From: Candidatus Altimarinota bacterium
Lineage (GTDB): Bacteria; Patescibacteriota; Gracilibacteria; 1-14-2-50-48-13
Assembly (NCBI GenBank): GCA_046314355.1
Contig: JBKBWQ010000001.1
Coordinates: 704,001-768,000 of the forward strand
DNA length: 64,000 nt
Direction of reading: 5' to 3'
A program made the position numbers and the translations under genes. The notes under the pieces were generated by a model. The model was given only the letters and a program-made list of their open reading frames with translations, did not search any database and was not told where the DNA came from. Of the stretch, positions 1-64,000 are shown piece by piece (within the stretch, counting starts at the first letter, position 1; each line of letters begins with the position of its first letter).

Positions 1-3000
1 CCACCAGAAGCAAGTAATGTCTCTATCACAGGTAATCCGAGAACTGGAGAACTCCTCACCGGAGAATATACCTACAGCGACCCTGATGGGAATCCTGAAG
101 GAAATACTACATTTCAATGGTTTAAGGATGATACACCCATATCAGATGCAACTACTACTACTTATACAGTTAAACCTAGTGATGTAGGGCATAATATTGC
201 TTTTGAGGTAAGACCAGTAGCTTCAGCAGGTATCACAAATGGAACCCCTGTACGAAGTGTAAATGTTATGATCCTCAATGCTCCACCAATGGCAAGCAAT
301 GTTTCAATCTCTGGAAATCCTTATGCAGGAGAAGTGCTTACAGGTCAGTATACCTTTAGCGATGCAGATAGTAATATTTGGAAATCTGTAAATAATAATG
401 GTGATGCTTCACTTGGAACTAATGCTCAATCTGCTTTCTTGAGAAATGATGCAGCAGGCAAACTCTATATGGGATATGTAGACCAGAATTTCTTAGGTAC
501 AGTGACAACATATAACACGGTTACAGAGACTTGGGAGTATGTAGGTTCACCTGCCTTCACAAATAGCAATGTATATATGAGCGCATTTGATGTAAGCGAG
601 ACTGGAACTCCATACTATGCCTTCATGGATGAATCAGTAAATTACCAGGCTACCGTAATGAAATATAACGGATCATCATGGGTACATGTGGGAGCATTAG
701 GCTTTACGCCAGACCCAGTCAACAACATATATATTGATATAGATAGTAATAACACTCCTTATATTGCCTATTCTTCTCAACTAGACGCTAGTATCTATGT
801 GATGAAATATAACGGCACAAGCTGGGTACAGGTAGGTACAAGTCCTGCAAGCGCATCTAATGCTTCTTTTGCATTAGATCATGACGGAACACCCTACATC
901 GCATACTTAGATAACAACCATCTTGATTCTAACTTTAACCCAAAAACAACAGTAAAAAAATTTAATGGTACAGCTTGGGTAACTGTGGGCACAGAGGGAT
1001 TTAGCCAAAATGGAGCAACATACACAAGCATTACATTTGATAGCCAGAACCAGCCATATTTAACCTATGATGATGTAGATCTCTATAAGACAATCACTCA
1101 AAAATTTAATGGTACAGCTTGGGAAACGGTAGGTCAGCCAACAGGAGTAGCATATTCAAATGCTCTTATATCTATTGATGCAAATGATGTGCCATACGTA
1201 GTGTATTCAAATTATGCAAATCAATCATCCTTAAATATCATATCATTTAATGGTACCTCATGGGTACCTGTAGGTGATACAGTTATATCAGATCAAACCG
1301 CAGCAAATCCTACTATAGCATTTGGTCCAAATAATAAGCTTTATACGGGTTACGTGGATTATTCGACTATGGACAGTGCGGCTACTGTAAAGACTCTTGA
1401 TGCTGGCGATATAGAAGGTGCAAGTGAATATGCATGGTTAAAAGACAGTTCTCCTATTTCAGGTGAAACTGGAGTCACATATACAGTCAAAGCTGAAGAT
1501 ATCGGACATACTATTATATTTCAGGTATCTCCACGTTCAGCTACAGGTACAAATCCTGGAACAACGCAGTCTAGTAGTGGTCTTGTCATTCTGAATTCTA
1601 CTCCAACTGCACCGTCTGATCTTTATGCCAATACTGCCGCAAACGGTGCACAGACAGGTCTTACAAACCCTACAATAACTAGTGCTGACATCGTCCTCTC
1701 AGCTATCTACAATGACCCTGACATGGGTGATACTGCAAATAAATATGATATTCAGATCGGTACTGACACAACATTTACCGCTCTTTATTATGCTAGCGGG
1801 ATGGCAGACATAAGTGATATTGCTCAAGGTGAACGCAGCCCTGATATAGTTCTCAATGGGTTTAATGCTGCAGACAATTTAACGTATTATTGGAGAATCA
1901 AATTCTGGGACGTGAATGGCGAAGAAGGTGCATACTCTCAAGCTGCTGAATTTACCACGGTATTAAATGATATTCCCACCTCACCTACTGATCTTTATGC
2001 AAATACTGCGGCTAATGGTGCACAGACAGGACTTACAAACCCTACTTTAAATGATGAGAATATTGTCTTCTCTGCTGTATACAATGATAATGATCCAACA
2101 GATACAGCAAAGAAATACCAGCTGCAGGTTTCAACAGACATTACCTTCAGCACTACGGATTATGACAGTGGTTCAGGGGTAGTTATTACAGACATCTCTA
2201 CGGGAGAACGCAGCATTGATATTGCTCCAGGATCATTTACTGCTGACGATAATACACCTTACTACTGGAGAATAAAGTTCTGGGATGCAAATGATGCGGA
2301 AGGACCATATTCTGGAACAGCTAGTTTCCTTACAAAAATCAATGATACGCCATCCGCACCAATAGATCTTTTCTCAAATACTGCTAGTGAAGGAGCACAA
2401 AGTGGTCTCAGCAATCCAACTCTTGCAGAAAACGAAATAGTCTTTTCAGCCATTTATACTGATGAAGATGCTACAGATACAGCCAACAAATACCAGCTTG
2501 AAATAAGCTCTGATAGCTCCTTTAATACTATAGTGTATGACAGTGGTTCAACAGGTACAAGTATTGCAGATATCAGCGAAGGAGATAGAAGTACAGATAT
2601 TATTCCTGGATTATTTACAGCTGAAGATGATTCTACTTATTACTGGAGGATAAAGTTCTGGGATGATGAAAATACAGAAGGTGCGTTCTCATCTGCTGCA
2701 AGTTTCACTACAAATATTAATGATGCACCAACAGCACCTACAGATCTCTTTGCAAATGACTCCACAACTGGTGCACAAAGCGGACTTACTGATCCAACTA
2801 CTCTACAGACTAGATCACTTGCCTTCTCTGCTGTCTTTAATGATCCAGATACTAACGATACTTCTACACAGTATCAGCTGCAAATATCTGCAACTAATAC
2901 TTTTAGTTCCACTGTCTATGACTCTGGAGCAGAAAGTATTGCAAGTATTGATGCAGGAGAGCGTTCTTCTGATATTACTACTACCTTTACTCCTGAATAC

Positions 3001-5025
3001 GAAACAACATATTACTGGAGAATACGTTTCTGGGATGCTGAGACTACGGCAGGAGCATATTCCTCCGCAGCTACATTCTCTGTACCTGATCAGGATGCTC
3101 CTGTAGTTACTAGTACGACGCCAGCAGATGGTGCAACAAACGTATCTACTTCCACAGAAGTAAAACTAAGCATTACTGACCTACTCTCTGAAGTGGATCT
3201 TGATTCTCTTGATATTTCAATAGGCGGCTCCAATGCTATTACCGATGGAGTTTGTGAACAAAATAATTTCAACTGCAGCACCAATCCAATCACAAACGGA
3301 TATGAGATCGTAATTACAAATACGAGTGGTGGATATGCTGCAAATACTCAGCACACAGTGGCATACTCTGTGCAGGATACTGCAGCTACACCAAATGTCC
3401 TTTCTGATGACTTCAGCTTTACTACTCTTGCAGCTCCTGATGCTCCTAGTGATCTCTATGCAAATATTTCCAGTACAGGTGTACAGAGCGGACTTGCAAA
3501 TCCTATGGATCTTAATGGACAGTCAGTTGCCGTATCAGCTGTACACAATGATCCACAGACAGAGGCGGCAGAAAGCTATAGACTTGAAGTTTCTACAGAT
3601 AATGGATTCAGTACGATCATCTTTGATAGCGGAAAGACACAGCTTACTTCTTCCGTCGCGGATGGAGCAAGAAGTCCTAGTATTACAATACCTGAGACTC
3701 TCGTAGATAATACGACATATTACTGGAGAATACGTTTCTGGAGTAATGCCGGTGAAGGTACACCTGCAACTGCAAGCTTTGGAATTCACCTCAATAGTGC
3801 GCCAACAGCACCAACAAATCTCTTTGCAAATGATGCATCCTCCGGAGCACAGACAGGTCTGACAAATCCTACAGATCTTAATAGTACTTCCCTCACCTTC
3901 TCTGGAATATACAACGATCCAGATACTGGCGATATAGCAAATAAGTATCAGCTTCAGATAAGTACTGATAATAACTTTTCGGCCATTGCATATGACAGCG
4001 GATCAACTGGTACAAGTATCACAAATATCATAGCTGGAAACCGCTCAGAGGATATCATTCTTGGAACAAGCTTTACTCCTGTAAGAGGAACAACCTACTA
4101 CTACCGTATTAAGTTCTGGGATGATAGTAATACAGAAGGAGCATTCTCCGCATCTGGTACGAGCAGTGCAACTTTCAAAGTAAAACTTGCTAACACTCCA
4201 ACACCTACTCCTCCAGTATCCGGCGGAGGTGGAGGCGGCGGATATACACCTCCGGCACCAGTAGGGACAAACACTAATACGAATGTACCTAGTACAAATG
4301 CCAATAACAATTCTACGAATACAAATAGTAATACTACTCCGAACAATAATACAAACACTACATCCCCAAACCAGAATAGTACAAATCCAAATACTTCAGG
4401 CTCAGGAGGAACTACTCAAACACCAGAGACTTCACACTCTCTCTGCAAGATTATGAGACCCTTTGATACTACAATCAGCGACGCTATTACTGAATCAGAA
4501 CTCAAAGGTACAATGGAGAGACTTCTCAAGAAAGGTGTCGTACTTAATGATCAGGAGAGTGTATTTGATATCTATTCAGAAGTGGATCGTGGAACTCTTG
4601 TAAGATATATTCTCCAATCAAATTGTGAAACTTATCCAGTTTTACCATTATTTAAAGCACCATTCATCGATGTACCTGTTACCAATACCAATGCTCTCTT
4701 CATCTCTATTGCAAAAGCATATGGAAAGATAAAAGGATATGAAGTAGATGGAACCTTCAGACCAGGTAATAAGATCACTCGAGCTGAAGCATTAAAGATC
4801 ATCCTTGAGATTACACTTGGTGATGGAGAAAGAAAGCTCACTGGAACTGCTAGTCCATACAATGATGTGCCAGCTGATGCTTGGTTCAAGGATTATGTAA
4901 GTTATGCCTTTGAACACGGAATCATTAAGCCTCTTGAAGATAAGAAGTTTAGACCAAATGATGCTGCAAAGAAAAGCGAGATCTTCTATATGCTTGGAAG
5001 AGTATTTGCTTTTAAGAATAGCTAA
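1..5025 (+). CDS. Large cell-surface protein (Ig-like domains, 7-bladed beta-propeller-like region, six FN3-like repeats, Big_5-like Ig domain, Asn/Thr-rich linker, C-terminal SLH domains); 5' end lies outside the window
   Basis: Frame 1 is open from base 1 (PPEASNVSITGNPRTGELLTGEYTYSDPDG...) into the 268 ORF. It carries six PTAPxDLxAN...YYWRIKFWD repeats, repeated WxxVG blade motifs, and SLH motifs (GYEVDGTFRPGNKITRAE, YNDVPADAWFKDYV). Confidence 0.85.
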   Translation, partial: PPEASNVSITGNPRTGELLTGEYTYSDPDGNPEGNTTFQWFKDDTPISDATTTTYTVKPSDVGHNIAFEVRPVASAGITNGTPVRSVNVMILNAPPMASNVSISGNPYAGEVLTGQYTFSDADSNIWKSVNNNGDASLGTNAQSAFLRNDAAGKLYMGYVDQNFLGTVTTYNTVTETWEYVGSPAFTNSNVYMSAFDVSETGTPYYAFMDESVNYQATVMKYNGSSWVHVGALGFTPDPVNNIYIDIDSNNTPYIAYSSQLDASIYVMKYNGTSWVQVGTSPASASNASFALDHDGTPYIAYLDNNHLDSNFNPKTTVKKFNGTAWVTVGTEGFSQNGATYTSITFDSQNQPYLTYDDVDLYKTITQKFNGTAWETVGQPTGVAYSNALISIDANDVPYVVYSNYANQSSLNIISFNGTSWVPVGDTVISDQTAANPTIAFGPNNKLYTGYVDYSTMDSAATVKTLDAGDIEGASEYAWLKDSSPISGETGVTYTVKAEDIGHTIIFQVSPRSATGTNPGTTQSSSGLVILNSTPTAPSDLYANTAANGAQTGLTNPTITSADIVLSAIYNDPDMGDTANKYDIQIGTDTTFTALYYASGMADISDIAQGERSPDIVLNGFNAADNLTYYWRIKFWDVNGEEGAYSQAAEFTTVLNDIPTSPTDLYANTAANGAQTGLTNPTLNDENIVFSAVYNDNDPTDTAKKYQLQVSTDITFSTTDYDSGSGVVITDISTGERSIDIAPGSFTADDNTPYYWRIKFWDANDAEGPYSGTASFLTKINDTPSAPIDLFSNTASEGAQSGLSNPTLAENEIVFSAIYTDEDATDTANKYQLEISSDSSFNTIVYDSGSTGTSIADISEGDRSTDIIPGLFTAEDDSTYYWRIKFWDDENTEGAFSSAASFTTNINDAPTAPTDLFANDSTTGAQSGLTDPTTLQTRSLAFSAVFNDPDTNDTSTQYQLQISATNTFSSTVYDSGAESIASIDAGERSSDITTTFTPEYETTYYWRIRFWDAETTAGAYSSAATFSVPDQDAPVVTSTTPADGATNVSTSTEVKLSITDLLSEVDLDSLDISIGGSNAITDGVCEQNNFNCSTNPITNGYEIVITNTSGGYAANTQHTVAYSVQDTAATPNVLSDDFSFTTLAAPDAPSDLYANISSTGVQSGLANPMDLNGQSVAVSAVHNDPQTEAAESYRLEVSTDNGFSTIIFDSGKTQLTSSVADGARSPSITIPETLVDNTTYYWRIRFWSNAGEGTPATASFGIHLNSAPTAPTNLFANDASSGAQTGLTNPTDLNSTSLTFSGIYNDPDTGDIANKYQLQISTDNNFSAIAYDSGSTGTSITNIIAGNRSEDIILGTSFTPVRGTTYYYRIKFWDDSNTEGAFSASGTSSATFKVKLANTPTPTPPVSGGGGGGGYTPPAPVGTNTNTNVPSTNANNNSTNTNSNTTPNNNTNTTSPNQNSTNPNTSGSGGTTQTPETSHSLCKIMRPFDTTISDAITESELKGTMERLLKKGVVLNDQESVFDIYSEVDRGTLVRYILQSNCETYPVLPLFKAPFIDVPVTNTNALFISIAKAYGKIKGYEVDGTFRPGNKITRAEALKIILEITLGDGERKLTGTASPYNDVPADAWFKDYVSYAFEHGIIKPLEDKKFRPNDAAKKSEIFYMLGRVFAFKNS

Positions 5026-5070
5026 ATTAAAAAAGCCACTGGGATAATCCCAGTGGCTTTTTTAATTTAG
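5022..5070. terminator. Bidirectional intrinsic terminator (24-bp perfect arms)
   Basis: CTAAATTAAAAAAGCCACTGGGAT-A-ATCCCAGTGGCTTTTTTAATTTAG between convergent genes. Confidence 0.85.
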
Positions 5071-5546
5071 TAAGCATTTGAAAATGTTAGAAGAATTTCC
5101 GCATCCCCCTTCTTCTGATGAACCTCTTTCTTCAGTCTCATATTAAAATCTCCTGCAGTTAAGTGTATACCATGGGAGAGTATATCTCCTTCTCCGATCT
5201 GTTTTGTCACTACTACTGTATCCTCGATCTTTTCAACTTCCATGAATGATATGTCATGTAAAGAAATATCTCCTTTAGTCTGAATGGAAACATCCATGCC
5301 ATGTGCATCCGCCTGTTCCATGATACTTAAAGGAATAGATTCAGTACCAGGCAGTATATACCCTGCATTAAGAGGAGTCTGACTCACCGTAACCACATCT
5401 GCGCTCAATACAAGATTTGTACTATCAGCCAAAGCCATATTGATATTATTCTTTGTATTAGATACCGTCGTGAGAATCGTAGCAGCAGTAAGTACAGGCA
5501 ACACCACTTTTTTATTTATAAATGTGCGGGTTTTTTCTAAATCCAT
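5067..5546 (-). CDS. Hypothetical protein with N-terminal hydrophobic segment
   Basis: 159-aa ORF; no recognisable motif. Confidence 0.6.
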   Translation of the reverse strand: MDLEKTRTFINKKVVLPVLTAATILTTVSNTKNNINMALADSTNLVLSADVVTVSQTPLNAGYILPGTESIPLSIMEQADAHGMDVSIQTKGDISLHDISFMEVEKIEDTVVVTKQIGEGDILSHGIHLTAGDFNMRLKKEVHQKKGDAEILLTFSNAY

Positions 5547-5616
5547 AGAGTCAGAAGGGAGGGTAAATACTTATATTATAAGAAAATCATTAGTTCTGTA
5601 AACAGGTCTATAGATG

Positions 5617-6150
5617 CTACTTCTTCCCTACCATCTTCATATACTCATTCTTACTTGTCAGAGTTGTAGTATCAGAGATTCTATCTAGAAACACCTTTCC
5701 ATCGAGATGATCTATTTCATGCTGGATAATGCGGGCAAGCAGACCTCCTGTTTCAAGGATAAATTTTTCTCCATGCACATCCACTGCTTCTACTATCACA
5801 GTTTCCGGACGCCTCACAGAGGAAAAAAGATCTGCATGTGCTACACTGCCGCATCCCTCATAGATCTCTACCTGTTTTTTTGAAAGAGAAAGAATTTTCG
5901 GATTAATAAAAACGCGTACAGGATCAGGGATCTGCGCGCTTCTTGTATCAGTCACTCTGATTTCCGTTACAAATACACGCAGATTGATACCTATCTGCGG
6001 AGCTGCCATACCTACAAGACGTGCATCTCTCATACTATCTGTCAGATCTTCCACAAGCTGCTTTATCTCCTCTGAACGGATATCTTTAACGATCTTAGAT
6101 TTTTTTCTGATAATCGGATTACCGACCTGCGTCACATCTTTTATAATCAT
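5617..6150 (-). CDS. def: Peptide deformylase
   Basis: Motifs GMAAPQIG, EGCGS and QHEIDHLDG. Confidence 0.95.
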   Translation of the reverse strand: MIIKDVTQVGNPIIRKKSKIVKDIRSEEIKQLVEDLTDSMRDARLVGMAAPQIGINLRVFVTEIRVTDTRSAQIPDPVRVFINPKILSLSKKQVEIYEGCGSVAHADLFSSVRRPETVIVEAVDVHGEKFILETGGLLARIIQHEIDHLDGKVFLDRISDTTTLTSKNEYMKMVGKK

Positions 6151-6204
6151 GGAGGAGAAGATAATTGAGTAATTAAATTCTAGTATAGCTACTCTTTTAC
6201 AAAA

Positions 6205-6232
6205 TGAAAGAGCCCCTTTCAGGGCTCTTTCA
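6205..6232. terminator. Intrinsic terminator-like hairpin
   Basis: TGAAAGAGCCC-CTTTCA-GGGCTCTTTCA downstream of the 6253 gene. Confidence 0.6.
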
Positions 6233-6252
6233 GAAGTCAGGAAAAATACAGG

Positions 6253-6627
6253 TTACTCAAAAATAACTGAGTCTACAATTACTTGATCTCTTATACGGTC
6301 AGTACCCTCATCCCCACTGGATTCCTGATAGTCATGAGCATAGAGACCATCTCCGAATTTTTCCTTTAAGCTTTCACGAAACATTTTGATCCGCGGACAA
6401 AGCGGGTCGTAACTCATATATACAAACTGTATCCCATAATTATCCTGAGATACTTTTCTGACAATAATTTGTTTAAACTCTTTATGCTGTGCCCACTCTT
6501 GGGCAACTTTACGAATCTCAGCATACCCCGCCGTGCGGTAATCTATTTTTAAGACACCTACAGCAAAATAGTAAAAAGGTTTTGTTGAATCTGAGTGGAA
6601 TGCTCCACTTTGAATTGATTGTGACAT
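6253..6627 (-). CDS. Hypothetical protein
   Basis: ORF 6253-6669; the ATG at 6627 (MSQSIQSG) is the more plausible start. Confidence 0.55.
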   Translation of the reverse strand: MSQSIQSGAFHSDSTKPFYYFAVGVLKIDYRTAGYAEIRKVAQEWAQHKEFKQIIVRKVSQDNYGIQFVYMSYDPLCPRIKMFRESLKEKFGDGLYAHDYQESSGDEGTDRIRDQVIVDSVIFE

Positions 6628-6784
6628 AAGGACAAAAATAAATGACAAAAAATGACTTCCTGACTTCAATAGGATTGTACTACTATTTATTATTCCTGCA
6701 ACATTTCGACAAAAATTAATACTCTAGATCTAAAAAGAGAAGATCCGCAGACCTCCTCTTTTTATTCCTAACTTTGATAAACGT

Positions 6785-7243
6785 TTATTTCAGCATACTG
6801 ATGATTTCCTCTTCAGTGACGATACCTTCCTTTCTTGCAATCTCTTCATTTCCCTTCATTACGACAAGAGTTCCTACTTTAAGATTATGCGCTTTTTCAA
6901 AGTCCCTGTCCTGCTCTGGTGTATATTTAAATCCAAGAATATCAGTTCTCTTCATAAAAGAAAAAGCCTTTATAATAGAAAGTGTCGTCTTTCTACAATC
7001 AGTGCATGTAGGACTATATGTATAGACCAAAAACTTTTTATCCCCGCTCTCGATAAGTGAATCTACATTACTCTTATTATAATCCTGATATCTGCCCCAA
7101 AGAATATTTGTAGCCTTTGCAGCGATACCTTGAGATCCCTGAGCATTGAGGTTGGCACCGGAAGAAGTCTCCTCTCCCCTGCTGCATGAAGTAAATCCTA
7201 AGACAAGAGTAAGTACAAGAAATGATGAAATGAGTGAGCGCAT
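6785..7243 (-). CDS. Thioredoxin-fold lipoprotein
   Basis: Lipobox-like LGFTSC, CxxC (YSPTCTDCRK) and thioredoxin-like C-terminus (TLVVMKGNEEIARKEG). Confidence 0.7.
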   Translation of the reverse strand: MRSLISSFLVLTLVLGFTSCSRGEETSSGANLNAQGSQGIAAKATNILWGRYQDYNKSNVDSLIESGDKKFLVYTYSPTCTDCRKTTLSIIKAFSFMKRTDILGFKYTPEQDRDFEKAHNLKVGTLVVMKGNEEIARKEGIVTEEEIISMLK

Positions 7244-7407
7244 GAAAATAGTATTAACAATATTACAGAGTAAAGATATAGCATAATCAGCCTCTTTTGG
7301 AAAGAAAATTACAATATCTCGGAAGGTGAGTAAAATATTATAGAAATTTCATCGATGAGAAGAAAATTTCTGCTATACTTAGAAGAACTATCTTCTTATC
7401 TTCTTCT

Positions 7408-8118
7408 ATGTCTTATAACCGAATACTGCTCAAGATATCCGGTGAAGCTCTTAAAGGCAAAAGAGATCACGGCATTGATCCAGCTTTTACACATGAGCTT
7501 GCCTTAGAAATACAAAAGATTCACAAAAAAAACATCCAGATCGCAATCGTCATTGGAGGTGGAAATATATTCCGCGGAGCTAAGGCTGAGGCGAACGGAA
7601 TGGATAGAACACTCGCAGATTACACCGGAATGCTCGCAACTATAATGAATGGACTCGCTCTTCAAGATGCCTTCAAAAAAACAGGCATTTCTTCACATGT
7701 TCTTTCTGCCCTCGATATACCGCAAGTCTGTGAAAACTATAATAAAAGAGAAGGAGTTGAGTACTTGGAAAAAGGAGAAATCGTGATCTGCGTCGGTGGT
7801 ACAGGAAATCCGTATTTTAGTACAGATTCCGCTGCGGCTCTGCGTGCAATAGAACTAGAATGCGATATCATTATGAAAGGAACAAAGGTAGATGGAGTCT
7901 ACGACAAGGACCCCATGCAATTCCCAGAAGCACACCTCTACACCACCCTGTCCTTTGATCAAGTCATAGAACAAAATATAAAAATTATGGATCAAACAGC
8001 CTTTACACTATGCAAGGAAAACAACATGCCCATAAAAGTATTTAACGTCACCCACCTAGAGAATATAGAACGAGCAATACTAGAGGACGGATTTGGAACT
8101 AAGATAAGTGGGAGTTAG
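7408..8118 (+). CDS. pyrH: UMP kinase
   Basis: RILLKISGEAL, IVIGGGNIFRG, GTGNPYFSTDSAAALRA, KVDGVYDKDP; followed by frr. Confidence 0.97.
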   Translation: MSYNRILLKISGEALKGKRDHGIDPAFTHELALEIQKIHKKNIQIAIVIGGGNIFRGAKAEANGMDRTLADYTGMLATIMNGLALQDAFKKTGISSHVLSALDIPQVCENYNKREGVEYLEKGEIVICVGGTGNPYFSTDSAAALRAIELECDIIMKGTKVDGVYDKDPMQFPEAHLYTTLSFDQVIEQNIKIMDQTAFTLCKENNMPIKVFNVTHLENIERAILEDGFGTKISGS

Positions 8119-8216
8119 GGCGCAGTAATTTGGCGCACATAATTGGACTCAATAATTAAGTAATTGAGATCAATTATTGCAGTCCAATAATGTGTCCCTA
8201 ATGATTGAGCCAAATT
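8116..8216. repeat. Modular palindromic intergenic element, copy A
   Basis: Core TAATTGAGATCAATTA at 8161-8176 flanked by GGCGCAC/GGACTC/GCAGTCC units; reverse-complement match to copies G and H; overlaps the pyrH stop codon. Confidence 0.85.
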
Positions 8217-8297
8217 CCCCTTTTCTTTCCTCCCCTTGAATATCCTCAATAGTCCTGTATAGTAGACCCACTATTATACATTTTTTCACATATCTGC

Positions 8298-8837
8298 ATG
8301 GATACATATATCAGCGCATTTCAGCAGAAATACCTAAAGACAGTAGAACATTTTAAAACTGAATTAGGTAAAGTACAGACTGGACGTGCGAGCGCATCTC
8401 TCGTAGAGCATATTAGCGTAGAGCTTTATGGACAGATGCAGCCGCTTAAAAACGTAGCTTCTATCTCCATCCCTGACTCAAAGACAATTTCTCTCCAGCC
8501 ATGGGATAAATCTGCTATTCAACCTATAGAAAAGGCTCTGCAGAAATCCGATATCAACCCTATGAACAATGGTGTGAGCATACTCATTACACTTCCTCCT
8601 CTTACTGAAGAGAGAAGAAAAGAGATGGTAAAAATCGTGAAGAAAATCGCTGAAGAAACAAAAGTAACTATCAGACAGCAGCGTCAGACAGCCATGGATG
8701 AAATCAAAAAAGATAAGGATGCTTCCGAAGATATGAAAAAAGGAGCAGAGAAAAAACTTCAGGAAAAAGTAGATGCTGCAAATAAAGAGATTGATGAGAT
8801 CTCCAAGAAAAAGGAGCAGGATATTATGACTATTTAA
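8298..8837 (+). CDS. frr: Ribosome recycling factor
   Basis: TGRAS, PPLTEERRKEMVK; follows pyrH. Confidence 0.95.
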   Translation: MDTYISAFQQKYLKTVEHFKTELGKVQTGRASASLVEHISVELYGQMQPLKNVASISIPDSKTISLQPWDKSAIQPIEKALQKSDINPMNNGVSILITLPPLTEERRKEMVKIVKKIAEETKVTIRQQRQTAMDEIKKDKDASEDMKKGAEKKLQEKVDAANKEIDEISKKKEQDIMTI

Positions 8838-8852
8838 TCAACCAATCGTTTC

Positions 8853-10055
8853 ATGGAAAGTTTTTTCTCAAGTATACCATCATTTTTATTAAGTGCTCTT
8901 GCGGTTATAGTTGTCTTCTCACTGGTCATTCTTATACACGAGCTTGGTCATTTTACCGCAGCAAAATGGTTTAAGGTAAAGGTTGAGGAATTTGGTATGG
9001 GATTACCTCCAAAGGCAAAAGTACTCTATAAGAAAGGTGACACTGAATATACATTGAACTGGATTCCTTTCGGAGGATTTGTGCGTATGTTCGGAGAATC
9101 TGATGTGGACGGTGAGCTTACAGATAATAAAGATAGCTTCTCTGCAAAGCCCGTATGGCAGCGTATAATTATTGCCTCTGCAGGCGTATTTATGAATTTT
9201 CTGCTAGCATATATACTTATAGTAATATTATTCCTTTCTGGATTTAAGCCACTTGCTATCATTCCAGATAATATGTATCCAATGAAAGAGAGTTCTTATC
9301 TCTTGAGTTCACAGTCCTTCGCAAAAGAGAAAGGTATCATTAAAGACAATCCAGGAAGTACGTCTCCCCTTGTTATTACGTCTATCACTCCTGATTCTCA
9401 GGCTAGCCGTCTAGGTATTTCAGACAACTCACGTATTATAACTATCAATGATATTCCAGCATCCACAATGGAGATCTTCACAAAAACTTTGAAAGATGCT
9501 CCTGCAGGATCAAATATTACCATTGCCCTTCAGACTTCTAACGGAGTATCACAGATGATTGCTTTTCCAAAGGAGAAGGACACTATTGGAGTGACCATTG
9601 AACAAGAAAGAGCCTATACAGCTACAGGTAAGGATTATAAACTCTCGCTTTCAGAGGCTCCAGTAGCTGCAGCTGTAGAGCTTAAGAGTCAGATTACATA
9701 TATGTTTAGCGCAGTAGGTCAGGTCTTTGGAGAAATATTTACTTCCTTCAGTCTACCGAAGGATATCGGTGGTCCAGTACAGATCGCGAGCACGATAGGT
9801 ACAGTAAGCAAAGAAGGTATCAGTGCACTTATTATTCTTTCGGTTCTACTTTCAGTGAATCTTGGAGTTTTCAATATACTCCCTATCCCTGCTCTAGACG
9901 GAGGTAGAATTCTATTCATGATATATGAAGTGATCACGCGTAAGCGTCCAAATCAAAAAGTAGAGACTTATATTCATGTGATCGGATATGTATTTATACT
10001 TGGTCTTATACTACTGGTAACATATCAGGATATTGTCAGGTTATTTGTGAAATAG
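8853..10055 (+). CDS. rseP: RIP metalloprotease RseP (M50 family, PDZ domain)
   Basis: HELGH, NWIPFGGFV, NILPIPALDGG. Confidence 0.9.
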   Translation: MESFFSSIPSFLLSALAVIVVFSLVILIHELGHFTAAKWFKVKVEEFGMGLPPKAKVLYKKGDTEYTLNWIPFGGFVRMFGESDVDGELTDNKDSFSAKPVWQRIIIASAGVFMNFLLAYILIVILFLSGFKPLAIIPDNMYPMKESSYLLSSQSFAKEKGIIKDNPGSTSPLVITSITPDSQASRLGISDNSRIITINDIPASTMEIFTKTLKDAPAGSNITIALQTSNGVSQMIAFPKEKDTIGVTIEQERAYTATGKDYKLSLSEAPVAAAVELKSQITYMFSAVGQVFGEIFTSFSLPKDIGGPVQIASTIGTVSKEGISALIILSVLLSVNLGVFNILPIPALDGGRILFMIYEVITRKRPNQKVETYIHVIGYVFILGLILLVTYQDIVRLFVK

Positions 10056-10170
10056 TAATTGGGCACGATACTTAGACTCAATAATTAGGGCTCATAATTT
10101 GCGTAATTGGGCTCAATAATTGAGTCTAATTAGTGATGCCCAATTATCGTGCGCCCAATTATGAGCCCTC
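10055..10170. repeat. Modular palindromic intergenic element, copy B (lacks the exact GAGCTC core)
   Basis: GTAATTGGGCAC...GACTCAATAATTAGGGCTC...TAATTGGGCTCAATAATTGAGTCTAATT...GTGCGCCCAATTATGAGCCCT; starts at the rseP stop. Confidence 0.85.
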
Positions 10171-10260
10171 TTTCAGAATTCCTTTCTTACCCCATTGCTT
10201 TTTACGAACTTTTATGTCATAATAATACGAATAACATAAATTCATAAAAACAAAATCCAT

Positions 10261-11517
10261 ATGTTTGGAATGGATCCATCGAGCATCATAACTACAATAA
10301 TGAATTATACAATTGGAGGTCTCCTCTCTCTTGTATCACTTCTTATTTGGGGATTTTTGTTCTATAGAAAAGATCCTGAAAGAAAAGATCTTACTATTCT
10401 ATCTTTCTGTGCAGGTGTACTTTCTGTAATTCCTATATTTACAGTACTTGGTAGTTTCGGATCAAGCCCTATTACCTTCGGACAGCTCAATATCGCAGGT
10501 CTGAACGTCTACACTCATATAGAAGCAATCGCAAATCATGGTGGTATGGAGCGTCTGCTCATCTATATCATTGTATGTATTCTCGCCTTCTTCCTGATGT
10601 ATGTCATCGTAGGAGTTATCATATTCATCCTTGATATTTTTTCAGGTGAACAAAGTGTACGGTCTTATGAGAAGATACTTTCAAGAAGTTTTGAAGCTCC
10701 ATTCATATTCATCACTTTAGGTATCATCATTGGTTTACTGGCATATTTCCTAGACTGGTCGCTCAATCATGTACTCTGGAAATCTTTGATGATTGGTGCG
10801 GTAGAAGAGTTTGCCAAACATCTCGTAGTACGTTTTTCAAATGAAAATAAATTTAGAAATATTAACGATGCGATAGAGTTTAGTATTATCGTTGCGCTCG
10901 GTTTCGCCTTTCTAGAAAATATTCTCTACTTTGTAGATAGAATCTGGCTTGCTCCATGTAATGCAGAAGAAATACGGCTTGGAGAATGTCTTTTTAATCC
11001 AAAGACAGGTACGTATATCCATCAAGTGGGCTATCTTCTTGTACCTTTCATATTTAGATCCTTTTTCTCTACGCTTGCCCATGTGATTTCATCAGGTCTA
11101 TTTGGATATTTTTATGGTCTGGCAACCTTTTCAAGTGAGGAAGTAAAAGATTATGCAAAAAGACCACAAAGCTTTCAGTTTAAAATACTTTCATGGTTTC
11201 ATAGGATCCTTCATCTAAAAGCTGATATCATTTATAGAGAGGAAAAAATACTTGAAGGTGCCATCATAGCAATGGTCTATCATGGAATCTTTGACTTCGT
11301 ACTGGATGCGGAAGTGGCAAAGTACTCCACAGAGCATTTTGGTATAAGCAGTATGGCACTCATCGCTCCGATGACCTTCGTCGGACTCTTTTACCTCTTC
11401 CACCTTTTCAATCAGCCCCGCAATAAGATTATATGGAATCAGAACCAGGTGCTTGGTGAACGTACAGAACTGCGTCTCATGAGAGAAGAATTGAAAAAGA
11501 AATTGAACATACAGTAA
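10261..11517 (+). CDS. PrsW-family intramembrane glutamic protease
   Basis: Multiple TM helices; VEEFAK, ALGFAFLEN, AHV and YHGIFD motifs. Confidence 0.8.
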   Translation: MFGMDPSSIITTIMNYTIGGLLSLVSLLIWGFLFYRKDPERKDLTILSFCAGVLSVIPIFTVLGSFGSSPITFGQLNIAGLNVYTHIEAIANHGGMERLLIYIIVCILAFFLMYVIVGVIIFILDIFSGEQSVRSYEKILSRSFEAPFIFITLGIIIGLLAYFLDWSLNHVLWKSLMIGAVEEFAKHLVVRFSNENKFRNINDAIEFSIIVALGFAFLENILYFVDRIWLAPCNAEEIRLGECLFNPKTGTYIHQVGYLLVPFIFRSFFSTLAHVISSGLFGYFYGLATFSSEEVKDYAKRPQSFQFKILSWFHRILHLKADIIYREEKILEGAIIAMVYHGIFDFVLDAEVAKYSTEHFGISSMALIAPMTFVGLFYLFHLFNQPRNKIIWNQNQVLGERTELRLMREELKKKLNIQ

Positions 11518-11533
11518 TCAAATATGTTTTAGA

Positions 11534-11574
11534 CATAAAAAAGCCGCTGCGTTAAACGCAGCGGCTTTTTTATG
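11534..11574. terminator. Bidirectional intrinsic terminator
   Basis: CATAAAAAGCCGCTGCGTT-A-AACGCAGCGGCTTTTTATG between convergent genes. Confidence 0.85.
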
Positions 11575-11583
11575 AATAGATGA

Positions 11584-11979
11584 TTATGCATCCATCATAT
11601 CACCTCCATCATTGAATGATGGTCGGCTGTTGTATCCTCCTCGGTCTCCTCCGAAATCTCGGCGTCCACCTCCGAATCCACCTCGATCTCCTCCTCCGAA
11701 TGAACGGCGAGGTCGATCTTCCATTGGTCGAGCCTGACTAACTCGTACAGTTCGTCCGAATGGTTCGCTCTTGTTGTCGAAGAATGCAATAGCATCTTCT
11801 ACCTGAGCTGGGTTTGCAAGAAGTACAAATCCGAATCCTTTGGACTCGCCTGTCATCTTGTTCATAATTACGCTAGCACCGTTCTCCGCAACTTCAAATC
11901 CTGCGTTAACAAATGCGTCGTGAAGTTCTTCTTTAGTAGTGGAATAAGGTAGTCCTCCTACGAAAAGCTTTGGTTCCAT
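11584..11979 (-). CDS. RRM-domain RNA-binding protein with Gly/Arg-rich tail
   Basis: RNP2 KLFVGGL, RNP1 KGFGFV and RGG repeats; start taken at ATG 11979. Confidence 0.9.
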   Translation of the reverse strand: MEPKLFVGGLPYSTTKEELHDAFVNAGFEVAENGASVIMNKMTGESKGFGFVLLANPAQVEDAIAFFDNKSEPFGRTVRVSQARPMEDRPRRSFGGGDRGGFGGGRRDFGGDRGGYNSRPSFNDGGDMMDA

Positions 11980-12261
11980 GTGACTTGGGATAAAGCTAAA
12001 AATATAGAATAGGCAGTCTTTCACCTCTTCCACCCAAATCTTTATGTATAAACGTAAAGAGCTTTGTAGTTTCGTGATTCTTATGGTTTCACGGGGGAAT
12101 CAAGATTCTGATACTTACCTATACTTATTGTACTCTATGTTAGCCCATTTGCAAGAGAAAGTCGGGGCTCAAGTAAGGAAGTAAGTAGTGATTCAGTAAT
12201 TAAGAATACCACTTAATGCTAGAAAAAACCTCCCTAATTCTTATGTCCTATTTCCCAATTC

Positions 12262-12867
12262 CTAATTCCTCTGAGCCTTTCTAATCCAGTACTTAGCCTC
12301 ATTTTCAGCTTTCTTCTCAATCCTTCTTATCCATTTTTGAAGTTTTTCTTCAGGTACTCTTCCAAATTTAGGTCCTATATACTCAAACATTCTCGGCCAT
12401 ACACCGCAATAAAAGAGAATAAATAGATTCCACACAACCGCAAACGGCATACCTATGCAAAGATATTTCCATGGTGAGCCTCCACCCGTCACAATAACTC
12501 TTCCTGTTTTACCTTTTAATAATCCCTGCGCACCCCATTTTGTATATTTAAAAGCAAAACCTGAAGCAAAATTTCTATCCACGAAGTTCTTGAGCGGAGC
12601 CGGCATTCCTCCCCACCAGAGCGGATGAAAAAAAGCAAGATGCTGTGCGTTATTAATTTTTTCCTGCATTGGAGTAAGATGTTCTGGATCGGCCTTTGTT
12701 TCACTTGGAATCTCAAAGCTCAGATATGGTTCCTGAGATTCTTTTTTATATAGATCCAGTAGCTCAACCGTATGCCCCGCTTCCTCAAGTTTTAATTTAT
12801 ATGCATCTGCGAGTACTCTCACAAATCCTTTTGAGCTTGGATGGGCAATAACAAGAAGTGCGTGCAT
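12262..12867 (-). CDS. NAD(P)H-dependent oxidoreductase (flavodoxin-like fold, MdaB/Ywro type)
   Basis: VIAHP, PLWWGGMPAPLKNFVDR, LLKGK...TGG. Confidence 0.85.
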   Translation of the reverse strand: MHALLVIAHPSSKGFVRVLADAYKLKLEEAGHTVELLDLYKKESQEPYLSFEIPSETKADPEHLTPMQEKINNAQHLAFFHPLWWGGMPAPLKNFVDRNFASGFAFKYTKWGAQGLLKGKTGRVIVTGGGSPWKYLCIGMPFAVVWNLFILFYCGVWPRMFEYIGPKFGRVPEEKLQKWIRRIEKKAENEAKYWIRKAQRN

Positions 12868-13061
12868 ATTTATCAAGAAATTATAGAAGTACCCGAGTTT
12901 GTATCAGAAATAATATAAGCTTATCATAAGTAAGTTAAAAGACATGTCAAAAGAATAATCATTCATGAGCATGTAAGCGCGATTCTACAAAATAAGAAGA
13001 TTTGATTCGACCTGTAGACAAATAAAGAGTATAGTAAACTATTACTTAATATATATATTAT

Positions 13062-13511
13062 ATGGCTATAAGAATCGGCGATCATATTCCCGCCTTCTCT
13101 CTCCCACTTCCAGACGGAAAGTCTTTTGATATATCAAAATCCACAGACAAACATCACGTTATATTTTTCTATCCAAGAGATGAGACTTCAGGATGTATTA
13201 AAGAAGCATGTTCTTTTAGAGATAACTACGAAACATTCCAAAAGGCCGGTGCAGAGGTAATAGGCATCAGTTCTGATTCTAAAAAATCTCATCAACTATT
13301 TCAGAGAAAACACCGTCTTCCCTTCAAGCTTCTAAGCGATGAAGCAGGAAAAGTAAGAAAACTTTTTGGGGTTCCGAAAACTCTTGGATTATTTCCTGGC
13401 AGAGTGACGTACATAGTTGATAAAGAAGGTGTTGTAAGACATATATTCAATTCACAATTTAATGCAGAGCAGCACGTAAAAGAAGCACTGGAAATACTTA
13501 GTAAGATGTAG
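13062..13511 (+). CDS. bcp: Peroxiredoxin (BCP/PrxQ)
   Basis: FFYPRDETSGCIKEACSFRD, GRVTYIVDKEG. Confidence 0.9.
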   Translation: MAIRIGDHIPAFSLPLPDGKSFDISKSTDKHHVIFFYPRDETSGCIKEACSFRDNYETFQKAGAEVIGISSDSKKSHQLFQRKHRLPFKLLSDEAGKVRKLFGVPKTLGLFPGRVTYIVDKEGVVRHIFNSQFNAEQHVKEALEILSKM

Positions 13512-13561
13512 ACAAAACAATAATGTATTTATTCTAAATATACTCTTGCGAAATTTAGTTA

Positions 13562-13584
13562 AGTACCTAATATAATTAGGTACT
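13562..13584 (+). promoter_or_regulatory. Probable MarR operator overlapping a -10 box
   Basis: AGTACCTAAT-ATA-ATTAGGTACT perfect dyad containing TATAAT, just upstream of the marR-ABC operon. Confidence 0.7.
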
Positions 13585-13606
13585 GAAATATATTCACCAA
13601 ATTTCT

Positions 13607-14071
13607 ATGCAGAGAACAGAAATTATACAGGATTTTTTCAGCAATTTGAATACAATGAAACGTCTCCTAATGAAACAACACGGAGATAGTCATATCGCTA
13701 ATCTCCCGACTCACGCACAAATGGGTATTCTCATGACCGTAAGTAAGAGAAAAAATACCAGCATTAAAGATCTTGCACAGGAATTCGGTATCTCCTCAAG
13801 CGCGATCACGCAAATCGTAGATCTGCTTGTGAGAGATGGTCATCTTAGACGTAAAGAAGATCCTCTAGACCGTAGAAAACTCTCAGTATCACTTACCGCT
13901 AAAGGTAAAAAGATCATGGAAGAGGCAAAGAAAATGCGTATGGCTTTCCTTTCAAATATGCTTGAAATCCTCAGCGAAGAAGAACTCTTACAGTTAAAAA
14001 ATATCCAGCAAAAAATTATTGAACATTTACCATCTCATGAAAACAACACCCCCAAAGAAACAAGGTCCTAG
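13607..14071 (+). CDS. MarR-family transcriptional regulator
   Basis: wHTH (DLAQEFGISSSAITQIVDLLVRDG) and DPLDRR...LTAKG. Confidence 0.92.
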   Translation: MQRTEIIQDFFSNLNTMKRLLMKQHGDSHIANLPTHAQMGILMTVSKRKNTSIKDLAQEFGISSSAITQIVDLLVRDGHLRRKEDPLDRRKLSVSLTAKGKKIMEEAKKMRMAFLSNMLEILSEEELLQLKNIQQKIIEHLPSHENNTPKETRS

Positions 14072-15770
14072 CCTAGGCACACTTCTCAAGCCATATATGA
14101 AGTTTATAATACTTCTCATCGTACTTGCCATAGGCAGCAATGGACTGAGTCTTGTACTTCCTCAGCTGATTGCTCATGCAATCGATACCTATACAGCAAC
14201 GTCAACGATTCCAGATGCGAGTATTTGGTACTTTTCGCTAGCAGTGCTTGGCATACTTCTACTCACTTTTGGACAAAGTATCATCCAGACCTATGCTTCT
14301 GAAAAAGTAGCACGGGATCTTCGTGAAGATCTCGCAGCAAAGATATCAAGACAAAGTTATCTTTATATCCAAAATACTAATCCATCCAAACTTCTTACAA
14401 ACTTAACCTCTGATATAGACAGTATTAAGCTCTTTGTCTCACAGATTATCGTATCAATGGTTTCCTCTTTCCTGCTTATTATCGGATCTGCTATTTTTCT
14501 GCTGATGATTGACTGGCAGCTTGCACTCCTGGTACTGATGATTATTCCTCTTATCGGAGGTGCATTCTTTTTTATCTTCAAAAGAATAGGCGCACTTTTT
14601 CTCAAAGCACGAGAGGTTATCGACTGGCTCAATAAAGTAATCAATGAGAGTATCTTAGGTGCTGCACTTATCCGTGTACTTCATGCAGAGAAAATGGAAA
14701 CTGCCAAATTCAATGAAGCAAATACTCAGGCAACTTCTGTCGGACTCCAGATACTTACAATGTTTGCAACACTCATACCTATTATCGTATTCGTCTCAAG
14801 CATGGCAAGCGTTGTCATACTTGTACTTGGTGGATACTTCGTAATCGGAGGTGTCATGACACTTGGTGATTTCACCGCCTTCAATAGTTATCTTGGAATA
14901 CTTGTCTTCCCTATCATCATGATCGGATTTATGAGTAACATGATCGCTCAAGCATCCACTTCATATCATAGAATTTCTGAAGTCCTTGAGGCAGAAGAAA
15001 AAGAACCTGAGGGAGTCATTACAAAAACACTCCAAGGAAAGATCAGTGTTGAAAATATTTCTTTGAATTATGGCGAAAAGAAGACATTAAAGAATATATC
15101 TTTTGAAGTTGCACCAGGAAGCCGCACAGCCATCCTCGGACCAACCGCAGCAGGAAAATCCCAGCTGCTCTATCTCATGACAGGACTAAACCAGCCTTCA
15201 GAAGGTCGCATATTATATGATGATCAGCCGATTTCTGATTATGACCCCATAAGCTTTCACAAGCAGGTAGGATTTGTATTCCAGGACAGTGTGATATTCA
15301 ATATGTCCATTAGAGAAAATATAGCTTTTAGTTCGGATTCCACAGAAGAAGATCTCCAAAAAGCCATCAAGACTGCTGAACTTGAAGATTTCATTACTTC
15401 CCTTCCTGAAGGTCTAGAAACAATTGTATCAGAAAGAGGGGCATCACTCTCCGGAGGACAAAAGCAGCGTATTATGCTCGCACGTGCACTTACACTCAAT
15501 CCTCGCATACTTCTCTTAGATGACTTTACAGCCCGGGTAGATACTCAGACAGAACAAAAGATTCTTGAAAATATGAAAAAATATTATCCAGATCTCACTC
15601 TTGTATCTATTACCCAAAAAGTAGCAGCCATAGAATCATACGAACAAATCCTTCTCCTAATGGAAGGAGAACTGCTCACTTCAGGTACACACAAGGAGCT
15701 TCTCCACACCTCACCTGAATACGTACAAATTTATAATTCCCAAAAGAGTACAAACCATTATGAACTATAA
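14037..15770 (+). CDS. ABC exporter, fused TMD-NBD subunit with degenerate site
   Basis: Walker A GPTAAGKS, LSGGQKQR, Walker B LLLDD, switch His replaced by Gln (ITQK). Confidence 0.92.
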   Translation: MKTTPPKKQGPSLGTLLKPYMKFIILLIVLAIGSNGLSLVLPQLIAHAIDTYTATSTIPDASIWYFSLAVLGILLLTFGQSIIQTYASEKVARDLREDLAAKISRQSYLYIQNTNPSKLLTNLTSDIDSIKLFVSQIIVSMVSSFLLIIGSAIFLLMIDWQLALLVLMIIPLIGGAFFFIFKRIGALFLKAREVIDWLNKVINESILGAALIRVLHAEKMETAKFNEANTQATSVGLQILTMFATLIPIIVFVSSMASVVILVLGGYFVIGGVMTLGDFTAFNSYLGILVFPIIMIGFMSNMIAQASTSYHRISEVLEAEEKEPEGVITKTLQGKISVENISLNYGEKKTLKNISFEVAPGSRTAILGPTAAGKSQLLYLMTGLNQPSEGRILYDDQPISDYDPISFHKQVGFVFQDSVIFNMSIRENIAFSSDSTEEDLQKAIKTAELEDFITSLPEGLETIVSERGASLSGGQKQRIMLARALTLNPRILLLDDFTARVDTQTEQKILENMKKYYPDLTLVSITQKVAAIESYEQILLLMEGELLTSGTHKELLHTSPEYVQIYNSQKSTNHYEL

Positions 15771-17514
15771 ACTTAACCAAGATACAGCCCAGAAAAAAGT
15801 CGGTACACTGGAAGCCAGCAAAAAGCTTCTTCCGTTACTTAAAGGAGAAGAAAAGCAGATTGCCATATCTGCAGTTGCTCTTCTATTCAATTCAGCGACA
15901 AATCTTATTGCCCCGCTTATTATCGGACTAACAGTAGACAAGTATATACAGACCGGAGATTTCGGAGGAGTGCTTTATTGGGCAGCTATACTTTCTGTAT
16001 TATTCTTGATTGGACTTGCCACAAACTACATACAGACCAAAGTCATGGGAGGAGTAGGACAGCGTATTCTTTTTAAATTAAGAAACAAAATCTTTCTTAA
16101 ACTGCAGGAGCTACCTATCGCTTTTTTTAATCAAAACAAAGCAGGAGATCTTATCTCTCGTATCAATAACGATACAGATAAACTTAACCAGTTTTTCTCA
16201 CAAGCGCTTACGCAGTTTATTGGAAATCTCTGTATCATGATAGGTACTGGTCTTTTCATTCTGTTCATTCACATAAAACTTGGCGCTGCTGCTCTCTTCC
16301 CTGCACTACTCTTACTTATCTTTACTCAGCTGATTTCACCATGGGTAAAGAAAAAGAATAGTGAAAACCTGAAAAGTACTGGTGGATTAAGTTCAGAGAT
16401 TCAGGAAAGTTTAAATAATTTTAAAGCAATCATTGCCTTTAATAGAAGAGATTATTTTAGAAAACGATTCAATGAAGCGAATACAAAAAGCTTTCAGACA
16501 GGAATCTGGGCAGGAATAGCAAATACTATATTCACTCCTATTTATGCGCTCTCATATAACATCGCACAAATCATCGTACTTGGTTATGGAATCTATCTGA
16601 TTTCCCAGGGAGACTTTACAATAGGACTTCTAATTAGTTTCTTTACTTATCTCAGCAGATTCTATGATCCGCTTAGACACCTGGCTGCCCTATGGGCATC
16701 ATTTCAGGTAGCTCTTGCAGGATGGGATCGTATCAGTAGCATTCTTTCTCTAGAGACTGATCTCACACAAATAGAAGATACTTCGAAGAAATCATCAGAT
16801 GCTGTTCTTGAGTTCAAAAACGTAAGCTTTACCTATCCAGAAGGCAAGCATGTACTCTCAAATATCAACTTTACATTAGATCATGGCAAGACTTATGCAC
16901 TTGTGGGACCTACAGGAGGCGGAAAGACAACTACAGCATCCCTCATGGCGCGTCTCTTTGACCCTACAGAAGGAACTGTGCTCCTCAACGGCAAAGACAT
17001 CAGATCATATACTTCAGAGGAACGTACGGCGAAAATCGGATTTATTCTTCAGGAACCATTTCTTTTTAGCGGAACGTTAAAGGATAATATTCTCTATGGA
17101 AATGATGAGTACAACAATACAGATACTGAGAGTTTGAAGAAGACACTCACAGATGCGGGACTAGATACTTTACTCTCTCAGTTCTCAGAGGGACTTGAGA
17201 CAAAGATTACCGGAAACGATGCTATTAGTCTTGGACAGAAACAGCTCATTGCATTTATCAGAGCTGTCCTTAGAAAACCTGAGATTTTGATTTTAGATGA
17301 AGCTACAGCAAATATTGATACTGTTACGGAACAGCTCCTTGAAACAGTTCTTACGCAGCTTCCAAAGAGTACAACACGGGTCATCATTGCTCATAGACTT
17401 AATACTATTGAAGCTGCTGATGAGATTTTCTTTGTAAATGGAGGAAGTCTGACGCTTGCTCATTCTATGGAGGAAGCAGTGCATATGCTGTTGGATGAGA
17501 AGAAGGAGAGTTAA
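15760..17514 (+). CDS. ABC exporter, fused TMD-NBD subunit (heterodimer partner)
   Basis: GPTGGGKTT, ISLGQKQL, ILDEAT, IAHRL; overlaps the upstream partner gene. Confidence 0.92.
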   Translation: MNYKLNQDTAQKKVGTLEASKKLLPLLKGEEKQIAISAVALLFNSATNLIAPLIIGLTVDKYIQTGDFGGVLYWAAILSVLFLIGLATNYIQTKVMGGVGQRILFKLRNKIFLKLQELPIAFFNQNKAGDLISRINNDTDKLNQFFSQALTQFIGNLCIMIGTGLFILFIHIKLGAAALFPALLLLIFTQLISPWVKKKNSENLKSTGGLSSEIQESLNNFKAIIAFNRRDYFRKRFNEANTKSFQTGIWAGIANTIFTPIYALSYNIAQIIVLGYGIYLISQGDFTIGLLISFFTYLSRFYDPLRHLAALWASFQVALAGWDRISSILSLETDLTQIEDTSKKSSDAVLEFKNVSFTYPEGKHVLSNINFTLDHGKTYALVGPTGGGKTTTASLMARLFDPTEGTVLLNGKDIRSYTSEERTAKIGFILQEPFLFSGTLKDNILYGNDEYNNTDTESLKKTLTDAGLDTLLSQFSEGLETKITGNDAISLGQKQLIAFIRAVLRKPEILILDEATANIDTVTEQLLETVLTQLPKSTTRVIIAHRLNTIEAADEIFFVNGGSLTLAHSMEEAVHMLLDEKKES

Positions 17515-17528
17515 GAGAAAGTGTATAA

Positions 17529-17568
17529 TTTAAAAAGCATCCGCTGGATTCAGTGGGTGCTTTTTAAA
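17529..17568. terminator. Intrinsic terminator
   Basis: TTTAAAAAGCATCCGCTG...CAGTGGGTGCTTTTTAAA after the ABC operon. Confidence 0.7.
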
Positions 17569-17606
17569 TGGTAGATTATTTTTCTACTACTTCATATAGA
17601 TACCCC

Positions 17607-17688
17607 GTAGGGCTCAGAGTATGAGTGATAGCGTGCGTACTTAGTAGTGAGGGATAAATTTTTTTACGTCTCAATACAAAAAAAGAGC
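17607..17688 (-). repeat. tRNA-downstream conserved motif, copy 1 (inverted relative to 23029-23106)
   Basis: Exact 22-bp match AGACGTAAAAAAATTTATCCCT (17650-17671, minus strand) plus similar flanks ending GAGCCCTAC. Confidence 0.8.
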
Positions 17689-17742
17689 CTTCTACCTACG
17701 AAGTACTAATTACACACTACTCTAATTTTTTCAAAAAATTTA

Positions 17743-17817
17743 TGGCTTCGGGGGAGGGATTCGAACCCTCGACCTGCCGGTTAACAGCCGGATGCTCTAC
17801 CGCTGAGCTACCCCGAA
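17743..17817 (-). tRNA. tRNA-Asn(GTT)
   Basis: Cloverleaf TTCGGGGTAGCTCAGCGGTAGAGC...CGGCT-GTT-AACCG...GGTTCGAATCC...CCCCGAAGCCA with encoded CCA. Confidence 0.97.
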
Positions 17818-17885
17818 ATAATTTCTTACATAAGACACTTCCTGAGTATAGTAATGGCTTGAAAAAATGCAAGAAAAAGTGAAAA

Positions 17886-18953
17886 TTAATAATCTCGGTC
17901 GTATACCCGGGTCTTTTTACGCTTTCTAAGTTTTCTAATTCTGAATACTCCTACCGTACTTATAATCATTGCTAGCGCAGAAGCATATCCTCCTGCATAC
18001 ATATGAGATTTCAGATATCCCCATTTGTCGTAGACAACTTCAAATGGTATGACTAGCGGATCATAAAATGTATCATTTACTGGCTCTTTAAGGGTAAGGA
18101 TAAATTCATGATTACCTTCTTCCAGAGGTACTGTTGGTGACGCAACTATAGTACGCATAGCTGTATCAGAGAGTATTTGTGCTGAAGTAACAATACTGCT
18201 GAAGTATCCCTTCGCTTCAAGCTCCTGTGTAAGCTGCCCCTTAAATCCATGTTCTAGATGATTAAGTACCAATAACGGCTGCATATCAAATCCTGGTGAC
18301 ACAGACTGATTATTGAATTCTATACTTGAAAGTAGGTTTCTATACGATTCGGGCATACATTGAAGCTCAATAGTACTTAAAGTGATACTTTTAAATAGAA
18401 TATTAAATTTCATATTCTGCTCATGCATACAAAATCCATCAAGAGAAACCACTTCATGAAATACTCCTCTTTTATCTGAATGAAGCGGTACATTAAACGC
18501 CAGACCGCTTTCGCTTTCAAAGGCAAGAACAACCTGCGATTCAGGAATGCCGTAGAGACCTTTTACATATACACTTGTCCCCTTCACAGATGCTTCCTCG
18601 GGCAAGCTTACTAAACGAATATTTAAAGGATCTTTGATATCTTTATTAGAAAAAAGAGCACTATCATACTTTGTGGGATCAGTTCCAAATTCGTAGAACT
18701 CTTCTCCATCAGAGTATCCGTCTTGATCAGTATCCTTTTCCTCTGAGGAAGTACCCAGATCTGCTTCCTGCAGATTAGTCAGTCCATCATGATCGGCATC
18801 ATCTATACTCTTTGTCAGATGTGTATAATATTCATCTAGCGAAAGAGAGCTCGCATATACAGTAGGAGAAGCATTTATTATAATTAAAACAAAAGCCAGC
18901 ACGATGCTGACAGCTCTAATAGCCGATTTTTTATATGTATATTTTGTCAACAC
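17886..18953 (-). CDS. Exported, membrane-anchored protein with Asp-rich calcium-binding (TSP3-like) repeats
   Basis: Signal/TM segment, DADHDGLTN and DTDQDGYSDGEE motifs, C-terminal TM helix with basic tail. Confidence 0.7.
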   Translation of the reverse strand: MLTKYTYKKSAIRAVSIVLAFVLIIINASPTVYASSLSLDEYYTHLTKSIDDADHDGLTNLQEADLGTSSEEKDTDQDGYSDGEEFYEFGTDPTKYDSALFSNKDIKDPLNIRLVSLPEEASVKGTSVYVKGLYGIPESQVVLAFESESGLAFNVPLHSDKRGVFHEVVSLDGFCMHEQNMKFNILFKSITLSTIELQCMPESYRNLLSSIEFNNQSVSPGFDMQPLLVLNHLEHGFKGQLTQELEAKGYFSSIVTSAQILSDTAMRTIVASPTVPLEEGNHEFILTLKEPVNDTFYDPLVIPFEVVYDKWGYLKSHMYAGGYASALAMIISTVGVFRIRKLRKRKKTRVYDRDY

Positions 18954-19228
18954 TTAGGAGGGGATAAATGTTTGCTACAGTCATTAAATATTATATTCTA
19001 CACTAAATTATGTTAAAATACAATTTTTTGTAAGTTTGTTAATTTACTTTTATACTACTAGTTAAAAATAATATTTTTATATTATGTATACCTTATACTA
19101 CTATCTGGAATAAAAACTATTAGATAGTGCACACAAAATCACTACTCTTTTCAGCTTCAAAAAAAGAGAGATTACTGATCTTAGTACCTAAGTTCAATAC
19201 TCTCTCTCCTCTTCAAAACAAAATTTAA

Positions 19229-20473
19229 CTACTTTCTCTTAAACTTGATGATCTCTCTACCTACAAACTGCTCTCCTCGTACATACATTATCGTACCTTC
19301 CTGAGTATACGATCCGCGTAATGTTTTATCAATCCCGGCAGTATTTGAGACAAGCGGCATGACATAGAAACTATTTTTTTGAGCAAGGGAGAAAATCTCT
19401 CTGCATCTCAAAAATTTTCCATCTGAGAGTATATGTATCGGAAAAGCTGCTACAATCTCTATCTCTGCTTTCTGTAAGTTAAGAAACTCAAAAAAAGCCT
19501 TCCAGATTTCCATGATCTTTTTTTGTTCCTCATTAGTTTCCTCTCTAGTAGGATGCAGTCCTCTAAAATTCTTCCCCAGATATCCTTCAGTGACTATTAC
19601 TTTAGGCAATTGACCATTGAGCACAGGGATATGACGAATACTTGTCACATCCTCCATCTGAACGGTATAAGGCACATCAGATGCGCGCTCATACTGACTC
19701 TGTGTGATCATCCATCCCACATTTGCTTCTGAATGCCCTACCATTACATCACTATAATCACTTCCTATAATAGAGCGTCTCTGCAGCAGTGACTCCATAA
19801 GAACTGTTCCGCTTCCGCAAAAAGGATCCCAAACGGGTTCATAGTACTTTTCTTCTCTTGCAAGATTCAGCATAGACTGCGCAAGCTTTGGAGGAAGCAT
19901 ACCATTTCTAGAATCCCTATGAGGACGTCTCATATCCCTATACGCATAGCTATCTATATTCTGAGACCAAAGACCAACTCCAAGGTAGAATATTCCATTC
20001 TTCTCACAGCAGATAAGATCTACCCCTTTATCATAGATACCCTCAGAGTTTAGAAATGCTTCCGCAGGATTCTTATCTATCCGTTTATTCAAAAATCTTC
20101 TTTTACCTGAAATAAAAAAAGCACTTTCCTTCTTTATTTCTAAAAGAAGCTCTTTCTGCACTTTTTTTTCTTTCCCATATACTGACACAGCATAGATCAA
20201 TTTATCTTCTATTACTTGCTCCTTACAAAAATTCTTCACCACATCCACTGCCCGAGGAAGCAAATCTTCTCTCGAAGATGAATCATAAATCTCTGCAAAT
20301 TTAATGATTCCTCCAAAATCATCAGGGAAAAAAGATGGAAATTCATCTGCCTCAATAATCAGAAAATCTCTGTCACACGCGACAATATTTGGCTTGTAGT
20401 CAAAGATAGACAACACCTCCGCAATTGACAGTATGGGGTTGTGACCTAAGATAAAAGCATATTTTTTTTTCAT
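19229..20473 (-). CDS. TRM11-like SAM-dependent RNA methyltransferase
   Basis: GMLPPKLAQSM, WDPFCGSGT, IVTEGYLG; start taken at ATG 20473. Confidence 0.8.
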   Translation of the reverse strand: MKKKYAFILGHNPILSIAEVLSIFDYKPNIVACDRDFLIIEADEFPSFFPDDFGGIIKFAEIYDSSSREDLLPRAVDVVKNFCKEQVIEDKLIYAVSVYGKEKKVQKELLLEIKKESAFFISGKRRFLNKRIDKNPAEAFLNSEGIYDKGVDLICCEKNGIFYLGVGLWSQNIDSYAYRDMRRPHRDSRNGMLPPKLAQSMLNLAREEKYYEPVWDPFCGSGTVLMESLLQRRSIIGSDYSDVMVGHSEANVGWMITQSQYERASDVPYTVQMEDVTSIRHIPVLNGQLPKVIVTEGYLGKNFRGLHPTREETNEEQKKIMEIWKAFFEFLNLQKAEIEIVAAFPIHILSDGKFLRCREIFSLAQKNSFYVMPLVSNTAGIDKTLRGSYTQEGTIMYVRGEQFVGREIIKFKRK

Positions 20474-20479
20474 GAATAT

Positions 20480-20977
20480 ATGTTGACTGACAATGTATAT
20501 AATACGTTTTCTTCCCATCTGCCTCGCATACTAGTGATTACATCTATCTGCGCCACACTGGTATTTGGTTTCTTTTGCGGTTCATTCTACGCAAATATGA
20601 AAGAAGTTCCCTCTTATCCTATACAATTTATCGACGATATCAACCCGTATGTACCTTATCTAAAAATTTTAGGTCTTGAGAATAACCAGCTGCAGATAGA
20701 AACAAAAGATCATTCAATACGAATAGAGAATGGTGAGGACATTCTCAATGCACCAGCCAATACTCCTTTTACAGTACCAATAGCAAATATTTTAGCTTCT
20801 TCTGACTCGCCTGCCGCTCTCCCGGCATCATCCTGCGCCTATGCTGCCGCAAAGACAGGTAAGTATTTATACTCGGCAGAAAGTACCCAAGCTCAGAGAC
20901 TCTCTGCAAGTAAAAGATGTTTTGCAAGTATTGCTGAAGGAGAAAAAGCAGGACTAGTACTTTGGGAGAAGAAATAA
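20480..20977 (+). CDS. Membrane-anchored hypothetical protein with degenerate Ada-metal-binding-like C-terminus
   Basis: N-terminal TM helix; C-terminal YAAAKTGKYLY...RCFASIAEGEKAG. Confidence 0.55.
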   Translation: MLTDNVYNTFSSHLPRILVITSICATLVFGFFCGSFYANMKEVPSYPIQFIDDINPYVPYLKILGLENNQLQIETKDHSIRIENGEDILNAPANTPFTVPIANILASSDSPAALPASSCAYAAAKTGKYLYSAESTQAQRLSASKRCFASIAEGEKAGLVLWEKK

Positions 20978-21035
20978 TTGTTATTTGCAGCTCAGTTCTT
21001 TTCCAGTAGAATAGAGCAAATATTAGCCTTATTGT

Positions 21036-22640
21036 ATGTCAATTTCGAAAAGAACAGCTACACGTATTCTTGAATCAGTACCAGGTATATTATCCTGGAG
21101 TGTACTGCTTTTTCCTCTCATTTTTTCTTTTATAGTTCCTGAGATTGTAGCTGCTTTTTACATTCTCTTTTCTCTTTTTTGGCTCCTGCGGGCACTGTCT
21201 TTCTCTTTTTATCTGATTTGGAACTATTATATTTTCCGAAGACAAGAATCCGTTGATTGGACATATATCTACTCTTCGCTTGCTGATTCCCGAACTATAG
21301 CTTTTGATAAACATATTCCAGGAACACTCCGGCAGCTTATACGTATGAGAGAAAATACTCATATCCATCCAGTAGGTATCAGAGATATCAAAAATATCAT
21401 CATTATCCCTACCTATAAGGAACCTTATGAAATATTAGCTGATACTATTCAGTCTATCCGGAAATCTAATTTCAATCTCAAACAAGTTACCCTTGTCATA
21501 GCCACAGAAGAAAGAGATCATGAGAATGCAACCGCAACAGCAGCAAAGCTTGAAAAGAAATTCTCACATTTCTTTGAACATTTTCTTCATGTGGAGCATC
21601 CCAAGAATATTCCAGGGGAAGTACCAGGAAAAGGCGGAAATATAAGCTTTGCCTGTAAAAAAACTGTAGCCTACCTGCAGGGAAAAGGCGAGCTTACGCC
21701 GGAGACCACCGGGAACTATATTGTTACTACAATCGATGCAGATAACAGACTGCATACTGAATACTTAAGAATACTCACAATTTATTTTTTCCTGACCCCT
21801 GACAGGCAACACTTTAGTTATCAACCACTTCCTTTTCTCTGCAACAACTTATGGGACGTACCTATTTTCAATAGATTAGTGGCAATTTCAAGTACCTTTT
21901 GGCACCTGATTGAATCAGGAAGGAGAGATAAACTCAGGAATTTCTCATCTCACGCACAGCCTCTGGAAGCGTTGATTGATATGAATTATTGGTCTACTAA
22001 TACTATTGTAGAGGATGGTCACCAGTTCTGGAGATCATATATTCATTTCAGAGGTAAATATGCAGTCATCCCTATCTTTATTCCTATATTTCAGGATGCT
22101 GTTGGTCATGAAAAATACATATCTTCCCTGCTTGCCCAGTATAAGCAACTTCGAAGATGGGCATATGGAGCTGAGGACTTTGCATATGTTATAAAACGCA
22201 CTTGGCAGTTGAGACGGGAGCTTCCTATATGGAAAACATTTTTCCATATTCTTCAGCTCCTTGAAGGACATATCATGTGGGCAACCGCACCACTCATTCT
22301 GACATTTTCATCGTATACACCAAAGATCCTAAGCCCACACTTCATTGAAACTACGATCTACTATAATCTTTCAATTATTATGGGGTATCTCTTTTCTCTG
22401 TCCTTTGTTGGTATAGTGGTCTCTATCTGGATATCACTTGTTACCCTTCCTCCCTTTCCAAAAAACATTTCTATAAAAAGAACTTGGTATTTACGAATAA
22501 GCCTCGTACTTCAATGGTTTCTCCTGCCGTTTACCACCACAGTATTCGCAGCCCTGCCAGCTCTTGAAACGCAGACGCGCCTTATCTTCGGCAATAAACT
22601 CGGCTTTAATGTAACAGAGAAGGTAAGGAAGAATCCTTAG
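21036..22640 (+). CDS. Membrane glycosyltransferase family 2
   Basis: IIPTYKE, DAD, VEDG and QLRRW (QxxRW) motifs, with flanking TM helices. Confidence 0.88.
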   Translation: MSISKRTATRILESVPGILSWSVLLFPLIFSFIVPEIVAAFYILFSLFWLLRALSFSFYLIWNYYIFRRQESVDWTYIYSSLADSRTIAFDKHIPGTLRQLIRMRENTHIHPVGIRDIKNIIIIPTYKEPYEILADTIQSIRKSNFNLKQVTLVIATEERDHENATATAAKLEKKFSHFFEHFLHVEHPKNIPGEVPGKGGNISFACKKTVAYLQGKGELTPETTGNYIVTTIDADNRLHTEYLRILTIYFFLTPDRQHFSYQPLPFLCNNLWDVPIFNRLVAISSTFWHLIESGRRDKLRNFSSHAQPLEALIDMNYWSTNTIVEDGHQFWRSYIHFRGKYAVIPIFIPIFQDAVGHEKYISSLLAQYKQLRRWAYGAEDFAYVIKRTWQLRRELPIWKTFFHILQLLEGHIMWATAPLILTFSSYTPKILSPHFIETTIYYNLSIIMGYLFSLSFVGIVVSIWISLVTLPPFPKNISIKRTWYLRISLVLQWFLLPFTTTVFAALPALETQTRLIFGNKLGFNVTEKVRKNP

Positions 22641-22744
22641 CAGATGAGCTTAAGTTTCTAAATTATCTTGAGAAAATAAGAGTTCTACACTAGAATCTAG
22701 TAACTAGATTCTAAAAACTTGATTCTAGTAGGCACAGCCATCCT

Positions 22745-22830
22745 GCCCGGGTGGTGAAATCGGTAGACACGCGGGACTTAAAATCCCGTTCCCTATGGGA
22801 GTGCGGGTTCGATTCCCGCCCCGGGCACCA
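22745..22830 (+). tRNA. tRNA-Leu(TAA)
   Basis: GCCCGGGTGGTGAAATCGGTAGACAC...GGGACT-TAA-AATCCC, long variable arm, GGTTCGATTCC, ends ACCA. Confidence 0.97.
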
Positions 22831-23028
22831 TTCTTCGCTTCTCACGAAGCTACGAATGGCACAGCCAGAATGGAATTAATCTTCGCAGGCGAAGATTTTT
22901 ATATATAGAGCGAAGAATGTCCCTCGTAGCCTACACCTGAACTGTAAGTTGCTTGTTCATAATGGCGAAGAGGGATGCCCAAGCATAAAGCATTGATGTA
23001 TTTTGGTACGCCTCTGAGTTTGTAGTAA

Positions 23029-23106
23029 CTCTTTTTTATACTAAGACGTAAAAAAATTTATCCCTAAGTACTAACTACTCCCACCCACACTCGCGCCGAG
23101 CCCTAC
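23029..23106 (+). repeat. tRNA-downstream conserved motif, copy 2, followed by a CTCACTA-type low-complexity tract to ~23170
   Basis: AGACGTAAAAAAATTTATCCCT at 23044-23065 is identical to the reverse complement of 17650-17671. Confidence 0.8.
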
Positions 23107-23247
23107 CTCTCACTACTCACTGCTCACTACTCCCACTATCACTCACACTCCCGAGCCCTCGAGCCTCTACACTTAATTCCTCTACCTCTTCCCTTTTCTC
23201 TACTTTCCACTTATACTAGATACATATTTGTAAATATCAGCAGTTTC

Positions 23248-24546
23248 ATGGCATCTTTTTGCGACGAAGTATCACTTACAGTTAGTTCAGGTAAAGGAGG
23301 AGACGGTTCCATTTCTTTTCGTAGAGAAAAATTTATACCAAAAGGAGGACCAGATGGCGGCGATGGAGGACGAGGAGGAGACATCATATTTAGAGCAAAT
23401 CCTAATCTCAATACTCTTTCACATATACGCGGACGAAAATTCTACACAGCTGAGAATGGTGAAAGAGGTCATGGGAAGAAAATGCATGGTAAAGATGGAG
23501 AACATTATATTATTGATGTGCCTGTAGGAACGCTTATTCAGACACAGGAAGATATGGAGCTTATTAAAGACCTCTCTACACCTTGGGAAGAGTACGTAGC
23601 CGCAAGAGGAGGACGTGGAGGATATGGTAATGCACATTTTGCGACAGCCACAAGACGTGCGCCGGACTTTGCAGAAATAGGAGATATCCCTGAGACACAT
23701 GAGTTTCATCTTGAGCTCAAGCTTATAGCAGACGTAGGTATCATTGGTATTCCTTCTGCAGGAAAATCCACCCTGATTTCAGTTATTTCAAATGCACGTC
23801 CTAAGATAGCTGATTATCCTTTTACGACTCTTATACCGAACCTCGGTGTATGCGACCATAAAGGATACTCATTTCTTGTATCAGATATCCCTGGACTGAT
23901 TGAAGGTGCCTCTGAAGGAAAAGGACTAGGTCATGAGTTCTTAAAACATATCGAGCGATGCGCACTTCTTCTTCATGTGCTTGATGGAAGTCACCTCGAT
24001 AAGATAGTAGAAGAATACAAGATTATACAGAATGAACTTCATACCTATTCAGAGAACTTAAGTGAAAAGAAGCAGTTTATCGTAGTAAACAAGATTGATG
24101 TACTTGATAAGGACCTTGAGAGTCTTCTCTTAGAAAAACTCCTTGCCGAGACAAAGCTGAAGAAAAAGGAAATCTTCTTCATCTCAGCAGCATCGCATCA
24201 GGGACTTGAGAGTCTTTTAAATGCACTTGTTCCATTGATCAAAGAACATAAATCCCAGCAGGAAGAGCTTGTAGCTCCAGAAGAGGTACTTACGATAAAA
24301 CCTTTAGAAGAGGATGATCAGAGATGGTGGCTTGATAAGGATGCTGAGGGTAAATTACATATCTATGGCAAACGTGTCGAGCAGATCGCCCGTATGAGTG
24401 ATCTCAGCAATATAGGAGCTCAAGAGCGTATGTATGACGTTTTAGAAAAGAAAAATATTATGAATGCATTAGGTAAGACCGGTCTCTTTGAAGGAGATCC
24501 ATTCTACATTGCAGGTAAAAGGATGGAGTACAGAGAGACATTATAA
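23248..24546 (+). CDS. obgE: GTPase ObgE/CgtA
   Basis: Gly-rich Obg domain (GGPDGGDGGRGG), GIPSAGKS, YPFTT, DIPG, NKID. Confidence 0.97.
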   Translation: MASFCDEVSLTVSSGKGGDGSISFRREKFIPKGGPDGGDGGRGGDIIFRANPNLNTLSHIRGRKFYTAENGERGHGKKMHGKDGEHYIIDVPVGTLIQTQEDMELIKDLSTPWEEYVAARGGRGGYGNAHFATATRRAPDFAEIGDIPETHEFHLELKLIADVGIIGIPSAGKSTLISVISNARPKIADYPFTTLIPNLGVCDHKGYSFLVSDIPGLIEGASEGKGLGHEFLKHIERCALLLHVLDGSHLDKIVEEYKIIQNELHTYSENLSEKKQFIVVNKIDVLDKDLESLLLEKLLAETKLKKKEIFFISAASHQGLESLLNALVPLIKEHKSQQEELVAPEEVLTIKPLEEDDQRWWLDKDAEGKLHIYGKRVEQIARMSDLSNIGAQERMYDVLEKKNIMNALGKTGLFEGDPFYIAGKRMEYRETL

Positions 24547-24555
24547 ATGTACATT

Positions 24556-25089
24556 ATGAAACTCATTGTAGGACTCGGCAATCCAGGGAAAGAGTATGAA
24601 ACTACACGCCATAATGCAGGATTTATGGCTGTAGATTTTCTGCAGAAAAAGTTTAGTCTTGCTGACTGGAAGATAGAAAAATCCATGAAAGCAGAACTTA
24701 CAAAAGGAAGTATCAACGGTACCACTGTGATACTAGCAAAACCAACTACATATATGAATCTCTCAGGTGAGAGCGTAGTGGCTATTAAGAATTTTTATAA
24801 GATAGAAGAAAAAGATATTCTCATTGTCTTTGATGATGTGGATCTCCCCATCGAAACTTTGCGCTTTCGAGAAAAAGGATCAGCAGGTACTCATAATGGG
24901 ATGAGAAGTATAGTCCAGCTGCTGGGATCAGAGGATTTTCCAAGATTGAAAATAGGCATTCAGCCTTCTCATAAGATAAAGGATCTTAGCTCTTATGTAC
25001 TTGGTAGAATGACTGAAGATGAATTAGCAGCTCTAGGAATACTTGAAAGCTCTATTGAGAGCCAGGTAGAAAAGTTTTTGGAAAACTAA
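24556..25089 (+). CDS. pth: Peptidyl-tRNA hydrolase
   Basis: KLIVGLGNPG, TRHNAG, KPTTYMNLSG, GTHNG. Confidence 0.96.
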   Translation: MKLIVGLGNPGKEYETTRHNAGFMAVDFLQKKFSLADWKIEKSMKAELTKGSINGTTVILAKPTTYMNLSGESVVAIKNFYKIEEKDILIVFDDVDLPIETLRFREKGSAGTHNGMRSIVQLLGSEDFPRLKIGIQPSHKIKDLSSYVLGRMTEDELAALGILESSIESQVEKFLEN

Positions 25090-25145
25090 TAAAGAAAACC
25101 TCCAAATATTATTAGAGGTACGATCATTTCAGATCCATGATCCTA

Positions 25146-26555
25146 TTATTCAAACACTATCTTCACTGTTGCTACAGGAACATCAAGAGATATCTCTGAT
25201 TCAGCAGCAGCATCTTTCTTTGCCTTACCTATGGCAGCCGCAAGAAACCTCTTAAATTGAGCCTCTGCAAGATCTGCGGGGTGATCGGTATCTCCACTTA
25301 TTAATGGTGATGCATCTACCACTAAGGCAGCATTTTTGTCATCCTTATAGTTTAGCTTTTTGATAGGAATATCTTTAAATTCTCCCATAAGCATTTTTCC
25401 TTTTAAGGCAAATCTTGCGGTCTCATTTCCGATGGTAAATGTATTATTCTCGAACACACATTCCTGCCCCTCAAGCTTAAAGGAGAGTTTTCCACCTGTA
25501 GTAAAATCTACACTCTGTGCACTCTTAAGTGCCTCTAAAGCACTTTTCATAGCATTCTCTACTATCTTATCCTTATTTGTTGGATTCCATTCTAGAGGTG
25601 AGATCGTACTTTCAGACGTTTTAGCTGGATTTTCATTGCTAGTATCAGCTGTCTTTGGGTCAGTGACCGTATTAGTTTGAGGATTAACTTCCATTTTCTC
25701 AACAGCAGGTATTAAATTAATATCTGGTGACTTCTGTATATCAGCACTAGTAAGCATCGTCCACTGTGTGGTTGGCAGTATACGTTCTCCTTTTGGTCCT
25801 TTATCTTTATTCATACGTGTTCTCCACACGTTTTCAGCTGCAGCCATCTTTTCATCAGTAAAGCCTGGACGTTCTTTCTCAGGAATGCTGTGAATAATTT
25901 TCAGGAAATTTAATCTAAGCCCAACATTTTGTGAATCCTTTTTCAAGGCATTATACGTGCTATCAAGTTGAGATTTCTTTGTCTGGTCCTGTACCTTTAT
26001 GTGTTTATATAATGTGCTAAGTACAGTATTTTCATAAGGTGCTTTCTCTAATTCTGTGGATGATATTTCTTTTAAAGATGCACTTAATGCCGTATCAGTT
26101 TTTGCAAGTTCAGTAATGAATGATTTTTTTCGGTCAAAATCACTCTTTGGCTTTTCCTTGGGTTTTGCTGGTTCAGAACTTGATTGAGCTGTAGTTACAG
26201 GTTTAAGAGAGGCGCGGTCAATTCTCTCAAACTCTTTCGTAAGATTATCTATCAGTTCTACCGCTTTTTTCTTTTTCTCTGCATCTAATGATTGTTCCAG
26301 CAAAGTTATGTTTGTCTGATATTTTTGAAAGTTGAATTTTTTATTCACTTCATCCTCAATAGGTTTGACCATTTCAGGGTTCTTCACCGCTTCAGTAATC
26401 ATAGTATTGAGTTTTGTGACCTTCTCCGCACTCTTTGCTTTCAGCTGCTTCACCTGGGTTGTAATATCCTTATCAGGGTTATCTTGAAGCTTCGCTACTG
26501 CATCAGCAGCTTCGTGTACTTCTGTTTTATAATTATTTTTTGGTATGTCTGACAT
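25146..26555 (-). CDS. Hypothetical charged/coiled-coil protein
   Basis: 469-aa Lys/Glu-rich ORF; no recognised motif. Confidence 0.65.
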   Translation of the reverse strand: MSDIPKNNYKTEVHEAADAVAKLQDNPDKDITTQVKQLKAKSAEKVTKLNTMITEAVKNPEMVKPIEDEVNKKFNFQKYQTNITLLEQSLDAEKKKKAVELIDNLTKEFERIDRASLKPVTTAQSSSEPAKPKEKPKSDFDRKKSFITELAKTDTALSASLKEISSTELEKAPYENTVLSTLYKHIKVQDQTKKSQLDSTYNALKKDSQNVGLRLNFLKIIHSIPEKERPGFTDEKMAAAENVWRTRMNKDKGPKGERILPTTQWTMLTSADIQKSPDINLIPAVEKMEVNPQTNTVTDPKTADTSNENPAKTSESTISPLEWNPTNKDKIVENAMKSALEALKSAQSVDFTTGGKLSFKLEGQECVFENNTFTIGNETARFALKGKMLMGEFKDIPIKKLNYKDDKNAALVVDASPLISGDTDHPADLAEAQFKRFLAAAIGKAKKDAAAESEISLDVPVATVKIVFE

Positions 26556-26568
26556 ATTTTTATCTCTA

Positions 26569-26874
26569 TTAAAGTTGGTTTAGGAGAGCCGTTTCTTCTT
26601 TTTCATTCTCTTGTATCATACTGGACTCTATCAATCTTTTTGCCATTAGAAAATCATGGTCTACTTCTTCATTGATCTTCTGGAGCTCCTTTGTATACTT
26701 TTCCTCTAATATTTTCTCTTCCTCATGATAGCGGACAAGGGCATCCTGAAGGAATTTTTCTATTTCCTGCTTCCCTTCTTCAGTGAGAGTAGGCAGTTTC
26801 ATAATAAAATACTGTTTCTGAGTATCGCTTAGGAAATCACATGCAAGGATTTTATTTTGAATGAGAGCATCCAT
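26569..26874 (-). CDS. Small helical hypothetical protein (paralog of 26882-27154)
   Basis: Shares CxFLSDTxK...LPxL...ExExFL with its neighbour. Confidence 0.7.
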   Translation of the reverse strand: MDALIQNKILACDFLSDTQKQYFIMKLPTLTEEGKQEIEKFLQDALVRYHEEEKILEEKYTKELQKINEEVDHDFLMAKRLIESSMIQENEKEETALLNQL

Positions 26875-26881
26875 AAATACA

Positions 26882-27154
26882 TTAAGAGGAAATAGAAGAG
26901 ATACTTGATCTTGTATTTGAATGAAGTTCTTGCCGTATAGATTTCATCTTGAAAGACTGCTGATGACTTTCTCTTTTTTTCAATAAATTATGCTCATGAA
27001 GCTCGGACATGAGAAACTCCTCCATCTCATGCAACTGTACTTCTTCTAACGATGGAAGAAGGCGTGAATAGTTATTCTTTTCCGTATCAGAAAGAAATTC
27101 ACATGTATCAATCAGTTTTCTTATGCTCTCTATAAGAGAAATATTCATAATCAT
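26882..27154 (-). CDS. Small helical hypothetical protein (paralog of 26569-26874)
   Basis: CEFLSDTEKNNYSRLLPSL motif; tight operon spacing. Confidence 0.65.
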   Translation of the reverse strand: MIMNISLIESIRKLIDTCEFLSDTEKNNYSRLLPSLEEVQLHEMEEFLMSELHEHNLLKKRESHQQSFKMKSIRQELHSNTRSSISSISS

Positions 27155-27217
27155 ATTATTTTAAATACTATCATAACATTGTAACACACTTTAAGTAAAA
27201 ATGCCTTATTACTGGAA

Positions 27218-27250
27218 TATAAAAACAGCCCTGTCGGGGCTGTTTTTATA
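27218..27250. terminator. Intrinsic terminator after rny
   Basis: TATAAAAACAGCCCTG-T-CGGGGCTGTTTTTATA. Confidence 0.8.
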
Positions 27251-27260
27251 TTCTTTACTA

Positions 27261-28778
27261 TTATCTCGCGAACTCCATTACTCTCTGCTCTCGAATTACA
27301 TTGATACGTATCTCACCTGGATACTGAAGTTCTTCTTCTACTTTTCGTGCTATATCCTGTGCAAGCTTCATAGCATCAAGATCTGTAATCTCCTCAGGAT
27401 TTACAAATACTCGCACCTCACGTCCCGCTTGGATAGCATACACATTCTTTACACCTTCAAAGGAAGATGCAACGTTCTCAAGATCCTGAAGTCTTCTAAT
27501 ATAATTCTCTATACTATCTGAACGTGCTCCAGGACGAGCTCCTGAAATCGCATCCGCGGCAGTAGTAAGGATTGCCTCAATGCTCTTTGCTTCTACATCG
27601 TTATGGTGGGATTCCACACAATTGATAAGCCTCTCATCCATATCAAATTTTCTCAAGATACTCGCTCCTATTACCGCATGTGATCCTTCTATCTCATGAG
27701 TGACAGCTTTTCCAATATCATGGAAGAAGCCGGCCATTTTCGCAAGCTTTACATCAGCACCGATCTCCTGTGCAAGCTGTCCACAGATATACCCTACTTC
27801 CATTGAGTGTTTAAGAATATTCTGGCCATAACTTGTACGGAATCTCAAACGTCCTATGAGTTTAATAAGGTTCGGATGAAGTCCTGTGAATCCCATTTCC
27901 ATCACAGCCTTTTCTCCGAATTCTTTCACAAGGTCATTTGTATCATTCTTTACTTTTTCAACCACCTCTTCGATGCGAGCTGGATGAATACGTCCGTCCT
28001 CAATAAGCATCTCAAGAGAGCGCTTTGCAATATAACGTCTCATAAGATCAAATCCGGATATAAGGATAGATCCTGGCGTGTCATCCACAATCACATCAAT
28101 ACCAGTGAGCATTTCAAATGTATTAATGTTTCTTCCTTCACGTCCGATAATTCGTCCCTTCATGTCGTCATCAGGAAGATGAACTATAGTAGACATGGTC
28201 TCAGATGCCACTTCAGAAGCATACTTCTGAATAGCAAGACTGATGACATTTTTTGCCTTTTTATCAGCCTCATCCAGATATCTTTCTTCCATTTTACGTA
28301 CATGGACGATAATATCCTTTTCAAATTCCTTCTCATACTTGTTCATCAAAAGTTCTCTTGCCTGCTCCTTTGAAAGTCCAGAAACACGTTCTAGTTCATG
28401 TTTTCCTTTCTCTTCCAATTCATTGAGATCCTCTTCCCTTTTCTTAAGCTGTTCAGTTTTCTCTTCGAGCTTCGTACGGGATTCTTCAAGCTTTTCAAGT
28501 TTCGTATCAAGCTGCTCTTCTCTCTGAATAATACGTTCTTCAATCCGCGTTATCTGCTGCTTACGGTCATCCTCTTCCCGTCTAGCATTGTCCAGAATAG
28601 AACGAGCCTCATCTCTTGCATCTGAGAGCATACGCTCTCTTTTCTCTTCTGCTTCAGTGAGGATTTGTCTTTTGAGACTTTCAAGGTCAGCTTTTTTCTT
28701 TTTCTGTGTAAAAACTACAAGCACAGCACCAAGTATGCCTCCTGCGAGTACACCTATAATGGCAATCAGCACTTCCAT
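27261..28778 (-). CDS. rny: Ribonuclease Y
   Basis: N-terminal TM helix, coiled coil, KH domain (MKGRIIGREGRNI), HD domain (HDIGK), ADAISGARPGAR. Confidence 0.97.
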   Translation of the reverse strand: MEVLIAIIGVLAGGILGAVLVVFTQKKKKADLESLKRQILTEAEEKRERMLSDARDEARSILDNARREEDDRKQQITRIEERIIQREEQLDTKLEKLEESRTKLEEKTEQLKKREEDLNELEEKGKHELERVSGLSKEQARELLMNKYEKEFEKDIIVHVRKMEERYLDEADKKAKNVISLAIQKYASEVASETMSTIVHLPDDDMKGRIIGREGRNINTFEMLTGIDVIVDDTPGSILISGFDLMRRYIAKRSLEMLIEDGRIHPARIEEVVEKVKNDTNDLVKEFGEKAVMEMGFTGLHPNLIKLIGRLRFRTSYGQNILKHSMEVGYICGQLAQEIGADVKLAKMAGFFHDIGKAVTHEIEGSHAVIGASILRKFDMDERLINCVESHHNDVEAKSIEAILTTAADAISGARPGARSDSIENYIRRLQDLENVASSFEGVKNVYAIQAGREVRVFVNPEEITDLDAMKLAQDIARKVEEELQYPGEIRINVIREQRVMEFAR

Positions 28779-29003
28779 GATAAAAATTATTAGTGTCGCT
28801 GTAGAGGATCAGTATTTTAAAAAATCTTTTCATTAACTGAAAAAGCTATTTTAAAAAACACTCAAAATGAGAGTATGTGTATATGCAAAATTTGATTCTT
28901 CTCTTTTAAAGCTCATATTCAGTTACGAAGGGTAATCAATACAGTTCTTATATCTACTCTATTTTATTATCGTACAGAAACGTATATGTAAAATTTCTCA
29001 TGA

Positions 29004-29083
29004 ATTGTATATTAGTTATCACTGGGAGTCAAAGTAAGAAAAGTAACAAAAACTATTGACTTATGTGATATATATTTTATAAT
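29004..29083. promoter_or_regulatory. Divergent sigma70-like promoters for rny (-) and the DHH gene (+)
   Basis: Minus strand TTGACT(29032-29027)-17-TACAAT(29009-29004); plus strand TTGACT(29056)-16-TATAAT(29078). Confidence 0.6.
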
Positions 29084-29136
29084 TACACGATGTATCAAAT
29101 TTTAGCCAGTCCTATCTACTCCCTTATTATCGATCC

Positions 29137-30387
29137 ATGAATGGACAAATAATCCAGACAGTCATTGACAAAATACGTGCTAGCCACAATATATTGTTAG
29201 TAGCTCACCAGAAACTCGACCCAGATCTTTGTGGTTCCGTATTAGGTCTTTATCATATACTTTTAAAACTTGGTAAAAAGCCTACAGTTCTTTGCTATGA
29301 GAAAGTTCCTGCAATACTGAACTTTCTTCCGAATCTTCATATTTTTGATTCCCATCCAAAGCTTCTTAAGGATTTTATCATTACTTTATTCAATCCAGCA
29401 GCAGAAGTAGATGAAGTAAAATATAGTGTTGCTGAAGATGGACGGATTAACATTATCGTTACACCAAAAAAAGGAAGTTTCTCTGAGAAAGATATTTCTT
29501 TCAAGGGCTCCAATTCATCCTACGATCTTATCATTACTCTAGACTGCGGAGATAGAAAAAACCTTGGAAAGGTTTATGAGGATAATAAAAAAATGTTTGA
29601 AGAGACGACAGTGATCAATATTGATCATCATGCTTCAAACGATATGTTCGGTACAATTAATCTAGTGGACACAAATGCAAGCTCCACGGCAGAACTAATA
29701 TTCTATATTATCAAAGGAATAGATCTTGGTCTTATTGATGAAGATATTGCAACCTACCTTCTTCTTGGTATCATCGCAGATACAGGCAGTTTTCAGAATA
29801 CAAATACCTCATCAGAGGCCTTTAATGTTTCTGCTGAGCTAGTACGCTTAGGTGGAAGACAACAGGATATCATCAAGCATCTCTATAAAACTAAGAAGCT
29901 CACGACCTTAAAGCTTTGGGGAAAGATACTATCTAAGCTTCAAATCGATAAGGAGCACCGGATTTTGTGGTCAAACATCCCATATAGTGATTTTACATCT
30001 ACAGACACAATAGAAGGTGAAGATACAAAAGGAATCATTGATGAACTAATGACCAACGCACCAAATGTAGATATCATATGTCTCATTCGGGAAGTTTCTC
30101 CAGGTAAGATTATTACTAGTCTTCGCACAAAGACAAAGGATGTAGACAGCAATATAATTGCACATCAGTTTGGAGGAGGAGGTCACGTTATGGCATCAGG
30201 GTTTACCCTAGAGAACACTACTTTAGAGGAAGTAGAAAAAAATCTTATCGCTAGCATTAGACACTATCAGGCACAAAGATTAGGGCTTTCGACAACTCAG
30301 TCAGAACCAGCAGATACAAAGCCACAGTTCAACGAACCAGCACCAGAAGAAAAGATTGCTGCTAGAATCAAAGAGGAGCTCTTTTAG
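29137..30387 (+). CDS. DHH/DHHA1 phosphoesterase (NrnA-like nanoRNase)
   Basis: AHQKLDPD, LDCG, NIDHH, DTGSF, GGGGH motifs. Confidence 0.9.
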   Translation: MNGQIIQTVIDKIRASHNILLVAHQKLDPDLCGSVLGLYHILLKLGKKPTVLCYEKVPAILNFLPNLHIFDSHPKLLKDFIITLFNPAAEVDEVKYSVAEDGRINIIVTPKKGSFSEKDISFKGSNSSYDLIITLDCGDRKNLGKVYEDNKKMFEETTVINIDHHASNDMFGTINLVDTNASSTAELIFYIIKGIDLGLIDEDIATYLLLGIIADTGSFQNTNTSSEAFNVSAELVRLGGRQQDIIKHLYKTKKLTTLKLWGKILSKLQIDKEHRILWSNIPYSDFTSTDTIEGEDTKGIIDELMTNAPNVDIICLIREVSPGKIITSLRTKTKDVDSNIIAHQFGGGGHVMASGFTLENTTLEEVEKNLIASIRHYQAQRLGLSTTQSEPADTKPQFNEPAPEEKIAARIKEELF

Positions 30388-30423
30388 GTCAGACTTTTCT
30401 CCAATACAAAATTTGTATTGAAA

Positions 30424-30457
30424 CTAAAACACCTCATAAGACTATGAGGTGTTTTAG
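30424..30457. terminator. Bidirectional terminator
   Basis: CTAAAACACCTCATA-AGAC-TATGAGGTGTTTTAG between convergent genes. Confidence 0.8.
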
Positions 30458-30476
30458 ATATCTTTATAAGAAATGT

Positions 30477-31949
30477 TTACTGTACAGTACTTCCACTTCC
30501 AGTAGCCGCTTTATTAGTATTGAGATTCTTATTTGCATTTGAAGAAGCTGTATCTGCCTTGCCGGTATAAGTCACTACTGCATTCAATGCTTTACTTGCA
30601 TTGCCTGCCTTATCGTAAGCAACTACACGGTATGTATTGTCACCTGGTCTCAAGTTCTGTATGTCAGTAGAGAGTATATACTGCCACGATCCTGATCCTG
30701 GTACAAATTTCTTTAATGTATAGCCATTTACATCTACACGCACTACTTCCTTACTTACTGTTCCCTGTAAATTAGACGTACTCTCAGAGACTGTGGATCG
30801 CGATGTCAAGACTGGAGTATTAGGCGCAGTAGAATCCTTTACAACTGAGATACTTGCGATGGTTTTCTGTTCACCATTTGCCGTAGCCTTTACACTAATA
30901 GTATTCTTTCCTTCAGTCGTCAGAGGAACTTTATACGCAACCCATGTGCCTGCGGAGATATTAATATCTGCAGCAATACTATTTACTGTTACAGCTGTGA
31001 CAGATACATCGTTAATCTCTCCTTTTACTGTTATATTTGGAATATTAAATACATCTCCAGCTTCAATATTTGTAACTTCTACACTATCTCCCTGTGTTCT
31101 AGTTTGATTAGTATTTGCATTTACAGGAAGATCACGACTCTCAGCTACTATGTTTTCACCCGCATTTGCATTTCCCTGCTCTGCACTTTCATAATTTTCC
31201 ATTTTACTATCTTCGACAATATTCCAGTCGTACCACTCACTCTTCTTTAGCTCATCTCCAATGTCACGTATAAGCGATACTTCATCCACCCCATTTCCAT
31301 TTTCAATGACACTTGGAGTTATGGAGATTTCCTTACCTTCATTGACTAGGAGCTCCTTAAGTTCTTTTCCTGAGTTATCAAAGATCTTTACCTGAATCTT
31401 TCCCTGTAATACTGATAATGTCTGACTGCCGTTTATGCTCATAATGTTTACAATTGTACCCGGCTGAATAATACTCTGAGTATTTTTTGTTTTCAGAAGG
31501 ATCTCTTTTGTATCATTAGATGCTTTTTCAAAACGAAGCCAAAGCTGTCCTTTTGCTAAATTAATAAGCTGAGTAGCAGAATTTTGCTGCTTGATAAAGA
31601 ATGTTGAATATTCTTCAAGACGTCCGTATCCTTTTCCTAACAATTCTATATATTGTCTTGATCCTGCTCCAGTAGCTAAGCCTTCCCCATGATATAAACT
31701 AGAGGTATAGTCATTTGAAAGTCTTCTTTCTTTCTCATCTAGAATGATGAATACATTTTGTGACGCAACTGTAAAACTCGCCAGTGCCTTATCTTTTCCA
31801 CCGCTTTCCGTACCATTTTCCTGATATTTTACCCAGGCGTTCACTGCTAGTATCACAAGTATTATACATAGAATACTTGTAAGAAGAGGCAATATATATG
31901 CTATAAAAGGTTTTTTCTGAATTGTTCTTCGTCTCTGTCGCATGTCCAA
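30477..31949 (-). CDS. Membrane-anchored protein with FecR-like beta domain and C-terminal Ig-like domains
   Basis: N-terminal TM helix; LAKGQLW...LSVLQGKIQV FecR-like pattern; DSTAP...AYDKAGN Ig-like repeats. Confidence 0.65.
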   Translation of the reverse strand: MDMRQRRRTIQKKPFIAYILPLLTSILCIILVILAVNAWVKYQENGTESGGKDKALASFTVASQNVFIILDEKERRLSNDYTSSLYHGEGLATGAGSRQYIELLGKGYGRLEEYSTFFIKQQNSATQLINLAKGQLWLRFEKASNDTKEILLKTKNTQSIIQPGTIVNIMSINGSQTLSVLQGKIQVKIFDNSGKELKELLVNEGKEISITPSVIENGNGVDEVSLIRDIGDELKKSEWYDWNIVEDSKMENYESAEQGNANAGENIVAESRDLPVNANTNQTRTQGDSVEVTNIEAGDVFNIPNITVKGEINDVSVTAVTVNSIAADINISAGTWVAYKVPLTTEGKNTISVKATANGEQKTIASISVVKDSTAPNTPVLTSRSTVSESTSNLQGTVSKEVVRVDVNGYTLKKFVPGSGSWQYILSTDIQNLRPGDNTYRVVAYDKAGNASKALNAVVTYTGKADTASSNANKNLNTNKAATGSGSTVQ

Positions 31950-32078
31950 AACTCCTAATAATGTAAAACAAATGTACTCTAATTATAAACCTTCGTAGAT
32001 ATTCTCAAGAGAAAAAGTAAGAGTTGACTAGGAGAAAATTGATTTGTATGGGATAACCACTCCTACATGAACACATTT

Positions 32079-33566
32079 TTAGGACAGCAAACCTAGCTCT
32101 AGACGAAGTCCATTGATATCTCTTTTCATATTTTCGTCCTTTTTCATAGCCTTCTCTACTTTGTTACATGCATGCATTACAGTGGAATGAAGCCTTCCTC
32201 CAAGCAGCTCTCCGATACGTTCAAAAGTCATGCCTAAATCCTGCTTTGCAATATACATAACTACACTTCTTGCTGTGACAATTTCCTTTTTTCTCGTCTC
32301 TCCTAGAATATCCTCTCCGGTAACATGATAGAATGGTCCTACCACATTCATAACATCTTCCACAGTTGTCGCCTTTGTTCGAGGTCCCTGGAAAGAATTA
32401 TATCCGATAATTCTCTGATTTTTATTAAGCTTCATGAGTGTAGGACCAATTGTCTTAATAGTAGGAGTTACATGAGTAAGCTCATACTGTGCAACTGCCT
32501 GCTGAAGTACCCCCTCAAGCTCTCTAATACTTGACTGCACATTGTGTGCAATAAATTCTATTACTTCATTAGAAAGTATGATTCCTCGATCCTGACATTT
32601 TGAATGAAGGATAGCACATCTCGTCTCGAAATCAGGCATAGAGACATCTACGATCATTCCCCATTCAAAACGGGACTGAAGTCTTGCTTCAAGCTGTGAG
32701 AGTTCCTTTGGAGGTCTGTCAGAACTTAGGATAATCTGCTTTTTTGCCTGATATAGTTCATTAAAAGTATGGAAGAACTCTATCTGTGTCTGCTGCTTTT
32801 GTGCAAGAAACTGCACATCATCCACAATCAACACATCTATGTTTCTATACTTGCGTCGGAGTTGATCAGTCTTATGATTACCAATAGCTTCGATAAGCTC
32901 ATTCATAAATTTCTCTGATGTGACATAGACAATCCGCTTTTTAGGATAGCGTTTGAGAATCTCATTCCCTGTTCCCTGGAGCAAGTGAGTCTTACCAAGT
33001 CCTACTCCACCATAAATAAATAAAGGATTATATGCTTCTCCCGGTGCCCTAGCTACAGCACTACATGCTGCATATGCCAGCTGTGTTTCTGGACCTACGA
33101 CAAAGTTATCAAGTCTATATTTAGGGTTTAGTACTTTACTTGTAATTCCGTCTATAAGTAGGACTTCCGTCGGCATCACGACTTCCTCATGCTGCGCATT
33201 ATGTGTATTATTATCCTTTGCCACTCCTTCAGCAATTTCCTCAGTATGCATTTGAGATATACCTACAATATCTACAGATCTTTTCTTCTGAAGATAGAGA
33301 GAACCATCTACCACAAGCCTAACGTGCTCCACTAACGGCAACTCTTCCTGTACAGATTCTTTAAGAGCCGAGAGAAATTTTTCAGCAATATTATTAAATG
33401 CCATCTCTGTCGGTACTGCTACCACAAGTGTATTATCATTAATCTCAGCAACTTCTGTATTGCGGAACCATGTGAGGAACTGACTTTTTGGAATCTTTTT
33501 CGTCAGATGCCCTAGTATGTTTTTCCACAAAGACTTTAGCTCTTTCTCATCCATGTGCATACTCAA
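32079..33566 (-). CDS. dnaA: Chromosomal replication initiator DnaA
   Basis: YNPLFIYGGVGLGKTHL, DDVQFL, EFFHTFN, SRFEWG, RELEG, HSTVMHA. Confidence 0.97.
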   Translation of the reverse strand: MSMHMDEKELKSLWKNILGHLTKKIPKSQFLTWFRNTEVAEINDNTLVVAVPTEMAFNNIAEKFLSALKESVQEELPLVEHVRLVVDGSLYLQKKRSVDIVGISQMHTEEIAEGVAKDNNTHNAQHEEVVMPTEVLLIDGITSKVLNPKYRLDNFVVGPETQLAYAACSAVARAPGEAYNPLFIYGGVGLGKTHLLQGTGNEILKRYPKKRIVYVTSEKFMNELIEAIGNHKTDQLRRKYRNIDVLIVDDVQFLAQKQQTQIEFFHTFNELYQAKKQIILSSDRPPKELSQLEARLQSRFEWGMIVDVSMPDFETRCAILHSKCQDRGIILSNEVIEFIAHNVQSSIRELEGVLQQAVAQYELTHVTPTIKTIGPTLMKLNKNQRIIGYNSFQGPRTKATTVEDVMNVVGPFYHVTGEDILGETRKKEIVTARSVVMYIAKQDLGMTFERIGELLGGRLHSTVMHACNKVEKAMKKDENMKRDINGLRLELGLLS

Positions 33567-33687
33567 ATAGGTAGATAATATTGGAAGAAATATGTAGTAT
33601 TGTTGTAATCTTTTTGGACTTCATAGGCAAGACAAAAAATTGATTAAGCGTATACAAAAAATGTTCTATAGTTTTTTAAAAGTATAC

Positions 33688-33718
33688 AAATAGAGATCTC
33701 CAGAAGAGATCTCTATTT
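33688..33718. terminator. Hairpin between the STAS gene and dnaA
   Basis: AAATAGAGATCTC-CAGAA-GAGATCTCTATTT. Confidence 0.6.
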
Positions 33719-33746
33719 TCAACAACTATATAAGAAACAATAACTA

Positions 33747-34244
33747 TTATGCAGCCTTACTTCCTGTATTATTTTCATTTGTAAACGGTATGATTTTTTC
33801 TACCTGAGCATCATTTGATGAATCTGCCAACTGCGTAGGCATGTTTGTGGTTGCCTTCTCTGTCGTACCATTATTAAGGACAGCAAGCTTTGATTCATCT
33901 ACAGAATGGAACATCTTAATAAAGTTATCAAGCCCCACAGTCCGCAAAATATCACTAATATTTTCTCTAGGTGCAGCAATGAGTAGCTCTGCTCCCTTTT
34001 CAGAAATCTTTGAAAACCAGTCGCTTAAGTACCCAATAGATTTAGAGTTCATATAATTGAGCTGGGAGAAGTCAAAAATAAATGGAGTATTTACTGGTGC
34101 ATCTGCGATAATCTTATAAATTTGAACTGCAGTGTCATCAATATTGCTCTCATCAAGTTCTCCGCGAAACTCTACTACCATAACCTTGTGATCCGGCATG
34201 TCGAGAATATCGCTTCTGAAATGTACTTCGATAGGAGTAACCAT
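33747..34244 (-). CDS. STAS-domain anti-sigma factor antagonist (RsbV/SpoIIAA-like)
   Basis: GELDESN, DFSQLNYMNSKSIG with the phosphoacceptor-position Ser, ILRTVGL. Confidence 0.85.
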   Translation of the reverse strand: MVTPIEVHFRSDILDMPDHKVMVVEFRGELDESNIDDTAVQIYKIIADAPVNTPFIFDFSQLNYMNSKSIGYLSDWFSKISEKGAELLIAAPRENISDILRTVGLDNFIKMFHSVDESKLAVLNNGTTEKATTNMPTQLADSSNDAQVEKIIPFTNENNTGSKAA

Positions 34245-34267
34245 ATAGTTGTTTTTTAAATGTAAAA

Positions 34268-34756
34268 TTATGCAGATTGGATATATTTTCTTGCTCTTAC
34301 CAGCATACCACCTTCAGGACGGTTTTTGAATTCAAGTTCATCAGTCCATCTGGCGACAATCCTTGCAAGACCTCTTCCTCTCAGACCATGTACTTCCGAG
34401 TCTGGAAGATCCTTGCGAGCATTGATAAGAACAGTAAGTTCCTTTGCGTCGATTATCTTGCCTCCATTTCCCTTGTCCTCTACGATTATCTCCAGCCATT
34501 GTGAAGGTTTTGTATAAAAGCTCAAGACAATCTCCTCGCCTGGATAAGAACCATGTTCTATAGCATTATTACAGAGTTCATCTACGATAGTCTGGAAGCG
34601 GAATGCCCATTGATCAGCAAGACCAGTAAGATTTCGTACCATTTCGAGGGTAAAGTCCCGGACGCCTGACTGGAAATACAATGCGCTTGGCATAATAATC
34701 GCTATGCGCTGTATATCAGGGTCGGATTGATAAAGCTGTGAGGTGGCTGTAATCAT
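34268..34756 (-). CDS. Anti-sigma factor/serine kinase (RsbW/SpoIIAB-like HATPase_c)
   Basis: N-box ELCNNAIEHG, G1 VEDKGNG, G2 RGRGL. Confidence 0.85.
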   Translation of the reverse strand: MITATSQLYQSDPDIQRIAIIMPSALYFQSGVRDFTLEMVRNLTGLADQWAFRFQTIVDELCNNAIEHGSYPGEEIVLSFYTKPSQWLEIIVEDKGNGGKIIDAKELTVLINARKDLPDSEVHGLRGRGLARIVARWTDELEFKNRPEGGMLVRARKYIQSA

Positions 34757-34765
34757 AAAAGAAAA

Positions 34766-35416
34766 TTAGACATGAATGGAAGACATTGCTCGTCTTCTGA
34801 CCGTGTTCCAGTCGTAGGAGAATTTGAATACTCCATAAACTTCTACTACTTCAGAGAAGGCACTCCAGGGATTATACTGGTCATACAAGAAAGAGCTGCC
34901 TCTTTCAGTAAAAGGATTATACTGTTCAACAAAAGGCGGAAGCTCTTTTTGCTTATAAGCAATCACCACTCCGCCAAATCCAAGTACTCTTTGCATATAC
35001 ATCGCACTATTTCTCACTTTTTTCTCTACAAAAAGAAATGCATCCGCTCCACTAAGCAGTTCTACATTTGTAATACCATCATCTGAAGAGAGATAGTATG
35101 GATACTTGCCTGCAAACTCCTTGGACTCCAGAGCATCATCCGCAAAAACAAACACTGGCGATACAGAGGACACTGATACGAGTGCCTCTTTAGACCTTAC
35201 AAGCATATCCTTCTCTTCCTGAGAAAGATCTTTCCAAGACTTTGTAACCACAATAGCTACAAGCAAAGTTTTTTTACTTGTAGAAAGACCAAGACTAGTA
35301 AGTAAATACTCTTTATTAGTATTTTTCTTAGTAATGTTGAGTTCTGTATAAGGTTCTTTAAGTCCTTTCACAGTGGATGGATGAAGAAAGAATGATGCTT
35401 GTTTGTGTGGAGCCAT
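34766..35416 (-). CDS. Stand-alone glycogen-synthase C-terminal-like (GT-B half) protein, apparently non-catalytic
   Basis: LSGADAFLF...FGGVVIA...RGSSFLYDQYN...WNTVRRRAM resembles the GlgA C-terminal domain but lacks PSRFEPCG. Confidence 0.55.
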   Translation of the reverse strand: MAPHKQASFFLHPSTVKGLKEPYTELNITKKNTNKEYLLTSLGLSTSKKTLLVAIVVTKSWKDLSQEEKDMLVRSKEALVSVSSVSPVFVFADDALESKEFAGKYPYYLSSDDGITNVELLSGADAFLFVEKKVRNSAMYMQRVLGFGGVVIAYKQKELPPFVEQYNPFTERGSSFLYDQYNPWSAFSEVVEVYGVFKFSYDWNTVRRRAMSSIHV

Positions 35417-35650
35417 ATGTGTTTGCTTTTTATTTGTAAGTTGTAGAGATTCGTATCTATCTGTTAATTATACCAGCATGCAATTGCTGTGTCTTACGAC
35501 TCTACTATACATTTTTTGAAATAACGTTATAGTTATCTATTTTCTCTACTCTGTATTTTATCACAAGAATACAGTTTTTGCAAATACTGTAGCGGGATTA
35601 CCTAGGTCCATACGCTTTTTAAAAATAAAGGTCGCTTTTTTTAATTTACC

Positions 35651-35679
35651 TTGACTTATAGCTCTCTGATTCATAAGAT
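35651..35679 (+). promoter_or_regulatory. sigma70-like promoter of infC-rpmI-rplT
   Basis: TTGACT-17 nt-TAAGAT. Confidence 0.6.
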
Positions 35680-35710
35680 TAGACGGTCTCACACTTTAAC
35701 TACCGAGCTT

Positions 35711-36217
35711 ATTAAAACTGCGCGAACCAATAACGAAATCCGCTCTCCAAGAATCAACTTAATCATAGGAGAAGCTGCACCAGTAGTCATGTCTATAGAA
35801 GAAGCACGACGTGTTGCCGAGGAGCAGGAGATGGATCTCGTAGAAGTAAATCCAAATTCTACCCCGCCTCTCTGTAAACTGATGGATTACGGAAAGTTCA
35901 TGTATAAAAAGAAGAAGCAGGAGCAGAATGCGAAGAAGAGTCAAAAACAGGTAGAGGTAAAAACACTGCGTTTCGGATTTCGTATTTCTGAACATGATCT
36001 CGATATCAAGAATCAGCAGGCAAGAAAGTTTCTTGAGAAAGGTAATCTCATTAAGATTCAATCCTCTGGAAAAGGACGTGAACTAGCTTATGTTGAACAA
36101 GCAAAGAAAAAAGTTGAAAAATTCATTGCAAATCTTGCAGATATAGCTACAGTGGAACAACAACCGAAGGTAACAGGAGGAAATATTCACTGTATTATCA
36201 AGCCTACGAAAAAATAA
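35711..36217 (+). CDS. infC: Translation initiation factor IF-3 (probable ATT start)
   Basis: NNEIRS...DLVEV...PPLCKLMDYGKFMY; in-frame ATT at 35711 downstream of the promoter; synteny with rpmI-rplT. Confidence 0.93.
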   Translation: MKTARTNNEIRSPRINLIIGEAAPVVMSIEEARRVAEEQEMDLVEVNPNSTPPLCKLMDYGKFMYKKKKQEQNAKKSQKQVEVKTLRFGFRISEHDLDIKNQQARKFLEKGNLIKIQSSGKGRELAYVEQAKKKVEKFIANLADIATVEQQPKVTGGNIHCIIKPTKK

Positions 36218-36244
36218 TTATTTATTCTACTCTACAAATTAACT

Positions 36245-36442
36245 ATGAAGCTCAAAACACATAGTGGTACTAAGAAAAGAGTGAAGGTCACTGGAACCGG
36301 AAAACTTATCTTCAACAAGCCATGTTCTAATCACTTGATGACTAACAAGTCTAAGCAGTCAAAGAAAAGAAATCCAAACGGAATTCTTGTATCTAAAGCA
36401 ATGGCAAAACGAATGAAGAGACTTATGCCATACGGAGCGTAA
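36245..36442 (+). CDS. rpmI: 50S ribosomal protein L35
   Basis: MKLKTHSGTKKRVKVTGTGK; synteny. Confidence 0.95.
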   Translation: MKLKTHSGTKKRVKVTGTGKLIFNKPCSNHLMTNKSKQSKKRNPNGILVSKAMAKRMKRLMPYGA

Positions 36443-36479
36443 TTTATATTTATACTTTGATTTTCTTACATAATCAGCC

Positions 36480-36824
36480 ATGAGTCGAGTAAAAAGAGGT
36501 GTCGTAACTAAGAGAAGACACAAAAAAATCATGAAGCTTGCGAAGGGATATAGAAATATACGACATTCAAGTTTCCGAAGAGCAAAAGAAACTATCATGA
36601 AGGCAGGTATGCATGCATTTGCAGACCGAAGAAAGAAGAAGAGAGTATTTAGATCTCTTTGGATTCTCCGAATCAATGCCGCAGTACGAGAGCATGGACT
36701 TAGCTATAGTGTATTCATGAACAAACTCATGGAAAAAGGTATCACACTCAACAGAAAGACTCTTTCTGAAATGGCAGTAACTCAGCCTGAGACATTTGCA
36801 AAGATTGTAGAGAGCGTAAAGTAA
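36480..36824 (+). CDS. rplT: 50S ribosomal protein L20
   Basis: MSRVKRGV...AKGY...[14 protein letters not shown]...NRK. Confidence 0.97.
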
Positions 36825-36849
36825 ATTTCTCTCCGCTAAAGAATAAAAT

Positions 36850-36886
36850 TAAAAAGACCAGAGATTACAATCTCTGGTCTTTTTAT
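36850..36886 (+). terminator. Intrinsic terminator after rplT
   Basis: TAAAAAGACCAGAGATT-AC-AATCTCTGGTCTTTTTA. Confidence 0.85.
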
Positions 36887-37007
36887 ATTACACTTTTTAA
36901 AGCAATCATTGACTTTATCCTAAAAATATTCTATACACATACATCTATATTTTTACTAATTAGTAAAAATATAGATAAGATCATTAAAATCTATAAAGGA
37001 GGGTCAT

Positions 37008-37457
37008 ATGACCAATTCAATTACCTTTACTGCGGCTACGACATTAGCTTTCATTGCAGTACTCTTCTACGGATGCCAGAACTGGATTCTGGAAATGAAA
37101 TTATCGCAGTATAATCCTGCAATAATTCTTTTAATAGCATATGCGGTTATGGTACCGCTAACGCTGGCAATCTACTTTTTAGTACCTCCACCTGCTGGAA
37201 CAATCCCAGGATTACCTAAAGACAAGGATTTATACTGGACCATTGGCGCAGGTCTTCTATTCTTTCTTGCTGATATTCTCTTTGTTACAGCATATGGCAT
37301 GAAAGGTCAGAGTTTCAATATTGGTATCTTACTTATGTTTATACCAATCATAGTTCTTTTGATCAAAATGATTACAGGAGGCATAATGCCTAACGTACAA
37401 CAATGGGCTGGATATGTATTCGCTGCCCTCGCAGTTGTATTGATCTTAAAAAAATAA
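37008..37457 (+). CDS. Small DMT/EamA-like membrane protein
   Basis: About five hydrophobic helices; C-terminal QQWAGYVFAALAVVLI. Confidence 0.6.
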   Translation: MTNSITFTAATTLAFIAVLFYGCQNWILEMKLSQYNPAIILLIAYAVMVPLTLAIYFLVPPPAGTIPGLPKDKDLYWTIGAGLLFFLADILFVTAYGMKGQSFNIGILLMFIPIIVLLIKMITGGIMPNVQQWAGYVFAALAVVLILKK

Positions 37458-37522
37458 AAACATTTAACCGTGAACGCTATAAGCGCTTCACGGTTCTTTT
37501 TAGTAGAAAAATTCGAATGTAA

Positions 37523-38251
37523 TTACACGATCTCCACCCTCCCCTCCGTCGTTTTTTCAACAATTTTTGAAGACTTCAATGTTTTACGAATCTTATTATT
37601 AATATCAAAATGCAGTGCTTCAATATCCATCTCCAACACATATAATGAGACTATTCTAATCCTGCCGTGCTTGTCTACAATAAAATTTCTTAATATCTCC
37701 TCTAAGCTTTTTTCTTTTCCTACTAACGCGAACTTCAATGAAGTAAGGAGATTTTGGATAGTACATGCATAGGTGATAGACTGCGAAGCCTCCTGGGTCT
37801 GCAATACTTTAAATGCTCCCATAAGCATCCTTTTAAACTGCAGCTGTAAGTCCTCACTATCTGTTAGGTCACTCAGAGACAAATGTCTGCCTGGGATATA
37901 TTCCTGTTTTATATAAAACAGTTCCGGATCTTTTTGGAAAAGCACAACTTCAGTAGTTGGAAAGAGTATGGGATTTCGATGCTGTTCTTTATTATACTTC
38001 TGGATAGCTTCGAGCTCACTTATCACCTCTGAATAAGACATCTGTGTCTTAGGGATTTTGACTAGATAGTCTTTCTCTTTTCGAAGCAAGACGCGATAGG
38101 TGTGTGAGTGTTTTAATTCCTCTGCGCCTGACATAGCCTTTGACCTAGAAAACTCTTTGAAGAAAGTTTTAATAGGCTCAAAATCTCCATTTGCATACTT
38201 ATTATAAAAACGCCCCTTTTCTGTTAAGTACCTTTCTAAGCTATTCTCCAA
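37523..38251 (-). CDS. Hypothetical protein with degenerate protein-kinase-like fold
   Basis: YLVKIP, KQEYIPG and NFIVDKHGRIRIVSL resemble kinase subdomains II, V and VIb-VII without the catalytic Asp residues. Confidence 0.45.
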   Translation of the reverse strand: MENSLERYLTEKGRFYNKYANGDFEPIKTFFKEFSRSKAMSGAEELKHSHTYRVLLRKEKDYLVKIPKTQMSYSEVISELEAIQKYNKEQHRNPILFPTTEVVLFQKDPELFYIKQEYIPGRHLSLSDLTDSEDLQLQFKRMLMGAFKVLQTQEASQSITYACTIQNLLTSLKFALVGKEKSLEEILRNFIVDKHGRIRIVSLYVLEMDIEALHFDINNKIRKTLKSSKIVEKTTEGRVEIV

Positions 38252-38501
38252 GATGACTATTAAAATCTATTGTGACTATTTGTAAAGGATTCTAGGAAAA
38301 AGTAAAGGAGAACTTAATAAAAATGTTTATACTCTCATGAGATGAAAAAGACTCTCCATACTAGAAGTTCAGATATTGACTTATGTATATATTTTATGTA
38401 CAACACACATGTTGAGCAATTATGGCTTTCATGAATTGCGTATGCGTTTTTTGAAAAACAGTAATTGCTTTGAATATAGAAGTATAAAAGGAGAATAGAT
38501 A

Positions 38502-39020
38502 ATGTTTGCAACACCAGAAGTGTTTTCATGTATAAGATGTGGAAAAGACTTTAAGCCAGATGCCTTAAAAAGTGGGGATTATGGAATAAAGGCAAAAAAA
38601 TTAGGACTTGTATGTCAGTATGGTCATGTCGATCCTATCTATAGTGAATTGGCTTCGGTTTTTGTCATATGCACAGAAGGAGATCCAAAGAGAGTACTGT
38701 TCACAGAATCAAAAACGGGACTTAGACTTCCATACTCTTCTACTGTTAAAGATGAAGACATTGGACATGACGTTGAGATAATAACAGCTCAAAAGGTGAT
38801 TTCAAAAACTCATATCAATGAAATACTTGGAGGAATTATTGCAAGAGGTTTGGTATGCTACAGTGCCAATAAATTATACCAAGTGACAGTAGAAGAACGT
38901 CCTTTAAAATCCTCTAACTTTGCATGGTATAACGTTAATGATCTACTGAGAGAAGATCCAAGCTTAACTATAGTGACTCCTTCTGAGAGGGTAGTTATAA
39001 AGACACTATTTTCAAAGTAA
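38502..39020 (+). CDS. Hypothetical protein, Zn-ribbon plus possible degenerate Nudix-like fold
   Basis: CIRC...VCQYGH; RVLF...GLRLP; no Nudix box; followed by a terminator at 39033-39065. Confidence 0.5.
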   Translation: MFATPEVFSCIRCGKDFKPDALKSGDYGIKAKKLGLVCQYGHVDPIYSELASVFVICTEGDPKRVLFTESKTGLRLPYSSTVKDEDIGHDVEIITAQKVISKTHINEILGGIIARGLVCYSANKLYQVTVEERPLKSSNFAWYNVNDLLREDPSLTIVTPSERVVIKTLFSK

Positions 39021-39176
39021 ATGCTGTTATCTTACAACACTCAAATCATAAGATTTGAGTGTTGTTTTTATTGTTCACAAGATTATAGTATTCAATTTGT
39101 AGTAAAAAAATTTACCCCTATTATCACTGTGATAAGTCCTATTGTCCTATGCAGAATATGTCTATGTAATTTAAAC

Positions 39177-40625
39177 TTACTTTCTCCTTACCTTCGTACC
39201 GTCCTTCCCATCTTCCAGCATGAACCCTTCCTCTTCAATCTGCTTACGGATCTCGTCTGCTTTTCCAAAATCCTTTGCCTGCTTTGCTTTTACACGCTCC
39301 TCCGAGAGAGCAAGAATATGAGACGGCACTTCTACTTCATCCTCTTCCCAAGGGAGCAGAACCTCTACGACACTATCTATTGTTTCAATAAAAGCAAGCG
39401 TTGCATCTGCTTCGGGACCGCTTACATTATCGTGATCCATCATACTATTTACCACACGCATAAATTCGAAATACTCACTGAAGAAAAGCGGTGTATTAAA
39501 ATCTGCCTCGAGAGCTTCTACCATTTTTCCAAGTGTCTCATTGAGAAGTGTAGAAAAAGTCTTCGTGACTTCTCCCCCATCTGGGATATCTTCAACTCTT
39601 TCAAGAAAACGGTCAAAACTTGCAATCATAGTCTTTGACTGTTCCATAGATTTCCATGAAAAATCCATAGAGCTTCTATAATGCGCCATAAGACACATCA
39701 GTCTATACGTACGAAGAGTGTACCCTTTTGCTTGAATGTCCTTTGGTACAATAATATTTCCCTTACTTTTAGACATCTTTTCTCCATCCACAGTCATATG
39801 TCCTGCATGAGTCCAATATTTTACAAAAGGTTTCTTCTTATTTGCTCCTTCGCTCTGCGCGATCTCACATTCATGATGAGGAAATTTATTATCTACTGCA
39901 CCACCATGGATATCAAGCTGATCACCTAAATATTTCTTAGCCATGGCTGAACATTCAATATGCCATCCTGGATATCCTCTTCCCCACGGACTGTCCCACA
40001 TCATAGTCTGCTCTTTACCTACCACCCATAGTACAAAGTCATGCTGAGAATGTTTCTCCTCTCTTTCTTCTACACGTCCGCTTGCATGTGCCTGAAGTTC
40101 CTTCAATGTATTTCCTGAAAGATCTCCATACTTAGGAAAGCTCTTTATATCATAATATACTCCAGTCTCAGTGACATATGCATGTCCCTTTTCGATAAGA
40201 ATCTGGATCATTTCAATCATTTCCTGAATATGATCTGTTGCCCGCGTAATATGATCTGCATGATCAATATGCAGCGTATCTAAAGTAGAAAGAAAATCTT
40301 CTTCGTAGAATTTCGCAATATCCCAAACTGTTTTATTCTCGCGCTTAGCTGCTTTCTCCATCTTATCCTCCCCAAGATCACTTGCAAGGATATCATCGTC
40401 CGTAAGATGCCCTACATCAGTGATATTCATCACATGAGTCACTCTATAATCCAAAAAAATCAAAGTCCTACGCACAAGGTCCCAGGATAGATATGTTCTA
40501 TAGTTTCCAATATGAGGAAAACCATACACCGTAGGTCCGCAAGTATAAATCTTTACTTCCCTATCACGTAAAGGTTTAAAACGTTCAATTGTTTTGCTAA
40601 GTGAAGAGTAAAGCTCTAGAGCCAT
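39177..40625 (-). CDS. cysS: Cysteine--tRNA ligase
   Basis: YTCGPTVY, HIGN, GYPGWHIECSAM, DIHGG, KMSKS. Confidence 0.98.
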   Translation of the reverse strand: MALELYSSLSKTIERFKPLRDREVKIYTCGPTVYGFPHIGNYRTYLSWDLVRRTLIFLDYRVTHVMNITDVGHLTDDDILASDLGEDKMEKAAKRENKTVWDIAKFYEEDFLSTLDTLHIDHADHITRATDHIQEMIEMIQILIEKGHAYVTETGVYYDIKSFPKYGDLSGNTLKELQAHASGRVEEREEKHSQHDFVLWVVGKEQTMMWDSPWGRGYPGWHIECSAMAKKYLGDQLDIHGGAVDNKFPHHECEIAQSEGANKKKPFVKYWTHAGHMTVDGEKMSKSKGNIIVPKDIQAKGYTLRTYRLMCLMAHYRSSMDFSWKSMEQSKTMIASFDRFLERVEDIPDGGEVTKTFSTLLNETLGKMVEALEADFNTPLFFSEYFEFMRVVNSMMDHDNVSGPEADATLAFIETIDSVVEVLLPWEEDEVEVPSHILALSEERVKAKQAKDFGKADEIRKQIEEEGFMLEDGKDGTKVRRK

Positions 40626-40692
40626 AGTGCCTGCGTAAGAAATAATACGTGGTCTATTGTATAGGAAGGAGAGGAAGGAGTAAATGAAAGAA

Positions 40693-40814
40693 GTAATTGA
40701 GTAATTAAGTAATTAAGTAATTGGACTCAATAACTGGGCACTATAATTGGGCTGCAATAATTGAGCTCAATTATTGAGTCCAATGATAAGAGCCCAATAA
40801 TGTGCCCCAATTAC
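40693..40814. repeat. Modular palindromic intergenic element, copy C
   Basis: Core TAATTGAGCTCAATTA at 40758-40773, preceded by GTAATTRA octamers and GGACTC/GGGCAC/GGGCTGC units. Confidence 0.9.
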
Positions 40815-40885
40815 TTCATTACTTTCTTTCTCTTACAAAAAAACCGCCTCAGCATTTCTGCTAAGACGGTTTCTTCTAAACACTA

Positions 40886-42700
40886 TTATCCTTGTGCTTC
40901 CGCTGTATCCTTAAGATACATGATTGGAGGATTCTCCGGCATAATAAATGCATCATCTTTGATTGTAGGAACTACAACCTTTACTTCCTGGGCTGGTGCA
41001 GTACTTCCCGCTGGTGTTGGGAATGTACCTGTAAATACAACTGCAGGAACGAAGAATTCATTTGGTGCTGTATAATAATCATTTCTACTATACTGTCGTA
41101 CAAGTACCTCTGCCTGCTCTGCTCTTGTAAGTGTTACTGTGATGTCAGCAGGTAGAGATGGAGGTGTTACTGTTCCGCCGTCAGCTGCAGGCATTGTAGT
41201 AGCATCCGGGGTACCATAGTAATAGTATGGTACATACGGCATATGGAGACCACCCTTAAGCGCTCCTGCTACGATTTCATTCCAAGATTTTGTATCATAG
41301 TTGGATGCAATTACTTCCTTATTTATCATTCCATTTACTGAATTAACTTTCATAGTAGCTGCGTTGATACCTACTGTGATCGCACTATCATAATATCCCC
41401 ACTCAGACATTACTTTCTTTCCGTCAATCATACGAGGAAAGTTTACAGTGTAATACTGTGGGAATGGATACTCTTCATTGGAGTTGTAAGGAATATAGTT
41501 CTTCCAGCTCATATCGACTTCTCCTGGAGCATATCCCTCGAGACTTACACCTTTCTGTGCAAGGAAATTCTGAGCTAACTGCGCAAGAGCAGCCGCGTTT
41601 GGTTCAGTCTTTAGACCATATACCTCTGGCGTATTCTGGATTGTCATCTTAGTCCAGTCTTCATACATGGAATAGTTTGCATTTGAAAGGTCAAGGTAGT
41701 ACTGATATCCACCTGTTACACCATCAGAGAAACTAATATTATTTACTTCAAGAGAAGAGTTTCCTCCAAAGAATTTAACAAACTCCTTAGGGACAATATC
41801 CTGGAGTTTGGAAGTCATGATCATCTGAACAGACTTTGGTATTGACTTATAAACCGGCATAGAAGCTGGGATATCCGTAAGTGCAGCACCGCTGAATGTA
41901 AATGTAATATTTGTCTGAGGTTCTGGCGCTCGTATCTTATCAATCATGTTTGCACCACTCTCAGTAAGTGGAGCGGAACCATCGACAGAAAGTCCTCCCC
42001 CTGCCCCCATACCACCTCCAGATTGAGATCTCTCAGGATTTTCTCCAAGAGCGATTTTTCCAAAAGCCTGGTTAGGCATAGTATTCAATGCATTTACATA
42101 TGAATAGACAATCTCTGCAGTCTCAGCTCGAGTGAGTTCCTTGTTTGGATTGAAAGAAATACCTGCAGGAATCAAGAATGTAGTAGATGCCCATTTTACT
42201 GCTGGATAAGACCAGTCGCTTGGCTGAACATCATTAAAGGAAATACTCTCTCTACTAGCTGTAAGTTCTGTACCAAGTAATGCGTAATGCATTCTGAAAA
42301 GCATAGTAAGAAACTCTGCCTTTGTTACATTATTACCAAGCTTGATCGTGTTATCACCGTATCCTTTGATAATACCAAAAGATGCTCCAGCTTTTAGATA
42401 TGGAGTATACCAATCCTCACCAGAGATATCAGCAAAGTTAAGCTCAATATCTTTTACCTGAGTCTCTTTAAATACTTGAGATGCTTTTAGAATAAGCTTC
42501 AAAGCTTCAGCACGGTTTAGGTTACTGTCCGGACGGAATAAGTTTGCGTTATTTTGAGAGACAATCTGTTTCTGCATCAAAACTTCTAATTTTGCAGAGA
42601 GACTTGTGTCTACATCTGTAAAAGCTGCAGATGCAAACGGCAGCATACTTGCCTGAATGGCAAAGATGGCAACCCCTGCGATACTTTTTCTATACTTCAT
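40886..42700 (-). CDS. SLH-domain surface protein
   Basis: Signal peptide; three SLH repeats (FRPDSNLNRAE, GYGDNT...VTKAE, FNPNKELTRAE); long unknown C-terminal region. Confidence 0.85.
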   Translation of the reverse strand: MKYRKSIAGVAIFAIQASMLPFASAAFTDVDTSLSAKLEVLMQKQIVSQNNANLFRPDSNLNRAEALKLILKASQVFKETQVKDIELNFADISGEDWYTPYLKAGASFGIIKGYGDNTIKLGNNVTKAEFLTMLFRMHYALLGTELTASRESISFNDVQPSDWSYPAVKWASTTFLIPAGISFNPNKELTRAETAEIVYSYVNALNTMPNQAFGKIALGENPERSQSGGGMGAGGGLSVDGSAPLTESGANMIDKIRAPEPQTNITFTFSGAALTDIPASMPVYKSIPKSVQMIMTSKLQDIVPKEFVKFFGGNSSLEVNNISFSDGVTGGYQYYLDLSNANYSMYEDWTKMTIQNTPEVYGLKTEPNAAALAQLAQNFLAQKGVSLEGYAPGEVDMSWKNYIPYNSNEEYPFPQYYTVNFPRMIDGKKVMSEWGYYDSAITVGINAATMKVNSVNGMINKEVIASNYDTKSWNEIVAGALKGGLHMPYVPYYYYGTPDATTMPAADGGTVTPPSLPADITVTLTRAEQAEVLVRQYSRNDYYTAPNEFFVPAVVFTGTFPTPAGSTAPAQEVKVVVPTIKDDAFIMPENPPIMYLKDTAEAQG

Positions 42701-42764
42701 ATCGATATAAGTTAAGTGGATAGATTACACTTAAAAATACACCATTTCCAATAAATTTGCAACG

Positions 42765-43238
42765 TTATGGACGTGCACATCTTAGACATATATGCCTAAT
42801 CCTATAATCCATAAATACCACTGCTCCTAAAAGACAAAGAAGACTAAGTCCCTGCAGCACTCCAATATATGGAGATAAAAATTGGAGATTCACTGCAAGA
42901 CCAAAAAATACTAATATGCCAAGATTGCACACTGGACATAAAAGTACGAGAATACTGAGTACAAGCCCGACGCCTGAGAGAGATGCTTCCCTTTTAAGTA
43001 CTGTTTCCTTTGCCTCACCTATAAGATATGCAAACCCAGTGAGTATTAATGCAAATAAACATCCTGCACTACCGGCAAAAATAATATCTGTCGTACTGGG
43101 AGAGAGTGCCTGCATACTTTTAATATGTAAAAACGGCAGCTCAAATGCTCCTATTTGCCATAAAAGCACTACTTCCATACAGCACAGAAGCAGAAAGAAC
43201 AACATCAGAAACCTTGGATTTTTTAAAATTGAAAACAT
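42765..43238 (-). CDS. Membrane protein with CPxC motif
   Basis: Four TM helices; LCPVC and C-terminal CLRC. Confidence 0.6.
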   Translation of the reverse strand: MFSILKNPRFLMLFFLLLCCMEVVLLWQIGAFELPFLHIKSMQALSPSTTDIIFAGSAGCLFALILTGFAYLIGEAKETVLKREASLSGVGLVLSILVLLCPVCNLGILVFFGLAVNLQFLSPYIGVLQGLSLLCLLGAVVFMDYRIRHICLRCARP

Positions 43239-43362
43239 ATACTACTGAATGATAAAGCTATTCTCCGGCATAATACATGCACTCGGAGCAGAAAATCCGA
43301 ACTGTAACACATAAAGTACAGCAAAAAGCAGTATAGGAAAAAGAAGTACTAGAAATATATGC

Positions 43363-43611
43363 TTATTTTTCATGTGTGTCATCTGTAGGACTAGTATTGA
43401 GCTTATATACCCAATGAAGTAGAGAGCATCCTACGAATGCTTCAAGCACCATAGAATAACTTGCCACAAGTATACTCCAAAATATAAATGGAGGTATATA
43501 GTCGATCAAGAAAAGAACAATAGTATTAATTGCAATACCAGTTCCAGCTCTAATAGCTCTACTTTTCCAGCCTATTCGACAGGCAATGAATCTATTAAAA
43601 TATCGTATCAT
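43363..43611 (-). CDS. Small membrane protein (YgaP/DUF2892-like)
   Basis: IGWKSRAIRAGTG...EAFVGCSLL two-TM pattern. Confidence 0.45.
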   Translation of the reverse strand: MIRYFNRFIACRIGWKSRAIRAGTGIAINTIVLFLIDYIPPFIFWSILVASYSMVLEAFVGCSLLHWVYKLNTSPTDDTHEK

Positions 43612-43682
43612 TGTAATTGTTAGCTCTAACTTTAGAATTATACCATATTTTCCTAGCTATTTGGATAATTTTCATAATTCTC

Positions 43683-43713
43683 TTTACCCTCACGTTAGGT
43701 AAGACTATATAGT
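43683..43713 (+). promoter_or_regulatory. MerR-type promoter with 19-bp spacer and TipA/Mta-like operator
   Basis: TTTACC-19 nt (CTCACGTTAGGTAAGACTA)-TATAGT directly upstream of the MerR gene. Confidence 0.7.
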
Positions 43714-43744
43714 CCTTACGTAGCTACATTTTACACACTTTATT

Positions 43745-44467
43745 ATGGAAAGCTGGAATATTGGTACCCTCGCAAAAATACTTGGGATCTCGGTACGTAC
43801 TCTTCATCACTATGAACAGATCGGTCTTCTCTCCTCTACCAAACGCGGACAGAATAATTACCGAATTTATAACAAAGAGAATCTTGCCGAGCTCCAGAAG
43901 ATTATATGTCTTAAATACCTTGGCTATAGTCTTAAAGATATAAAAAGTATGCTGCAGGATACCCGTCATACTCCTCTTGCCATAATAGATACTTCCTTGG
44001 AGAAAGTAGAGAAAGAGATCAGCGTACGGAAAGAGCTGTCTTTAAAGCTCTCACATCTCAAACGGTTTATGCAGCAGCATCAAGATATTTCTCCGGAAGA
44101 GTTTATCTCATTTATTTATTTTATGAATACTATGCAGGATCATTACACAGAAGAAGAAATGGACTTCTTTGAAAAGCGCAGAAAGGAAGTAGGAGAAGAA
44201 CGCATCAAAGAGGTTGAAAATGCGTGGCCAATACTCATACAAAAAGTCAAAGATGCTATGAAGAAAGGTCTAGATCCGAAGGATCCTTATGTGCAGACAC
44301 TAGCTACGCAGTGGAAAGGACTTGTTGCGGAATTTACAGGCGGCAATATACAGATAGAGAACAAAGTTAAAAATCTCTATGAAAAAAGCTATGAGCAGAA
44401 TACTCAAGTGTATGAAGGTGCCCCTACGAAGGAGATGATGGAATTTATCGGGAAAGCGATGCAGTAA
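43745..44467 (+). CDS. MerR-family regulator with TipAS-like effector domain
   Basis: IGTLAKILGISVRTLHHYEQIGLL...NYRIY; C-terminal DPKDPYVQTLATQW...FTGG. Confidence 0.9.
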   Translation: MESWNIGTLAKILGISVRTLHHYEQIGLLSSTKRGQNNYRIYNKENLAELQKIICLKYLGYSLKDIKSMLQDTRHTPLAIIDTSLEKVEKEISVRKELSLKLSHLKRFMQQHQDISPEEFISFIYFMNTMQDHYTEEEMDFFEKRRKEVGEERIKEVENAWPILIQKVKDAMKKGLDPKDPYVQTLATQWKGLVAEFTGGNIQIENKVKNLYEKSYEQNTQVYEGAPTKEMMEFIGKAMQ

Positions 44468-44517
44468 GAAGTTTATGAAAGACTCTTTAGAATTCTAAAG
44501 AGTCTTTCATAAACTTC
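44468..44517. repeat. Perfect 50-bp palindrome at terminator position
   Basis: GAAGTTTATGAAAGACTCTTTAGAA|TTCTAAAGAGTCTTTCATAAACTTC. Confidence 0.9.
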
Positions 44518-44549
44518 ACTATAACAAATTGAAGTGGTGAATATTACAT

Positions 44550-45020
44550 TTATTTATTACTTTTTCTTGAATGATACAAAATATAAAGAAATACTATTAT
44601 TAAAATATCACATAATATGACTATTAATAATGAGCATATTTGACCTAGAACAAGATAATAACTTAAGACCCAAACTATAGTAAAAATTCCAAAGTTATAG
44701 AAATATGCTTCTCTTCCTTCTAGAATGTGCTTTTCTCGTTTAGGTAATTTTTCATTACCAAGTATTGCTTTTAGAAATATATTAAGACCAGCACTTAACA
44801 TTACTAAATAGTGCCAGAGTACAATTGGTAATAAATTCAAGATAGCAATCAATATTAATCTCAATTTTTCTGCTGGAATAGGAAGTAATGCATTATTAAG
44901 CGATGCAAGTCCAGTAAGACCAGCAAGCAAGCTTATTGAAATAATAATAGTCCTATTTCTTTCTGACATTAGCTCAAATATCTTATCTAAAAAAATTTCA
45001 CTTCTTTTATTATCAGCCAT
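44550..45020 (-). CDS. Hypothetical membrane protein (very AT-rich)
   Basis: 156-aa ORF with 3-4 TM helices. Confidence 0.55.
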   Translation of the reverse strand: MADNKRSEIFLDKIFELMSERNRTIIISISLLAGLTGLASLNNALLPIPAEKLRLILIAILNLLPIVLWHYLVMLSAGLNIFLKAILGNEKLPKREKHILEGREAYFYNFGIFTIVWVLSYYLVLGQICSLLIVILCDILIIVFLYILYHSRKSNK

Positions 45021-45060
45021 AGAGATTATTAAGTATAAAAAAAGTTGTTTCTAATTACTC

Positions 45061-45573
45061 TTATACATGTACTAATTCTTTAAAAGCAACAATAAGAGAC
45101 ACAAGCAGAATATTCAGCGCCCCCACCTTCAATGCGCCAAGTCTTGTTCGACCACTCCTTCTTCCATAGAGATATCCATATTCGAACAAGAGTATAAAAG
45201 AAGCAACCTTTGCGATCATAAATGCTGTCGAAAGTGTCCAAAGACCTAACCCTGCAGCAACAAAAGCAAACAACGGTATAGATGACCCACCGAATACATA
45301 TAAACTTTCCTTAAATATTTTATGACGTTCATGATCTTGAATAGGCGTTTTTTTATCAATATGTACACCTATTGATTCGGTATATGCTTCAGCAATGCTT
45401 ATAGAAAATAAGGTCGCAACAATCGAAAGAGCGACCGCCCAAGCACTCGCACTACTATTTTCAAGTGCTGCGAGAAGAGCCATCGTGATAATAATACCGT
45501 ACATAGAACGGGAGATGACACGACCGATGAGAGTAGGTTGCATAAGTGGTATTGAAATTGTAGTTAAAACCAT
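45061..45573 (-). CDS. VIT1/CCC1-like membrane protein
   Basis: Five-TM pattern; YGIIITMA...AEAYTE...G.LYGRRSG. Confidence 0.55.
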   Translation of the reverse strand: MVLTTISIPLMQPTLIGRVISRSMYGIIITMALLAALENSSASAWAVALSIVATLFSISIAEAYTESIGVHIDKKTPIQDHERHKIFKESLYVFGGSSIPLFAFVAAGLGLWTLSTAFMIAKVASFILLFEYGYLYGRRSGRTRLGALKVGALNILLVSLIVAFKELVHV

Positions 45574-45610
45574 TTTATACTGTTCAGATGATCAGCCAAG
45601 ATAATCATTT

Positions 45611-45964
45611 CTACTTTCTTAAAAGTAGTTCTTTAATGAGTACTGAAAGCAATCTGGAAACTTGCTCTAAACTATTTTTTAAATATGATATCTGCTCAAT
45701 CGAAACAATACTTGTATCTTGAATAAGATCTAGAAGACTTGCACATTCGTAAGTAGAGCCGCGAGCAATAACATAAAAGTTTTTTCTATCATTCGGAGAT
45801 AATTTTCCAGTACCTTCAGCAATATTAATCACCATGCTTACTAATGCTCTTTGAAGTTGATCACGTATAATTGGCGTAAGCTTATAAAAAGGGATCTTAT
45901 TTTGAATAACTTGATAGGTTTCTCTCGCCTTCTTATATGCAATAAGTTTCTCAAAATCAAACAT
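45611..45964 (-). CDS. Four helix bundle protein (23S rRNA IVP/Avd-like family)
   Basis: FEKLIAYKKA, DQLQRA..S...NIAEG, FYVIARGS..EC. Confidence 0.9.
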   Translation of the reverse strand: MFDFEKLIAYKKARETYQVIQNKIPFYKLTPIIRDQLQRALVSMVINIAEGTGKLSPNDRKNFYVIARGSTYECASLLDLIQDTSIVSIEQISYLKNSLEQVSRLLSVLIKELLLRK

Positions 45965-46127
45965 AGCATCAAATATAATTTATATTAAAACTATGCTCCC
46001 ACTTTTTTATGAGACAAATATATTATTCAACTACTGTTCGTAAAAAATAACTACAAGTGTAAAACTTGATTCTACTAGTGACTAGATTCTAGTGACAGTC
46101 ACTAGTTACTAGTCCAGCTTCGCTGGA

Positions 46128-46203
46128 TGGTCGGGAAGACAGGACTCGAACCTGCAGCCCCGTGGTCCCAAACCACGTGCGCTACCAATTGCGCTACTTC
46201 CCG
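46128..46203 (-). tRNA. tRNA-Pro(TGG)
   Basis: CGGGAAGTAGCGCAATTGGTAGCGCACGTGGTT-TGG-GACCACG...GGTTCGAGTCC...CTTCCCGACCA. Confidence 0.96.
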
Positions 46204-46384
46204 AGAAATCTGTAACGTACAGACGTTGCGTATAGTAGCGAGCTTTAAGAAAGAAATCAAGGTGATTTCAGTGTTTTTTCAAAAAGCCGTACTTCCCCGC
46301 TCTATTATTATTTTCAAAAATAGAAATTTGACTGTTTATTTTTTTAAGGTTAAGATAGTTAATCTACTTTTTAAAACAATCTCT

Positions 46385-46879
46385 ATGGATGCAATTACAC
46401 TTCTCAAAGCAGATCACGATAAGGTAGCTGATCTTCTCGATAAGGCAGATAAGACTACAGAAAATGGTGTAAAAACCCGAGAGGAACTTTTTTTGAAGAT
46501 TATCCAGGAACTTACACTTCATGCAAAAGTAGAAGAGGATATACTCTATCCAAAACTACTCAAGATAAAAGAAATGGAGGATCTTTCGAGAGAAGCAACA
46601 GAAGAACATCATGAAGTAAAATTCATGCTGAAAGAACTCGATGAACTTCCAAAAGATCATCCTCAATGGGGAGCAAAACTTACTGTGCTGAAAGAAAATA
46701 TCACTCATCATGTAAAGGAAGAGGAGAAAGAAATGTTTCCGCAGATGAAATCTTACTTCTCAAAGGAGCAGCTTGAAGAAATGGGAGCTGCCATGGAAGA
46801 GGAAAAGAAAATGCTAAAACCGCGGGTGGAGGAAGAAATCGAAGTAATGAAGCAGCAGGCAATGACAAAAGCAGAATAA
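46385..46879 (+). CDS. Hemerythrin-domain protein
   Basis: DAITLLKADH, HAKVEEDILYP, EEHHEV, HHVKEEE; start at ATG 46385 because the ORF-track extension overlaps the tRNA. Confidence 0.9.
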   Translation: MDAITLLKADHDKVADLLDKADKTTENGVKTREELFLKIIQELTLHAKVEEDILYPKLLKIKEMEDLSREATEEHHEVKFMLKELDELPKDHPQWGAKLTVLKENITHHVKEEEKEMFPQMKSYFSKEQLEEMGAAMEEEKKMLKPRVEEEIEVMKQQAMTKAE

Positions 46880-46887
46880 TGCGATTT

Positions 46888-46926
46888 TAAAAAAGAGATA
46901 CACCTGATGGTGTATCTCTTTTTTAT
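46888..46926. terminator. Bidirectional terminator
   Basis: TAAAAAAGAGATACACC-TGAT-GGTGTATCTCTTTTTTA. Confidence 0.85.
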
Positions 46927-46931
46927 ACAGC

Positions 46932-48833
46932 TTATTTTATTAACGGTCCGCTTTCCACAGCCTCAAAAGCACTTCCTGGAACCTCCTTTAACTGCTCGAG
47001 ATCCTCATCGTTCCATCTAGAATCCGTAGCTCCCGAGATAAACCAGTCAGATCCGTTATCTGCGACGATCATGCCATAGGTCTTTAATGCTTCAAGAATT
47101 ACTTTTGTATCCCCAGTATAGCTAGAGATATCGAAGTCAGCTTTTAATCTTAGACGAAGTCCCATCGGAGGTAGATTTGCATCCGTAGAACTGCTCGCAA
47201 AATGAGTAGCTGGGTGTATAAAAGCTTTCTGAGTTTTACTTACTGTGAATCTCAGTGCATGAGTTATCTTTCCTGATTTCACTTCATCATATTTTACAAG
47301 TCCTGGAAAAATAGGAAGTCCTGCAGCATCTGCGGAAGTCCAATAGTCAGGTCTTAATATATTGGAAGCTAAATCAAAGATCGCAGCAGAATCAGCATTC
47401 CAGCCGGTAGATGTCTTCTCAGCTCCATAGAGCTCGTAGAGTTTGCAGTTATCTTTATCTGCCACGAGTACATGATGATCACTTCCCGCTTCTACTTTCT
47501 GATTATCTGGAATAGGATAAGAACCAAGATCACTTTCATCAGCATAAGAGACGACATTGATAGGTACTTTTTTCTGACTACTGTCTACAATGCTGTATGG
47601 AATACCGTAGTCAGGATTAGATCCAAAGTCAGGATGAAGCTTGGTTTTACCTTTTAAGATACTTGCAATATAGTTTGCAGAATTTACATGAATGGGATCC
47701 TTTGAGATATCCCGGTTCCAAGGATTATCTGATGGAAAGACACTACATGTAGAAGAAAGTTTTGTAGAACTTAATCCTCCACCTGGATTAGTAGTATTTT
47801 GATTCGTATTTGCTGGAGGTAATACGGGAGCATTCCATCCAAATACGGTAGCAATAATCTTAGCAGCCTCTGCACGTGTAATAGAATCTCCAGGTAGAAA
47901 CTTTCCACTCTGTTTTCCTGATACAAATCCCTTCACATAAGCAAAGGCGATATATTTCTGATACCAGCTTGAGATATCTACATCATTAAAGAATTTAGTC
48001 TGATCATTTCCAATAAGCTCTTCAGAGAATCTTGCACGTAGAATCATCTTTAATCCTTCTGCTCTATTCATATTTATAAAAGGTCTGAACGTCCCGTCAG
48101 CGTACCCCTGAACCCACCCTGCTTTGAGAGCAATAGATAGTGCCTCCTCATACCAGCTTCCCTGCTCTACATCAGAAAATTGTACATCCTGATTCTCAGG
48201 TGACAGTTCAGAACAATCTGAGAGCATCTTTAAAAGTTCCGCACGTTTTATCGGTTCATCAGGTTTGAATATTCCGAGCAATCTTCCCATACTGTCTTTA
48301 TAGCCTAATACACCGCAGTGTGTAGCGAGTGACGTTATATATGACTTTGCCCAATGAGTCTCAGTATCTTTAAAAGTAAATTCAGCAGCATTTAAGGATG
48401 GTGTTACTGCAGTGACTCCGCGTACTACTTTCTCAGTTGGACTACAGTAGGTATGTGCTCCTGCATAAGTACAGATTCGGTAATATAGTGTGCTGTCTGG
48501 TATATCGTCATCTTCATAAGTAAGATCACTTTTATTTGTCGTAAAATAAATGTAGTCATCCTCTGGATACATCGGTTCTGCATTTTTTTCGGAACGGACG
48601 ATTTGATAATATTCGAACTCATCAGGAGATATACGGATCCATTTGAGATCAACGTTGCCGTCGGCATTAAAGTTAGCTGTAAGATTAAAGTCTTGGATAA
48701 TCTCTGGAGTAGGAAGCTCATCTGAAGCTGTCACAGGTACCATTGTCTGAAGTGCACATATTCCAATACATGTTGTGGCTATCAGTTTTTTCAAAAGTAA
48801 ACGGGTGTCTTCGGAGATCTGACACGTATCCAT
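46932..48833 (-). CDS. Surface protein: FN3-like domain, three SLH repeats and an uncharacterised C-terminal domain
   Basis: Signal peptide; FKPDEPIKRAE, GYADGTFRP..MNRAE, FLPGDSITRAE; C-terminal FPSDNPWN...WTSADAAGLP...HALRFT. Confidence 0.8.
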   Translation of the reverse strand: MDTCQISEDTRLLLKKLIATTCIGICALQTMVPVTASDELPTPEIIQDFNLTANFNADGNVDLKWIRISPDEFEYYQIVRSEKNAEPMYPEDDYIYFTTNKSDLTYEDDDIPDSTLYYRICTYAGAHTYCSPTEKVVRGVTAVTPSLNAAEFTFKDTETHWAKSYITSLATHCGVLGYKDSMGRLLGIFKPDEPIKRAELLKMLSDCSELSPENQDVQFSDVEQGSWYEEALSIALKAGWVQGYADGTFRPFINMNRAEGLKMILRARFSEELIGNDQTKFFNDVDISSWYQKYIAFAYVKGFVSGKQSGKFLPGDSITRAEAAKIIATVFGWNAPVLPPANTNQNTTNPGGGLSSTKLSSTCSVFPSDNPWNRDISKDPIHVNSANYIASILKGKTKLHPDFGSNPDYGIPYSIVDSSQKKVPINVVSYADESDLGSYPIPDNQKVEAGSDHHVLVADKDNCKLYELYGAEKTSTGWNADSAAIFDLASNILRPDYWTSADAAGLPIFPGLVKYDEVKSGKITHALRFTVSKTQKAFIHPATHFASSSTDANLPPMGLRLRLKADFDISSYTGDTKVILEALKTYGMIVADNGSDWFISGATDSRWNDEDLEQLKEVPGSAFEAVESGPLIK

Positions 48834-48986
48834 AAAGTGTGGGAAAAAGGATCATAATTACTCTGTAGTATACTTCAAGACCATGACTAGTAAATACTTT
48901 CAAGGGTGAGAGCCAATTTTTTACTTGTCGAAAATGAAAAATACGGGTACTGTGAAGTTTGGTTTTAACCTATTACCCCATTGTAT

Positions 48987-49322
48987 ATGGATATTATCGT
49001 ATCACTTCTCATCACAGCGGTAGCAGTAATGGTCACAGCCTACATTCTTCCAGGTGTAGCAGTCAGTAATTTTTGGTCAGCATTAGGAGTAGCTGTTGTT
49101 CTTGCACTTTTAAATGCATTTGTAAGACCAATCCTAACAGCTCTTACTCTTCCTATTAATGTTCTCACTCTTGGTCTCTTCACGTTAGTGATCAACGCAG
49201 TCATCATCTTGATTGCAGATAGAATCATTGATGGATTTAAAGTTGATAATTTCTTGATAGCAGTTGTGTTCGCTATCATCCTTTCTGTTATCAATTCTAT
49301 ACTGTTCTCTATTGCATTCTAA
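48987..49322 (+). CDS. Phage holin family membrane protein (YvlD/Mycobacterial 4 TMS holin-like)
   Basis: LNAFVRPIL..LTLPINVLTLGLFTLVINA. Confidence 0.85.
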   Translation: MDIIVSLLITAVAVMVTAYILPGVAVSNFWSALGVAVVLALLNAFVRPILTALTLPINVLTLGLFTLVINAVIILIADRIIDGFKVDNFLIAVVFAIILSVINSILFSIAF

Positions 49323-49437
49323 TCAATGCATTGAAAAACCTCTCCCAGAGTAATCTGCGGGGAGGTTTTTTATACTTCTGTTGTTTTTTTAAAGCAAACT
49401 TCTACACTGTACTATACCCTTAGCTTTTTTATTATTT

Positions 49438-50388
49438 ATGGAATTCCTTCTCTACATTCTGCCAATGGCAGTCACTGTTTTTGGACTTTGTCTCTTTGAG
49501 ACGATCAGCAGTATTGATAATGCTGTTATAAATGCAGAAGTACTGACAACAATGTCAGAAAAAGCACGAAGATGGTTCCTTGTTTGGGGACTTTTCTTCG
49601 CAGTATTTGTAGTCCGAGGTCTTCTCCCTTGGGCAATTGTATGGGCGGCTCTCCCTCAGCTAGGACCTATTGGTGCTTTGACTGCAACCTTTAGTGATGA
49701 TCCAAATGTTATTACAGCCATAGAAACTGCAGCTCCTATCCTTCTTGCTGGAGGTGGAGTATTTCTAGTGTTTCTTTTCTTTCACTGGTTATTTCTCGAA
49801 GACAAACACTTCGGATTACCTGGAGAAAAATTCTTTGCTCGTCAGGGAGTCTGGTTCTTCGCAGTAGTATCACTTATCCTAGCCACAGTGGTATGGTACG
49901 CTCAAGCTATCAATCCTCTTATGGCCTTCGGTGCTGTAGTGGGATCCACAGCCTTCTTTATTACACACGGATTTAAAGAGAATGCGGAAGCAAGTGAAAA
50001 GGTACTAATGAATAAGAACAATGGCATGTCGGATTTGAGCAAAATACTCTATCTTGAAGTCATCGATGCTACATTTTCCATCGACGGTGTACTTGGAGCA
50101 TTCGCGTTTACACTCTCCGTTCCGCTCATTCTTTTAGGTAATAGTCTTGGTGCCTTTGTGGTGCGAGAGCTTACTATTAGAAATGTTGAAACTATCAAGA
50201 AATATAAGTATCTCAAGAACGGAGCAATGTATTCTATCCTTGTACTTGGATCTGTAATGCTCGCCCATGCATTTGGAGTACATATACCTGAGTGGTTTTC
50301 ACCATTAGTAACTACAGTCATTGTAGGATATTTCTTCTGGTACTCAAAAAAGCAGATTGCGATGGAAGCAATCCCAGCGCTTAAGTAG
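49438..50388 (+). CDS. DUF475 / TerC-superfamily membrane protein
   Basis: ETISSIDNAVINA, YLEVIDATFSIDGVLGAFA, YLKNGAMYSI. Confidence 0.85.
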   Translation: MEFLLYILPMAVTVFGLCLFETISSIDNAVINAEVLTTMSEKARRWFLVWGLFFAVFVVRGLLPWAIVWAALPQLGPIGALTATFSDDPNVITAIETAAPILLAGGGVFLVFLFFHWLFLEDKHFGLPGEKFFARQGVWFFAVVSLILATVVWYAQAINPLMAFGAVVGSTAFFITHGFKENAEASEKVLMNKNNGMSDLSKILYLEVIDATFSIDGVLGAFAFTLSVPLILLGNSLGAFVVRELTIRNVETIKKYKYLKNGAMYSILVLGSVMLAHAFGVHIPEWFSPLVTTVIVGYFFWYSKKQIAMEAIPALK

Positions 50389-50473
50389 TTCACACATTAC
50401 CCTTTGAAATACTAACTATGGATATCAGTATAAAGTACATCTTTGCCCCTGATATCCATTTTCTTATCCCACT

Positions 50474-51811
50474 ATGATCCAAGAAAGAATCCGAAAGCTC
50501 AATCAGTATGAATACAAAGAAGGTCCTGTTCTGTATTGGATGAACCGGGATATGCGTGTCCATGATAATTGGGCGTTGCTCTTTGCAGAACATATTTCAC
50601 AAAGATCAGAGGCTCCGCTCCTTGTACTCTACAATCTTGATCCAGAGTTTTTAGGAGGAGGAAGACGTCAGACAGACTTTAAAATACAAGGCTTAAAGGA
50701 AATAGAAACAGAGCTTCAAAAACTTACTATCCCCTTCTTTCTCGTATGTGGAAATAATACTGAGGATGATATTATTACTTTTTGTGACAAGCACAATATT
50801 GGTGCATTAGTGACAGATCTGTTTCCTTTAAAAGTCCCAAAAAGCTGGCTGGAAAAAATAAAGAAAAAAGTAAAGATACCTCTCTATCAGGTCGATGCTC
50901 ATAATATAATTCCAGTATGGACAGCCTCACCAAAACAGGAATTTGGTGCATACACCATTAGACCAAAAATTCATAAACTTCTCCCTCGGTTTCTTGATGA
51001 ATTTCCAAAGCTCCAGAAGCAGAAAATAGAATATACATATGAGAAGATAAACTGGGATAAAGTAGAAAAATCCATTAAAACAGATGAGAACATACAACCT
51101 GTAGATTGGATTACTTCAGGACAGAAAGCTGCAATGAGGAGGTTAAAAACATTTATAAAAGATATACTTCCAAACTATTCAGAGCAAAGAAATGATCCTA
51201 ATAAAGATGTGCTCTCAAACCTTTCGCCTTACCTGCATTACGGTCAGATATCCGCTCAAAGAATAGCTCTCGAGGTTTCAAACTCTTTAGCTCCAGAGAA
51301 TGCAAAGGAGACCTTTTTAGAAGAACTTATCGTTCGCAGAGAGCTTTCGGATAATTATTGTTATTATAATGAGCATTATGACAGCTTCGAAGGATTTCCA
51401 AACTGGGCAAAGATCACTCACGAGAAACATAGAGAGGACCGAAGAGAATTTCTCTATACAAAAAAAGAATTTGAGGAAGGTAAAACCCATGAAGCCTTAT
51501 GGAATGCATGTCAGCTTCAGATGGTAAAGACTGGAAAAATGCACGGCTATATGAGAATGTACTGGGCAAAGAAAATACTAGAATGGACAAAGGATATTGA
51601 AACTGCACAAAAAATAGCCATCTATCTCAATGATAAGTATGAGCTTGATGGACGTGACCCTAACGGCTATGTAGGTATAGCCTGGGCACTAGGAGGGCTT
51701 CATGATAGAGCCTGGGTAGAGCGGGATATCTTTGGACAGATCCGGTATATGAATGAGAACGGATCAAGAAGGAAATTTGACGTAGATAAATACATTGATA
51801 CCTGGCTCTAA
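50474..51811 (+). CDS. phr: Class II CPD DNA photolyase
   Basis: VLYWMNRDMRVHDNWAL, SNLSPYLHYGQIS, EELIVRREL, MHGYMRMYWAKKILEW, DGRDPNGY. Confidence 0.95.
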   Translation: MIQERIRKLNQYEYKEGPVLYWMNRDMRVHDNWALLFAEHISQRSEAPLLVLYNLDPEFLGGGRRQTDFKIQGLKEIETELQKLTIPFFLVCGNNTEDDIITFCDKHNIGALVTDLFPLKVPKSWLEKIKKKVKIPLYQVDAHNIIPVWTASPKQEFGAYTIRPKIHKLLPRFLDEFPKLQKQKIEYTYEKINWDKVEKSIKTDENIQPVDWITSGQKAAMRRLKTFIKDILPNYSEQRNDPNKDVLSNLSPYLHYGQISAQRIALEVSNSLAPENAKETFLEELIVRRELSDNYCYYNEHYDSFEGFPNWAKITHEKHREDRREFLYTKKEFEEGKTHEALWNACQLQMVKTGKMHGYMRMYWAKKILEWTKDIETAQKIAIYLNDKYELDGRDPNGYVGIAWALGGLHDRAWVERDIFGQIRYMNENGSRRKFDVDKYIDTWL

Positions 51812-51833
51812 ATGTAAAATCGCCTTTCCTAGA

Positions 51834-52442
51834 TTATGGGCGGATCTTATACTCTAAACTCTCTTTTTGAGGTGTTAGCGACTCATATGATAGGACCATA
51901 TCTCCTGTCGCAGTTTTCTTATCAACTTCAAAATATAAAGCACCCTGCACAGTTTTCCCATTTGCTAATTGGACTTGCTGCACAATGTGATCCTGAACTT
52001 CATTTGCACTACCTAATTCTGATTCAAGGATAGTTTTTGCAATAGGTGTATCTAAAGAGAAATTCAGACTATCAAATGGAAATGCTTGTTCTGAAATACC
52101 TGTAATCCTTACTCCAACTCTTACAAGCTGGTATTCCTGTGCTACATTCCTTTTAAAAAGAGGATTTTTATCCTGATAATTCCCTTCTAAAGATACTATT
52201 TCAAAACGTGCACTGCTCATTCTATTCAGAACCACTGTGCCCGTTTCTTCTATAGTAGAATTGGAGTTTTTATTTACATTGATATTCTCCGGCTCTAATG
52301 CGGAAAGATCGGTCATCTTTATCTCAGATGTATTTTCATTTTCCAATACACTATTCTCGTTCTTCTGCGGAGTAATCTCAGGATCGCTGCAGGCAGCTAT
52401 AATCCCTACAAAGAGAAATACAATAAAAACAAGTCGTCTCAT
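51834..52442 (-). CDS. Lipoprotein with DUF4352-like Ig domain
   Basis: Lipobox IAAC; FSLD...LANGKTVQGALYFEV. Confidence 0.7.
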   Translation of the reverse strand: MRRLVFIVFLFVGIIAACSDPEITPQKNENSVLENENTSEIKMTDLSALEPENINVNKNSNSTIEETGTVVLNRMSSARFEIVSLEGNYQDKNPLFKRNVAQEYQLVRVGVRITGISEQAFPFDSLNFSLDTPIAKTILESELGSANEVQDHIVQQVQLANGKTVQGALYFEVDKKTATGDMVLSYESLTPQKESLEYKIRP

Positions 52443-52453
52443 AAGTATGTAAA

Positions 52454-53041
52454 TTATGCTTTAGGCTCTTCAAGCATAGCATCTATAATCATAGCCTGAA
52501 GTTTAGGTGCTTTTGAAGAGTATGGATATACGCGGCATCCAGGTGCCTGCATCTGAATATTGCGGAGTATTTTTGACTCTTCACTCTTTTTCACTTTATC
52601 GATTTTATTAGCAATAACGATTATCTGATACCTATCCTGATGATGAGAGAGAGTATCTAACATATCAAGGTCCAGCTCAGTGGGTCCTATATTTGCATCT
52701 ACGAGAAGTACCACAGTACGAAGTGGGATCGTATCATCAGTAAGGTACCAGAATATTCTATCTTCAATCTGTTCACGGAGCTTTCTAGGCTGTTTTGCAT
52801 ACCCATATCCAGGAAGGTCAACGAAATAGAACTTTCTATTCACAAAGAAAAAATTTACCTCCAGAGTACGTCCAGGCATAGAACTGCTCTTTGCAAGTTT
52901 CTTGTTATTTACAAGAGAATTGATAAAGCTCGATTTACCTACGTTTGAACGTCCGATAAAAGCAATCTGAGGACGCACGTCTCTAGGAAGCCCCTCTCTG
53001 TCCACCGCTCCTTTTATAAACTCTGCTGTCGTGATTTTCAT
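52454..53041 (-). CDS. engB: Ribosome biogenesis GTPase YihA/YsxC
   Basis: GRSNVGKSS, PGRT, DLPGYG, NKIDK. Confidence 0.95.
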   Translation of the reverse strand: MKITTAEFIKGAVDREGLPRDVRPQIAFIGRSNVGKSSFINSLVNNKKLAKSSSMPGRTLEVNFFFVNRKFYFVDLPGYGYAKQPRKLREQIEDRIFWYLTDDTIPLRTVVLLVDANIGPTELDLDMLDTLSHHQDRYQIIVIANKIDKVKKSEESKILRNIQMQAPGCRVYPYSSKAPKLQAMIIDAMLEEPKA

Positions 53042-53111
53042 AATAATGATGCAATTGAAATACGCGATGAATAGTATAGGAAAAAGAAGAAAGGCTCAAG
53101 GGGGAAAAAAT

Positions 53112-53249
53112 AGGGCTCGAGTAATTGAGTAATTGGGGCTCATAATTTGGCGCACATTATTGGGCTGCAATAATTGAGCTCAATTATTTAATGATGTGAG
53201 CCAAATTACTGAGCCTAATTATTGAGCCCAGTTACCGAGCCCCAATTAC
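53112..53249. repeat. Modular palindromic intergenic element, copy D (between divergent engB and ddl promoters)
   Basis: Core at 53171-53186; AGGGCTCG left end; four GAGCC(C/T/A) units on the right arm. Confidence 0.9.
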
Positions 53250-53319
53250 TTTTTCAAAGTCCTTGACCTTAAAGGTAAAACCAGGACAATGGGCTTATAT
53301 TTACGGTTTATCATTACTT

Positions 53320-54408
53320 ATGCAAAAGCTCCGTATAGCACTACTTTTTGGAGGAAAATCCGCTGAACATGAAATCTCCATTAAATCCGCAAAGGCGATT
53401 TATGAAAACTTGGATAAGGAAAGATATGATGTCTACCCTATCCCCTTCACCAAGGAGAATTTCTGTGTACTATCTCTTGATGAAGAGACTCAGGAAATGT
53501 CCTTTGAAAAAGGCTACGAGGTACTGGAGAATGGCTTTATCGATGGTAGCGAGCGAGGCCTGCCCCCTGCGGTACTCTCTTATGCAGATATTGAGCTTAT
53601 TATTCCTATCATCCATGGTTCCTTTGGCGAGGATGGAAAACTCCAGGGAATGCTTGATATGCTTGAGATCCCGTATCTGGGAGCAGGAGTACTTGGAAGC
53701 GCTATAGGGATGGATAAGGAAATTCAGAAGATTTTGGTAAAGTCTCAGGGTATTGAGATCGCTCCGTTTAAGGTATTTCATCATGCGGACTGGAGCAAAG
53801 ATCAGACAGCTATACTGTCAGAGATTCAGGATAAACTTTCACTTCCATATTTTGTAAAACCGGCAAATGCAGGTTCTAGCGTAGGTATTTCAAAAGTAAA
53901 AAGCGCAGACATGCTAGAAGCAGCAATGAACGAAGCATTTCTTTATGATACAAAAGTGATCATCGAAGAAGGACTCTCATCTGTACGGGAAATTGAATCC
54001 GCGGTTATCGGAAACTCTGAGATAGAAGTTGCAGAAGCATTTTCAGAGGTTATACCCGACCGTGAGTTTTATGATTATGAAGCTAAATATGCTTCTGATT
54101 CCAAATCACAGGTCATCATCCCAGCAGCCTTTACAGAAAAAGAGCACCATACATTAAAAGAGACAGCAAAAAAGATTTACCGCATTCTTCAATGTTCTGG
54201 ATTTGCAAGGGTAGACCTATTTGTGGATAAGGAAGGAGTAATATATTTTAATGAGATCAATACTCTTCCGGGATTTACTCCTATTAGTGCTTTTTCAAAG
54301 ATGTGGAAGGCTTCAGGAGTCAGCTATCCGCAGTTACTTGATAAACTTATACAGCTTGCCCTCGATAGTGCAGAAGAGAAACAGAGATTAAGATACAGCA
54401 AGGCATAA
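53320..54408 (+). CDS. ddl: D-alanine--D-alanine ligase
   Basis: GGKSAEHEIS, HGSFGEDG, KPANAGSSVG, FYDYEAKY, NEINTLPG; start ATG 53320. Confidence 0.96.
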   Translation: MQKLRIALLFGGKSAEHEISIKSAKAIYENLDKERYDVYPIPFTKENFCVLSLDEETQEMSFEKGYEVLENGFIDGSERGLPPAVLSYADIELIIPIIHGSFGEDGKLQGMLDMLEIPYLGAGVLGSAIGMDKEIQKILVKSQGIEIAPFKVFHHADWSKDQTAILSEIQDKLSLPYFVKPANAGSSVGISKVKSADMLEAAMNEAFLYDTKVIIEEGLSSVREIESAVIGNSEIEVAEAFSEVIPDREFYDYEAKYASDSKSQVIIPAAFTEKEHHTLKETAKKIYRILQCSGFARVDLFVDKEGVIYFNEINTLPGFTPISAFSKMWKASGVSYPQLLDKLIQLALDSAEEKQRLRYSKA

Positions 54409-54428
54409 GAAAAAAGTAAGAGCAGCAA

Positions 54429-54491
54429 AATAATTGAGCTCAATTACTGAATGATGTGAGCCCAATTATTGAGCCCTAATTACCGAGCCCC
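54429..54491. repeat. Modular palindromic intergenic element, copy E (half element)
   Basis: Core at 54431-54446 plus a right arm nearly identical to the right arm of copy D. Confidence 0.88.
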
Positions 54492-54495
54492 ACAC

Positions 54496-55203
54496 TTACC
54501 TATACTTCTTCATCTCCGCTCTCAGCTCCTTCCAATGAGGCATTGCACTCTCTACAATACTCCAGAATTTATCGGAGTGATTCATCTGCTGGAGATGAGC
54601 TACTTCATGCACGCAAACATATTCAAAGAGTTCTTCAGGCAGCAGAAGGGTCTTTAGAGATATACTTATATTCCCTCCTCCAGAGCAGCTCCCCCATCTT
54701 GATTCATTGTGGCGGATCTGTACATTTTCAAGTTTTTTATAGCCAAAATAATCAGTCCACTCTGCAATCACTTCTTCCACATAGGTTTGCAGGTACTTCC
54801 TTGCATAGGAAAGAAGAGCTTTTATGATCATCTCCAAAGTAATATGATCAGAGTATTCTGAGACTGGCACTAGGTGGATTGCACGGTCCAGCTTCGAGAT
54901 TTTGAATACAATTTTTGTTTCCTCCACAATAATCATGTTCCTGGCTCCCCAGCTTACAAAAATATCTACCGATTTATTGTGTACAAAATCAGCACGGGAG
55001 TTTTTTAATATCTGCCTCAAGATAAAAGTTCCCTGTTCCATCTTACTGAGCTTTGGAAGTATCCTGGAGAGCAGCTTATCAATATGTATTTTTCTCTCAC
55101 TCTCTGACAGAAACGAAGAAATACGAAGAATAACCTCGCCATTTCGTACATATGCTGAGGAATGTCTCTTGCGGACATATTCGATGTGAATCGGAGGGGA
55201 CAT
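54496..55203 (-). CDS. YgjP/DUF45-family (M48-like) metallohydrolase
   Basis: SRWGSCS, YVCVHEVAHL..MNHS..FW. Confidence 0.88.
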   Translation of the reverse strand: MSPPIHIEYVRKRHSSAYVRNGEVILRISSFLSESERKIHIDKLLSRILPKLSKMEQGTFILRQILKNSRADFVHNKSVDIFVSWGARNMIIVEETKIVFKISKLDRAIHLVPVSEYSDHITLEMIIKALLSYARKYLQTYVEEVIAEWTDYFGYKKLENVQIRHNESRWGSCSGGGNISISLKTLLLPEELFEYVCVHEVAHLQQMNHSDKFWSIVESAMPHWKELRAEMKKYR

Positions 55204-55223
55204 GAGATGAAAACAATTAATTT

Positions 55224-55322
55224 ATTGGACTCAATAATTGAGCTCAATTATTGAGTCCAATTATACTACCCAATGTACTAAATTCAATTACCAATTACTC
55301 AATTACTATTTACTTAATTACT
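55224..55322. repeat. Modular palindromic intergenic element, copy F
   Basis: Perfect 38-bp palindrome ATTGGACTCAATAATTGAGCTCAATTATTGAGTCCAAT (55224-55261) followed by AATTAC-type repeats. Confidence 0.88.
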
Positions 55323-55328
55323 TCCCCC

Positions 55329-55718
55329 CTACTTCACCTCAAACGGCGCACTCACATGCGGTGTTCCCTTGATCTGTATCAGGAGCGCATCTCCTTTTTC
55401 TAGCATCTGCTGATCTTGTACTGCTGTACAAGCACATCCAGCAGGAGAAGTACATGGAGGTATTACTATATCTGAACGAGTAAGCTGTGTATTTGAAGTA
55501 TTGAGAGCTTCTGAGTACTGAAAACATCCCTGAATCATTCCGTACTGTCCGGGGCATTTATCATCTGAGGCATCATCAAAGCCGTCTCTGTCTGCGTCTA
55601 TAGCAACTGTAGTCTGCGCATAGGTACTATCAATATATATTACTGCACATGAGAAGAGCAGAAACGAGAAACTGCACAGTATAATAAGTTTATTTCTTAA
55701 GTTCGCCACAGTCATCAT
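55329..55718 (-). CDS. Small secreted Cys-rich protein with TSP3-like motif
   Basis: Signal peptide; DADRDGFDDASDDKCP; several Cys residues. Confidence 0.65.
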   Translation of the reverse strand: MMTVANLRNKLIILCSFSFLLFSCAVIYIDSTYAQTTVAIDADRDGFDDASDDKCPGQYGMIQGCFQYSEALNTSNTQLTRSDIVIPPCTSPAGCACTAVQDQQMLEKGDALLIQIKGTPHVSAPFEVK

Positions 55719-57057
55719 TGATACGATGTAAATGAGTCAGACATACAAAGGTAAAATCGTCTGCAGAGGAAGCGCTGGTATTATTTATACGGGAAAGAGT
55801 ATCTGTCATCTGATCCATTTTACCAAGAAAATATTGAGTTGTCTCATATTTTCCTAAAGTATCGTAGTTCTTTGCCATATACTGTTCAAGAGCCTCTTCT
55901 TTCTGTCTATCAACAGTATACACCTGTTGGCTGTAAGTTACAGGGATATCTGTAAGAGATTTTCTTGTGATCTTTCCTGTAGTTGCATCTATCTGGACGA
56001 TTTGATCCTGCAGCTGCGTAAAGGTAAAATTATTTACTGGTGCACCATTGAGACGGAGAGTATCGTTGAACCCCGCAAGTTTTCTAGCAGCCTCGGTAAA
56101 CTCAGTAAGCGGAATTCCAATAACTCCTTCAAGGACATTTCTTGCAAAAGTTCTCTCTTCTCCTTTCTGTATACCTTGCCCAGTAATAATCGTACTGCCG
56201 TCTGGTCCTCTGACTTTTATCTGACCAAGTAATTCATTGAGATCAAATTTAATTGTAGAGAGACTCATAACTGCATCTCCAAACTCTTCAGCCGTCTCAC
56301 TGATGGAGGAGACAGCCTGGGTAAGGTTATCGAGAGAATAGTTAATATCATCTAAACCATATTCCTGCGACTGACAAGATGTCAAAGATGCATCCTTGTA
56401 GTCCTTTATATATGAGAAAGGATTCTGATTCTTAGTCGCAGTTGTGTAGCGGGCTAAAACCGCATTTGTTACCGCGCTAAGCGTACCATCAAGACCATTT
56501 GGATAGTAGGCGGTGGTCTGGTCAGACTGCATCATCCAGAGATAGAGCTGTCTGTAGGCAAGGTATCTGGCTTGGATGTCCTGATAGAGTGGAAGTGTCT
56601 GTATCTTTTCTCCCTGCATCACGTCTGTCACATTAATAGACATACATGCATCCATAGACTTATTCATAAGACCTCTCATTTCTTCCAGCTGTTTTTCAGC
56701 TAATTCCACATCCTGTAGAAGTAATGCTGAGGTTTTTGTATTTGATCCATTGAGAGCAGTTCTTATCGTATTAATAGTAGGATCACCATATTTCTCTAGA
56801 AAAGCTTTTGAAAGCTGATCTTCCTTGGCACTTATAGAAGTCAGATCCAGTCCGAATACAGTTATCTTAGGGATAATACATCCCTTTTGCTGAAGGAGAT
56901 CCCGAACTGCTGCATTGTAAGCTTCCATTTCTATGAGATAAGTCCTTGTTACTTTTGGAGTTACACAAAGGGCTTCCTTTGCATAGCTCACTCCTGGTAC
57001 AAGCAGGAAGCACCAGAGGAGAAAAAATATTCTAATTATATGAGTTGTATATTTCAT
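55690..57057 (-). CDS. Secreted helical hypothetical protein
   Basis: Signal peptide (VSYA-KE); 455 aa; tight operon spacing. Confidence 0.7.
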   Translation of the reverse strand: MKYTTHIIRIFFLLWCFLLVPGVSYAKEALCVTPKVTRTYLIEMEAYNAAVRDLLQQKGCIIPKITVFGLDLTSISAKEDQLSKAFLEKYGDPTINTIRTALNGSNTKTSALLLQDVELAEKQLEEMRGLMNKSMDACMSINVTDVMQGEKIQTLPLYQDIQARYLAYRQLYLWMMQSDQTTAYYPNGLDGTLSAVTNAVLARYTTATKNQNPFSYIKDYKDASLTSCQSQEYGLDDINYSLDNLTQAVSSISETAEEFGDAVMSLSTIKFDLNELLGQIKVRGPDGSTIITGQGIQKGEERTFARNVLEGVIGIPLTEFTEAARKLAGFNDTLRLNGAPVNNFTFTQLQDQIVQIDATTGKITRKSLTDIPVTYSQQVYTVDRQKEEALEQYMAKNYDTLGKYETTQYFLGKMDQMTDTLSRINNTSASSADDFTFVCLTHLHRINDDCGELKK

Positions 57058-57059
57058 AG

Positions 57060-58622
57060 TTAGTTGTGTTGAACTTTAGTACTAGCAAAGTTTTTGCTTA
57101 TTTTCTTCAGAGCTTCCATCTGAGTAAGTAAAGCCTGCAGTTCTTCAGTCAAATGTGTAAGCTGTCCACCGATCACTTCTTCATAATCAGTGAGATTCTT
57201 GGCATTGATTTGCTGCGTTTGAAGTTTTATAGCTAACTCTTTGGTTTCCTTCTGTTTAGCTAGCATATTGGCATATTGAGCTGCATAATCACCAGAAGCA
57301 ATATTTGCAGGTGCGACCGCATCAGAAGCATTATTACTACCTGCTACAGCATTCCACATCTTTCCAAGCAGTCCAATAAGATCAGGATCAGTAAAGTCTG
57401 CCTTATCCACCCTAGGAACGATAGGAACCCATGAAATCTGCAGAAAGTTATCCGGCACTTCAAACTTTAAGTCCTGCCACCCAAAGCTAAAGATAGCCCG
57501 AGGTTCATTTTTCAGCTGCAGATTCTGTGCAGAGAGCTCTGATGTAGCATCAGAAAGCTTTGTAAGACTTGTTCTCAATGCAGGACTATCTAGGCCTACT
57601 CGTCTTGTGGTAAACATAGTGCCTGCTTCATCAGCAAATCCTGTTTGAAAATAGACTTTAATACAGAAAGATTCCCAAAGACAATTCCACTTATCTAAGT
57701 TTTCAACAGTCCCATTTATACTTTGCTGAGCATCATTCAGGATTTTTTGAGCAGCACTCAGAATATTTGATGTATCTTTTTTTAGAACAGCTTCGTTGTC
57801 AAAAGATGGATCTGGTGTAGTCTTTGCTCTTTCAAAACGTGCAAAACTCTTTGAAATAGCTTCCTTCTCCGGCTCAGAGAAGGTCTGCGTACTAGCTGTC
57901 ACAGGAGCTGCACCGGGCAATGGACAAAATCCAAGAGTATTCGGATCAGTATTTGAGAAAGAAAAACTCTTCATAGTATCCGCAAGGCTTGAAGCGGGTA
58001 CTTGTACATACTCAGGTTTATACCAGTTTCCTGTGAGATATTTTGCATCTGGAGATATATCCCTTGTCCATCCTGGAAGTTCTCGGTCCTTTGCACCATT
58101 AATTTTTTCCTTCAATAGTGCGATATCGTTCAAAAGATCAAATCCTGAATTTTTGGTATCGCCGTCAGAAAATACATTTTGATACCGTATGCTTGAAATT
58201 TTCTGTCCAAAGCGCTCATTTAAGGCAGTAATTTCCTCACATTTTTTCTGATAATGTGTACTGTCATTAATTCCCTGAGTAGTTCCCTGCACACTTGATA
58301 CCCCACCTGCAGTTTTCGGCAGACAGTTTTGAGGTAGAAGGCGTGAGAGAGCACTATCTGTAAATTTTGTCAGTCCTTCTTTTCTATCATGTTCAAGCAG
58401 ACGCTGCATTTCGATCATAGTCTGTTTTGGAACAAATTCACGCACCTCCTTATCTATTCTGAAATACTGAGATTTCAGAGGAGAGTCCAGTAATGAAACC
58501 CCTGGGGTATTCTTTAGAAGAGCAAATAGTTTATCATCTTGTTCATCTGCAAAAGCAGTATGAGAAAACAATACTCCGATTCCAAGGACGATACCTAGTT
58601 GTAGAAGTAGTTTATATGACAT
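57060..58622 (-). CDS. Secreted helical hypothetical protein
   Basis: Start at ATG 58622 (MSYKLLLQLG...AFA-DE signal peptide); C-terminal coiled coil. Confidence 0.7.
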   Translation of the reverse strand: MSYKLLLQLGIVLGIGVLFSHTAFADEQDDKLFALLKNTPGVSLLDSPLKSQYFRIDKEVREFVPKQTMIEMQRLLEHDRKEGLTKFTDSALSRLLPQNCLPKTAGGVSSVQGTTQGINDSTHYQKKCEEITALNERFGQKISSIRYQNVFSDGDTKNSGFDLLNDIALLKEKINGAKDRELPGWTRDISPDAKYLTGNWYKPEYVQVPASSLADTMKSFSFSNTDPNTLGFCPLPGAAPVTASTQTFSEPEKEAISKSFARFERAKTTPDPSFDNEAVLKKDTSNILSAAQKILNDAQQSINGTVENLDKWNCLWESFCIKVYFQTGFADEAGTMFTTRRVGLDSPALRTSLTKLSDATSELSAQNLQLKNEPRAIFSFGWQDLKFEVPDNFLQISWVPIVPRVDKADFTDPDLIGLLGKMWNAVAGSNNASDAVAPANIASGDYAAQYANMLAKQKETKELAIKLQTQQINAKNLTDYEEVIGGQLTHLTEELQALLTQMEALKKISKNFASTKVQHN

Positions 58623-58623
58623 A

Positions 58624-59595
58624 TTATTTACCTTTATTTTTATCTCCGTCCACGGAGGAATTTGGAAGTTTATAGCGCAGCTGATCCATGACTCGAGCCA
58701 TTCTATCAAATTGAGTAGTGGTTTCTTTTAGCTGCTTCTTCATGTAGGTGTATTGAAGATGCTGAGGGTAGCTTAGAAAAAATTCCTGATACCACTCCAG
58801 CATGTTGTCATCTACCATATCAGCAAGCTTACTTTCCTGAGCTTTAAACGTAGTCAGGTTTACTCCTGATAGTGCTGCTCCAAGGTTTGTACCACCAGAG
58901 GTATTCTTTTGTTCTTTAGGCGCGTTATTTGAAAGGATAGTCAGAGCATCCTTGTAGTTTCTTGTTTCATAAAACAGACGGAAACGCAGTATAGTAAGAG
59001 GATTTTCTTCATCAGGAATCGCTACTTCTGCCGGAGAGCTACCTGCCGCTTTCTTCTTGTCCTCTGCCTGCTTGACCCGGAATTCACTCACACTTTTCTT
59101 TATACCTGCACGCTCAGCATCAGTATACTGAAAAGAATATTCAGGAAGATCCTTATCTGATGCCTGCTTTTTACCAAGATTCTCACAAATACCTGCAGAA
59201 GCATCTCCCCCATCAAGCACTGCTAGAGCAGAACATATCTGGTATTGAGTAAAATAAATATCCTTCGCTATTGTTGCAGAAAGATTCAAACACTCAGCAG
59301 ACATGGAATATGGTTTTGGATCAAACTCATCAGGAGTAAGTACTTTACTCATCTTATTGTCGTAATAGTATTGTACCGCAAGAACCGAAGCATCCACATA
59401 ACAGCTTTGCGCCTGTGCATGATAATTTCTTAGGTATTGAAATTTGGTAGAAGTATCAAAACCTGCGTCCAAAATTCTACTATATCCATCTCCTCTTGGT
59501 GGTTCTACGGCTTTCGAAGTAGAAAAAGCATTATATGAGAGTAATGTACATTGCAGAATACCTATAATAAAAATTGTTTTTGTTGTGAGTTTCAT
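58624..59595 (-). CDS. Secreted helical hypothetical protein
   Basis: Signal peptide; Cys pairs; C-terminal amphipathic helix YPQHLQY...QLRYKLP. Confidence 0.7.
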   Translation of the reverse strand: MKLTTKTIFIIGILQCTLLSYNAFSTSKAVEPPRGDGYSRILDAGFDTSTKFQYLRNYHAQAQSCYVDASVLAVQYYYDNKMSKVLTPDEFDPKPYSMSAECLNLSATIAKDIYFTQYQICSALAVLDGGDASAGICENLGKKQASDKDLPEYSFQYTDAERAGIKKSVSEFRVKQAEDKKKAAGSSPAEVAIPDEENPLTILRFRLFYETRNYKDALTILSNNAPKEQKNTSGGTNLGAALSGVNLTTFKAQESKLADMVDDNMLEWYQEFFLSYPQHLQYTYMKKQLKETTTQFDRMARVMDQLRYKLPNSSVDGDKNKGK

Positions 59596-59604
59596 AGTTG
59601 TAGA

Positions 59605-60276
59605 TTATTGACCTGCGTTTTGACCGGTAATCAGATAATTAACTCCTTGGATTATCTTATCTAGCCGCCCCCTTACTATTTCAAAATCCTCATTGAAGCT
59701 TCTCAGAGCAAGATTGAGATCCTCAATAGCCTTTGCATAAGCATAGGTCTTTTTAGTATTCATATCCCAGCTCGCAAAACTTAGAATGATATTCTCATAC
59801 TTCTCCCGTATATTTTCAACCTTTAATATACACTGATCCCGCAGTGTCTTTCTTTGGAGCTCATTTGTATTATTCAAAGGGCTTTTATCAGTTGGGGCTA
59901 CCTTTTCAGGACGGCATGCAGTAACTCTCTGGCTTGCAGGGATAGGAGCGTCTGGACTGAGATTTCTCTGGCATATTTCTTCAGCATCCGTAGTGAGATT
60001 GATGAGACCAGTTTTAGCACGTATGAGAAGCTCCATAGTGGGAACATCTGCAAACTGACCATACTCTGTCAGGGTGCCCTCAAAAGCAGTGGTCCTTTGA
60101 GCAAAGATAGTATCTATGCCAGCACTGCATTTCTGAGCCTCAGGACTGAATGCCTGAGCATTTTGAGTTACAGGCGTATCCTGTGCTTTGACCGACTGCA
60201 CCAAAAAAAACAATACCACAAGTACCTGTAGAAAAATAATCGCGGCTAGAGAAAGTTGTTGGAAAAATTTACCCAT
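59605..60276 (-). CDS. Secreted helical hypothetical protein
   Basis: Signal peptide (VKA-QD); four Cys; C-terminal heptad helix. Confidence 0.7.
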   Translation of the reverse strand: MGKFFQQLSLAAIIFLQVLVVLFFLVQSVKAQDTPVTQNAQAFSPEAQKCSAGIDTIFAQRTTAFEGTLTEYGQFADVPTMELLIRAKTGLINLTTDAEEICQRNLSPDAPIPASQRVTACRPEKVAPTDKSPLNNTNELQRKTLRDQCILKVENIREKYENIILSFASWDMNTKKTYAYAKAIEDLNLALRSFNEDFEIVRGRLDKIIQGVNYLITGQNAGQ

Positions 60277-60342
60277 AGAATATGTAGAAATACATTCATA
60301 CTATTTTATCAAAGGCAAAGCTAAAAAGCCATTACTCCCCCT

Positions 60343-61059
60343 TTACAAATTGTTGTATTTCTCGAAGAAGATATGTTCTTTCATAATTCCCTGGGATAAA
60401 AGAAGATTTTTCACATCGTCGATCATACTTCCGCTTCCACAAATATAGAAATCCGTATCTTCCGCATGTTCATTATTTTTCTCAAGATAATGAGTCACTC
60501 GTCCTACAAAGTTACTGCACTCTCCTTCAGGTCTTGAGACGCAAGGAGCAAAAGTAAAATGCTCTCCTTCCTTTGAAGAAAAGTACTCTATGTAGCAGAG
60601 ATCCTTCAAAAAACTCACTCCAAAAAGCAAAGTTGAATGTCTCGTATCTCCTTTACTCCACATATCCTCGAGCATGGCTTTGAAAGGTGCAACTCCAGTG
60701 CCTGTAGCAATAAATACAATAGGATGGTCATTCTGCTGAAGAGTAAACCTTCCCGCCGGTCCCACAAACTGAATACTCTCTCCTATTTGAATATGCGGGA
60801 AATACCCATCTGTCGCTCTTCCCTCGGGAATACGCTTGTAGCATAGCTCAAATCTTCTACTGCTGTCAGGACCAGAGGAAATAGAATACTGACGCATCAC
60901 CATCTTCTCATCCTCATGTCGTGCCGGAACCTCTATAGATACAAACTGCCCTGCCTGGTATGAAAAATCAAACTGTGGTGGTACCTCAAATACAAGCTCA
61001 AAAACATCATCTGTTAATACTCTCCTTTCAACCAATACTGCTTCTTTCTTAAAAGACAT
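60343..61059 (-). CDS. FAD/NAD(P)-binding oxidoreductase (ferredoxin-NADP reductase-like)
   Basis: AGQF, RQYSISS, GPAGRF, IATGTGVAPF, YICGSG, FFEKY; start ATG 61059. Confidence 0.9.
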   Translation of the reverse strand: MSFKKEAVLVERRVLTDDVFELVFEVPPQFDFSYQAGQFVSIEVPARHEDEKMVMRQYSISSGPDSSRRFELCYKRIPEGRATDGYFPHIQIGESIQFVGPAGRFTLQQNDHPIVFIATGTGVAPFKAMLEDMWSKGDTRHSTLLFGVSFLKDLCYIEYFSSKEGEHFTFAPCVSRPEGECSNFVGRVTHYLEKNNEHAEDTDFYICGSGSMIDDVKNLLLSQGIMKEHIFFEKYNNL

Positions 61060-61132
61060 AGTCCATGTACATAAAATAAGTACGGACATAGTAGCAAAAG
61101 AGGGAGAAGGGATCAAGGGGGGAATTGGGGAA

Positions 61133-61256
61133 AGGCTCGATGATTAGGGCTCATTATTGGGCTCAATCATTAGGGGCTCTTATAATTGGGCTGCAATAAT
61201 TGAGCTCAATTATTTAATTATTGAGTCCAATTATGTGCGCCCAATTACCGAGCCCT
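61133..61256. repeat. Modular palindromic intergenic element, copy G
   Basis: Core at 61197-61212; right arm TTATTGAGTCCAATTATGTGCGCCCAATTACCGAGCCCT ends 2 nt from a stop codon. Confidence 0.9.
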
Positions 61257-61258
61257 TT

Positions 61259-62245
61259 CTACATCGTGAAAAACAATCCATTCACCGTTGTCAGAAAGAG
61301 CTTAATAAGGAATAGGAGTGCGAGTCCCATAAGCACCTGCTGAAGCTGCTTATAGACTTTTTTAACTGCCTCTTCCCCGCTACCTCCTCCTTTATACATA
61401 ATCTCTACTCCGCAATAAATGATCATTCCTACACCAGCGGCAATAAGAAACGGCTGGATCAGAAAGAAGAAATACCCCACAAGGCTGAAAATAATATCAA
61501 ATCCTCCCGTAGTCTTAAGAGCGATAGCATTACAGTATTTCACGTTACCTGCTTCCGATGCCTTCTTTACATCAATAAACGGCTTTGGAGTTTTACCATC
61601 AAGTGTCACTCCGGTAGAGTATCCGCCATCGGGTATGATACTGATACAGAGTGCATTTGTAGTAGCCTTGATAGTCTCAAGAGACACTGGATCAATAAAC
61701 TCCTGACATGCATATGAGCTTGCCTCAGTATTTATAGTATTACTTGTTCCTGTAGCTGCAGTATTTCGCTCTCCGGCTCTTACTGCTAATTCAAACAATT
61801 CGCAGGGTCCCATGAGCAGTTTTTTGGTACAAGAGATTACTCCTGATTTATTACTTCCAGTGATTCCAGGAGAGCTGCAAATTCCCTCATTACCAAAAAT
61901 CTGCTGAGGTTTTTGACAAGAGTTCGCTTGACCTGGGTTTGGATCACAACCAATTTTAGTCTGCATTAGTGGTGTATTTTCAATATCATTCAGCTCTTGT
62001 CTTGCTTGATCAAACATAGCATCGGCTTCTCTCGCAGCTCGATCGAGTGAAGTACCTTCAAAAGATGTATCCATTCCAGATATGCCAGATCCAAGGCTAT
62101 TAATATTGCTAGAGGACTGGTCAAAACCATTTTGAAAAAACGCGGCTTTTGTCGTAAAGTTATTTAAAGAAAGTGTACTAACTATTGTAAATACTATTAA
62201 AAGAAAAATTCTCGAACATAATGTGATACTCTTTGTTTTCATCAT
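61259..62245 (-). CDS. Pilin-like protein (VirB2/TrbC-type C-terminal two-TM unit) with a Cys-rich N-terminal domain
   Basis: Signal peptide, about ten Cys, C-terminal GVGMIIYCGVEIM...KKVYKQL...GLALL pattern. Confidence 0.6.
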   Translation of the reverse strand: MMKTKSITLCSRIFLLIVFTIVSTLSLNNFTTKAAFFQNGFDQSSSNINSLGSGISGMDTSFEGTSLDRAAREADAMFDQARQELNDIENTPLMQTKIGCDPNPGQANSCQKPQQIFGNEGICSSPGITGSNKSGVISCTKKLLMGPCELFELAVRAGERNTAATGTSNTINTEASSYACQEFIDPVSLETIKATTNALCISIIPDGGYSTGVTLDGKTPKPFIDVKKASEAGNVKYCNAIALKTTGGFDIIFSLVGYFFFLIQPFLIAAGVGMIIYCGVEIMYKGGGSGEEAVKKVYKQLQQVLMGLALLFLIKLFLTTVNGLFFTM

Positions 62246-62688
62246 GTAGTCTGCAAAAAGCTAAATACAACTCTCGCAATCGTAAAAGAAGAGAAGGAGA
62301 CTATTATACCAATCACAGCATTCTTGATCGCAGTCTGCCCTTTCTTGTTGTCTTTTCCTTGGTTGAGAATGTACTGATATCCTGCATAAATGATCCCCAG
62401 AAGCCCTAAGGTTCCTAAGATATTAAAGAAAAAACCAAGCATGTACTGAAGATAAAAAATGACATCTTCAAGTCCCATACGTCCGCACTTGATCTTCAAT
62501 GCAAGCCATTTACTTGGATGCGGATCTACTTTTAAACGGTTAATCAGCTCAATACAGTTCGCAGGTACATCTCCTCCCAAGTCCTGAGTCGGAAGAATAG
62601 ACGTAGCAATAGCCGATGCAGATGGCATCGAAGCAGTATTCAGCAGACAGAGCGAGACAAGGAATGAAAAGAGAAAACGCTTGAACAT
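62242..62688 (-). CDS. VirB2/TrbC-type pilin-like protein
   Basis: Signal peptide; LGIIYAGYQYI...KKGQTAIKNAVIGIIV; ATGA coupling to the next gene. Confidence 0.7.
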   Translation of the reverse strand: MFKRFLFSFLVSLCLLNTASMPSASAIATSILPTQDLGGDVPANCIELINRLKVDPHPSKWLALKIKCGRMGLEDVIFYLQYMLGFFFNILGTLGLLGIIYAGYQYILNQGKDNKKGQTAIKNAVIGIIVSFSSFTIARVVFSFLQTT

Positions 62689-62748
62689 GAATGGAATGAG
62701 AAACTGAGATTCTCTTTAGTATACCAGAAAGGAAGAGAAAGTGGAAGG

Positions 62749-62896
62749 GGGCAATAATTGGGCTCAATAATTAAGGCTCGTTATTGTGCTCTTGTTATTG
62801 GACTCAATAATTAGGGGCTCATTATTGGGCTGCACGAATTGAGCTCAATTACTTAATTATTGAGTCCAATTATGTGCACCCAATTACTTGAGCCCT
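62749..62896. repeat. Modular palindromic intergenic element, copy H
   Basis: Core AATTGAGCTCAATT at 62837-62850; right arm nearly identical to copy G; ends 1 nt from a stop codon. Confidence 0.9.
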
Positions 62897-62897
62897 C

Positions 62898-64000
62898 TTA
62901 CTCCCGTATCCCTATCACAACCTTTATAGGTCCTGCGCTATCCTGTGCTATACCAATTCCAATATCTGCTCCCGGCATTGTTTTTGAGAGGATATCTACT
63001 ACCTTTTTTTCTACTCCGGCGAGGGAGTCGGAAGCTACTACGTTTGCTACATAGGATCCGTTGCCTCCTTTATTGAGTAATTCTTCCAAAAGGGATTTTC
63101 CATTTAATTTAAAGCTAAGGACATGTGCCTCAGCAAGATCTTCCGCCCAATCCTGTGTCACGGTTGTGAGGACATCAGATATTTGAAGATTCTTACCGCT
63201 AGTATTTACTTGTGCAATCCACTTCGTGCGGAGGTCATTCACTGGGAACGCAGATAAAGGCTTCGCAGAAAATCCTTGAGCGATATAGACGATATTATCC
63301 TTCTGCGCAAAGCCAAATCCGGCAATCTCCACATCTGCATTCAAAATATTTTCCAAATGCGAAGGACTATGACGAAGCTCAAGATAAGCAGAGAGTATCC
63401 CTTCTGAACTATAGGCGATGTTCTCAGCCACACTTGGGTAAAAACCATACTTATATTTTAGATCATTTACACTTTTACCCTCAGGATCATAATGTGAAAA
63501 GTAATCCCGCGCCACTAAGTCATCTGCACGGGCAGTCATGATAGTATCCAGAGTTTGCGCAGGCTCAAGCATCTTTAGTCCTGATCGTGCTCTATCTTCG
63601 TTGATCCATTGGAGCATCTTACTTCTTGCTAGAGTTAGGTCGTTAGGATCAGTCTTATTATTTGCCACAAAGTCACTAGAGAGAGTGAATACATCCTGTG
63701 TTCTATACATATCTAGGTAGACAATCTTTCCATCAGGTCGGATGATTTCAAAAATATAACTTCCAGACTTAGGAATTGTATAACTCTTATTGAAGAATGT
63801 TCCAGCTTTTACCGTCTCATCATCTGCATCTACAAGTTTTTCTTTCTTGAATACTCCATCAGAAGTGAGTGTAAAAAATTCATTTTTTAGATCAACCAAT
63901 GCCTTTCCTTTAAATTGAAGAGTCTCTCCAGTAGTTACAATCTCACTTTCCTTATTGTCGATCTGCAGATTATTTGAGAGAAATACAGGATTGAATCCTG
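62898..64000 (-). CDS. CAP (SCP/PR-1) domain surface protein; 5' end lies outside the window
   Basis: INEDRARSGL, RDYFSHYDPEG, AENIA, SPSHLENIL; frame open to the window end. Confidence 0.85.
   Translation of the reverse strand, partial: GFNPVFLSNNLQIDNKESEIVTTGETLQFKGKALVDLKNEFFTLTSDGVFKKEKLVDADDETVKAGTFFNKSYTIPKSGSYIFEIIRPDGKIVYLDMYRTQDVFTLSSDFVANNKTDPNDLTLARSKMLQWINEDRARSGLKMLEPAQTLDTIMTARADDLVARDYFSHYDPEGKSVNDLKYKYGFYPSVAENIAYSSEGILSAYLELRHSPSHLENILNADVEIAGFGFAQKDNIVYIAQGFSAKPLSAFPVNDLRTKWIAQVNTSGKNLQISDVLTTVTQDWAEDLAEAHVLSFKLNGKSLLEELLNKGGNGSYVANVVASDSLAGVEKKVVDILSKTMPGADIGIGIAQDSAGPIKVVIGIRE

Follow-up and report, generated by a model that had tools for sequence, protein, structure and literature searches.

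The question raised by this stretch of DNA (the window; 64 kb of a 1.62-Mb contig from a Candidate Phyla Radiation bacterium related to Gracilibacteria/Peregrinibacteria) is whether the repetitive, palindromic sequences in its spacers form one family, how they came to be dispersed and what effect they may have. The original prediction described eight such elements, and all eight were found where it had placed them (Table 1). They measure 63–148 nt, have a G+C content of 26–41% and together make up 1.4% of the window (911 nt) and 12% of its spacer DNA. Every element is intergenic, in a window of which only 10.9% is spacer, and together they occupy 8 of the 47 spacers of at least 30 nt. Six lie between genes of the same direction, E lies in a convergent spacer and D in a divergent one. 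Searched with an nhmmer profile of the eight elements, the 64 kb yields all of them and no further significant match, the next matches having E values of 4.8, 6.1 and 9.5. Two fragments had also been proposed: that at 6160–6177 has no profile match, and that at 12164–12200 is without statistical support, adjoining the match at 12189–12256 with E = 6.1. The predicted density of one copy per 8 kb holds as a window average, but the spacing is uneven, with five of the eight elements within 53–63 kb and the stretch from 10.2 to 40.7 kb free of them. Two spacers may hold decayed relatives or remnants. One, which includes the second of these fragments, contains a 7-nt array at 12233–12270; in the other, upstream of obg, a CTCACTA 7-nt array (23109–23132) is followed by a pyrimidine tract and then by TATACT.

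Table 1. Elements, possible relatives and an adjoining promoter-like tract in the 64-kb window
Feature	Coordinates	Strand	Length (nt)	Context and remarks
Element A	8116–8216	+	101	pyrH–frr spacer; inverted relative to G and H; one-mismatch core at 8161
Element B	10055–10170	.	116	Between rseP and PrsW-like gene; without core; orientation ambiguous
Element C	40693–40814	-	122	Between SLH-domain gene and cysS; exact core at 40758
Element D	53112–53249	-	138	Divergent engB/ddl spacer; exact core at 53171
Element E	54429–54491	-	63	Convergent spacer between ddl and YgjP-like gene; exact core at 54431
Element F	55224–55322	+	99	Exact core at 55235
Element G	61133–61256	-	124	Between two - strand genes; exact core at 61197
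Element H	62749–62896	-	148	Between CAP/YkwD-like and T4SS-pilin-like genes; one-mismatch core at 62836
Possible decayed relative	12140–12290	.		GGGGCTC unit, scattered AATT-type spacers, CCTAATT 7-nt array; E = 6.1, not significant
Possible remnant or relative of element arm	23090–23220	+		Spacer upstream of obg; two CGAGCCC end-motifs
Pyrimidine-rich tract and promoter-like hexamers	8214–8263	+		Between A and frr; hexamers read by eye

The elements are assembled from a unit of 13–14 nt, which consists of an A+T-rich spacer of the AATAATT/TAATT type and a G-rich block of the GGGCTC/GGACTC/GGGCAC type. Direct units form one arm of each element and inverted units the other, the two arrays meeting at or next to TAATTGAGCTCAATTA, a perfect 16-nt palindrome that we refer to as the core. 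As predicted, the core is exact in five of the eight elements and has one mismatch in A and H; in its place B has only a two-mismatch unit junction at 10104. Allowing up to two mismatches, the core occurs nine times in the window against 0.10 expected, and none of 100 shuffles reached nine. The unit, AATTGGGCTC, with at most one mismatch, occurs 32 times where 4.32 matches would be expected, and every occurrence lies in one of the eight elements or touches one. A list of units matched to exact patterns holds six single matches outside the elements and gives the order '+' then '-' in seven of the eight; in A, only two left-arm units are listed, with which the right arm pairs when the element is folded. 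Pooled self-identity in the elements reaches 0.46 at a lag of 13 and 0.43 at a lag of 14, compared with 0.28–0.30 for 25 other spacers, and Tandem Repeats Finder reports arrays of period 13–14 in every element except A. This order and period bear out the modular build first proposed, with short units inverted between the arms. Some elements have added 8-nt sub-units: the cysS-proximal end of C carries four copies of AAGTAATT, and F consists of a perfect 38-nt palindrome (55224–55261), a decayed arm and an array of the 8-nt TCAATTAC.

Each copy, as single-stranded DNA or RNA, is predicted to fold into a long imperfect hairpin whose arms pair over 17–54 bp. The longest is that of D, with 54 pairs and −63.6 kcal/mol (RNA, + strand). 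The z scores of the RNA folds range from −4.6 to −8.8 for the 16 strands of the eight elements, with none of 200 shuffles as good, and those of the eight DNA folds from −5.3 to −7.4. Both strands of every element thus beat the shuffled sequences, in keeping with the hairpins originally envisaged.

Five elements start 0–6 nt from an upstream stop codon (the gaps are −3 nt for A, −1 for B, 6 for F, 2 for G and 1 for H); the first unit of A supplies the TAG stop of pyrH, B starts with that of rseP, and E lies 4 nt from the stop of the YgjP-like gene. In a strict scan, the spacers of A, B, E, F and G have no canonical hairpin-plus-T-run terminator, and the sole match in any element-containing spacer is at 62698–62714, outside H; the spacer of C also has a normal terminator, seen by eye and missed by the scan. 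Eight of the 12 element-free convergent spacers have a terminator in the same scan, and a ninth is visible by eye.

On the other side, five of the eight elements lie directly upstream of the next gene's promoter-like region of the pyrimidine-tract/TATACT type, the hexamers being read by eye. Beside A, the pyrimidine tract at 8214–8238 contains CCCCTTGA and is followed by TTGAAT, 16 nt and TATAGT, which look promoter-like by eye. Equivalent + strand purine tracts flank C (40661–40684), D (53098–53116), G (61093–61113) and H (62726–62757). The motif is present in element-free spacers too, for example at 43330 and 23203, and could be promoter sequence of the host instead of a component of the element; a promoter consensus scan of the window, with 36 sites found against 29.8 expected, was uninformative. 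An internal marker (GGACTC, core, TTGCAG(C/T)CC) points towards the start of the downstream gene in A, C, G and H. This polarity rule is weak, being obeyed by four of five informative copies: F is by alignment the reverse complement of C and is therefore reversed relative to its own flanking genes, B is ambiguous, and D and E are uninformative.

These positions bear on the reading that a single abundant protein with sequence-specific DNA binding (such as a global regulator, nucleoid protein or domesticated transposase) occupies the elements as arrays of sites, and that the elements act in this way on neighbouring promoters or on DNA topology. The 16-nt palindrome would then be the site of a dimer and the 13–14-nt units arrays of half-sites. 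Besides the adjoining promoter-like regions, the perfect palindrome kept exactly in five copies and the regular spacing of the units favour it, both strands fold equally well, as fits a feature of duplex DNA, and GGGCTC/GAGCCC is nearly confined to spacers, with one occurrence in coding DNA against 6.7–14 expected, 18 in the elements and six in other spacers. The neighbouring genes, however, are without common function (pyrH/frr, rseP, cysS, engB/ddl and pilin-like genes), E has gene ends on both sides and D gene starts, neither the number of units nor their register is fixed, and no candidate protein was identified. Moreover, copies have long idiosyncratic stretches in common, including an 8-nt insert and the order of variant units, which would not be expected from convergence on a motif. 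We regard binding-site arrays as an unlikely explanation.

The strong hairpins and the starts at or close to upstream stop codons raise a further alternative, that these are RNA-level elements selected for transcript structure, as long terminator, attenuator or processing hairpins, or as small RNAs. REP and STRR hairpins are thought to act in this way, according to passages of PMC3733652 and PMC2670836, and E, whose convergent spacer is without a canonical terminator, folds on its - strand into a 14-bp stem with a U-rich tail behind it, immediately past the end of the YgjP-like gene. Against an RNA-level function, being transcribed gives a strand no advantage in folding: the transcribed (-) strands of G and H fold at −48.6 and −47.2 kcal/mol, about 10–13 kcal/mol worse than their + strands (−58.2 and −59.9 kcal/mol). 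In addition, D lies in a divergent spacer, F is reversed, none of the eight elements is called as a hairpin-plus-T-run terminator in the strict scan, and none has a match in Rfam even at E ≤ 1. Selection for transcript structure seems to us a quite improbable explanation.

The kinship between copies carries the argument further. Local alignment gives identities of 83–89% over 60–128 nt between copies at distant loci whose flanks are unrelated. G and H are identical at 110 of 128 positions, and the reverse complement of A matches G at 89 of 101 and H at 93 of 108; E, a half element made of the core and one arm, is identical to the core and right arm of D at 55 of 62 positions (89%). These alignments uphold the mosaic relations predicted for G and H, for A as their reverse complement and for E as part of D. 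The outermost GAGCCC-type block marks the end of the G–H and A–G homology. Copies at unrelated loci have in common their unit order and idiosyncratic inserts, including the 8-nt insert after the core; the number of units differs between copies. That nothing mobile is involved, and that a short A+T-rich/GGGCTC motif tolerated only outside genes slipped independently at each site, is very improbable: tandem arrays of 7, 8, 13 and 14 nt do occur in the elements and in other spacers (the two 7-nt arrays noted above), unit numbers vary, and the window offers neither transposase nor target duplication, but A, G and H, up to 54 kb apart, are 86–88% identical over 101–128 aligned positions with the same variant-unit order and insert, D and E and likewise C and F are related, and independent slippage would not recreate such higher-order arrangements. 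Identity of this extent between unrelated flanks indicates dispersed copies of common ancestors, and we conclude from the sequences that the copies descend from these and were copied into new spacers. Enrichment, profile, alignment and folds together bear out the prediction that the modular, imperfectly palindromic elements of these spacers are a real dispersed family.

The copying may have been carried out by a trans-acting enzyme encoded outside the window, or by recombination, and slippage or unequal exchange among the tandem units would be the simplest reason why copies differ in unit number. Consistent with the original prediction, no transposase-like gene was found in the window in searches with NCBIfam (64 ORFs), Pfam (37) and PHROGs (23). 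A four-helix-bundle gene, which had been suggested as a possible partner if flanked by the units, lies at 45611–45964 and by eye has no unit in its flanks. Direct repeats of at least 3 nt were sought within 6 nt of either side of the ends, which are A+T-rich and fuzzy. The best are 4 nt in B and F, 3 nt in C and D and 0 nt in A, G and H, and 2000 random position pairs give 3–4 nt in 75% of cases, so that no target-site duplication of 3 nt or more beyond chance is present in these seven elements.

The elements had been called REP/BIME/MITE-like. In a BIME, entire palindromic units are clustered, alternate in orientation and are separated by set linker motifs; here the units are direct repeats within each arm and orientation switches once per element, which speaks against membership. 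BOX elements have the module layout boxA-boxB(n)-boxC, and Correia/NEMIS elements have a fixed TIR and a TA duplication. BOX modules are longer and of three distinct kinds, and their layout differs from the two mirrored arrays of one short unit seen here. As described in passages of PMC3733652 and PMC3184786, a REP is a single G+C-rich stem-loop of about 35 nt (20–40 nt, range 21–65), usually with a GTAG or CGTC tag unpaired at one end and often linked to a RAYT transposase. The present elements are multi-unit, too long and too A+T-rich for a REP, and none of the eight contains GTAG, CGTC or GACG within itself or 10 nt either side. CTAC occurs within these limits only three times: once in the decayed arm of F (55266), and once each next to F (55329) and G (61259), where the gene upstream has its stop region. 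No RAYT (Y1 transposase) gene is present among the ORFs of the window. Unlike in a REP, the building block is a non-palindromic unit directly repeated within an arm. The same passages give the likenesses to the REPs and BIMEs of Enterobacteria, Pseudomonas and Stenotrophomonas: these are dense, non-coding extragenic palindromes of mosaic, variable composition, able to form larger folded structures and mostly found in same-direction or convergent spacers just downstream of coding regions, as are seven of the eight elements here, D being the exception.

Inverted repeats, a stable stem-loop and a length mostly below 200 nt, as in MITEs, are all present, and in size class, inverted arms and very stable predicted stem-loops the elements resemble Correia/NEMIS, ERIC, Nezha and Chunjie, which in the account of PMC3184786 are also intergenic and without coding capacity, some lying beside promoters or gene 3' ends. 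According to that account, Correia/NEMIS elements carry outward promoters and an IHF site. Five of our elements adjoin hexamers that look promoter-like by eye. Unlike those of typical MITEs, the arms are internally repetitive and variable in unit number, and no parent IS is known; the lack of target-site duplication in the seven elements examined also speaks against membership. The BOX elements of Streptococcus pneumoniae, in the same account, are similarly modular, non-autonomous and dispersed in spacers, with variable tandem internal modules and the potential for transcribed stem-loops. The STRR arrays of filamentous cyanobacteria, as far as outlined in PMC2670836, likewise consist of very short tandem spacer units that jointly form hairpins, with suggested roles in transcript stability or coupling between genes. 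The STRR unit, however, is 7 nt long, whereas here the main unit has 13–14 nt, sub-arrays of 7–8 nt occur at some ends only, a 16-nt palindromic core is conserved and copies are homologous over about 100 nt. With no tag, no alternation and no target-site duplication, 'REP/BIME/MITE-like' describes the appearance of the elements but not their membership.

The original statement that no named family fits has also held. At the gathering score, Rfam identifies only three tRNAs in the window, and the nine matches at E ≤ 1 overlap no element. The elements have no match in plasmid and phage collections, and no description of such elements was found in the literature. A scan for the exact core in 185,579 species' genomes, the source genome not among them, returned 56 chance singletons and no array, so the family is at best narrow.

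Overall, the best explanation, to which we assign a probability of roughly 0.6, is that these are lineage-restricted, non-coding, non-autonomous dispersed intergenic repeats, likely acting as 3' hairpins. Since five elements start beside an upstream stop codon and five precede a promoter-like region, the likeliest effect would be to give the upstream transcript a 3' hairpin that stabilises it or terminates it weakly, although D, in its divergent spacer, is downstream of no gene. By analogy with REP, ERIC and Correia-type repeats, the hairpin would separate the upstream transcript from the next promoter. Such effects have precedent, in that relevant parts of PMC3184786 describe REPs and BIMEs as affecting mRNA stability and binding gyrase and IHF, and MITEs as carrying promoters and sitting at 3' ends. 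We conclude that the elements are a real, lineage-restricted repeat family, like REP, MITE and BOX sequences in logic and unusual in architecture: a new family within a familiar kind of bacterial repeat.

Analysis of the intergenic DNA revealed a real, lineage-restricted family of dispersed, modular, palindromic elements, eight of which (A to H) lie in the window. They are built around a core, the 16-nt perfect palindrome TAATTGAGCTCAATTA, and two arms, each an array of a 13-14-nt unit made up of an A+T-rich spacer and a G-rich block. Reading of all eight stretches bore out the copies and the architecture of the original prediction, together with its tally of five exact cores and two with one mismatch; with up to two mismatches, the core occurs nine times in the window compared with 0.10 expected, a number equalled in none of 100 shuffles. 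The unit AATTGGGCTC, with at most one mismatch, is present 32 times against 4.3 expected, and all 32 matches are inside or touching the eight elements. In seven of the eight, the units of an exact-pattern list run forward in the left arm and in reverse in the right; in element A, the left arm alone matched this list, and both arms nonetheless pair in the fold. The 13-14-nt period is evident in self-identities of 0.46 and 0.43 at lags of 13 and 14, versus about 0.29 in 25 other spacers. Tandem Repeats Finder reports arrays of this period in seven of the eight elements, and both C and F carry 8-nt arrays at one of their ends. A profile built from the eight copies recovers those eight and has no other significant match in the 64 kb; two additional fragments that had been put forward are without statistical support.

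Pairwise local alignments of the elements, each taken with 150-nt flanks, are listed in the table. The G-H and A-G alignments stop at the outermost GAGCCC-type block, and the flanks further out are unrelated. Copies have in common both an 8-nt insert that follows the core and the succession of different unit variants, features that neither independent slippage nor convergence on a binding motif would yield. Judged by these alignments, the elements are true copies and not look-alikes. Arms of different copies contain different numbers of units, a variation for which tandem-unit slippage or unequal exchange would be the simplest explanation.

Elements of the family and other features of the window, with local alignments given as identical/aligned positions
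Feature	Position (strand)	Neighbouring genes or setting	Gap from upstream stop codon (nt)	Local alignment
Element A	8116-8216	pyrH/frr	-3	A (reverse complement) with G, 89/101; with H, 93/108
Element B	10055-10170	rseP/PrsW-like	-1	
Element C	40693-40814	SLH-domain gene/cysS		with F (reverse complement), 85/103
Element D	53112-53249	engB/ddl, divergent		with E, 55/62
Element E	54429-54491	ddl/YgjP-like gene, convergent		
Element F	55224-55322		6	
Element G	61133-61256	between two - strand genes	2	with H, 110/128
Element H	62749-62896	CAP/YkwD-like/T4SS-pilin-like	1	
Promoter-like match	55260-55287 (-)	decayed arm of F		
Stop-free peptide	61148-61312 (+)	across G		
Pyrimidine tract/TATACT	23203-23217 (+)			
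Pyrimidine tract/TATACT	33681-33695 (-)			
Pyrimidine tract/TATACT	43330-43344 (-)			
Pyrimidine tract/TATACT	53073-53087 (-)			
Pyrimidine tract/TATACT	62718-62732 (-)			
A/T-flanked palindrome	5022-5070			
A/T-flanked palindrome	11534-11574			
A/T-flanked palindrome	27215-27253			
A/T-flanked palindrome	36850-36885			
A/T-flanked palindrome	44468-44517			
A/T-flanked palindrome	46888-46925			
~80-nt repeat	17606-17687	just 3' of tRNA-Asn (17743-17817, -)		
~80-nt repeat	23028-23107 (reverse complement)	3' of tRNA-Leu (22745-22830, +)		
ACTAG-rich 14-nt array	22689-22730	5' side of tRNA-Leu		
ACTAG-rich 14-nt array	46073-46114	3' side of tRNA-Pro		
7-nt array, CCTAATT x5.4	12233-12270			
7-nt array, CTCACTA x3.4	23109-23132			
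Four-helix-bundle protein gene	45611-45964 (-)			
dnaA	32079-33566 (-)			

On a gene map made with NCBIfam and Pfam, the window is 89% coding, with 47 spacers of 30 nt or more that sum to 7,522 nt. Every one of the eight elements falls in a spacer: the flanking genes run in the same direction for six, converge for E and diverge for D. Their combined length of 911 nt accounts for 1.4% of the window and 12% of its spacer DNA, the latter share being notable because genomes of the Candidate Phyla Radiation (CPR) are small and, as here, densely coding. The spread of the copies is uneven: five are located in 53-63 kb and none from 10.2 to 40.7 kb. Elements A, B, F, G and H lie against the stop codon of the upstream gene, and in A and B the TAG stop comes from the first unit of the element. 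Element C differs in that a normal terminator hairpin, recognised by eye, separates it from the upstream gene.

The symmetry of the elements is imperfect, and a direction can be read from a marker consisting of GGACTC, an optional 8-mer, the core and TTGCAG(C/T)CC. In A, C, G and H this marker faces the downstream gene's start, and in D it faces engB; it is reversed in F and ambiguous in B, and E is a half element. This polarity rule, followed by four of the five informative copies, is suggestive only. Beyond the far side of the marker come a pyrimidine-rich tract, a TATACT/TATAGT-like hexamer and then the start of the next gene, the promoter calls next to elements having been made by eye. The window has three occurrences of the string CCCCTTGA, one each at the marker-side end of A, D and G. 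With up to one mismatch, the pyrimidine tract plus TATACT is found 29 times in the window, element-free spacers included, versus 8.2 expected, and may represent a host promoter class rather than a part of the element; it precedes a number of gene starts, whether or not an element is there, and the table lists five examples. A consensus scan of 52-64 kb was uninformative, giving 36 promoters against 29.8 expected and 13 terminators against 8.5. A separate observation concerns F, which contains a perfect 38-nt palindrome: the promoter-like match in its decayed arm (TTGAAT, 16 nt, TATAAT; 10/12 positions) would make this palindrome part of the YgjP-like gene's 5' leader.

Folded as RNA, the elements beat all 200 shuffles in 16 of 16 cases (eight elements on two strands; z from -4.6 to -8.8), and the eight DNA folds have z values from -5.3 to -7.4. 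An element acting as RNA would be expected to favour the transcribed strand, and no such preference was found for the eight elements on both strands. The neighbours of G and H are - strand genes, and the fold of that strand is some 10-13 kcal/mol less favourable than that of the + strand; E folds better as the - strand. The lack of strand preference, like the divergent spacer in which D lies, speaks against an element that works at the RNA level only. On its - strand, E forms a 14-bp stem with a U-rich tail directly after the YgjP-like gene. The convergent spacer of E is without a canonical bidirectional terminator by scan, and such a terminator is present in eight of 12 element-free convergent spacers, with a ninth recognised by eye; counts from the stricter terminator scan are rough, as at least two terminators that can be seen by eye, at 17.5 kb and 40.85 kb, escaped it. 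The perfect 17-25-bp palindromes between A and T runs that are listed in the table are bidirectional intrinsic terminators, the usual signal of element-free convergent spacers.

By the family definitions of Di Nocera et al. (PMC3733652) and of a review by Delihas (PMC3184786), the elements do not have the size, composition or GTAG/CGTC tag of REP sequences, and they are not built of alternating palindromic units as BIMEs are. They share inverted arms and a stem-loop with MITEs; target-site duplication, a further MITE trait, was not found around them. In logic, they resemble REP/BIME in being dense, mosaic and downstream of genes, BOX in having variable tandem modules, Correia-type MITEs in lying next to promoters, and also cyanobacterial STRR hairpins (PMC2670836). 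Two mirrored arrays of one 13-14-nt unit round a conserved 16-nt palindrome are unlike REP, BIME, MITE, BOX and STRR, and the architecture is unusual among repeats of familiar type. An Rfam search, suggested with the original prediction, gave nothing on the elements at the gathering score or at E ≤ 1, and no family was recognised. The core string appears in no paper of the literature searched, and in the literature on CPR lineages and repeats we found no report of a dispersed repeat family in CPR bacteria; for repeats, the passages searched in the paper on the Peribacteria genome (PMC4736985) name just a single direct repeat region and some short repeats at the origin.

Integron attC sites were dropped as an explanation: the elements flank housekeeping genes, and there is no integrase in the window. 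There is likewise no case for a link to restriction sites, GAGCTC being undepleted in genes (12 versus 17 expected) and only GGGCTC/GAGCCC depleted. The latter occurs once in coding DNA, where 6.7 (order-3 Markov) to 14 (order-1) would be expected; outside coding DNA, 18 occurrences are in elements and six in other spacers.

Other repeats were noted in the window. Two stretches of about 80 nt are alike (local alignment score 69) and have the same orientation relative to the tRNA genes that they adjoin; the repeat begins GTAGGGCTC, has a T/A run at its end, and could be a terminator or processing signal that both tRNA genes share, or else represent a second family of small repeats. The ACTAG-rich 14-nt arrays, beside tRNA genes, are tandem and palindromic. 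The 7-nt arrays, whose spacers also hold GGGCTC/CGAGCCC, may be decayed relatives of the element arms.

The exact core was sought in a collection of species-representative genomes amounting to 596 Gb, from which the source genome is absent, since the five cores of the window itself were not returned. The scan gave 56 loci in unrelated organisms, one site each. Fifty-four have no further unit within 90 nt, and the remaining two, from the same MAG, are the same sequence in opposite orientation with one extra motif touching the core. These loci were rejected as members of the family and are attributed to chance, an estimated ~140 sites being expected for a 16-mer in 596 Gb; a family with the exact core was found in no species representative of the collection. 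Element H with its flanks had no match in plasmid and phage collections (blastn, 'distant' mode). The stop-free six-frame peptide across G was used to look for ORFs that gene callers might have placed over other copies; it gave no candidate among 5.8 billion predicted proteins, a result that says little because ORFs over such elements are seldom called.

No transposase-like gene was found among the ORFs of the window, in line with the original prediction that the window holds no cognate transposase; the search covered 64 ORFs with NCBIfam, 37 with little or no NCBIfam annotation with Pfam, and 23 still unannotated with PHROGs. A four-helix-bundle gene flanked by units had also been proposed as something to look for. 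A gene for a four-helix-bundle/23S rRNA-intervening-sequence-type protein (TIGR02436, PF05635) is present, with no unit in the flanks read.

The RNase Y encoded in the window has a match to itself on a contig of 1,619,055 nt. Its closest relatives, at 96%, 93% and 80-82% identity, are all from metagenome assemblies; a cluster at 73% identity includes a Candidatus Gracilibacteria protein, and matches at 51-56% are from Candidatus Peregrinibacteria, Gracilibacteria or Patescibacteria. The window is consistent with the standard genetic code, and an alternative code (table 25, TGA = glycine) was rejected, real genes being neither merged nor lengthened by it. The stop codons of 60 ORFs are TGA in one case, TAA in 46 and TAG in 13, and TGA seems simply to be avoided. 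GC skew is negative throughout the 64 kb, with no switch near dnaA.

In its behaviour, the family would most likely be non-autonomous and REP/MITE/BOX-like, and it probably plays a secondary part at the ends of transcripts and beside promoters; we infer both the mechanism of its spread and its function. Mu- and Tn7-type transposons have multi-site ends, and a bolder reading, which we consider unlikely, likens the unit arrays to these. The elements would be the collapsed ends of an undescribed type of CPR transposon, with arms that are arrays of a 13-14-bp transposase-binding unit, and they could serve in addition as polar insulator cassettes, terminating one transcript and abutting the next promoter. 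Were this so, they would constitute the first mobile repeat family described in the reduced genomes of the CPR and would provide a handle on genome rearrangement and transcription wiring in these bacteria. As for the non-autonomous, REP/MITE/BOX-like family that we favour, mobility would point to an unrecognised mobilising enzyme, and the copies would then serve to type strains and to mark assembly problems in CPR metagenome genomes. If the elements act on transcripts or promoters, they would offer a rare view of gene-expression signals in organisms that do not grow on their own.
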